Notes: generated by a model from the letters alone, not told the origin. A stretch of DNA of 38,143 bases from Acidobacteriota bacterium (GCA_003224725.1 QHZQ01000002.1:1-38143), one strand, 5' to 3'. Counted from the first letter of the stretch, positions 1 through 38,143 are shown. A program made the numbers and translations.

Positions 1-327
1 TTCGACATGGGAGTCAAAATTGTTGTGCTCAAAGGGGGACATCAGCCGGACCGAGCAAGAACCGTCCCGGCTCAGGTGGTGGATCTCTTTTATGACGGGA
101 AAAAGACCCGGTGGGTCGAAGGCCCATTCATAGACACTCCTCATACCCATGGAACAGGCTGCACCTTTGCATCGGCGATCGCGGCAAGTTTAGCCAAGGG
201 TTTGGAACCCTATCTGGCGGTGCTGAAGGCCCGCGAATACCTGACAGATGCCTTGAAATACGCCTTTCCTGTCGGCCAGGGGAAGAGTCCGGTCCACCAT
301 TTTCATGGCTGGTGGCCGAAGGAGTGA
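1..327 (+). CDS. thiD: Hydroxymethylpyrimidine/phosphomethylpyrimidine kinase, C-terminal part (5' truncated by window)
   Basis: Motifs VVLKGGH, HTHGTGCTFASAIAASLAKG and G.G..PVHHF. The frame is open from base 1. Confidence 0.92.
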   Translation, partial: FDMGVKIVVLKGGHQPDRARTVPAQVVDLFYDGKKTRWVEGPFIDTPHTHGTGCTFASAIAASLAKGLEPYLAVLKAREYLTDALKYAFPVGQGKSPVHHFHGWWPKE

Positions 328-334
328 GGGTCGC

Positions 335-406
335 AGAGGCCGAAGATAGAGGATAGAGAATCGAGGATCGGACTCAAGGTTTGCGATCTTCGATCCTCAA
401 TCCTCG
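335..406. repeat. Inverted block of 7-bp tandem units (GAGGATM-like / ATCCTCR-like)
   Basis: cgaagat-agaggat-agagaat-cgaggat followed by cgatctt-cgatcct-caatcct, between convergent genes. Confidence 0.7.
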
Positions 407-475
407 GCAGGACGCGACCCCAAAGATTGTAAGGACTCCGGGGATCCTACGCTCTCCTTGCGTCGGGTTTCTATT

Positions 476-1873
476 TCACGTAGCGACGATCTTTAACTTG
501 GCTGCTTCCCAGGCTGAGATCCCACCGATCAGGTCGACTACATCAGTCACTCCGTGTTGTTCAAGCAGACTGGCGGCGATCGATGAGCGGTAGCCTCCAG
601 CGCAATGGACTGCCAGCTTCTTGCGGCGAGGCAGCTCGTGGAGTCGCTCCCTCAGACAACTCAAAGGAATGTTGAGGCTTCCCTCTATGCGCTTCTCCTC
701 CCATTCCCCGACGGCACGAACATCGAGGACCAGGGGCGGCTCTCGTGAAGTGAGTTGTTCGGCAAGTGCTGGTGCAGTAATGCGCTCTGTGCGCCACACC
801 AGGTCGGGGCGTGTCTCCAGAACCTGCATGCAGCCTTTGAGGTAACCTACCACATGATCGAAACCGATACGACCGAGCCGCATTGCCGCCTCCTCCTCTC
901 TCCCTGGTTCAGCAATAATCACGATTGGCTTTTCGCGATCCAGGATGGTACCGGCCCAAGTCGCAAATTTTCCTCCTAATCCGATGTTGATGCTGTCGAC
1001 CAGATGGGCTCCTGCATGGTCGGCCGGGTCGCGTGCATCTAAAAGCTGCGCTCCCGTGTTCTTAAACCGCAGGGCCTCCTCCAGCGTAAGGGGATTCAAC
1101 CCCTGCTCCAGGGTCTTTTCAAGCGTCGGCCGTTCCTTAGTGTTTAAGATCGCGTCATAAGTGAAATAGGGCGGAGCCTCGGGTTGATGGGAAGTGACCA
1201 GGCGGATGAATTCCTCCCTGGTCATGGGCTGGAGCGCATAGTTGTAGCGACGCTGTACGCCAATCGTGGAGACGGTGTCCGTGCTCAAGTTTCTGCCGCA
1301 CAGAGAACCCGCTCCGTGCGCCGGGTAGACAAGGGTTTTATCGGGGAGCCTGAGTAGCTTTTCATGCAGGGAGTCAAAGAGCAGGCCGGCCAGTTCCGTC
1401 GCCGACCAGCCCAGTGAAGCTCGCAAGTCCGGACGACCCACATCGCCAATGAAAAGGGCGTCTCCAGTAAGGACTGCGTGGGGATGGCTGGGGTCTTTAT
1501 TAAGATCGTAGACCAGGATCGAAATCGACTCGGGTGAGTGTCCTGGTGTTTCCATGATCTTGAGGCGAACCCGGCCAAACTCCAGTGCCGCACCTTCTTT
1601 AAACGGCGCGAACCCGTACTCGGCTTTGGCGCGAGCGCCCAGGCAAATCGAGGCTCCCTCGCAGTCCCGTAGCTCCAGGTGGCCGGCTATAAAATCAGCA
1701 TGGAAATGAGTAAGGAAAACGTGACGGATCCTGAGCCCATGCTGCTGGGCGTCCTGGAGGTACTGCCCGACATCACGCTGCGGATCAATGACTACAGCGG
1801 TCTGGCTTGCTTCATCTCCGATGAGATACGAGGCATGCGCGAGGCACCCCAGATAGTACTGTTTGAGGATCAT
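476..1873 (-). CDS. MBL-fold persulfide dioxygenase fused to pseudo-rhodanese and rhodanese domains (CstB/Blh-like)
   Basis: GCLAHASY, THFHADF, TPGHSPES, TGDALFIGDVGRPDL, PAHGAGSLCG and the C-terminal rhodanese active loop HCAGGYRS. RBS AAGGAG. Confidence 0.9.
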   Translation of the reverse strand: MILKQYYLGCLAHASYLIGDEASQTAVVIDPQRDVGQYLQDAQQHGLRIRHVFLTHFHADFIAGHLELRDCEGASICLGARAKAEYGFAPFKEGAALEFGRVRLKIMETPGHSPESISILVYDLNKDPSHPHAVLTGDALFIGDVGRPDLRASLGWSATELAGLLFDSLHEKLLRLPDKTLVYPAHGAGSLCGRNLSTDTVSTIGVQRRYNYALQPMTREEFIRLVTSHQPEAPPYFTYDAILNTKERPTLEKTLEQGLNPLTLEEALRFKNTGAQLLDARDPADHAGAHLVDSINIGLGGKFATWAGTILDREKPIVIIAEPGREEEAAMRLGRIGFDHVVGYLKGCMQVLETRPDLVWRTERITAPALAEQLTSREPPLVLDVRAVGEWEEKRIEGSLNIPLSCLRERLHELPRRKKLAVHCAGGYRSSIAASLLEQHGVTDVVDLIGGISAWEAAKLKIVAT

Positions 1874-2031
1874 GCTTGGCTCCTTTACGGCAATACAGCA
1901 AAGATCAAAGGAAAGCGGCTTGTTCCTTTGGTAAGGCTCTCCTGAAAATCCTCCTTAAAAGGGGGAACGCGTCTAGGGGCTGGGGGTGTTCCGGCTGACA
2001 ACTGCCCAGTCCTGCAAGAGAGTCAATGGGC

Positions 2032-2727
2032 TCAAGGTTCGGTTTGAAGCCGATATCCAACACCTGGTTCGGTGACAATATAGCGCGGTCGGGTCGGGTC
2101 CGGCTCCAGTTTGCGGCGCAGATTGCTGACGTTGACTCGTAACATGTGAACGTCGTCCTCGTAGGACATGCCACCCCAAACCTCGCGTACTAGCTGGCGA
2201 TGGGTCAATACCCTTCCGGCATGACCGACCAAGGCCTTTAGGAGGTCGTACTCAGTGGGAGTGAGCTGCACTCTGCGGTTTCGGATCAGAACCTCTCGCT
2301 GGGCCAGATCCACCTTAAGGTCACCTGCTGCGAACACAGGACCGCTTCCTTGCTTTGTAGCCCTGCGCAAGGCCGCGCGCATCCGCGCCAGCAGTTCACC
2401 CAACCCAAACGGCTTGGTGAGGTAGTCGTCAGCGCCGGCGTCAAGCACTGCGATCTTTTCGGCTTCCTGCTCACGGACTGAAAGAACAATGATGGGTGTT
2501 TGCGTCCACTCGCGTAGGCAGCGGGTCACCTCAACGCCGCCAATCCGCGGTAGGCCAAGGTCAAGGATGATCAAATCCGGCCGAACAGAGTGAGTCGCCT
2601 GCAAGGCCTCCTCGCCGGTACAGGCTTCATAGACGGAATAGCCGTGGGCCGTCAGAGACGCCCGAAGAAACCGCCGAATCCCCTGCTCGTCGTCGACCAC
2701 CAGAACTCGGGGACCGTTGTTGCCCAT
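2032..2727 (-). CDS. kdpE: OmpR-family response regulator, KdpE-like
   Basis: VLVVDDE, DLIILDLGLP, LDAGADDYLTKPF, LTPTEY and LRRKLEPDPTRPRYIVTEPGVGYR. Confidence 0.85.
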   Translation of the reverse strand: MGNNGPRVLVVDDEQGIRRFLRASLTAHGYSVYEACTGEEALQATHSVRPDLIILDLGLPRIGGVEVTRCLREWTQTPIIVLSVREQEAEKIAVLDAGADDYLTKPFGLGELLARMRAALRRATKQGSGPVFAAGDLKVDLAQREVLIRNRRVQLTPTEYDLLKALVGHAGRVLTHRQLVREVWGGMSYEDDVHMLRVNVSNLRRKLEPDPTRPRYIVTEPGVGYRLQTEP

Positions 2728-2730
2728 TCC

Positions 2731-4407
2731 TCATCTCCCCGGGCTCGCTGCGTTTGCATGCCTCGGCAGCGTAAAGGCGAAAACCGCCCCTCTGTCTACA
2801 CGAGGTTCGGCCCAGATACGCCCACCGTGAGCCTCCACAAATCCCTTGCAGATGGAAAGCCCTAAGCCCGTTCCCTCAGTGCCGGTAACTCGCGCCCCAT
2901 GACACGGTTTATCGAAGATGCCGTGGAGGTCGCCCTGGGGGATTCCGACCCCGCGGTCCGAAACCAGGATCTCGAGGTCATTCTCGGCCAAGCGGGCCTG
3001 AACTGCGATCGGCTCGTGGGCCGGAGCGTACTTGATCGCATTTTCCAGGAGATTGACCAGCACCTGGGCGATCAGCACAAAATCCATAGGCACCAAAGGC
3101 AGGTGGGCAGGAATGTCCACGGTGATCGGACGGCTTCGGGCCGCCTCCCGGAGTTGAGAAAGAGCCGCGCCGATCACGTCCTGCACATCACAGGCCTCAA
3201 CTTTGAGGCGCAGCGTGCCCGCCTCCAATCGAGTCATGTCCAGCAAGTTTCCCACGAGGCGATTCAGCCGCCCTGCTTCCTCCCGGGCGTTATCCAGCAG
3301 TTCTCGGCGAGTCACTTCGTCAAGCATGGCCTGGTCCTCGGAAAGGCTGCTTAACGTCCCCATGATCGAGGCCAACGGCGTGCGCAAACCGTGCGAAACG
3401 GAATTCAACAAAGCCTTTTGCAGTTTGTCAGCTTCCTGGAGGAGTTGGGCCTGACGGGCTTTCTGCTCGAGAAGCGCCCGTTCGGTGGCCAGAGCGGCCT
3501 GACTAACGAAGGCTTCCAGAAGTTGGCCTTGTTCCGGAGACAACGATTCGTCGCCATGCCGCGCCTTGACGGCTAACACCCCAACGACACGCAATGAGGC
3601 TGTCAGCGGCAGGTAATGCATCTCTGCTCCAGGCATGATCTCCGTTCCAGACCCTGCCTGCTGCCCGTGTTCAAGAACCCAGTTTGCCACTGTCCTTTCC
3701 TCTTCACGGAAAACGAGTCCGGGACTGCTGAAGCCTACCTCCAGACCCCCGTCCCCGGGCAATAGAATCAGGACAGGCCGCTCGAAGATTTCGCTGATTC
3801 GGTAAGCAACGACTTCGAGGATCTGGTCTAAACGGTTCACCACTGCCAGGGACCTGCTGAGCGCGTACAACGAAGCCGTGTAGGCCTCACGTCGTCTTGC
3901 TGCATCAGCCTGCTCCCTCACTTGACCCGCGAGAGTGCTGGTGACCAGGCCGACCGTCAGAAGACCGGTCAAAATAATAAAATATTTAACGTCGGAAATG
4001 GCGAAGCTGAAGAAAGGAGGTATGTAGAAATAATCGAATAGCATTGTGCCCGAGACAGCGGCAACTATAGCTGCCATGTGGCCCCAGCGCAGCGCGCTGA
4101 TCACCACCGAGAGCAGGAAGAGCATCAGAAGATTTGCGGGTTCAAGGATCGGCCGCAGTAACAAGCTGAATACAGTAGCCATTCCGATCAGAGCTAGGCT
4201 GGCCGGATATCGAACCCACCATTCGGTCTTCTGATTCTGTGATTTCGCTGCTCCATGGTCCCGCCTGGGATTCCACTGGGCTCGCGCCTCCTTCTGTTCC
4301 TTGGCCCTGGTATTCGAGGGCAACGGGTGGACTTTGGGAGACTCGGAATCACACTCCAGGGCAGGCGACGTGCGATTTGAACTCCCGGCGCTGTTCGCAA
4401 AACTCAT
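2731..4407 (-). CDS. kdpD: KdpD-like sensor histidine kinase (DUF4118 TM + GAF + HisKA + HATPase), lacking the N-terminal KdpD/Usp domains; start uncertain
   Basis: Four TM helices with FDYFYIPP, then SVSHGLRTPL, NLLDMTRLEAG, NLLENAIKY and GTGLGLSICKGFVEAHGG. Directly upstream of the kdpE-like gene. Confidence 0.8.
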   Translation of the reverse strand: MSFANSAGSSNRTSPALECDSESPKVHPLPSNTRAKEQKEARAQWNPRRDHGAAKSQNQKTEWWVRYPASLALIGMATVFSLLLRPILEPANLLMLFLLSVVISALRWGHMAAIVAAVSGTMLFDYFYIPPFFSFAISDVKYFIILTGLLTVGLVTSTLAGQVREQADAARRREAYTASLYALSRSLAVVNRLDQILEVVAYRISEIFERPVLILLPGDGGLEVGFSSPGLVFREEERTVANWVLEHGQQAGSGTEIMPGAEMHYLPLTASLRVVGVLAVKARHGDESLSPEQGQLLEAFVSQAALATERALLEQKARQAQLLQEADKLQKALLNSVSHGLRTPLASIMGTLSSLSEDQAMLDEVTRRELLDNAREEAGRLNRLVGNLLDMTRLEAGTLRLKVEACDVQDVIGAALSQLREAARSRPITVDIPAHLPLVPMDFVLIAQVLVNLLENAIKYAPAHEPIAVQARLAENDLEILVSDRGVGIPQGDLHGIFDKPCHGARVTGTEGTGLGLSICKGFVEAHGGRIWAEPRVDRGAVFAFTLPRHANAASPGR

Positions 4408-4419
4408 GATGATTCCTAA

Positions 4420-4570
4420 CGCCCTTGAATCGCTTCGAACTGCGGTTCTGTCGGCAACGGATCCCTCACCCGTCCTTCGGCCACCCTCTCCCCAGGGGAG
4501 AGGGGCTGGGAATGTGAGGACGGCAGATTAGCAAACTTGACCAAAGTTTAAACTTCGCCACCAAGGAACT
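4420..4570 (+). mobile_element. Family-A hairpin repeat element, copy 1
   Basis: CCCTCACCC..GGCCACCCTCTCCC..GGGAGAGGGGCTGGG..GGACGGCAG.TTA.CAAACTTGACCAAAGTTT is shared with 5674-5890 and 19623-19774. CTAA on both sides (4416-4419, 4571-4574). Confidence 0.75.
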
Positions 4571-4955
4571 CTAAACCCATGCTAGCACATCGTTCTGATT
4601 CTGTTGCAGGAAATTGGTTGCATGCATGGGCTTCGGTTTCGATCGCCGATCCTTGACAGATCTTTGATGCGGGGACGCCTGTTTTTGACCCACTCTTGAT
4701 ATCATTTGCCCTATAGTCGGAAATCGGAAAGAGAGCGCTGATAAAAATCGTGGATCCGGCGGAGAAAAACGCCAGATGGGAAACGCAGCAGCCAGCATCA
4801 CCAGCGCCTGAGCAGCGCCGCGAGGTTCTACACCCAAACGGACTAATCACTGGGCAACCGCAGGCCCAAGGGCACGCGGTCACGTCTGGGATCCACTGGT
4901 AGAAGAAAACAACCGCGATGGCGCAAAGGTTTCTGCAAGGAAAGGGAGGAACAAC

Positions 4956-5564
4956 ATGTCTGATGACAACTTCGTTGTGGCGGTCTACACCACCGATACG
5001 GACGTAGAGGAAGTCGTGATACTACTCCAGAAGTCCGGCTTTAACACCAAGAAACTCTCCATCGTCGCTAAGGATGACCAAACAGAGGAGCGCGCCGTGG
5101 GCTACTACATCACCGGCGGCCGAATGAAGTACTGGGGCAAGCGGGCCCCCTTCTGGGGGAGGGTATGGGGGCTGTTGGTTGGTGCGGCCTTTTTTGCCGT
5201 TCCAGGCGTTGGACCTGTGCTGGTGGCTGGACCCCTGGTGTCTTGGATAGTGGGTACATTTGAATGCACTGTCATTGCGGGCGGATTGACCACCGTCGGC
5301 GCGGGATTATACCGTATCGGCATTCCGCACAACAGCGTCCTGCAATATGAGGCCGCACTCAAGGCGAACAAGTTTGTGCTGGTGGCTTACGGCATGACAC
5401 ACGAAGTGGCCGGAGCGCTGGACATCATTCAAACAACACGCTTCACAAACTTAGCTGTGCATTCGGATGTTCGTTTGGAACGTGCGGGTACTAGACAAGC
5501 GTACACCTTAAAGACCCGGAGCATCTCTCGAAGAGATCTCGAGAAAAGCGGGCCCGCCCAGTGA
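4956..5564 (+). CDS. DUF1269/general stress protein-like membrane protein
   Basis: LQKSGF..KKLSIV.KD, GYY..G.RMKYWGK, PGVGPVLVAGPL and LY.IGIP..SVLQYEAALKA.KF. RBS GGGAGG. Confidence 0.8.
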   Translation: MSDDNFVVAVYTTDTDVEEVVILLQKSGFNTKKLSIVAKDDQTEERAVGYYITGGRMKYWGKRAPFWGRVWGLLVGAAFFAVPGVGPVLVAGPLVSWIVGTFECTVIAGGLTTVGAGLYRIGIPHNSVLQYEAALKANKFVLVAYGMTHEVAGALDIIQTTRFTNLAVHSDVRLERAGTRQAYTLKTRSISRRDLEKSGPAQ

Positions 5565-5604
5565 AGCAAACGAACACCATTTTCATCTCCAGGAGGTTAA
5601 TCCG

Positions 5605-6106
5605 AAGTCCGGCTCCAATATGAAGAAACTGTCCATCGTCGGCAAGGATTATCACACAGAGGCATGTTCTAGGGTTACTTGGTGGTGAAGAAGTTCAAAC
5701 GTCAGTCAAATTTCTTAAGCTGCCGTCCCCTCACCCAGGGAGCTTACTCAAAGCTCCCATGCCTCTCCCAATGGGAGAGGGTGGCCGAAGGTGAAGTCTT
5801 GAGAAGACTTCACGCGGTCGCGGAGGCCGGGTGAGGGGTCCGTGGCCGATAGAGCCGCACTCCTCGGCGGTGTGAGGTTGCTCGCTACAACTAGGCTGCT
5901 AGAAGGCGGGAGACCAAATGAAGTACTGGGGTAAGTTGGACACTTTCTGGGGTGGGGTATGGGGGCTATTGTTTGGAGTGGCCTTTTATGCTGCGGCCGG
6001 CTTTGGACTTCTGCAGGTAGTTGGCCTCCTGATGTCTTGGATGGTAGGTGTACTGCGGAAGCGATGGCTTGCTGCGTTCCTCGAGCGACCTGGGAAGGTG
6101 CGTTAG
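5605..6106 (+). pseudogene. Degraded paralog of the 4956-5564 gene, split by a family-A element
   Basis: 5605-5672 reads KSGSNMKKLSIVGKDYHTE-HVL. 5894 onward reads GC*KAGDQMKYWGKLDTFWGGVWGLLFG. Collinear with the upstream gene. Confidence 0.85.
5674..5890 (-). mobile_element. Family-A hairpin repeat element, copy 2, with CTAGG target duplication and two extra internal hairpins
   Basis: Reverse complement aligns with 19623-19765 and 4431-4570. CTAGG at 5669-5673 and 5891-5895. Removing it restores the host reading frame. Confidence 0.88.
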
Positions 6107-6215
6107 TTTTTAGGGCTGTCGCTGAACAGTGGGATGATCACCATTCGCTGCTTGAATTTTTTGGAAATATAGGCTCAGATAATAGTTGGACGAATTGATG
6201 GAGGTTACATAGTTA

Positions 6216-6584
6216 ATGATACATCGGCTTTTTAGAAGGTTTTGGACTCACTTCCTGATTGCCTTCGATGATAACTACACGCTGGAAGGATTTGAAAGAG
6301 CTCCGAAAAAATTTGACCTGCCTAAGAACTTCACATGGCTTGACTCACACCTGAAGAGAAAGCTAACAATTTGCAATCTTTTTGCAAATCAGAATCAATC
6401 GATAAGGAATATTGCCCGCGTGCTGGAGGTCGATTTGGGTGATGTGGTTTCAGCGCTTATTGAGGACGGCCTCATCAAAGAACGCCGAACCACGGCCGAA
6501 ATCATCAAGCAGGAAAGACGCCAGGAACGAATTCTCCCTTGGTCCCTGGCAGGACATCATCGGGTCAGACGTGGTAAGCCGTAG
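6216..6584 (+). CDS. Hypothetical protein with an HTH-like segment and ERR motifs
   Basis: GGAGG RBS then ATG. SIRNIARVLEVDLGDVVSAL resembles a helix-turn-helix. KERRT..QERRQ near the C-terminus. Confidence 0.6.
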   Translation: MIHRLFRRFWTHFLIAFDDNYTLEGFERAPKKFDLPKNFTWLDSHLKRKLTICNLFANQNQSIRNIARVLEVDLGDVVSALIEDGLIKERRTTAEIIKQERRQERILPWSLAGHHRVRRGKP

Positions 6585-6819
6585 CTGACACGAGGTAGCC
6601 AGTAAAACATCCCCTGAAAAAATTCACCTTGGAAGGCTTCGCCTTCTGTCCCTCCCTCCCTCAAAGCTGGACGGTGCCTTGGAAAGCGCAACACCCCAGA
6701 GTACAAAGGTCCTCAGACGCTCCATTAATCGCTTCCCATTGAAATTGATGAGGAAGCCTCGTTTGATGCCTGAGAGTCTTTCAAGTAAGTCAGTGGATTT
6801 GGCCTCCTGGATCTTGGCT

Positions 6820-6913
6820 CTTCATGCCCTTCATGTTCTTCATGGTAGACGGGCTTCGACGATCTTTGTCACTTGATTCGTCCACTACCATGAAGGACAT
6901 GAAGACCATGAAG
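6820..6913. repeat. 29-bp inverted repeat built from 9-bp CATGAAGNN units
   Basis: cttcatgcccttcatgttcttcatggtag (6820-6848) versus ctaccatgaaggacatgaagaccatgaag (6885-6913), 3 mismatches. Confidence 0.85.
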
Positions 6914-7109
6914 GATCAGCACGACGCTGCTCAGACCACCCACTAAGCGCTCCACATTCAGTCCAACCACTCCATTACCGTTTACTCCTGGGTGCATCCC
7001 AAAATGACAATTGAAAATTCAGAACTGAAAATCTAGACTGGGTACCTTATCAGACACTCTTGAATTTCCTATTTGGACTTTATTCTTGCACGTTCCAGGA
7101 AAGGATAGG

Positions 7110-8725
7110 ATGAAACTCAATATCAATTTCTTCTTCAAGACTTGCAGTTGGATCTTACTGACCGCCATTGGGGCTTGGGGCGCCGATCGTTACGAGCTGA
7201 AGATTGATCGTGGAGTGACCGTGAAGATGCGTGACGGCATAACCCTGCGAGCCGATATCTACAGGCCGAAAGCAGATGGCAAATTCCCCGTTTTGCTGCA
7301 ACGCACCCCTTACGACAAGAGGGGCGCTTCAGACTTTGAACTTCAGGCTGCCGCTCGCGGGTATGTCGTCATCATCCAGGATGTCCGCGGACGCTACACT
7401 TCCGAGGGCGAGTGGTACCCTTTTCTGAACGAATCTCAGGATGGCTTCGAGACGGTAGAGTGGGCCGCGGCTATGCCTTATGCAGACGGGAAGGTGGGAA
7501 TGTTTGGAGCCTCCCAGGCATCTTTCCTGTGGTTACGGCTTCCAACTACCACGATGGGTGGACTTACCAGGGTGGCGCCTTTGAACAATGGTTCAGTGAG
7601 TCCTGGACATCTGGTTTGGCCCAGGACACTCTCAATCGCCGAGTCCAGAAAAATTCCAATGCCCTGCAGTGGGTCTGGAAGCTGCCGCTGACAAACTATC
7701 CGTTCTTTGACCTCGGCAGCACGGAAGGCCTGGCGAGTTACTTTATCGATTGGCTCAAGCATCCCAGCTATGACGAGTACTGGCGGCGATGGTCGATTGA
7801 GGACTATTATTCAAAGGTGATGGTGCCCGCCTATCATGTAGGGGGATGGTACGACATCTTCATGGGGGGGACGGTGAGAAATTATGTGGGACTGAAGGCC
7901 GCAGGCGGGAGCGACGAAGCTCGACGGGGGCAGCGCTTGCTGATTGGCCCCTGGTATCACGGGCCATTTAATGGAAAGAGCGGTGAAATGGACTTCAGTC
8001 CCCAGGCCAAAGGAGATACCGACACGGGACGGAGCGAGAGAAGCCAGTCAAGATTTTTGTCATGGGCAAAAACACTTGGCGCCAGGAAGACGGTTGGCCG
8101 TTGGCTCGAGCCCGCAGCACGCGTTACTTCCTGCACTCTGGAGGAAATGCACACTCCCTGCCTGGTGGCGGAGACCTCAGGACGGCCCAGCCACAAAATG
8201 AAGGTCCAGACACTTTCATTTACGACCCGGCAGAACCTGTGCTGACCCGTGGAGGTGGGTTGTGTTGTGATAACGATCGTCTTGCTTCGGGCGTCTTTGA
8301 TCAAAGACCGATTGAGGCACGAGGCGATGTCCTGATTTATTCAACCCCAGTTTTCAAAGAAGATTTCGAGGTGACCGGGCCTGTCTCGCTGGAACTCTAT
8401 GCCAGCTCTTCGGCCGTGGATACCGACTTTACGGCCAAGCTGGTGGACGTCTGGCCCAATGGATTTGCCCAAAACTTGACGGACAGCATTCTCCGGGCGC
8501 GCTACCGATAAGTTCACCATCGATCTCTGGGCTACCAGCAATGTCTTCCTGGCCGGTCATCAGCTGAGGTTAGAAATTTCCAGCAGCAATTTTCCGCGTT
8601 TTGATCGCAATTTGAACACTGGAGAGGATCCAAGCCAAGCCACGCGACTGCTGAAGGCGAATAACACAATCTACCATGACCGCGAGCATCCATCGGCCCT
8701 GCTATTGCCGGTATTACCACAGTGA
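7110..8725 (+). pseudogene. CocE/NonD (peptidase S15) hydrolase in four fragments separated by deletions
   Basis: MRDGITLRADIYRP, RTPYDK, QDVRGRYTSEG | GGWYDIF, LIGPWYHG | YDPAEPV, DTDFTAKLVDV | IDLWATSNVF..LEISSSNFPRFDRN..HPSALLLPV*. Frame breaks near 7514, 8023 and 8508. Confidence 0.9.
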
Positions 8726-8774
8726 AGAAATGCACTATTGAGACTAACTACTTGACACACTGACTTCGGCAAAC

Positions 8775-8873
8775 AGGGCGAGCCTCCTGGCGAGCCATCG
8801 CCCCAGCAAATCCTTGCTCCATGAGGCTCGGCGGGAGCCTCGCCCTCCAGATCTCGGCCGGTTGGGGATTTTC
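8775..8873 (+). repeat. Family-B palindromic repeat (GGCGAGCCTCC..GAGCC / GGCTC..GGAGCCTCGCC)
   Basis: Closely matches 16565-16663, the interior of the MITE, but lacks the intact TIRs. Confidence 0.85.
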
Positions 8874-8929
8874 AGGACGGCGACTGCCGCGAACCGGAGG
8901 AGGTAGCAGTCCTCTAACGAATAACGAAT

Positions 8930-9000
8930 CGTGCTCTTGCTCGTACTCGTGCTTTTGCTCGACTTCAAAACCGAGCAAAAATAACAGACTCGAGCACGAA
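8930..9000. repeat. Inverted block of 6-bp tandem units (CTCGTG-like / CGAGCA)
   Basis: tcgtgc-tcttgc-tcgtac-tcgtgc-ttttgc-tcg, then ccgagcaaaa and ctcgagcacga. Confidence 0.65.
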
Positions 9001-9020
9001 TCCGCCTAATACCTACAATT

Positions 9021-9456
9021 TTATGAGCGTCTCGCCTCTTCGCGAATCTTGGCATAGCCAGGTTTGATCACGTTGAAGATGATCTGGCAACGCTGGTTGT
9101 AGGGAATAAAAGCACTTTTCATCGCGTTGATGCTGATTTTTTCCAAATCGTCCAGTCCCAGACCAAAGGTTTGGGCAGCGGCTCGAAACTCCTTGGCGTT
9201 CCAGCGCCGCCTCAGTCTGCATTACGGCAATGGTGTGCGCGAAACCTTCCAGATATTTGGCCAAGCTGCCCTGATTCGCACCACGAAAGAACCACTCAGC
9301 CAGCTCCTCGGGATCTTGAGTTGGAAGCTTTGAATACTTGGCTTCCTTTGCCAGCTCAACAATGGTGCGAGGTCGCAACGCCCCATCCAGATGCTCAGGC
9401 AACAAGACCTTAGGTAACCGTCGCAACAGGGCCGCCTCAAATTTCAATGGAGTCAT
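9021..9456 (-). pseudogene. add: Adenosine deaminase with a large internal deletion
   Basis: N-terminus LPKVLLPEHLDGALRP..SLAKYLEGFAHTIAVMQT is joined near 9195, in another frame, to the C-terminus KEFRAAAQTFGLGLDDLEKISINAMKSAFIPY..VIKPGYA. The first metal-binding His appears replaced by Pro. Confidence 0.88.
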
Positions 9457-9767
9457 CCTTGCCGCCTTCGACGCGCACCATAGCCGGAAATCGTTTTTTG
9501 AGAGACGAGGGAGCCTATGTTCGGGATGCTGGTGGCAATTGGTACCTCGATTGCTTCGCGGCCTTTGCGCCCCGTCCTTATGGCATGATCTCGATCTTGA
9601 ACCAATGACAGCGTGGGAATCAAGTTACCAACAAGCTGGAAAAGTTTCCCCTTTTGGCTCGAAAGTCATCTAAGAAAAATCGCTTTCTTTTCGACTGTTT
9701 TCAAGGATATAATTCTGAATTAAGCAATTATTCAATTTGTATTGGCGTCATTCGATGCGAACCCCAA

Positions 9768-9784
9768 TTGGTAATAGAGTTGCT
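9768..9784 (+). promoter_or_regulatory. Candidate sigma-54 promoter of the flp pilin gene
   Basis: TTGGTAATAGAGTTGCT has GG-N10-GC spacing, about 90 bp upstream of the ATG. Confidence 0.5.
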
Positions 9785-9874
9785 CCTTCCTGCAGTGTCA
9801 AGAGGGTGTCAAGAGATTGGGTTCGCACCCTCGTCGAAAGACCAAACAACACAATTTACTAAAGGAGAACTACC

Positions 9875-10057
9875 ATGTTACTTGCCTTACTGCGATTACA
9901 AGGGTTTTTAAAGGAAGAAGAAGGACAAGACCTCGTTGAATATGCTCTACTGCTGGTATTCCTGGCTCTGGCTGCCATCGTTGTGCTGCCTGTTCTTGGC
10001 AATGCCGTAAACAATGTATTCAGTCAATCTGCCAGCACATTGACGACTGCCTCCTAA
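9875..10057 (+). CDS. flp: Flp/Fap type IVc (Tad) pilin
   Basis: 60 aa with the KEEEG|QDLVEY Flp motif followed by a hydrophobic helix. RBS AAGGAG. Confidence 0.93.
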   Translation: MLLALLRLQGFLKEEEGQDLVEYALLLVFLALAAIVVLPVLGNAVNNVFSQSASTLTTAS

Positions 10058-10084
10058 GGTTTATAGAAAGTGGGTCAGCCCTGA

Positions 10085-11077
10085 TCATTTCTGCACTGCG
10101 TAAACTTGTATCTGTGCAGGCTGATTGCCACGTCGTGGAACAGCCAGGTACAAACGATCCAATGTTGGCGCAAAGAGTGATGTTCGTGCACCCGTTGCCG
10201 TGGCGATTTTTGCAACGGCCGGGTAATGGTCAGGGTCGAGCTGATCAAAGACGTTGATGTAACCTTCCCCACATGAAACGTAAATGCGTTTGTGCACCTC
10301 GTCATAAAAGAGGTCGTCGGTATCCCGGGCAATCGTTAGTTTGATGACTGCTTGGCCTGAAGTTGTATCAAGAACAAGCACCGTTGCCGGCTGACGGCAA
10401 CCTACGAATAAGCGGTGATGGGCTTCATCCAGTGCCATTGGAAAGTTGGCACGTGCGCCGTGGAGTGGCCACTTTGCAACCACAGTTCGCTTCGACCGAT
10501 CGATCACCGCAACATGCCCGGCCTTGGGGACATTTGCAAAAATTCTCGGTCCCGATTTTTCTAGTTGGAAGGACTCGGGATGTCCCTCCAACGGGATGTC
10601 CCCCAGCCGTTTACCATCTGTGGCATCAACGGCTGCGATTCCGCCGTCGCCGTAGCCCACAAACAATTGTTTCGAGCTGAGATCATAGCGTACGTTGTCA
10701 GCATCACCTGACAAATTGATGCTGGTGATCGGCTGCAGCGTGTCACCATCGAACATCTTACAAGTCCCATCTCCGCCGTTTGCCACAAAGATTTTGTTGG
10801 ATTCGGGGAGGTAAACCACTCCCTGTGGTTCGTTTAATCCTTCGATGCGTCCCATCTGCTGGCCGGTTCGCATACGTAAGATCTCTAAGCTATGATTACC
10901 CAGGGCAGCCACAAATACTCTCTCCCCCTCCGGGTCCACAGCCATATGATCAATGCGACCTCGCACCAGAGGCATGGAGATGGTTTGTACCAAACGCAGC
11001 GGCTCTTTTTCCCTGGACTGAGGCGTGGCCATCCAAACGATCACGACCAATAGAAAGATCACATTGCATCTTTTCAT
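10085..11077 (-). CDS. Secreted YncE/YVTN-like beta-propeller protein
   Basis: Signal peptide, GRIDHMAVD, PQGVVY, DADNVRYD, GHPESFQLE, ANFPMALDE and GARTSLF. RBS GGAGG. Confidence 0.8.
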   Translation of the reverse strand: MKRCNVIFLLVVIVWMATPQSREKEPLRLVQTISMPLVRGRIDHMAVDPEGERVFVAALGNHSLEILRMRTGQQMGRIEGLNEPQGVVYLPESNKIFVANGGDGTCKMFDGDTLQPITSINLSGDADNVRYDLSSKQLFVGYGDGGIAAVDATDGKRLGDIPLEGHPESFQLEKSGPRIFANVPKAGHVAVIDRSKRTVVAKWPLHGARANFPMALDEAHHRLFVGCRQPATVLVLDTTSGQAVIKLTIARDTDDLFYDEVHKRIYVSCGEGYINVFDQLDPDHYPAVAKIATATGARTSLFAPTLDRLYLAVPRRGNQPAQIQVYAVQK

Positions 11078-11274
11078 GTCACCTCCACGTGCTCGGAACT
11101 TAATCTTTACACCGTCTTATCCAACAAAGTTTAGCATCACAATGAACAAAACCGTCGAGCTCGTAGAGGCAAAATATTTATAAGAACACGCCCAAAAAAT
11201 GGATGGAACTCATTAGGAGCAATCTCAGGGGACAACCCACAAATTTGTCGAAAACTCAGCAATAAAAGTGTAAA

Positions 11275-11303
11275 TTTACGAACGTATGAAATCTGTGTAA
11301 AAT
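11275..11303 (+). promoter_or_regulatory. Candidate sigma-70 promoter for adk
   Basis: TTTACG-17 bp-TAAAAT with TGTG immediately upstream of the -10, in an AT-rich gap. Confidence 0.45.
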
Positions 11304-11414
11304 GAAGTTTTCCGGCTGCCTGATGTAGTCCTCAGATTCGGGCGATGGCTGAGAGAATCAAATTCTTAACTCGATTGTCAGACATTTGGCAAATTCAAAG
11401 GCGGGTACAGGGCA

Positions 11415-12086
11415 ATGAACATTTCGGTTCTCGGACCACCCGGCTGTGGCAAAGGAACACAGGCAAAACTCCTAGCGGCACATTTTGGGCTTAAGCATTT
11501 CTCTCTGGGTGAGACTCTTCGCTCAGAAATTGAAGGGGGCTCGGCATTAGGTGAAAAGACGCAGTCATACGTCCGCCACGGGAAACTGATACCGGAGGAG
11601 GTCGTGGTTGAGGTTTTCGAATCCTTCCTGACTAATAATCCCAGTCGAGGATTTGTTTTAGATGGCTATCCCAGAACTCTGGCACAAGCCAAGGCATTGG
11701 ACAAAGCCTTGGACCTGTCGGCTGTCGCCCTTTTCGAGGTCTCTGAAGAAGACGTTCTGGCGCGCGCCGAGGGTCGAGTCATCGATGCCCAGGGACACTC
11801 CTATCATGTCACCAAGAATCCGCCTCCCCCGGGTGTCATTGTCAAAACAAGAGAAGACGACAAACCTGAAATCGTTAGAGAGCGGTTTCACGAATTCTGC
11901 AGAGATATCCTACCCATTGCAAAGCGATACCGGGAAAGAGGCCTTCTCATCCCTGTCGATGCAGGCGGGAGTATTGGAACGGTTCTCGATCAACTGCTGG
12001 GCAAATTGGGTGAGACAAACGGCGGAAGAGTGGGAAGCCAGGCTACAGTCCCCATTGCCGCAGCCAATAAAAAAGCACCGGCGTAA
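11415..12086 (+). CDS. adk: Adenylate kinase family protein
   Basis: P-loop GPPGCGKGTQA, GFVLDGYPRT and REDD. The 3' end overlaps the convergent RND gene by 44 bp. Confidence 0.88.
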   Translation: MNISVLGPPGCGKGTQAKLLAAHFGLKHFSLGETLRSEIEGGSALGEKTQSYVRHGKLIPEEVVVEVFESFLTNNPSRGFVLDGYPRTLAQAKALDKALDLSAVALFEVSEEDVLARAEGRVIDAQGHSYHVTKNPPPPGVIVKTREDDKPEIVRERFHEFCRDILPIAKRYRERGLLIPVDAGGSIGTVLDQLLGKLGETNGGRVGSQATVPIAAANKKAPA

Positions 12087-15000
12087 TCAATAGCGACAGG
12101 ATCATAGAAATACTCACTCCGCCAATGACCGCGATGGCCAGAGGTTGAAGCATTTGTGCGCCCGACCCGACGCCCAGCGCCAGCGGCAGCATGCCGAAAA
12201 TCGTTGCCAGGGCGGTCATCAAAATCGGGCGAAGCCGACGACGACCTGCCTGAAAGATGGCTTCCCGCAGCGCATAATGGCGCGCGCTGAAGTATTTTTC
12301 CGCATCCAGCATCAGAATGCCGTTCTTATGCACGATGCCCACCACCATGATCGCACCCATAAATGAGGAAATATTGAGAGTCGAGCCTGTCAGGTAGAGT
12401 GCCAGCAGAGCCCCAAAGCCGCAAAGCAGCGTGGCCAGCAGGATGGCGATGGGATGGGAAAACGAGCGGAACTCGAAAACCAGAATGACGAAAATGAGCA
12501 GAATCGACATTAACAACACCTGGGTCAATCCCAAGAAGGATTCACGTTGAATTTGATATAAGCCGCCAAATTCAATCTCGGTTTGAGCTGGCAAGGATAT
12601 TTCCTTAAAGAGGCGGTTGCGAATCTCATTCATCGCCGAGCCCAAATCACGCCCGGAGAGATGAGCAGTAACCGCCGACATGTTGCGCAGATTGTCGCGA
12701 TGGATCTCGGTCTGTCCCTCTTCTACCTCCACTGCCGCGATGCTGGAGAGAGGCAGGGTGACACCGGTCGGCGATGTGAGCTGAAGCGATTTCAATTTTT
12801 CGATGGAGGAGCGATATTCTGCCGGGTAGCGGACACGAATCCCGATCAGCCGATCGCCGCGGATCATCTGGGAAGCCAGTTCTCCGTCCAGGATGGCTGT
12901 TTGAAGCTCCGCCACATCCCGGACAGCAAAGCCGGCGCGCTCGGCTTTTTGGAGGTCCACGCGGAAGTTGACGGCAGGGCCAATCACAATAGTTTGGTTG
13001 ACCACATCGACCACCCCTTTGATTTTGGGCAGCCAGTTTTCGATTGCCCGAGCCACATTTTTAAAGGTGGCCTCATCCTCATGATAAATCTTGATCTCAA
13101 TCGGCTGGGGTGACCAGGCCAGATCCCCAATCAAATCTTCCAAAATATGAGGGAACTCCACTTCGATAGCGGGCTCGGATTGCACGATTTTGCGACGTAA
13201 CTCGTCAGTGACTTCCGCCAATGGACGCTTGCGGTCGCGCTTGAGCTTCACCAGGAAGTCACCCGTATTGGGCTCCGCAATGGCCAGTGCCAGCCTGGCA
13301 CCGGTGCGCCGGGAGTAATTCTCAATTTCTGGAGTTTCACGCAAATACTGTTCGATATGGCGCAAGACACGATCCGTTTCCTGAAGAGATGTCCCCGACG
13401 GCATGATGTAGTCCAGCACGAAGGCGCCCTCGTCCAATTCTGGCAGGAAGCCACTCCCCAGTCGCCAATAAATGAGGATCGAGCTGCCAAGGATAAGGAG
13501 CGCAGCCGCTAAAACCAGGCGCGCATGGGACAGCGCCCAGTGAAGTACCGCTTCATAGCGCTCGGTCAAGTTTCGCAGGATCCAACCTTCCCCCGCCTGC
13601 TCGGCTTTGCGAAGATCCAAGGCTTCCGTATCAAGACCGTCTAGGAGCGGTCTATCACCCACTCTCCCCGTTTGCTTTAAGAACAGCCGTGCCAACACCG
13701 GCGTAAAGAAAATGACCAGAAAGAGCGAAGCCAACAGTGCCGTGACCAGGGCCAGGGCAAGGGCGCGAAAGAAGACGGCGGTAATGCCTCCTAAGAACAC
13801 CAGCGGAACAAAAACGACGATCGGGGTCAGGGTTGACCCGATCAAGGCCGGTGTCAGCTCCTGGATGGCGCTTTTGGCCGCATCTGGAGGCGATTGCCCC
13901 AATGAGAGTTGTACGATAATGTTCTCCACCATCACAATGGCATCGTCAATCACGACTCCAATGGAAGCCGCCAGCCCTCCCAGGGTCATAAGGTTGAAGC
14001 TCATGTGGAAGAGCTTCATGAAAACAATGGCAATCAGCGTAGCAATGGGAATGACCAGAGCTGCTACCACCGTAGTTCTCCAGCTCTTCAGAAAGCCTAC
14101 CAGCACCGCCACTGAGAGCAATAATCCGATCAAAAGGCTTTCGGTAACACTCGATATAGAATCCCGCACCAGAATCGACTGGTCGTAGAAGATGGCCAGC
14201 TCAATATCGGGCGGCAAGGTTCGGCGGATTTCGCGAAGCTCTTGGTTGACAGCACCGGCAATTTCAACGGCGTTGCCGTCTGGCTGTTGCAACACGTTGA
14301 CTAACACCGCCGGACGACTATTGGCCGTCACGATATTGTAAACCGGCCGCTCACCCGGAATGACCTGGGCCATGTTCTTGATCAATACGGGGGTTCCCTT
14401 GACGACACTGACCACGGTATCTTCGATTTGCTCCCTTTGCCGCAACAACCCGGTGACGGTGGTCAGGTAGAGACGATAGTTCTCCTGTACCATTCCGGCC
14501 GCAGCAATCATGTTGTTATTGCGGATGGCGTCGACCACCTTGGTCAAGGGCAGGCCATAGCTGGTGAGCTTTTCAGGATTAACGATGACATGATATTCCT
14601 GGGGGCGTCCTCCCACGATGCGGGTTTCGGCAACTCCAGGCAAGCGGTAAAGACGGGGAGCAAGATTGTAATAGGCCAGGTCCCAAAGCTCAGCCATGGT
14701 GCGAGTCGGCGAAGTGATACTGAATCCGATCATGGGAAACACGGAAAAGGTCAAACGATTGATGTAAAATCGCGCCGATGGCGGCAGCGAAGGCGTGATC
14801 TGGGAAATGCGTCCTTGCACCAGATGCAAGGCATTGAGGATATCGACATCCCAACGCAAGAAGACGCTGATTTCAGTGGAGCCGCGGCTGGTGACCGACC
14901 GAACGTTCGTGATACCCGGCACCAGGCGGATGGCCTCCTCCAGGGGGCGCGTCACGGTAAGCATCTGGACGTCGACTGGAGCAATGCCGTTGTCAACCAG

Positions 15001-15147
15001 AATGACGATCCGCGGGAAGTTGGTCTCGGGAAAAATTGCGATCGGCAGTCGAAAGATGAAAAAGCCTCCAGCTAGCGCAAAGCTGAGGACAATCAAGAGC
15101 AGTGCACGGCTGTGGGCTGCGACGAAGTCCGCCACATGGGCCGTCAT
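12043..15147 (-). CDS. RND efflux permease (AcrB/CusA-CzcA family)
   Basis: 1034 aa. NLMTLGGLA, VIDDAIVMVENI, FLPELDEG, KNGILM, RRRLRPILMT and QPLAIAVIGG. Confidence 0.95.
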   Translation of the reverse strand: MTAHVADFVAAHSRALLLIVLSFALAGGFFIFRLPIAIFPETNFPRIVILVDNGIAPVDVQMLTVTRPLEEAIRLVPGITNVRSVTSRGSTEISVFLRWDVDILNALHLVQGRISQITPSLPPSARFYINRLTFSVFPMIGFSITSPTRTMAELWDLAYYNLAPRLYRLPGVAETRIVGGRPQEYHVIVNPEKLTSYGLPLTKVVDAIRNNNMIAAAGMVQENYRLYLTTVTGLLRQREQIEDTVVSVVKGTPVLIKNMAQVIPGERPVYNIVTANSRPAVLVNVLQQPDGNAVEIAGAVNQELREIRRTLPPDIELAIFYDQSILVRDSISSVTESLLIGLLLSVAVLVGFLKSWRTTVVAALVIPIATLIAIVFMKLFHMSFNLMTLGGLAASIGVVIDDAIVMVENIIVQLSLGQSPPDAAKSAIQELTPALIGSTLTPIVVFVPLVFLGGITAVFFRALALALVTALLASLFLVIFFTPVLARLFLKQTGRVGDRPLLDGLDTEALDLRKAEQAGEGWILRNLTERYEAVLHWALSHARLVLAAALLILGSSILIYWRLGSGFLPELDEGAFVLDYIMPSGTSLQETDRVLRHIEQYLRETPEIENYSRRTGARLALAIAEPNTGDFLVKLKRDRKRPLAEVTDELRRKIVQSEPAIEVEFPHILEDLIGDLAWSPQPIEIKIYHEDEATFKNVARAIENWLPKIKGVVDVVNQTIVIGPAVNFRVDLQKAERAGFAVRDVAELQTAILDGELASQMIRGDRLIGIRVRYPAEYRSSIEKLKSLQLTSPTGVTLPLSSIAAVEVEEGQTEIHRDNLRNMSAVTAHLSGRDLGSAMNEIRNRLFKEISLPAQTEIEFGGLYQIQRESFLGLTQVLLMSILLIFVILVFEFRSFSHPIAILLATLLCGFGALLALYLTGSTLNISSFMGAIMVVGIVHKNGILMLDAEKYFSARHYALREAIFQAGRRRLRPILMTALATIFGMLPLALGVGSGAQMLQPLAIAVIGGVSISMILSLLITPVLFYWLRQWGL

Positions 15148-16757
15148 TTCGGATTCTCCTGGGACAGGCGCACTTCCGTACCCTCGGGCAGCCCGTAGCC
15201 ACCCTCAACGATGACTACTTCGCCAGCACTCAGCCCTTTCTTGATTTCATCCACTTCCCTTTGGTGCGCAATGCGCTTTTCATCCACGAGCAACACGGAG
15301 CCGAAGTGAGTGCCTTCCTTAAACTGAACGGCCGCCACGGGGACCACCAGACTCTTAGGGGCAGTCCCCGTGACAATGCTGAGTGTGCCAAAAACGCCCG
15401 CTCGTAAATGCTGTGTCTTATTGGGAATCTCACACCACACTTCAACAGTGCGCCGCGACGGGTCCACGGCCTTGTTAACCACAGTCACCTGTCCTTGGAA
15501 GGTTTCCTGACTCGAATCGGTTGGAACAAAAATGCCGCGCTGACCGGCGCGCACAGCAGTCGCTTCAGACTCTGGCACCTGGGCGCGAGCTACCGCCACC
15601 GAAAGATCCATGATCGTAAAGACAGGGACCTCGGGTTTGGCCATGTCGCCCGGATAAAGAAACTGCTCCGTGATGCTGCCTGAGAAAGGGCTGCGCAGTT
15701 CGGTGAACTGAAGCTGAGCCTCCGTCAGCTCGAGCCGGGCCCTAGCTTGAGCCAGACGGCTTTCGGCGATGCGAATGTCTTTGTCCCGTGATTGAGTTTC
15801 AAGCAGTTCGAAGGATTTCTTGGCCACTTCGTAAGCAGATTTAGCCTGGGCCAGTTCCGTTTGACTGACCAGTAGATCGCGCTGGGGAATAGCTCCTTGC
15901 TGGAAAAGCTGGCTGCGCCGGTCACAGATTTTTTGGGCTTGGTTCAAACCGGCTTCGGCCGTGATCAACTCTCCACGAGCGCGTTCAATCTCGGTTGGCA
16001 AAGTACCCGCGGAGATCTTCTGCAGGTTGGCCTGGGCGTCATTCACTGAAGCTGCTGCTTCCGCCCGTTGCGCCCGGATATCTCGGCTTTCCAGTATGGC
16101 CAGTACCTGACCCGCAGCCACGCTACTGCCCTTCCGGACGCGGAGGCCTCGAATGGGCGCGGTAATGCGCGCCGCTAGGTTGGCCTGCTCCCGGGGAAAA
16201 ATGCTGGCAGGTGCATGCACGGTGATGCGAATGTCAGACAATTCTACCCGAGCCACTCTGACGGTGACGATGGGTTTGGCTTCGGTTTCGTCGTGGCGAC
16301 TGCAACCGGCGTTTAAGAGCAGCCACGAAAAGACCAAGGTCGACACGAATAAGGAACCCAGCTCTAATCCAGAGAGAGCAACCAAATCCGCCTTAGAAAT
16401 GGAGTGAAAAAAACCCGTTTGACTTCGGTTTCGGAAGAAAGGGCAAGTTATGGGCGCCCCCTCACCTGGCCTTTGGCCATCCTCTCCCCCAATGGGGGCG
16501 AGGGAGCTAACTATAGGCTCACTCTCCCCTCGCCCTCTCTGAGGGAAGGTGTGAAAGAATTGGGAAGGCAAGCCTCCTGGCGAGCCGCCGCCCCAGCAAG
16601 TCCTTGCCCCATGAGGCTCGGAGGGAGCCTCGCCCTCCCGATCTCGGCCGGTTTGGAATTTTTTCACACCTTCAGGGAGAGGGGCCGGGGGTGAGGCTGA
16701 TTTTTTCACGCCTCCAGGGGGTGCGGTGGGCTCTTCCAGATTTTCTCTGACCGTCAA
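15144..16757 (-). CDS. RND periplasmic adaptor (MFP); N-terminal region largely repeat-derived, true start uncertain
   Basis: Lipobox-like LNAGC, lipoyl half-motifs (VRKGSSVAAGQVL, LRSPFSGSI), alpha-hairpin and GLSAGEVVIVEG. Stop overlaps the RND start (ATGA). Confidence 0.85.
   Translation of the reverse strand: MTVRENLEEPTAPPGGVKKSASPPAPLPEGVKKFQTGRDREGEAPSEPHGARTCWGGGSPGGLPSQFFHTFPQRGRGESEPIVSSLAPIGGEDGQRPGEGAPITCPFFRNRSQTGFFHSISKADLVALSGLELGSLFVSTLVFSWLLLNAGCSRHDETEAKPIVTVRVARVELSDIRITVHAPASIFPREQANLAARITAPIRGLRVRKGSSVAAGQVLAILESRDIRAQRAEAAASVNDAQANLQKISAGTLPTEIERARGELITAEAGLNQAQKICDRRSQLFQQGAIPQRDLLVSQTELAQAKSAYEVAKKSFELLETQSRDKDIRIAESRLAQARARLELTEAQLQFTELRSPFSGSITEQFLYPGDMAKPEVPVFTIMDLSVAVARAQVPESEATAVRAGQRGIFVPTDSSQETFQGQVTVVNKAVDPSRRTVEVWCEIPNKTQHLRAGVFGTLSIVTGTAPKSLVVPVAAVQFKEGTHFGSVLLVDEKRIAHQREVDEIKKGLSAGEVVIVEGGYGLPEGTEVRLSQENPK
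16458..16504 (+). repeat. Family-A core hairpin (partial)
   Basis: cccctcacctggcctttggccatcctctcccccaatgggggcgaggg matches the core of the other family-A copies. Confidence 0.75.
16545..16673. mobile_element. 129-bp MITE with 17-bp TIRs and AGG flanking duplication, carrying the family-B palindrome
   Basis: GAAGGTGTGAAAGAATT ... AATTTTTTCACACCTTC (1 mismatch). AGG at 16542-16544 and 16674-16676. Confidence 0.82.
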
Positions 16758-16887
16758 ACCGCCCCCCTGACCCCTTTCTCAAGGGCGAATAGATTTGCCG
16801 AAACGATCTTGCCTGAAAACCAAGAAAAACAAAATGTCATGAGCTTGTGTCCGGGTAACGCCGCGATTCCATGGATCCAATAAGTTC

Positions 16888-18177
16888 TCACTGTCCAGAG
16901 GCAACCTCGAGATCTGCTCGTGCATTCAAGTAGTTGGCCACGGTCGAGTAATAACTCGTACGCGCCTGGGCGAGTTGATTCTGGGCGGCTACCACATCCA
17001 GTGCTGAGCCTTCTCCGCCCTCATAGCGCAGTCGACTAAGCCGCAGGTTTTCTTCGGAAAGGCTTACCTGGGACTGGGTCAGACTGATCTGAGCGTAGAT
17101 CATTTTCACCCCTGCCAAGGCATTTTGGTACTCCCTGGAAAAGGTGCGCTCGGCGATTTGGCGATTGGTTGTCACTTGTTGGGCTTCCTGTTGAAACTGG
17201 CGAGAGGCGCTGAGTGACTTAAACCAGTCAAAGACGGGAACGTTGAGGTTGACAAAAGCCGCGTATCCGCGGTCACGAATCCGGGCCTGTAAGGCATCGA
17301 GGCCATACTCGAAGACAAGACTGGCTTGCGGAAACAAATCGGCCCTGGCCCGGCGCGAGTCTGCCAGAAAACCGCGGCGTTGAGCCTCCAGAAAGTTAAA
17401 TTCCAAACGTCGCATAAAAGGGGCATTCGCCTGGGTCTGGGACACGGTATCTGGAGAAGGCGCTGTTTGCTCGAATACATCTACCAAGGGGAGAGGGTCG
17501 GTGACTGCAGTGGTCCAAAAGGACGCCAGATCGTGGTTCGCCACTTGAGTTTCAAGTTCGGCCGCTTTGACTGCCTGCTCCAGGACGGCCACCTGAGAAG
17601 AAGCTTTGACCACATCAGCCTGAGCGGCTTCGCCATTTTGAGCCAGGAGTTTGGCTCGCCCTTCAAAACTTTGGGCGTCGGCCAGCGCGTCACGCGCCAC
17701 TTGAACCAATCGGCGAGCCAACAGAAGATGGTAATAGGCAGCCGTGACGGCCCTCTTGAGGTCTCGCTGAGCCAGTCCTAAATTGGCTGCTGCGGCCTGT
17801 TGATCGGCGCGGGCACGCGCCAGGGTTGCCCGTAATTTCCCGGAAGTGTCCAATTCCTGTCCGATGGTAAACAGAGAGGTATATTCACGAATACCGTTGA
17901 GCGCCACGAAACTGAAGGTTTCAGGATGGTCGATTTGAGGACTGTTGTAAGCGTAGGTGTTGGTCAGATGAGCCTGAGGGAGAAACCCGGCGCGGGCCTG
18001 AGAGAGCCCGTAGCGTGTTATCGCGGTTTGCTGCCGGGCCAAGCTCACCGCCGATGGCGCCGATTGCGCCAACCGAATGCAATCGTCCAGGGTGAGAAGA
18101 TTAGTTGCCGGCTGGGCAAGGACATAAACGGCTGTGACCGACCAAATAGCAGCGACACGAAAAACTTTTCGCAACAA
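16888..18177 (-). CDS. TolC-family outer membrane efflux protein
   Basis: Signal peptide, LTLDDCIRLA, two OEP repeats (AVTAAYYHLL, RYEGGEGSALDVVAAQ). GGAGG RBS with TTG start. Confidence 0.92.
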   Translation of the reverse strand: MLRKVFRVAAIWSVTAVYVLAQPATNLLTLDDCIRLAQSAPSAVSLARQQTAITRYGLSQARAGFLPQAHLTNTYAYNSPQIDHPETFSFVALNGIREYTSLFTIGQELDTSGKLRATLARARADQQAAAANLGLAQRDLKRAVTAAYYHLLLARRLVQVARDALADAQSFEGRAKLLAQNGEAAQADVVKASSQVAVLEQAVKAAELETQVANHDLASFWTTAVTDPLPLVDVFEQTAPSPDTVSQTQANAPFMRRLEFNFLEAQRRGFLADSRRARADLFPQASLVFEYGLDALQARIRDRGYAAFVNLNVPVFDWFKSLSASRQFQQEAQQVTTNRQIAERTFSREYQNALAGVKMIYAQISLTQSQVSLSEENLRLSRLRYEGGEGSALDVVAAQNQLAQARTSYYSTVANYLNARADLEVASGQ

Positions 18178-18247
18178 TCGAATCCTCCAAATCCCTTCTG
18201 CCGCTGAACGGATCGGTTCATGGTTCAGCCGACGTAGAAACGCTGGG

Positions 18248-18266
18248 AACTACGGCAGCCGTAGTT
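18248..18266. promoter_or_regulatory. Perfect 9-1-9 palindrome upstream of the efflux operon (possible operator)
   Basis: AACTACGGC-A-GCCGTAGTT, about 70 bp before the TolC start. Confidence 0.4.
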
Positions 18267-18318
18267 TAAGCCCACCTGCGATCATCGGCGTTCACCGTCT
18301 TCTCTTCCCGTCTCTCCC

Positions 18319-19377
18319 TTACCTTTTTCCACTAAGATTTTTCGCCTGCTCCATAGCGATTTCGTTGATCGTGTTGAGGGCCCTGGAATTAGAAGCCCCT
18401 TCGATGGCTTTCACGGCAATCGCCTGTACCTGGGTGTTGGCCTCCTCCAGCTTTTTCGTCAATCCCTCGAGTTGGGCGGCCTGTTTGGCCACCATTTGTT
18501 CCAAAGCTGCGATCCTAAGCTCAGCTACTCGTTTGTCCCCTTCGGTCTCTTTAGCTCTGAGCAGCTCCTCTTGTTTAAATCGAGTTTCACTCCGCTGAGT
18601 GGCTTCTCGTTCGGCTCGTTCCACGGCTGCAGAGAGGTCCCCAGGGAAAGCTGCGACTCTGGCACGCAACTCCGAAAGCTCAGTTTCAACTGTCGATACC
18701 GCTGCCTCACGAGCAGCCAGTTCTTGTTCCTGTTTCAATCGCTCTTCTTTCAACGCCTTTTGCAAACTGGCCTTCTGCTCTTCATAGAGGTCTTTGTCTT
18801 TCTTTCTGGCCAACGATAAAGTGTAATCATATTCTTCTCGCTCCCGCTCACGTTCCTTTTTCAGCTTGGCTTCATTTTCCTTCAGTGCGGCGACGTAGGT
18901 CTCCTGTTCTTTCTTCCAGTCCGCTCTTTTTGCGGCCATCTCGGCTTCAAAGCTTTCTGTTTCCTCGGCCATTTCCGCAGCGAAGACTGCTTTCTTTTCA
19001 GCATGATCCCGAATCAAAGAAGCGAGCGTGTCGGCGGCGAGTCGAGTATCATGGACTTCCTCCAAGTGTTTGGTCTCGATGGCAATCGCTTCTCGAATCT
19101 CCGTCAACTTATTGGCTTCGGCGGTCAGTTCTCGCGACAGATCCGTCAGGGCCTTGCCTACATAAATATTCACATTGGCTAAGCCCGTGATGATGGATTC
19201 AACCGTATAGGTTGACGCTTTTTCTACCACACTCGTTTCAGCCGCCTTCTTCACTTCCATTTGCTTCTCTGAGAGACCCGTACTTTTTTCCTGAAATCTT
19301 GCCACCAGGTCATTATAGGCCTTGAGCATTTCTTCTTTGGTGCTCTTCAGCGACAGGCGTGCAACCGGCTTTTCCAT
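18319..19377 (-). CDS. Long coiled-coil hypothetical protein (352 aa)
   Basis: E/K/A/L-rich helical sequence with no TM segment or signal peptide. ATG at 19377 has RBS AAAGGGGG. Confidence 0.85.
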   Translation of the reverse strand: MEKPVARLSLKSTKEEMLKAYNDLVARFQEKSTGLSEKQMEVKKAAETSVVEKASTYTVESIITGLANVNIYVGKALTDLSRELTAEANKLTEIREAIAIETKHLEEVHDTRLAADTLASLIRDHAEKKAVFAAEMAEETESFEAEMAAKRADWKKEQETYVAALKENEAKLKKEREREREEYDYTLSLARKKDKDLYEEQKASLQKALKEERLKQEQELAAREAAVSTVETELSELRARVAAFPGDLSAAVERAEREATQRSETRFKQEELLRAKETEGDKRVAELRIAALEQMVAKQAAQLEGLTKKLEEANTQVQAIAVKAIEGASNSRALNTINEIAMEQAKNLSGKR

Positions 19378-19416
19378 GCTTATCCCCCCTTTTGATCCCC
19401 TCAAATGAATATCTAT

Positions 19417-19435
19417 CTGACCCTTAGACGGTCAG
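19417..19435. promoter_or_regulatory. Palindromic operator candidate CTGACC-N7-GGTCAG
   Basis: Lies between the 19377 start and a minus-strand TTGTCT-18-TAGAAT promoter candidate (19473-19502). Confidence 0.45.
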
Positions 19436-19622
19436 GTCATCTTAATCTAGGAGCTGATTTTTTTGAAAGAGTATTCTAAGCCAGAATTGCAAAGGGAGAC
19501 AATTGAAACGAAGAGAAGAAACCCCACGAAAGCCGATCCTCTCGTGACCTTTGGTCACCCTTCCCTGGGGCAGTCTCAAAAAAGAGAGAAAAGGAGGAGC
19601 TGGAGTTGAGGATTAAGGCTGA

Positions 19623-19774
19623 TTGTAGCGAGCAACCTCAGACCGCCCAGGATGACGGCTCCATCGGCGACTGACCCCTCACCCGGCCTGCGGCCACCCT
19701 CTCCCAATGGGAGAGGGGCTGGGGGTGAGGGGACGGCAGGTTAACAAACTTGACCAAAGTTTGAAGGCGGCTTG
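19623..19774 (+). mobile_element. Family-A hairpin repeat element, copy 3
   Basis: Starts TTGTAGCGAGCAACCTCA, exactly like copy 2. AGGCTGA at 19616-19622 and 19775-19781. Confidence 0.85.
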
Positions 19775-19783
19775 AGGCTGAGA

Positions 19784-20563
19784 TTAGACGCTGACAGAGG
19801 CTTTGGCGAGAACACCCCCGTCGCACACCAGGTGAGAACCGGTGACGTACGAAGACTCCTCAGAAAGCAGCCAGACCGCAGCGCGGGCCGGTTCCTCGGG
19901 CTCCGCCAGACGTCCTAAGGGCACCTCGGCACAAATCGTCTTCCGCATCCGGGGAATGTCTTCGGGTCGAACGTTGGCCCACATGAGCCGAGTCTCAGTA
20001 GATCCGGGAACAAGCGCGTTTACGCGGATCCCATATTGAGCGTAATCAATTGCCAGGGTTCGCACCAGGGCTGAGACGGCTCCTTTGGAGGCAGAGTAGG
20101 CTCCTGCTCCTCCGGCAGAGAAAGCAACAAAGGCCGCCGGCGAAGAGGTGCAAACGATCGAACCCCCACAGCCGGCAGCCAGCATGGCACGCACCGCGTG
20201 TTTGCAGGTAAAGTAGACACCGTTGAGGTTAGTCGCCAGGACCCGCTGCCACGCCTCCAAAGGAAGTTCGTGCAGCGCGCCTCCTTGATCCACGCCGGCA
20301 TTGGCAAAAACACCATGAAGGGGTCCTAGTCGCTTGCACGACTCCGCGACTGCTGCTTCGATCTCGCTCTCAACGCTGACGTCGCAGCAGATTCCCACGG
20401 CTGCGCTCGCGTCGCGAGCCAGTGCCTCCTCTGCGACACTGGTCGCAGCCTTGCCATCCAGATCCAGAACGGCGATGCGCGCACCTCGATCGGCGCACAG
20501 GAGAACTACTGCACGCCCAATCCCAGCTCCGCCACCTGTCACAATCACCGTTTTGTCACGCAC
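19784..20563 (-). CDS. Classical SDR-family oxidoreductase
   Basis: TGGGAGIG, ANAG, YSASK, IRVNALVPG and YVTGSHLVCDGG. Confidence 0.93.
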   Translation of the reverse strand: MRDKTVIVTGGGAGIGRAVVLLCADRGARIAVLDLDGKAATSVAEEALARDASAAVGICCDVSVESEIEAAVAESCKRLGPLHGVFANAGVDQGGALHELPLEAWQRVLATNLNGVYFTCKHAVRAMLAAGCGGSIVCTSSPAAFVAFSAGGAGAYSASKGAVSALVRTLAIDYAQYGIRVNALVPGSTETRLMWANVRPEDIPRMRKTICAEVPLGRLAEPEEPARAAVWLLSEESSYVTGSHLVCDGGVLAKASVSV

Positions 20564-20863
20564 CCGTTCTTCCCGTTTTTGAAGTCACATTTTGGACTGC
20601 TTAAGGCTGCGGTACCCCGGTGACAACTCGTCAAGTCAACTCGACTCTATCAGCACTATACTCGGTGGTAACCGTCCAGAGCGCTGAGCTGACGCTCTGT
20701 TGAGGTGGCATTCTAATCGCCAGATTCTCACTGTGTCAATTTGAATTGCCACATGTTTCATCTCGACTGAGGCAGTGGAGGGAAAATTTCCTTTCGCCGC
20801 TCTATTCGCGCTCCGAAAAGCCCAAGGTGAGAAGTGGCCGTTTTCGTTCTACATGTAGAAGAG

Positions 20864-20891
20864 CACGGCTGGCAGCGCTCACCGTGGCTAC
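20864..20891 (-). repeat. Single GTAG-type REP-like hairpin
   Basis: Minus strand reads GTAG-CCACGGT-GAGCGCTGCC-AGCCGTG. Shares ACCGTGGCTACCAAA with 31310-31324. Confidence 0.5.
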
Positions 20892-21048
20892 CAAAGCTTC
20901 CGCCCGAAACTGACGCATTACAGTTTAGCAAAATTACTCATTGAAGAATCTTTGTTCAGTCTGGTAGGATAATTTTGTCTTACTTAGTTGAAAGACGGGT
21001 TTAGAGGCTTCCCACTAACCAAACTCCTCCCCTCGGGAGTTTCACAAG

Positions 21049-23635
21049 GTGCTCTACAATTCCCCAAATCCATTACACCTCTGGAAAAAACTGGGAACTT
21101 CCCTCCTCTGTCTGGCTCTGATCTTCCTGACCTCTCTGGCAAAGGAGGCAGCGCCGCCGGAAAAAAACTCGCTCCCTCCCGCAGCCAGCACGAAGGTGGA
21201 TTTCAAGCGCGACATTCAACCCATACTCAGCCGGAATTGCTATGCCTGTCACGGCGCCAGCACGCAGATGAACGGGCTGCGGCTGGATAATCGCAACTCA
21301 GCGCTTAGTGGAGGCTACTCCGGAGTGGCCATTAAACCTGGAAACAGCGCGGAGAGCAAGCTGATTCAAATGGTGGCAGGTGTCATCCAAGGGAAGATAA
21401 TGCCACCGGCCGGAGAGCCGCTTTCTCGGGAACAGATTGGGCTGCTTCGTGCTTGGATCGATCAAGGGGTTGAATGGCCTGACGAAAGTTCCTCGGTCGG
21501 TAAGGAGCCAACCCACGCACCCAAGAAAGATCATTGGTCCTTCCAACCAATAAAGCGACCCCGCCTACCGGTCGTTCGAAACCGGTCCTGGGTGCGTAAT
21601 CCCATCGACGCGTTCGTCCTATCCAGGCTTGAAAGGGAAGGTATCAAGCCTTCGCCGGAAGCTGACCGAGTTACGCTGATCCGCCGGCTCAGCTTCGATC
21701 TGGTTGGCTTGCCTCCCACTCCTGAACAGGTTGCTGAATTTCTGGCGGACAATCGTTCCGACGCCTATGAGCGTCTGGCCGACCGTCTTTTGGCCTCGCC
21801 GCATTACGGGGAGAAATGGGCCCGTCCTTGGCTGGACCTGGCTCATTACGCTGACAGCGATGGTTACGAAAAAGACAACGCGCGACCACACGCCTGGCAA
21901 TGGCGCCAATGGGTGATTGAGGCCCTCAACAACAACATGCCTTTCGACCAGTTCACCATTGAGCAACTCGCCGGTGACCTGCTGCCGACCGCCACCCTCA
22001 AGGAGAAAATAGCGACGGGTTTTTGCCGAAACACCCTGACCAACCGCGAGGGAGGAGTTGATCCCGAAGAGTTCCGTATCGAGCAGGTGATCGATCGGGC
22101 CATGACCGTGGGGACAAATCAGTCAGAAGGAATTTTATCAGCTTTTCGCATTCTTCAATACCGCCAAAGAAGTCAACATTGAGGCGCCTCTTCCGGGAGA
22201 GTTGGGTACTTACTTACAGGGAAAACCGGAGTATGACAAAAAGAGAAAGGCCCTATTGGCCGAATATAAGGTGCCTGAACTTCAGGCCGATTGGGAACGA
22301 AAGACCCTTGCCGCCGCCGCTAATCCCGGAACTGATGTACCTTATGATGTCGCCTGGGACACCGTAGTCAAGATGGTGGATGGAGGAAAGGAGATCCTCA
22401 GGCTTGATCCTTCTCAGCGGACACAGAAGCAGCAGGAAAAGCTCACGGACCATTTTGTTGGGTTTTACATGATTCCTGTGGGAAAGGAACGTTATGAGGA
22501 GCTGAAGTTCCCGGAACTCAAGGAAAAGCTGGAGAAGCTTGAGGCCGAGTATCCTGGACTCAGCGAAGCCCAAACCATCGCCGAGAATCCGGGTTCCCCC
22601 AAAACCCACATTCTAATCCGAGGCGACTACAAACAACCCGGCATTGAAGTGCAGCCCGGTCCCCTGGCCGTACTAAACCCTCTACCGCAAGATGCCCGAC
22701 CCACCCGGCTTACTTTGGCTCGATGGCTGGTATCCAAGGACAATCCTCTCACCCCCCGGGTCACGGTCAATCGAATGTGGCAAGAGTTTTTCGGTCGCGG
22801 CCTGGTGGAGACTTCCGAAGACTTTGGCACTCGCGGGGAACCGCCCACACACGCGAAGCTGCTTGACTGGTTGGCTATGGAGTTCATGGCCAATGACTGG
22901 AACGTCAAGAAAGTGCACAAGCTCATCGTGACCTCAGCCACTTATCGTCAGTCGTCGCAAACCCGAAAGGTTTTGGAATCGCGTGACCCTTACAACAAGC
23001 TATTGGCTCGGCAGTCGCGTCTGCGCCTTCCGGCCGAACTGGTGCGAGATGCGGCACTGGCTACTAGCGGTCTCTTGAATCCCGAGATTGGAGGCAAGAG
23101 CGTCCGGCCGCCGCTCCCGGCGGGTGTTGCGGAATTGGGATACGCCGGCTCCGTCAAATGGAAAGCAAGTGTGGGGCCGGATCGCTATCGTCGCGGCCTT
23201 TACATATTCTTTCAGCGCACAACGCCCTATCCAGAGCTCATGACTTTTGACGCACCCAATTCCCTGCTGTCGTGCAGCCGCCGCGAACGCTCTACAACTC
23301 CGCTCCAGGCATTAAATTTGATGAATGACCCCGTATTTTTTGAAGCCGCCCAGGTACTGGCGGCGCGAATCATGAGGGAGACGCCGGGAAGCGTGAGTGA
23401 CCGCATAGATTATGCCTTCAAACTGTGTCTGGCTCGGGCACCCAGGCCACAGGAGAAAGATCGTTTGCTGAACTACTACCGCCAACAGAAAGAGATATTG
23501 GGGCAGGAACCAGAATCTATTGATACCCTCTTCCCTGCCAACAATCTTGAAGGTGTTAATGCAGCCGAGGCTGCGGCCTGGGTGGGCATCACCCGGGTGT
23601 TGTTGAATCTCGACGAATTCATTACGAGGGGGTGA
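21049..23635 (+). pseudogene. Planctomycete-type cytochrome c + DUF1549 + DUF1553 (PSD1) protein, split by a deletion/frameshift near 22116
   Basis: VDFKRDIQPIL..CYACHG, HWSFQP, NPIDAFV, LDLAHYADSDG | ISQKEFYQLFAFFN, RVTVNRMWQ, HKLIVTSATYRQSS, LLNLDEFITR. Confidence 0.88.
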
Positions 23636-23708
23636 AACGTGAAGCGTGAAACGTGAGGCCTGAAGCGTCAATGGAATCTCAAGGCTTTTCACGAATCACG
23701 TTTCACGA
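23632..23708. repeat. Inverted block of 7-bp tandem units (CGTGAAA-like / TTTCACG)
   Basis: gtgaaac-gtgaagc-gtgaaac-gtgaggc-ctgaagc, then tttcacg-aatcacg-tttcacg. Confidence 0.8.
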
Positions 23709-23753
23709 AACATGTGCCGTTCCTTGAGACAGTGTAGTTAGTTAGGAGCAACC

Positions 23754-25199
23754 ATGAACTTGGAGTATTTCAAACGGATCCAAACTCGCCGCCACTTTTT
23801 CCAGGAATGTGTCGGAGGGCTCGGCGCAGTTGCCTTGTGGAACTTGCTGGAACGTGAAGGTCGCACGGCGGCGTCTGTTGAAGGCTTGCCTAAGGTGAAT
23901 CCGTTGTCTCCCAAGCCGCCCCACTTCGCGCCCAAAGCCAAGAATGTCATCTTTCTTTACATGGAAGGTGCTCCCAGCCATATCGACTTGTTTGATCCGA
24001 AGCCCGAGATGAAAAAATGGGACGGTCAGCCGCTGCCCGAGTCGATGACCAAAGACCTCAAGCTGGCTTTCATCAAACCCAACGCCAAAGTCTGGGCCAG
24101 CCCACGCGTGTTTCAACCCTGTGGACAAGCGGGGATGGAGTTTTCGGATTACACGCCTCATCTAGCCACCTGCGCCGACGATATTTGCATGGTCCGCTCT
24201 ATGTTCACCGAGCAGTTCAACCATCATCCCGGTCAGTTGATGTTCAACTGCGGAACTCCGTTAGTCGGGCGTCCTTCCATGGGGGCGTGGGTCACTTATG
24301 GGCTGGGAAGCGAATCGCAAAATCTTCCTGGTTTTGTGGTGTTGAGTTCGGGAACTGGAACTAGCGCCGGGAGCGGGAACTGGTCCAGCGGTTTTCTGCC
24401 CTCAACTTATCAAGGCGTGACCTTTAGAAGCTCAGGCGATCCTGTGTTGTATCTCTCCAATCCGGGCGGCGTTAGTTTGAAGTCCCAGCGAGCCGCTCTG
24501 GACACCATCCGTGACCTCAACGAGCAAAGCTACGTGAACACTGGGGATCTGGAGATCGCTTCCCGTATCGCCTCCTATGAACTGGCCTTTCGCATGCAGG
24601 CCGCGGCACCCGAACTGCTGGACTTTTCCAAGGAATCGCCCAGCACGTTGGAGATGTATGGCGTCGAGAAGGAACCCACCAAGCCGTTCGCTACCAATTG
24701 CCTGTTGGCGCGACGGATGATCGAGCGGGGTGTCAGGTTCGTACAACTGTTTCATGCCAGTTGGGATGACCATACAGAACTCAACGCCCACTTGAAGAAA
24801 AACTGTGAAATCACCGACCAGCCGGCGGCGGCGCTATTGAAAGACCTGAAGCAGAGAGGATTGCTCGACACGACACTGGTTATCTGGGGAAGCGAATTTG
24901 GCCGCACGCCCCTGGTGGAGAGCCGTAATCCGGCTAAGGGCAGTGAGGGTCGTGACCACCATCCTTTTGCCTTCAGTATCTGGATGGCAGGCGGTGGGAT
25001 TAAGGGAGGACAGATAATTGGAAAAACAGATGAGTTTGGCCTTAACATTCTCGAGGATAAAATTCACGTCCATGATTTACAAGCCACCATCCTGCACTGC
25101 CTGGGTCTAAACCATGAAAAGCTGACCTATCGCCACTTGGGTAGAGATTTTCGGCTCACCGATGTCGAGGGCAAAGTGGTTCAAAGGCTACTGGGTTAA
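23754..25199 (+). CDS. DUF1501 domain protein with Tat-like signal
   Basis: TRRHFF, PHFAPKAKNVIFLYMEGAPSHIDLFD, RPSMGAWVTYGLGSE, WDDH, SEFGRTP, GRDHHP and RDFRLTDVEG. Confidence 0.93.
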   Translation: MNLEYFKRIQTRRHFFQECVGGLGAVALWNLLEREGRTAASVEGLPKVNPLSPKPPHFAPKAKNVIFLYMEGAPSHIDLFDPKPEMKKWDGQPLPESMTKDLKLAFIKPNAKVWASPRVFQPCGQAGMEFSDYTPHLATCADDICMVRSMFTEQFNHHPGQLMFNCGTPLVGRPSMGAWVTYGLGSESQNLPGFVVLSSGTGTSAGSGNWSSGFLPSTYQGVTFRSSGDPVLYLSNPGGVSLKSQRAALDTIRDLNEQSYVNTGDLEIASRIASYELAFRMQAAAPELLDFSKESPSTLEMYGVEKEPTKPFATNCLLARRMIERGVRFVQLFHASWDDHTELNAHLKKNCEITDQPAAALLKDLKQRGLLDTTLVIWGSEFGRTPLVESRNPAKGSEGRDHHPFAFSIWMAGGGIKGGQIIGKTDEFGLNILEDKIHVHDLQATILHCLGLNHEKLTYRHLGRDFRLTDVEGKVVQRLLG

Positions 25200-25212
25200 T
25201 TTATTCCACCGG

Positions 25213-25613
25213 GAAAAAATCTAACCGCAAGGGAAAATCTAACCGCGAAGGCGCAAAGAACGCGAAGAAAAGCGATGCCCAGGGAAAAGAGGCAAGGCGA
25301 ACCACGAGGGAGCCAGGGGACAGAAAGAAAAAGGTGGAACCGCGAAGACGCGAAGGACGCAAAGAAAAGCAAGACCAAGAAAAGAGACGAAAGGCGAACC
25401 AGGGGAGGTGGGGAGACTCTCAAGGGACAACAGGTCCCCAGGCCATTTCTAAAAATTCACCGCGTTCAAACAGCTTTCTTCTTCCTGTTTCGCTTTCCTT
25501 CGCGTTCTTTGCGTCTTGGCGGTTAGATTCTGCTTCTTTGGTCTTGCTTTTCTTCGCGTTCTTCGCGCCTTCGCGGTTAGATTTTTTTCTTCGCTTCTGA
25601 GTTTCTGCGGTTC
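25213..25613. repeat. ~400-bp palindromic array of 9-bp-periodic units (AACCGCGAAG-GCGCRAAG-AACGCGAAG)
   Basis: Forward units near 25213 (partial), 25233 and 25337. Reverse units near 25490, 25536 and 25589. Between convergent genes. Confidence 0.9.
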
Positions 25614-25616
25614 AAA

Positions 25617-26660
25617 TTACTTCTCCCGCGTCGCCCAACGCTGCAGCTTTTCCTGGAACCCTGGCCGTTGCCGTACTTCCTGGTTGACAAGACCTTCCGG
25701 AATTTCACCTCTGGCTAAAGTCGCGACCTGGCGACAGCACATGCTTCCCAGTTCCTCAAATAACTCATCCGTCCAGGCAATGGCGTGAGGAGCCAGGATT
25801 ACGTTGTCCAGTTGGCACAACGGATGTTGGCTGCTGACCGGTTCGGAAGCAAAGACATCAATCGCTGCCCCAGCAATGGCCCTCGACTGGAGCCTCTCCA
25901 CCAGGGCGTTTTCATCTACAATGCCACCTCGAGCCGTATTGATCAGGTAGGCGCTGGGCTTCATTAAAGCAAGTTCAGTTGAAGCTAGCAGGCCTCGGGT
26001 TTTTTCTGTCAAAGGACAGCACACCACGACGTAATCCGATGCCTTCAAGAGCTCTGGGAGTGCGACCATCCTTACTCCTAATGACTTAGCCCGTGCCAAG
26101 TCTACGTAAGGATCGAAGGCAATCATTTCCTGAGTCCCAAACGGGCGAAGCAACCCTGCCAGATGACCGCCAATTCCTCCCAAACCAACAATGCCAACAA
26201 CCTTGCGACGAATCTCGGTACCCATCCAATAGGATTTTTCATTCCATCGTCCCTCACGGGTCAGACGATCTTTTTGCTTGAAATGATGCCCGAGGGCCAG
26301 CATCCATCCAAGAATAGCTTCAGCAACGGAGTGATTGACCGCTCCCACTGCGATGAACAGGGCCACATCGGCTTCGGTGCAGGCTTTCACGTTAACCATA
26401 TCGTAGCCCACCCCAAACCGACAAATGGCAATAAGGCGATCAGCCCGCGCCAGAGAATCCGTCGTGATCCGAGGGGCCAAGCTTATCAAGGCATCTATTC
26501 CGTCGATTTCATTGGCAGAGAGAGTGGGCTCATAGTGATCCAAAAAGCGATAGTGCATGCTCTTGGCATCATTGAGCAAATTTAATCCAATGTCCTTAAA
26601 AACCAGCTTGCCATTGGATAGAAAATCAGCCGTAAAGGCCACCTCAAAGCTTTCGAGCAT
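25617..26660 (-). CDS. D-isomer-specific 2-hydroxyacid dehydrogenase (SerA-like catalytic core)
   Basis: RFGVGYD, GIVGLGGIG, LINTARGGIVDE, DVFASEP and LAPH. ATG at 26660 has a GGAGG RBS. Confidence 0.92.
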   Translation of the reverse strand: MLESFEVAFTADFLSNGKLVFKDIGLNLLNDAKSMHYRFLDHYEPTLSANEIDGIDALISLAPRITTDSLARADRLIAICRFGVGYDMVNVKACTEADVALFIAVGAVNHSVAEAILGWMLALGHHFKQKDRLTREGRWNEKSYWMGTEIRRKVVGIVGLGGIGGHLAGLLRPFGTQEMIAFDPYVDLARAKSLGVRMVALPELLKASDYVVVCCPLTEKTRGLLASTELALMKPSAYLINTARGGIVDENALVERLQSRAIAGAAIDVFASEPVSSQHPLCQLDNVILAPHAIAWTDELFEELGSMCCRQVATLARGEIPEGLVNQEVRQRPGFQEKLQRWATREK

Positions 26661-27191
26661 GTGTACCTCCAGATTCACGAGACTTCTCCAATAAAGCAAT
26701 GTCTCCTGCCTTGGTTGCGAGGGCTTACAATAGCACAGACACTGGTCTCTTGGGAGTCCAAACCTCCAAATGAAGTATCACGATAACATAAGTCTGTCTT
26801 GAGCGATTGGGTGCGAATCATATGGCGATGTCCAAACCCAGAGCTCGGTACGATATGGCAAGGCGCCAAACGCACCCTCCCTGTCAGGTTCGTCGAAGGG
26901 AGCTCTCGTGAAAACAGTCATTTTTGTCACGCGAGCGTGTTGCTACCTGTGTGCGGTCAATTTCTGCAGAAACCAGACCCTCTTCTCTCACCAGCACCAT
27001 CTCCATTCGTCCAAGTAATCCCAAGTACTTCTTATTTCGAGGCCGGCCTTTCCCTTAATCGCAGCTACTGAATATTAAGGCAGCTGGGAAATATAGGATC
27101 GGGCTGGATTCTCCGGTAACGGGCGGCTACTCCCCTGCTATCTGGGCAAGGTCTGCTGGAATCGCCGGTCCGAAGAAAACGAGTTCCGAAG

Positions 27192-27205
27192 TTTCGTATA
27201 CGAAA
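27192..27205. promoter_or_regulatory. Perfect 14-bp palindrome in the divergent intergenic region
   Basis: TTTCGTATACGAAA. Confidence 0.4.
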
Positions 27206-27846
27206 TGCGAGAATTCGGACGAATTTATTCTTTCTGGCTTCCATTGTTTTTCGAATCTCTTCAAAGCGGACTGCACTTACACACCTAAAACTAAGGACTT
27301 TAAGGTAATGCGAGAAATCTGGTTTGGATCTGGAAACTCGATTGCACGCCTGTTGACTTCGCCAAAAAAGCGGAAAAGGGCTTGAGCCTTATCATCATTA
27401 AGCTTATGCGTTCCTCAGTTCCTGGTCTGGGCTAGAGGCTACGTTTACCCTGAAAATCAGCTTATGATAAATTGGTGGCAATCGTCCGTGTCGATACGAT
27501 TGACGCTATTTTTTGTTTTCGCAAATTCCCTGACTTCATTCATTAGTCTGGGCAGAACACTGTTGTCAAGGCTAAGCAACATTTGGAAGAGGCACGTATC
27601 ACATTACTTGCCAGCTGACGTGACGCTTAGTCTAGCGCCGATTAACTCGGCGTTAAACACTGGCACTACAGAATGCCGTTCTGGGCCGTCCTTCTTGCCA
27701 CTGGCAGGAGTAGTTTCGCTGCACAATGCGCGCTCTTTTTCAAAGAGGGAAATGGCCAAATATCCGAACTTTCGATTTCTCGGTTTTCCTGCTTGGGGGC
27801 TGTAATCAGGCCCCATCAAATCTTGCTTTGATAAGGAGACTTTACC

Positions 27847-30800
27847 ATGCGAAAAGTAGCAATACTCAGCGCCGTGCTTGCCTCTCTGCTCGCCATGGCA
27901 GGCACATTACGGGCACAGACGGCCACCGGCCAAATCACGGGCACCGTGAAGGACACGAGCGGAGCTGTGATGGCTGGAGCCAAGGTCACTCTGACCAACC
28001 CGCAGACAAACCAAACTCGCGAGACTACCACGAGCGCTGCGGGCGACTATGTGTTTCCGCTTCTGCCGGTTGGGGTGTACTCCGTGACCGCCGAGCAGCA
28101 AGGCTTCCGTGCCTCCAAGCGCTCCGACATTACGCTCAACGTTGCTCAGATCATCCGCATCGATCTGGAACTGGCGGTGGGGGAGGTGACGCAGACCATC
28201 GACGTGCAAGCGACCACGGCAGCGATCGACTCGGAGACGGCGGCGGTAGGGGCGACAGTGACTCAACGGCAGGTTACGGAACTGCCTCTGAACGGTCGAA
28301 ACTTCCTGCAGCTTTTGTTTCTCGGCAATGGTGCCGTTCAAACCAGCGGCGAGCAAGGAATTATGCGTCAGGGCGCCGGGGACGCGATCAGCATTAACGG
28401 ATCCCGGCCTACCTCGAACAACTATCTGCTCGACGGGACCTCGAACACCGACACCGCCCTGGGCACTCCGGGCGTCATTTTGTCGGTAGATGCCATCCAG
28501 GAATTCAAAGAGCAGACCACGACCTATTCGGCCGAGTATGGCTTCGGTGCCAATCAAATCAACATTGTCAGCAAGACTGGCACGAACGACTTGCATGGCT
28601 CGGTATTCTGGTTCGGCAGAAACGACGCTCTCGACGCCAGTAACTTCTTTAATAATCTCGCCGGCAATCCCAAATCGAAATTGCGGCAAAACCAGTTCGG
28701 CGTCGTCGCTGGAGGCCCAGTTTACATACCGAAGGCCTACAACGGCCGTAACAAGACATTCTGGCTTTTCAACTACGAACAGGGGATAATCCGAAGGGGT
28801 TTCCAGGAATTTGATTTTGTCCCGACCCCGGATCAGATGGCCTGTCGGTTCACGTCGGAGATCATCGACCCGGTCATTGGGCAGCCCTTTCCGAACAACA
28901 CCATCCCGGCAAGCCGTTTCTCGCGCCTCGGGAATCTAGCGCGCACCAAGTTCTTCCCTGCCCCGAACGCCAACCTTCCCCAAGGCAACTATATTCAGAG
29001 CCGGTCTCTACCTACAGATACCAAGCAATACACCGTCCGAGTAGATCAGCAGCTCGGCCGCTATGGAACGGTCTTTGGACGTTTCACGAATACGGACTAT
29101 ACGAACACCATCACGGATCGCGTCAACGAGATCGGGGACGTCTTCTTCGTGCAAAAAACGCGGAACTGGCAAGTCTCCCATTCGGTGCCCATCGGCGCAA
29201 AGCTTGTGAATCAGTTCCGCTTCGGTTACGTCGGGGCCACAGCCAACCAGCACGGAACGACGGCCGATCAGGCGGATGTCGATGCGCTTGCCCTGACTGG
29301 TGTCTTCACGACCCTGAACGACGACCAGCGTTCCTTGCCAGGTGTCAGCTTTGTCAATCTGGGGGCAGGGCTCGCAGGCGGTGGTAGCGCAGTCAACGAC
29401 TACCAGGCCAGCTATCAACCCATGTGGGACATGAGCAACACCACCACTTGGATTCGTGGACGTCACACGCTGAACTTCGGCGCCAATTATCGCCGTTGGT
29501 CGCTGCAGCGAGACCTGGCGAACGATTTCCTCGGTAATATCAGATTCAGCGGTTTTTTCACGGGCAACAAGACCCAGGACAACGCGATCGCGGACATGCT
29601 GCTCGGTTACTACTCCGATGCCAGCGTCTTTCAGCCGGCTGGCTTCAGTGTCGGCAATTTGTCGGGCAATCCGCGCCAGTTCAACTACTGGTATCTTGCC
29701 CCCTATCTGCAGGATGACTGGAAAGTGAGTTCTCGCCTCACTTTGAACCTGGGACTTCGCTGGGACTTCCGCACTATCCCCTACGAATCGCACGACCGCA
29801 TGGGCTGGCGCTTGTGGCGGATAAGACCCTGGTGGACAAAGGCATTATCGGCGATGGCAGTTTCTACAAATTTGCCGGGCGGCGTAACCCCTCGGACGCT
29901 TCGAAGAGGGTACTTTCTCCTCGCTTTGGCTTCGCCTTCCGGCCGTTCAGCGACGATAAGACCGTGGTGCGGGGCGGCTATGGCGTTTTCTTCGATTCTG
30001 CCGAAGGACGCGAGATCGATGGTGCCGCGGATATCTATCCCTATGTAAGCCGCGGACTCTATAGCCAGAGCCTGGGCCAGACTGAGCCGCTAAAGACCAC
30101 GGACCAGCTGTTCCCCAGTTTTGCCGATCTTGGTCCTGTGACTCCCGCGTCAGACAGCTTCCTGGCGGTGAGCATGTCGCCGGAACCACGGAACCCTTAC
30201 GTTCAGCAGTGGTCTTTCGGAATTCAGCGCGCGCTGGGCGCCAAAACGACCTTCGAAGTGAATTACATCGGCAACAGGGGGACCCACTTGCTGATGCGGC
30301 GGAACATTGCGCAGTCCCTGCTGCCTTCTAATCCTGCGATCTGCGCGGCGACGCCCGATGCCGGTGACTGCCCGGTGCTGGCTCGCAGGCCCTATCCCAA
30401 CTTCGGCACCTACATCGACAGCGACTGGTCCGGGAACTCCAGCTACAATTCGTTTAACACCAAGATCGAGCATCGTACCAACAGCATGATCTTCACGACG
30501 ATTTATACCTGGGCGAAGAGTATCGACAACAAATCCGCTGCTGCCGGCATTGGCAACGATGTCGCCGGCTGGCAGGGATTTCTGGACAATCACGATGTGA
30601 GACGTGATCGCGGGCGTTCGGAGTTCAGTGTGGACCACCGTTTGGTGAGCAGCTTCGTCTACGAACTGCCCTTCGGGCACGGACGGCGGTATCTTGGCAG
30701 CGCTTCCGGCGTGGCGAATCATGTGATTGGAGGCTGGCAGGTGAACGGCATCGTTACGTTCCAGACGGGATTCCCCATGACCATCACCGGCGCCGATGTC

Positions 30801-31169
30801 GGGGGCCTCAACGACACCTTTGGCACAAACCGGGCCGATCTCGTTGGAGATGCACACGCGAGCATCAGCCCAACTATTGCCAAGTGGTTCAACACTCAAG
30901 CTTTTAAGCAGCCGGCAGCGGGGTTCCTCGGCAACTCCGGCCGCAGCATTCTGAATGCACCTGGCCTTAACAACTGGGACACAGGGCTGTTCAAGAACTT
31001 CAGAATTAGCGAGCAGATGAGCTTCCAGTTCCGATTCGAGTCGTTCAATGCGTGGAACCACACCCAGTGGGACGTTCCGGTCCGTGACGTGTCGGATTCG
31101 CGATTCGGCCAAGTCATTGCTGCTCGGCCGGCCCGTATCAACCAGATCGGGCTGAAATTTCTTTGGTGA
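27847..31169 (+). pseudogene. Oar-like TonB-dependent receptor with N-terminal carboxypeptidase-regulatory-like domain, frameshifted near 29810
   Basis: Signal peptide, GQITGTVKD, ELPLNGRNF, SVDAIQEF, QDDWKVSSRLTLNLGLRW | SPRFGFAFRP, VRGGYGVFF, FQFRFESFN and C-terminal RINQIGLKFLW. Confidence 0.9.
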
Positions 31170-31227
31170 CGCCTTCGTCGTACGATTCATGACTAGCCAA
31201 GGGCTCCCCGTTGATATCCTGGGTTAG

Positions 31228-31320
31228 GTAGCCACGATTAACGCGTTTTTGCGGTAATCGTGCAATCCGTAGTGCCTGACATGCCCACGGTTAATTAGAA
31301 GGCGAATTAACCGTGGCTAC
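31228..31320. repeat. Inverted doublet of GTAG-type REP hairpins (REPIN/BIME-like)
   Basis: GTAG-CCACGATTA..TAATCGTG, then CCACGGTTAATT-AGAAGGCG-AATTAACCGTGG-CTAC. Confidence 0.75.
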
Positions 31321-31538
31321 CAAAAAAAAGCGAACAAAATTCTCGGAACGTCGCGCTGCCAGATCAGCCAGACCTGGCGGGCCTTTTCCTACGGGCATGA
31401 TTATCAAAGGTTACGAAACGGTCAAATAATTTAGAAAGCCGGCAGGGACGCCGACGAATCTGATCGTACGGTGGGCCTTCGCACTCTTGGCGTCCTTGGC
31501 GGTTCGCCTTCCTCAGACTGAGACTCGAAAGCAAAACC

Positions 31539-32714
31539 GTGCGAAGAGCACTCATATTCTTAGGTCTCTTGTGTCTATCTGGTGCGCACCTCCTGGCTCA
31601 GCCGTTTGACAACAGTCAGCTTCAACGATACTCCGAGGAAGGGGAAAGAGCGCTGGCTGAGAAACGCTATCCGGAGGCAGAAAAGGCTTACGAAAAGCTC
31701 CGGCAGTTGGACTCGGGGATTGCCGAAGTCCATGGTAAGCTCGGGCTGATTTACTTTCAGCAGGGGAAATTCGCGCAAGCCGTTCTGGCCTTGCGTCAGG
31801 CCTTGAAGCTCAAACCCAACTTGCTGAATGCTGATTCTCTTTTGGCGATGTCTCTATCCGAACTCGGCCACTATGATGAGGCATTGCCCGGCCTGCAGAC
31901 AGGGTTCCGTCGCTCCTCCGATCCAGCGCTAAGACGAATGATCGGGCTTCAGTTGCAAAGGAGTTATACCGGGTTGCAGCGCGACCGCGAGGCAGTGGAA
32001 GTGACCCTGGAATTAACCCGGCTTTATCCGCAGGATCCGGAGGTCCTTTATCACGCCGCGCGCTTGTCGGCAAACTTCGCCTACCTGGCGATGCGGAAAC
32101 TTTCGCTAGTGGCGCCGACTTCGGTCTGGATGCGTCAGGCCGCGGGCGAAACCTACGAGAGTCAGGGACACCATGACCTGGCCATCAGAGAATACCGGCA
32201 GGTGCTCGCGCTCGACCCACGACGGCCGGGTATCCATTTCCGGCTGGGTCGAGCGCTACTGTCGCGCTCCCCGACCGAGGCATTGAAGGAATTCGAACAG
32301 GAGCTCGAGTTGGATCCCACCAATGCCAATGCGGCTTACGAGTTGGCAGAAATCCATCGCAAGGCGGGACAGCTCGACAGAGCCCAAAAGTTCTTTGAAG
32401 CGGCTTTGAGAAATTATCCTGATTTTGAGGAAGCTCAGTTAGGATTGGGCCGGGTGCTGATCGCACTGAAGAAACCTGACACGGCACTGCCTCATCTTCG
32501 AAAGGCGATCTCACTGAACCCGGAGAACGAGGTTGCCTATTATCAGCTTTCCCAAGCTCACAAGGCGCTTGGCAGCGCCACAGAACAGCAAAAGGCACTG
32601 ACGGAATTCCAACGCCTGCGAAGCCAAAAGTCACGACAGCAGGAGCCAGTGAAGCAGGCCTTATCGCCTCGAGAAGTGACGAGACAGGAACTTGACCCAG
32701 GGGCAGTGCCGTAA
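31539..32714 (+). CDS. Secreted tetratricopeptide repeat protein
   Basis: Signal peptide and several TPR units (AEVHGKLGLIYFQQG, IHFRLGRALL, AAYELAEIH, AQLGLGRVL). Confidence 0.9.
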   Translation: MRRALIFLGLLCLSGAHLLAQPFDNSQLQRYSEEGERALAEKRYPEAEKAYEKLRQLDSGIAEVHGKLGLIYFQQGKFAQAVLALRQALKLKPNLLNADSLLAMSLSELGHYDEALPGLQTGFRRSSDPALRRMIGLQLQRSYTGLQRDREAVEVTLELTRLYPQDPEVLYHAARLSANFAYLAMRKLSLVAPTSVWMRQAAGETYESQGHHDLAIREYRQVLALDPRRPGIHFRLGRALLSRSPTEALKEFEQELELDPTNANAAYELAEIHRKAGQLDRAQKFFEAALRNYPDFEEAQLGLGRVLIALKKPDTALPHLRKAISLNPENEVAYYQLSQAHKALGSATEQQKALTEFQRLRSQKSRQQEPVKQALSPREVTRQELDPGAVP

Positions 32715-32825
32715 GCCTGGCAGTAGCACTTTCCGGCGAAAGGTCCGCCCCGAATTGGCGTCAATCAGTGAATCTGTCATAAAGATTGCTTGGAAATCGC
32801 GGAAGTACGCCGCTCAATCTGAGAC

Positions 32826-33398
32826 TTACTTGAAAACTTCAGTGACTTGAAGGTCGAATCCTCCTAGGACATTGGAGCTTAGTTTGTCATTGAGGCCATA
32901 TAGACCGGCGGTTGTAATTTCGCCCGAGGAAATGCGGAGCACTTCGATGGTTTCTGCTTCAGGACTGACTAACCAGGCTTCACGAACACCAATTTTTTGA
33001 TAATCCCTTAACTTCTCATCTATCTCCTGCCTGGAATCTTTCGGGGACAATACTTCCACGACAAGATCCGGAATGATCTCGGTGGGTTTTTTCTTACGTA
33101 ACTCCGATCGACCGGTAATTCCCGTTCGCTCGGCATTGAGAAACAAAACATCCGGCTGCCGCGTTTGCAAAGGAGAGCGACTTATGATTACGTCACAGGG
33201 GGCAGCCAAAACCACACCCAGTCCACGTTTTGCTACAAATTGACGGAGCAAGGTATAGATATTCATAGCCACCCATTGATGATCGGGCGAAGGTGCTGGT
33301 GTCATGCGCAGCTCTCCCTGAATAATTTCACTAGGTTGGTGAATCTGAGGCATTAACAGATAGTCTTCATACGTCAGCAGCTTAGTTTGAAGAGACAT
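32826..33398 (-). CDS. Uma2 (DUF820) family putative endonuclease
   Basis: LTYEDY, EIIQGEL.MTPAP..HQ, QPDV, PDLVVEVLSP and YQKIGVREAWLV. RBS GGAGG. Confidence 0.92.
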   Translation of the reverse strand: MSLQTKLLTYEDYLLMPQIHQPSEIIQGELRMTPAPSPDHQWVAMNIYTLLRQFVAKRGLGVVLAAPCDVIISRSPLQTRQPDVLFLNAERTGITGRSELRKKKPTEIIPDLVVEVLSPKDSRQEIDEKLRDYQKIGVREAWLVSPEAETIEVLRISSGEITTAGLYGLNDKLSSNVLGGFDLQVTEVFK

Positions 33399-33579
33399 TG
33401 CACCCTCCGTTAACTTTTGATTGTATCACATCTGTTTCGTCCACTTTCAGCCCTCTGTTTGCTTTTTGACGCTTGTATTCTTGGGTTCCCTGCTTGTTCC
33501 CGTTCCTCATTTGGAGGAGACAACATCGCTGAAATTCATTTCCGGCGCGCCAGACAAATTGGGGTTCCCAACCTGGCGC

Positions 33580-33972
33580 TTAACGTTTCAGCAGCTTAAA
33601 AAATACATTCTCGTTATGATGATTGCTGGAAAAGCGAACGTCCCATTCTTTAGAATGAACATGCAGGTATTTTACGTGTTGCATCACTTCTTGAGGACTG
33701 GCTTGGAGGGCCCGGCCCATCTCGGTGTAGGACACATGACCGAGACATGATTTCAGTTTGTCATAAGCTTCGATGAATTTTTCAGCCTTTGCTGGTTCAA
33801 GCGACAAGGGCCGCGTTTTCTGGTAATTCATGATGTCAAGGTAAAAACCAAGCCGTGACACCAGTTTTGCCTCTGCTTCCGTTCTTTCTTCTTTTGCTTT
33901 CATATCCCTCAGGATCTTACTTAAAGGTCGAACAGATATATCGACGGCTTTGGAAGAAAAATGAGACTGCAA
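33580..33972 (-). CDS. Hypothetical protein (start uncertain)
   Basis: 130-codon ORF with protein-like composition, co-oriented with Uma2. No recognised motif. Confidence 0.4.
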   Translation of the reverse strand: MQSHFSSKAVDISVRPLSKILRDMKAKEERTEAEAKLVSRLGFYLDIMNYQKTRPLSLEPAKAEKFIEAYDKLKSCLGHVSYTEMGRALQASPQEVMQHVKYLHVHSKEWDVRFSSNHHNENVFFKLLKR

Positions 33973-34237
33973 TTGAGAACCAAACCCAAGGACCAGCCAG
34001 AGGCTTCTTCACCACGTTACTATACTATTACTGTGGAAAAATATAATGAAACCCTCTCCTCTATTTTGAGCTTAATTTAATCTTTCTTGACCAAGAAAAT
34101 CAAGTCAGGTCACCCACCCACCAGTCGCATCAAAATTCTTTGGCATTTCTCCGGTTTGGGTCTTATGATGGAAGGTGAACAATGAGATTCGTAATCAGTG
34201 CGATTCTACAAATTCTAGATGAGCGTGAAGGATTAGC

Positions 34238-35113
34238 TTGAAAACAAGATTTCAATATCCTCTTCCGTTCCTGATTTTGCTATGTCTGCTTTTAGCCGTG
34301 CAATCATTCCTCATGGCGCAAGCCAATGTTCGTATCTGTGAAGACGTGACATTCAAAAGCGTCGATGGGATGAAGATCTACGGTTATCTTTACAGGCCAA
34401 AGGTCAGCGGACCGTTTCCGGCCATCGTTCGAGTTCATGGTGGAGTCCATGGGCAGGCAAAAATGAGAAATCAAGATTTCTTTGTGGACAACGGTTACGT
34501 GGTTCTGGATGTGGATTACCGCGGCAGCGAAGGACATGGCAAAGATTATCGCAACAAGCTGGCCATGGGTGAGAAGGAAGTGGATGACGTGATTGCCGGC
34601 GCAAAATACTTGCAGGCGTTGCCCTTTGTGCGAAAAGATAAGCTGGCGATCATGGGGGATAGTCGGGGAGCTTATATTACGTATTGCGTCCTGTCTCGTG
34701 CCAATCCCTTTAAAGCTGCGGTCGCCATCAGTGGGTTTACGGATCTCGCCAAGCAATATCAATACGAAGAAGAAATCGCTCCCAATTTCATGGGAATGCA
34801 AAAGCTGATGCGAGGTTCCCCTTATACCAGTCCAGACAAATTTAAGGATCTCTCGCCTGTCAACTTCGCCAACAAGATCAATGCGCCTATACTGCTCCTG
34901 CATGGGAACAACGACCGTCTGGTGCTTCCCGAACATTCCTGGAAAATGGATGAGGAATTACTCAAGTATCAAAAAGAGCATGATATCGTCATTCTTTATG
35001 CTCCTGAAGAGGACACAGGTCACAATCTGAAAGGAAGGGCCCTCGACGAAGCCCATCAGGAGATGTTGAAATGGTTTAACAAGTACTTGTTTCCCGACGG
35101 GAAGAAGAAGTAG
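34238..35113 (+). CDS. Secreted S9-family (prolyl oligopeptidase-like) alpha/beta hydrolase
   Basis: Signal peptide, VHGG, DYRGSEGHG, nucleophile elbow GDSRG, HGNNDRLV and GH. Confidence 0.9.
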   Translation: MKTRFQYPLPFLILLCLLLAVQSFLMAQANVRICEDVTFKSVDGMKIYGYLYRPKVSGPFPAIVRVHGGVHGQAKMRNQDFFVDNGYVVLDVDYRGSEGHGKDYRNKLAMGEKEVDDVIAGAKYLQALPFVRKDKLAIMGDSRGAYITYCVLSRANPFKAAVAISGFTDLAKQYQYEEEIAPNFMGMQKLMRGSPYTSPDKFKDLSPVNFANKINAPILLLHGNNDRLVLPEHSWKMDEELLKYQKEHDIVILYAPEEDTGHNLKGRALDEAHQEMLKWFNKYLFPDGKKK

Positions 35114-35449
35114 GGGCCATAAACCCGACAGATGGAGTTAACCACGAAGGCACCAAGCAGAGGGGATTAGCTTGCCGCAGAGCACCTAAGGATGAAAATT
35201 AATGCCCCTTTTGAATAAACGGAGGGTGCACGGGGATATCCCTGGTTTACGATATTGTCCCGACCAAAAGAACACCCTAGGCTGCGTGGCTGCTAAGTTA
35301 GGAGACAGGAACGAGAACAAAGGTGCAGCGTGGCTTACAGTCCTCGTTTGCTTTGTAACCGCTCTGGTCGCTGCGCGGAGCGTGCCTCCCACATTCTTAA
35401 AAATTAAGACCTACGTCCCCGTTGATAACGGATTTTCAAGTCAGAACTC

Positions 35450-35917
35450 ATGAGAAACGTTCATCCTGAGATTAATCTCCTGCTGAAAATCCTGGACGAA
35501 GGTTATAACAAGAAAGCCTGGCACGGCCCCACGGCCGAAGCGGCAGCTTGGAGACCCGGGCCTGGCCGGCATAATATTTGGGAAATCGTAGCTCATGCGG
35601 CTTATTGGAAATACGCCGTGAGGCGTAGATTGCGGGGAGATAAGAGAGGATCGTTTCCTCTTAAAGGCAGTAACTGGTTTATCCTTCCGGTCTCACAGAC
35701 TGAAAAAGCCTGGCGACAAGATCTATATTTATTGGAGCGGCAGCATCGGATGTTACTTGAAGCGGTGGCATTGATACCTCACCGAGAGTTACACCGGTCG
35801 GCGCTTGGCAGTAAGACAAGCAATGCAATTCTCATCTACGGGATCGCTGCTCACGACATCTACCATGCCGGGCAGATTCAATTGCTAAAGCGGTTGCAGG
35901 CAAATCAGGAGAGTTGA
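35450..35917 (+). CDS. DinB/YfiT-like metal-binding protein
   Basis: AWHGP, HNIWEIVAH and HDIYHAGQIQLLK. Confidence 0.85.
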   Translation: MRNVHPEINLLLKILDEGYNKKAWHGPTAEAAAWRPGPGRHNIWEIVAHAAYWKYAVRRRLRGDKRGSFPLKGSNWFILPVSQTEKAWRQDLYLLERQHRMLLEAVALIPHRELHRSALGSKTSNAILIYGIAAHDIYHAGQIQLLKRLQANQES

Positions 35918-36062
35918 CCGTCTCGCTCCAGGACAAGCTTAGGTAAATGGGCACTTTGCAATTGAAAAGATGGGCTGATTTCGGTAGCCTTTGGGTCTTC
36001 CTCTAGCCCTTTTTTCGTTAAGCAAATCCTCCTACCCTGCCGATCTTTCTTGGGTATCCATC

Positions 36063-37259
36063 ATGATCAAAAGAATATTCTCAAGCATCGGTTTAAAAAA
36101 TACTTGGAACTATTGGAAGAACAAGAAACTTATCGGCGTTAATCTTCTATTGGGAGGCTTGGCCCTTAGCGGCCTCCTCATTCATCACCGACTAAGTCCT
36201 CCAGTAACTCCTGCATCTTTACCCACGGAGGTTCAAAAGGCGGAGCCGCCTCTCCAAAAGCCTTCATTAGTTGAAAGATTTGCAGGCCAAGTCGAGAGGA
36301 ACATGACGTTCAGTGATGTCCTTTCGGCCTACAAGTTTCCTCGGCAGCTTGTTCAAGAATTGGTTGTGATTACCAAACCTATCTATAACTTGCAAAAGCT
36401 GATCGTAGGCAATAAGTTTGAGCTGGAACGGCTTTCAGATGGAACCTTGAGGCAGTTCCGCTATGAGGTTGACCTGGACAAAAATCTCAAGGTCTATCTT
36501 ACCGAGGAAGGTTACAAGGCGGAGCTTGAGCCGACTGAGTATGAAACTCGCTCAGAGTTTGTGAGTGGAGCTATCCAGAATTCTCTTTTCTACACCCTCA
36601 ATGAATTGAACGAACGGGATCAATTGGCCCTGGATTTGTCAGAAATTTTCTCCTGGGATATTGACTTCAACACCGACTTGCAACCATCCGATCATTTCAA
36701 ATTGGTGGTGGAAAAACAGTATCTAGAGGGAAAGTTTGTTAGATATCGCAAGATTCGAGCGGCTGAATTTATCAACAAGGGTAAACTCTATTCCGCTTTT
36801 TATTACACCGATGCAGAGGGACACTCAGACTATTATAATGCCGAGGGCCAATCCTTAAGACGGGATTTCTTAAAATCGCCCATTAAGTTTTCTCGCATTA
36901 GTTCGAAGTTTTCACGCAACCGATTTCACCCTATTTTAAAAGCCTACCGTCCCCATTTGGGCGTCGACTATGCCGCCCCATCAGGAACTCCGGTCGTTGC
37001 CGCAGGAAACGGTCACATTCAGTTTGCGGGTTGGAATGGTGGCTTCGGACGTTTCATCCAAATTACCCACGGCAACAGTCTAACGTCAATGTATGGTCAC
37101 CTCTCCCGTTTTGCGCTTGGGATTCGGAATGGAAGTAGCGTGAAGCAGGGAGAGGTTATTGGATTTGTCGGAGCTTCAGGATTAGCCACAGGCCCACATT
37201 TGGATTATCGAGTGACGCGGAATGGCCGTTTTGTTAATCCTATTTCGATCAAGTTCTAA
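36063..37259 (+). CDS. M23 peptidoglycan DD-metalloendopeptidase (MepM/Csd3-like); C-terminal tail cut off by a TAA
   Basis: N-terminal TM, WDIDF..LQPSD.F, RFHPIL, HLGVDY, YGHLS and TGPHLDY. The frame continues to 37400 after the stop. Confidence 0.9.
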   Translation: MIKRIFSSIGLKNTWNYWKNKKLIGVNLLLGGLALSGLLIHHRLSPPVTPASLPTEVQKAEPPLQKPSLVERFAGQVERNMTFSDVLSAYKFPRQLVQELVVITKPIYNLQKLIVGNKFELERLSDGTLRQFRYEVDLDKNLKVYLTEEGYKAELEPTEYETRSEFVSGAIQNSLFYTLNELNERDQLALDLSEIFSWDIDFNTDLQPSDHFKLVVEKQYLEGKFVRYRKIRAAEFINKGKLYSAFYYTDAEGHSDYYNAEGQSLRRDFLKSPIKFSRISSKFSRNRFHPILKAYRPHLGVDYAAPSGTPVVAAGNGHIQFAGWNGGFGRFIQITHGNSLTSMYGHLSRFALGIRNGSSVKQGEVIGFVGASGLATGPHLDYRVTRNGRFVNPISIKF

Positions 37260-37471
37260 CCCTCCACCCCCGTAAAGCCACAATATTTGGCTCTGTTCCA
37301 ATCCCAAAAGGAAAAATGGCAGAGCCAACTCGCGGCTATAAGTATTTCTAAAGAACCTCAAGTCGCTTCTGCTCAGAAACCTAACCCTGATCCGAAATAA
37401 CCAAACAGCAAAGCGCCACAAAAAACCATCGGCGCGTCCGTCTTTCCCAGTTGATCTTTTGGTAGGCGGAA

Positions 37472-38143
37472 TTACGAAAGCACTTGCTTCAACTCCTCCA
37501 CAAAACGTTTCATCTCCTCATCTGTTCCGATGGTAACGCGCATGTGGCTAGTTAGAGGAGCAAAGACTCTGCCAACGAAAACATTACGTGCGCGCAGGGC
37601 GCTCAGTACCGGTAAGACTTCCCGCCGTAAATCAATCATTAGAAAATTAGCCTGAGAAGGAATGCATCTTAGTCCGAACGTTGTGACCTGTTCTTCAACG
37701 AAGCGCCTCGTTTGTGCGTTCAATTTTTGATTCCGGCTTACAAATTCTTTATCGTCCAGACTCGCCAAACCCGCCGCGACGGTCAACGCATTCATGTTGA
37801 GCCAAATCTTAAAAGGCGACATTCGACTAATGAGATCTTCACGTCCCACAGCGTATCCCAGGCGGAGGCCTGCCATTCCGTAAATTTTGGAAAAAGTCCG
37901 GGTAACGACTACTGCTTTGCCCTCCGCTGCAAAAGGAATGGATGAAACATAGGAAGGATCATCCGCGTAATGGTAGTAGGCCTCATCAATGAGGACCGGA
38001 ACATGGGGTGGCATAGAGGTCAAGAAGTCTTTCATCTCGTTCCCTGAAACCACTGTAGCGGTCGGGTTGTTGGGGTTGCAGAGATAGACTAGACCCGTCC
38101 TATCGTTCACTGCCGCCCGCATTTTTTTGAGATCGTGCCGGTA
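37472..38143 (-). CDS. hisC: Histidinol-phosphate aminotransferase-like PLP enzyme (5' truncated by window)
   Basis: CNPNNPT, IDEAY, RTFSKIYGMAGLRLGY, SQANF and RVTIGT. Confidence 0.85.
   Translation of the reverse strand, partial: YRHDLKKMRAAVNDRTGLVYLCNPNNPTATVVSGNEMKDFLTSMPPHVPVLIDEAYYHYADDPSYVSSIPFAAEGKAVVVTRTFSKIYGMAGLRLGYAVGREDLISRMSPFKIWLNMNALTVAAGLASLDDKEFVSRNQKLNAQTRRFVEEQVTTFGLRCIPSQANFLMIDLRREVLPVLSALRARNVFVGRVFAPLTSHMRVTIGTDEEMKRFVEELKQVLS

Follow-up and report, generated by a model that had tools for sequence, protein, structure and literature searches.

Repeats and genes in the window

The window (the whole stretch of DNA analysed, 38,143 nucleotides) carries three copies of a dispersed repeat, named family A in this work, together with a YflT-domain gene, the broken paralogue of that gene and repeats of other kinds. 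The features are the following.

4423..4570, plus strand: family A copy 1 (nhmmer model positions 12-166 at 4423-4574; direct repeat D2, in which 4443-4552 matches 19656-19765 at 85%)
5604..6049, plus strand: decayed paralogue of the YflT-domain gene 4956-5564, broken by copy 2 (homology at 5604-5662 and 5894-6049)
5669..5672, no strand: CTAG adjoining the 3' end of copy 2, target-derived (from the sequence and the CTAG at the right flank throughout the family)
5673..5888, minus strand: family A copy 2, complete, 216 nt (nhmmer matches 5888-5822 and 5791-5668)
5891..5894, no strand: second CTAG, 2 nt ahead of the 5' end of copy 2 (from the sequence; left flank resembling type A, defined below)
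16458..16502, plus strand: central hairpin module standing alone (CCCTCACC..CCTCTCCC..GGGGCGAGGG), distinct from the family A copies (nhmmer model positions 51-105 only)
16527..16691, plus strand: a different high-copy repeat, not family A (inverted repeat I9, direct repeat D3)
19625..19765, plus strand: family A copy 3 (nhmmer model positions 1-141)

The three dispersed copies proposed in an earlier note on this DNA exist, far beyond chance (best non-self blastn E-value 1e-65), with boundaries now refined to 4423-4570, 5673-5888 and 19625-19765. Copy 1 has an intact 3' end (..CACCAAGGAACT), followed by CTAA at 4571-4574, and is devoid of the family 5' end, its first 20 or so nt being unrelated to family A. 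Copy 2 (C17_5888_5667) starts with GTAGCG at 5888, finishes with ..AAGTAACC at 5673 and contains two additional hairpins within the outer stem. The paralogue that it interrupts is recognised by direct repeats with the gene at 4956-5564, whose Pfam match is YflT (D5, 5030-5088 with 5604-5662, 81%; D1, 5100-5255 with 5894-6049, 76%). The flanks of copy 2 read CTAGTT/GTAGCG .. /CTAGAA, slashes marking the ends of the element; CTAG is present on both sides (5669-5672 and 5891-5894), and the fifth base differs. Copy 3 has an intact 5' end, stops after ..AAAGTTTGAA with the last 21 nt (CTTC..AAGTAACC) missing, and is 98.6% identical to a copy elsewhere in the genome (C336:665-805). Alignment with a sister genome places the resumption of native sequence downstream of it at about 19766. 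The AGGCTGA on both sides of copy 3 is no simple duplication as had been assumed: the right one is native, being conserved in the sister genome, and that on the left recurs at a related copy on C389.

The start common to copies 2 and 3 (GTAGCGAGCAACCTCA) and the far end common to copies 1 and 2 (CCACCAAG.AAC) are true termini of the family, and the TT ahead of GTAG in copies 2 and 3 is flank, outside the element. The first two partial cores listed with these copies do not belong to family A. The module at 16458-16502 is shared with at least four further repeat families defined by their flanks (seen among 60 of the 141 module-only loci). The stretch 16518-16696 is a different repeat, with a core of about 135 nt (16541-16677) between the two arms of a hairpin module; 16567-16662 is 91% identical to 8777-8872, and about 30 matches to 16530-16696 are listed in the sister genome G001. 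The third, 19536-19570, gives no nhmmer match to family A at E<=1e-3.

Extent, ends and fold of family A

In the 6.6 Mb genome of this soil bacterium family A is represented by 466 nhmmer HSPs in 361 loci, which make up 0.65% of the genome. Both ends are present in 118-120 loci by strict criteria and in 146-151 by relaxed ones, about 150 overall; the analysis of flanks was done on 115 copies with both ends. A blastn search of the genome with 19616-19781 as query returned 284 HSPs, 135 of at least 100 nt and 110 nearly full length. The unit is 162 nt long (GTAGCG...AAGTAACC), with variants of 181, 198 and 216 nt; its 5' boundary reads GTAGCGAGC.. and its 3' boundary ..AAGTAACC. Positions 1 to 4 are G, T, A and G in 98, 112, 111 and 113 of the 115 copies, and in eight the first base is C, giving CTAGCG in place of GTAGCG. 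Family A has no terminal inverted repeats, since GTAGCGAGCAACC does not match GGTTACTTGGTGG, which is the 3' end in reverse complement; the sole inverted match of the ends is GTAGCGA with GTGGCGA, located 9 nt inside the 3' end. Copies are almost always intergenic and dispersed singly, with few pairs less than 8 kb apart. The median identity to the nearest neighbour is 0.95, and 14 of the 115 copies reach at least 0.97. Truncated copies are few and, judged by their flanks, mostly chimeras joined inside the shared hairpin.

The many two-ended loci, the high nearest-neighbour identity and the position of copy 2 inside a gene paralogue indicate that family A is mobile. Together these data support the view, in agreement with the earlier note, that family A is a non-autonomous, gene-less mobile DNA element with defined ends. 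No previous description was found in a full-text literature search with three element strings, where the matches listed were unrelated. Rfam 15 has no match in the window, and in three copy-bearing loci (E<=1) only two chance-level matches were obtained, both outside the copies.

The consensus single strand is predicted to fold strongly (MFE of -80 kcal/mol as RNA and -41 kcal/mol as DNA), with hairpins near both ends in the DNA as well as the RNA folds. GTAG forms the 5' foot of the predicted closing helix, which begins at positions 4-7. The 5' hairpin sequences differ between subfamilies, and one subfamily, found in other genera, has no 3' strand of the outer stem, so that the outer helix is not essential. 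Within one bacterial family the central hairpin is conserved, occurring in 14 of 24 genomes, and similar hairpins are found on Rhizobium and cyanobacterial plasmids. Such folds and such conservation are what would be expected if family A were no longer mobile and consisted of functional structured RNAs or protein-binding sites under selection. We regard this as extremely improbable, as it is contradicted by the filled and empty sites described below and by the insertion into the gene paralogue, and as there is no covariation (term +0.43, with both bases changed in only one of 32 pairs), no Rfam match and no preference among the four gene contexts, which are about equally frequent (25, 23, 19 and 17). 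The related proposal of a mobile structured RNA was not borne out by the same covariation values, and the copies show no orientation bias to neighbouring genes.

Integration 5' of CTAG and its two junction outcomes

Family A integrates immediately 5' of a CTAG or near-CTAG site. In the right flank C, T, A and G occur at the four positions in 107, 109, 104 and 101 of the 115 copies, and in the left flank, at -6 to -3, only in 78, 66, 85 and 53. At the 3' end (..AAGTAACC) the junction with the target is precise, whereas the 5' end (GTAGCG..) is either joined directly, without duplication, or joined after CTAGN has been copied and at least one base added. Evidence for both outcomes comes from empty sites. 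In all six paralogous empty sites the element lies exactly 5' of the target (CTAG, CTAA, CTTG, CAAG, CTGA or GTGG) and there is no duplication. In both clean orthologous empty sites the target CTAGN is duplicated, with at least one extra base before GTAGCG; these two copies, C63 and C410, are the only strict type-A copies with both flanks on one contig of the sister genome, which has a single CTGA where the present genome has CTAG-element-xx-CTAG. Three more orthologous comparisons, with non-strict copies, show a CTA-like motif pre-existing left of the site and 2-4 unmatched junction bases, and are poorly explained.

Type A, defined by CTAG at -6, comprises 35 of the 115 copies. Of 25 strict type-A copies, 20 have the same fifth base on both sides (p=5e-8), and the extra bases at the 5' junction number one to three. 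In none of the 115 copies does CTAG stand directly against GTAGCG (at -5 or -4). The variable-length duplications of the earlier note are better seen as a pair of discrete outcomes at CTAG, with no continuum between them. Both outcomes are open to the same element: the copies at C329:20391 and C670:2819, with 100% identity over the columns they share, have opposite junctions, and copies with and without duplication are intermixed on the tree. The target CTAGC is found in 21 of 43 duplication-free copies and in 4 of 35 type-A copies (Fisher p=5e-4). This target resembles the GTAGC start of the element itself.

One explanation of these junctions is a site-specific recombinase (tyrosine, serine or IS110-type DEDD) which inserts a circle, the ..AACC/GTAGC junction recombining with /CTAGN so that a short core is left on both sides. 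The likeness of the CTAGC target to the GTAGC start in the duplication-free type (21/43), the CTAGCG start of 8 of the 115 copies and the asymmetric ends without inverted repeats are in its favour, as are four unoccupied CTAGNxCTAGN sites with equal N that could be excision scars. However, both the fifth and the extra bases of type-A copies differ between near-identical copies and hence, unlike a core, do not travel with the element, the duplication at orthologous empty sites is real, none of the copies was found beside a recombinase and the single IS110-type gene has ends unrelated to family A. We consider this explanation unlikely.

Equally, the true 5-bp duplication at both orthologous empty sites might be the work of a DDE transposase, family A being a classical MITE whose partner IS is unassembled or lost and whose duplication-free copies are secondary. 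The assembly is indeed fragmented (763 contigs) and incomplete (88.7%), and CTAG is used by two DDE elements of the same genome, an IS630-like element inserted at the TA within CTAG and an IS5/IS1182-like element flanked by CTAG. The inverted repeats of these two elements are unrelated to the ends of family A, which has no such repeats, and no element with both family A ends exceeds 372 nt. Moreover, at least one non-inherited base always separates duplication and element (no exception in 115 copies), which is not a product of DDE strand transfer, and insertion is exact and duplication-free at all six paralogous empty sites. That a DDE transposase fits the flanks poorly, as the earlier note implied, is supported by the missing inverted repeats and by the empty sites, with no duplication in 6/6 paralogous against 5 bp plus at least one base in 2/2 orthologous ones, and we judge this origin improbable.

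The junctions, precise at the 3' end and variable at the 5' end (a duplication of 0 or 5 bp, one to three extra bases), also recall RNA-mediated copying, in which a nick at CTAG would prime reverse transcription from the 3' end, as in a SINE, and the 5' junction would be finished variably. Two related copies with 7 nt (8 of 9) in common upstream of GTAGCG and four RVT_1 matches in the genome would agree with this. The three complete reverse transcriptase ORFs scanned combine RVT_1 with a group II maturase domain, though, and two of the loci have an Intron_gpII match, so that they are ordinary group II introns; truncated copies are few and mostly hairpin chimeras, not 5'-truncated copies with duplications, and no orientation bias suggests read-through transcription. 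We know of no SINE-like, target-primed RNA-copied element in bacteria, and hold this route to be very unlikely.

Candidate enzymes and comparison with known systems

No autonomous partner of family A was found in the genome, where the non-family DNA between two family A ends never exceeds 372 nt. The genome has six Y1_Tnp (HUH) genes, several of them flanked by shorter GTAG-headed palindromes, and the genomes of relatives have 10-21 Y1 genes each. A REP unit and a family A copy occur at the same point of one composite repeat. The link to GTAG and RAYT suggested in the earlier note is partly supported by the GTAG at the 5' foot of the helix and by these Y1 genes with their palindromes. Co-location, proposed there as a check, was not observed: the 5' and 3' modules of family A are absent from the flanks of all 36 Y1 loci examined in five genomes, six in this genome and 30 of the 65 listed for four relatives, and two loci have weak matches to the central hairpin only. 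TnpB was not found in the genome, and the single typical IS200 copy has other ends than family A and an in-frame TAG.

Our best reading, which we put forward tentatively, is that family A may be moved in trans by an HUH/Y1 single-strand enzyme (RAYT or IS200-type), the first junction being precise and the second variable. The substrate would be the strongly folded single strand of family A. A sequence-specific HUH/Y1 enzyme acting on single-stranded DNA (RAYT or IS200/IS605-like) would form the first junction, cutting beside sTAG both at the start of the element (/GTAG) and at the target (/CTAG). Where the same enzyme also performs the second strand transfer, a duplication-free insertion would result; where it does not, a host polymerase might fill in five bases and add an untemplated base, mostly A, before the end is ligated. 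Classical IS200/IS605 transposition makes no duplication and we infer that the type-A copies (35/115) need this added repair step. The constant length of the 5-nt fill-in is not accounted for by HUH/Y1 mobilisation. The guide-sequence principle of IS200/IS605 is given by Messing et al. 2012 (PMC3479197).

A more specific proposal, which we think rather doubtful, is a DNA reaction, one-end-first and target-primed, of a kind not described for bacterial elements. The HUH enzyme would join only the 3' end to a cut 5' of CTAG, and completion of the other junction would fall either to a second enzymatic transfer or to host synthesis that fills in exactly five target bases and adds an untemplated one. 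If true, a single element would give both duplication-free and duplication-bearing insertions, REP/RAYT biology would be linked to true transposition, and the spread of orphan hairpin repeats in Acidobacteriota would be explained.

Among known systems, MITEs of the IS630/Tc1 and IS5 types resemble family A in being small and non-coding and in the rare target CTAG, often beside TAG stop codons. IS630-type elements have inverted termini and duplicate the TA within CTAG. Family A, unlike IS630- and IS5-type MITEs, has neither inverted termini nor a fixed TA or CTAG duplication, its duplicated unit being CTAGN.

PATEs are non-autonomous derivatives of IS200/IS605 elements (HUH Y1 TnpA), for which IS608 and ISDra2 are the models. 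Family A is like them in having unlike, hairpin-bearing ends without terminal inverted repeats, in lying on one fixed side of a tetranucleotide (CTAG, 101-109 of 115), in the absence of duplication in type B copies (6/6), that is the duplication-free ones, and in the presence of Y1 genes in the genome. It differs in that about a third of the copies have a real 5-bp duplication plus extra base, that no IS200/IS605 element with family A ends and no TnpB were found, and that no strand bias relative to replication, expected where the lagging-strand template is used, was seen (local GC skew agrees with the orientation of 60 of 110 copies, p=0.39, the skew being weak and the contigs short).

The REP, REPIN and BIME sequences associated with RAYT are imperfect palindromes of 20-40 nt with GT[AG]G at the 5' foot, often in inverted pairs or clusters, and copies of them flank the RAYT gene (REPtron), whereas the family A unit is multi-branched and 162-216 nt long, is dispersed singly with sharp ends and a defined CTAG target, and is not beside any Y1 gene examined. 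The E. coli RAYT (PMC3479197) binds GTAG at the foot of a hairpin, cleaves at CT to either side of it and could carry out the strand transfers one after the other. Family A likewise has GTAG at the 5' foot of a helix and a CT-containing cut site outside the hairpin, is intergenic and of high copy number, and shares its genome with Y1 genes bearing GTAG-headed palindromes. Acidobacterial Y1 genes are flanked by repeats ('TIR') with the motif GGGGWSAS, according to Di Nocera et al. 2013 (PMC3733652), and GGGGTGAG of the family A central hairpin fits this motif.

Abundance and anatomy of family A

Family A is a gene-less repeat of about 162 nt, with the 5' end GTAGCGAGC (GTAGCG..) and the 3' end AAGTAACC (..AACC). 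The window carries three copies:

Copy 1: 4423-4570, + strand, without the family 5' end
Copy 2: 5673-5888, - strand, of the 216-nt class, with extra hairpins inside the outer stem
Copy 3: 19625-19765, + strand, without the final 21 nt

A repeat scan of the window gave 85% identity over 110 nt between copies 1 and 3, and matching stretches of 77 nt and 43 nt between copy 2, on the other strand, and copy 3. The genome searched (G000; 6.63 Mb, 763 contigs, 88.7% complete) includes the window as contig C17. Blastn with copy 3 gave 284 HSPs, 135 of them of at least 100 nt, and a profile made from 53 copies gave 466 HSPs, which were merged to 361 loci representing 0.65% of the genome; both ends were present at 118-120 loci by strict criteria and at 146-151 by relaxed criteria. 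By these counts family A is real and abundant, and the earlier note was right in describing three copies in the window and termini shared across copies. The consensus unit begins with GTAGCGAGCAACCTCAGACCGCC, ends with CTTCGTCGCCACCAAGTAACC and measures 162 nt.

Larger classes of about 181, 198 and 216 nt have additional hairpins within the outer stem CCCCTCACCC/GGGGTGAGGGG. The tips carry no inverted repeats; the sole inverted match, GTAGCGA/GTGGCGA, is set back 9 nt from the 3' end, and in a predicted multi-branched fold this pairing would be the closing helix. Predicted folding energies of the consensus are -80 kcal/mol for the RNA form and -41 for the DNA form. The further suggestion of a mobile structured RNA was not supported: family A has no Rfam match, the covariation term was +0.43 with a double change in 1 of 32 pairs (28 copies, three genera), and all four contexts relative to the neighbouring genes are about equally frequent. 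Among 115 copies, 108 lie between ORFs. Copy 2 interrupts a paralogue of a YflT-domain gene (5604-6049); this paralogue also has an in-frame TAG (ggc tgc tag) directly downstream of the insertion and therefore seems to be a pseudogene. For annotation it is relevant that such repeats break assemblies, yield spurious ORFs (e.g. 16404-16694) and, as with copy 2, may disrupt genes.

The sister genome (G001) has 302 candidate full copies, and full copies are also found in two other genera. The exact 5' end was found in 22 stretches in five MAG records, four titled Acidobacteriota and one Acidimicrobiia. The runs containing window DNA are soil metagenomes; in four of these soil runs the metagenome contigs end at repeats and none spans an element. 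In an RNA run 13 contigs lay over the window, three of them touching copy 3 at 90-95% identity.

Two types of junction at CTAG

Flanks were compared for 115 full copies. The four bases following ..AACC are C, T, A and G in 107, 109, 104 and 101 copies respectively, and positions -6 to -3 of the left flank are C, T, A and G in only 78, 66, 85 and 53. The sole co-varying pair of flank positions is left -2 and right +5 (57 of 115, z=5.6). In strict type A, defined by CTAG at -6 plus CTAG on the right (n=25), the fifth base is equal on both sides in 20 copies (p=5e-8), and the left CTAGN is parted from GTAGCG by one base, which is A in about half; CTAG directly abutting the 5' end of the element occurs in 0 of 115 copies. 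Type B, without the left motif, comprises 43 copies, and has C as the right fifth base in 21 of them versus 4 of 35 among all copies with CTAG at -6 (Fisher p=5e-4). CTAGC, the favoured type-B target, is thus similar to GTAGC, with which the element itself begins.

Filled and empty sites could be compared in two ways. Searches with the flanks turned up paralogous empty sites in the own genome for six copies, and in all six the insert was exactly GTAGCG...AACC with no duplication, immediately 5' of CTAG, CTAA, CTTG, CAAG, CTGA or GTGG, so that insertions of type B are truly free of duplication. In the sister genome the sites orthologous to two strict type-A copies (C63 and C410) are empty, with flanks abutting at C63 and 4 nt apart at C410. 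Each of these sites holds a single CTGA where the own genome has CTAG-element-xx-CTAG, which makes type A a true 5-bp target duplication with at least one added base. The variable-length flanking duplications of the earlier note are better seen as two separate outcomes at CTAG than as a continuous range. In three other orthologous comparisons, all of copies with CTA-like left flanks only, the motif was pre-existing and 2-4 junction bases were unmatched. At nine further copy-bearing loci (among them the window, C571, C625, C467, C329, C632, C670 and C719) the orthologous search ended in contig ends or non-alignable spacers.

Several other origins of the flanks were rejected. Against insertion into pre-existing tandem CTAGNxCTAGN targets speaks the single motif copy in the strict type-A empty sites, and only 14 CTAGNNCTAG sites occur genome-wide, two being at family A copies. 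If type B arose by slippage between cTAG and gTAG, CTAGCG starts would be expected, and only 8 of 115 copies begin with C; by our reading, the right flanks of these are not C-rich either. Targeting of stop codons was also dismissed: 16 of 115 right CTAGs end an ORF of at least 100 codons versus 171 of 1500 random CTAGs, and the tie to stop codons is no more than CTAG itself gives.

In the tree of copies types A and B are intermixed with equal divergence, and the type-A copy on C670 is identical over shared columns to the non-A copy C329:20391; the same source can therefore have two outcomes. That family A is mobile and directed to CTAG we regard as very likely.

Four unoccupied CTAGN-x-CTAGN sites with equal N (C407:1623, C639:19542, C458:4685 and C673:6428; CTAGAACTAGA twice, CTAGCTCTAGC twice) could be scars of type-A excision or could be due to chance.

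The hairpin module and other repeats

At 141 loci of the own genome the central hairpin module is the only part of family A present and, among the 60 of these listed, it is embedded in at least four flank-defined groups of other repeat families with flanks of their own. By our reading of these sequences, most copies that appear truncated would be chimeras with other repeat families, the junction falling inside the module. One hairpin module is common to, and exchanged among, several families. The supposed partial cores of family A in the window have accordingly to be reassigned, the first being related through its module and the second being another repeat:

16458-16502: stand-alone central hairpin module
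16527-16691: different repeat, very abundant in the sister genome

Of 24 genomes from the same bacterial family, 14 have the module alone, against 0 of 16 from other families in the class, and hairpins resembling it are found on plasmids of Rhizobium and cyanobacteria.

An unrelated repeat of about 135 nt is located at 16541-16677 and 8777-8872 of the window, the two copies being 91% identical, with about 30 matches listed for the sister genome; in the stretch 16527-16691 it stands between both arms of a hairpin module. A composite repeat of several xTAG-headed hairpins (..TTAGCCTCGGAGAGGCGCAAGACA ATAGCCCACGGCGTCAGCCGTGGG..) gave 21 matches, including those on C62, C182, C320 and C721 and at C22:27121. 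The stretch 25234-25591 of the window, between a DUF1501 gene and a dehydrogenase gene, is densely filled with repeats, both direct and inverted (I2, I3, I5, D4, D8; AACCGCGAAGGCGCAAAGAACGCGAAGAAAAGCG.. and its complement); PSCyt1, PSCyt2, PSD1 and DUF1501 genes are present in the window. Two ORFs that overlap, 27847-30048 and 29814-31169, correspond to the first and the second half, respectively, of the PF25183 outer-membrane beta-barrel family, and the whole of 27847-31169 is probably a single gene split by a frameshift or an assembly error.

Candidate enzymes and comparison with known elements

CTAG is rare in the own genome (6904 sites, observed/expected 0.27); the corresponding ratios are 0.40 for GTAC and 0.50 for CTAA and TTAG. 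This tetranucleotide, four-fold depleted here, serves at least four different mobile elements. The loci with transposase or reverse-transcriptase genes which concern the discussion below are:

C221 (L037), about 727-1972: complete IS630-like element, 382-aa DDE_3 transposase
C719 (L195), about 1299-2919: IS5/IS1182-like element, DUF772 + DDE_Tnp_1 + DDE_Tnp_1_6
C635 (L031), 1469-1890: typical IS200-type TnpA gene, in-frame TAG in conserved ..SKWNCK*HVVF..
C158 (L167) and C421 (L169): near-identical pair of group II introns, with Intron_gpII match and a 498-aa RT + maturase ORF
C508: third RT-maturase gene

The two DDE elements also use CTAG, each with its own TIRs. The one on C221 has 20-bp inverted termini GATGrTAGTTCTkTTAATAA and is inserted at CTAG with TA on each side; the one on C719 has 16-bp termini GAGTCTGTCGGAGAAA with CTAG on both sides, and sits in the CTAG flanking a family A copy. 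A further small element (C16:3020-3175, C314, C586 and others) ends in the inverted repeats TTTCTGTCGCGAAA and at several sites is flanked left and right by CTAGCTAG.

In family A, ..AACC is joined precisely to |CTAGN, and the second junction is made either directly or after five bases have been copied and one or more added. An HUH enzyme might account for both outcomes by cutting the folded single strand 5' of sTAG, both where the element begins and at its target. Complete enzymatic exchange would yield type B; were the second transfer to fail, a 3' end would be left, which host polymerase would extend by five bases and an untemplated base before ligation, giving type A. Polymerases have a preference for an untemplated A. 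The own genome has six Y1 (HUH) genes (on C68, C507, C700, C52, C146 and C635), several of them flanked by GTAG-headed palindromes (e.g. GTAGCCCAGGCGTTCACGCCTGGG at C68), and its relatives have 10-21 such genes. At C22:27121 a family A element replaces the 35-nt REP unit of the composite repeat. Against a Y1 link counts that 0 of 36 Y1 loci examined in five genomes had family A end modules. The orientation of copies agreed with the local GC skew, which is weak, in 60 of 110 cases (p=0.39). No TnpB gene was found, and a search for IS91/Y2 gave no match in this genome or in the control genomes. The TnpA on C635 is, judged from its reading frame, probably inactive. According to PMC3479197, the E. 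coli RAYT binds GTAG at the foot of a hairpin, cleaves at a CT dinucleotide on either hairpin side and, as a monomer, might do strand transfer singly, one strand per step; PMC3733652 describes repeats with a common GGGGWSAS flanking acidobacterial Y1 genes. Altogether the HUH mechanism is put forward tentatively, at somewhat below an even chance.

It competes with three other readings: a recombinase of the core type, an unassembled DDE partner, and reverse transcription. For the first, a homology-dependent core carried by the element was rejected because the fifth base varies between near-identical copies; the possible co-location with IS110 raised in the earlier note was not borne out either, the own genome having one such gene with flanks unrelated to family A. 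For the second, family A is no DDE MITE by the usual criteria, lacking inverted termini and a fixed duplication and having an obligatory, non-inherited extra base; in the own genome the rve domain gave one sub-threshold match, and no longer element bounded by family A ends was found. As to reverse transcription, there are four reverse-transcriptase matches; three carry a group II maturase domain, with an Intron_gpII match at two of these three loci.

Family A strings gave no relevant full-text match among the papers listed, though the supplements of PMC3733652 (REPtron lists, alignments) might hold related repeats, and a literature search on Planctomycetes and MITEs yielded the REP survey alone. 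With its sharp ends, a target of four bases, identical copies that speak for recent activity and two clean types of junction, family A makes the question of how such repeats move testable. The intergenic space of many soil bacteria is filled with small orphan hairpin repeats, and the movement of REP-like elements is, to our knowledge, a long-standing open point. We group family A with the REP/PATE-like orphan elements; its unusual feature is the two-outcome junction.
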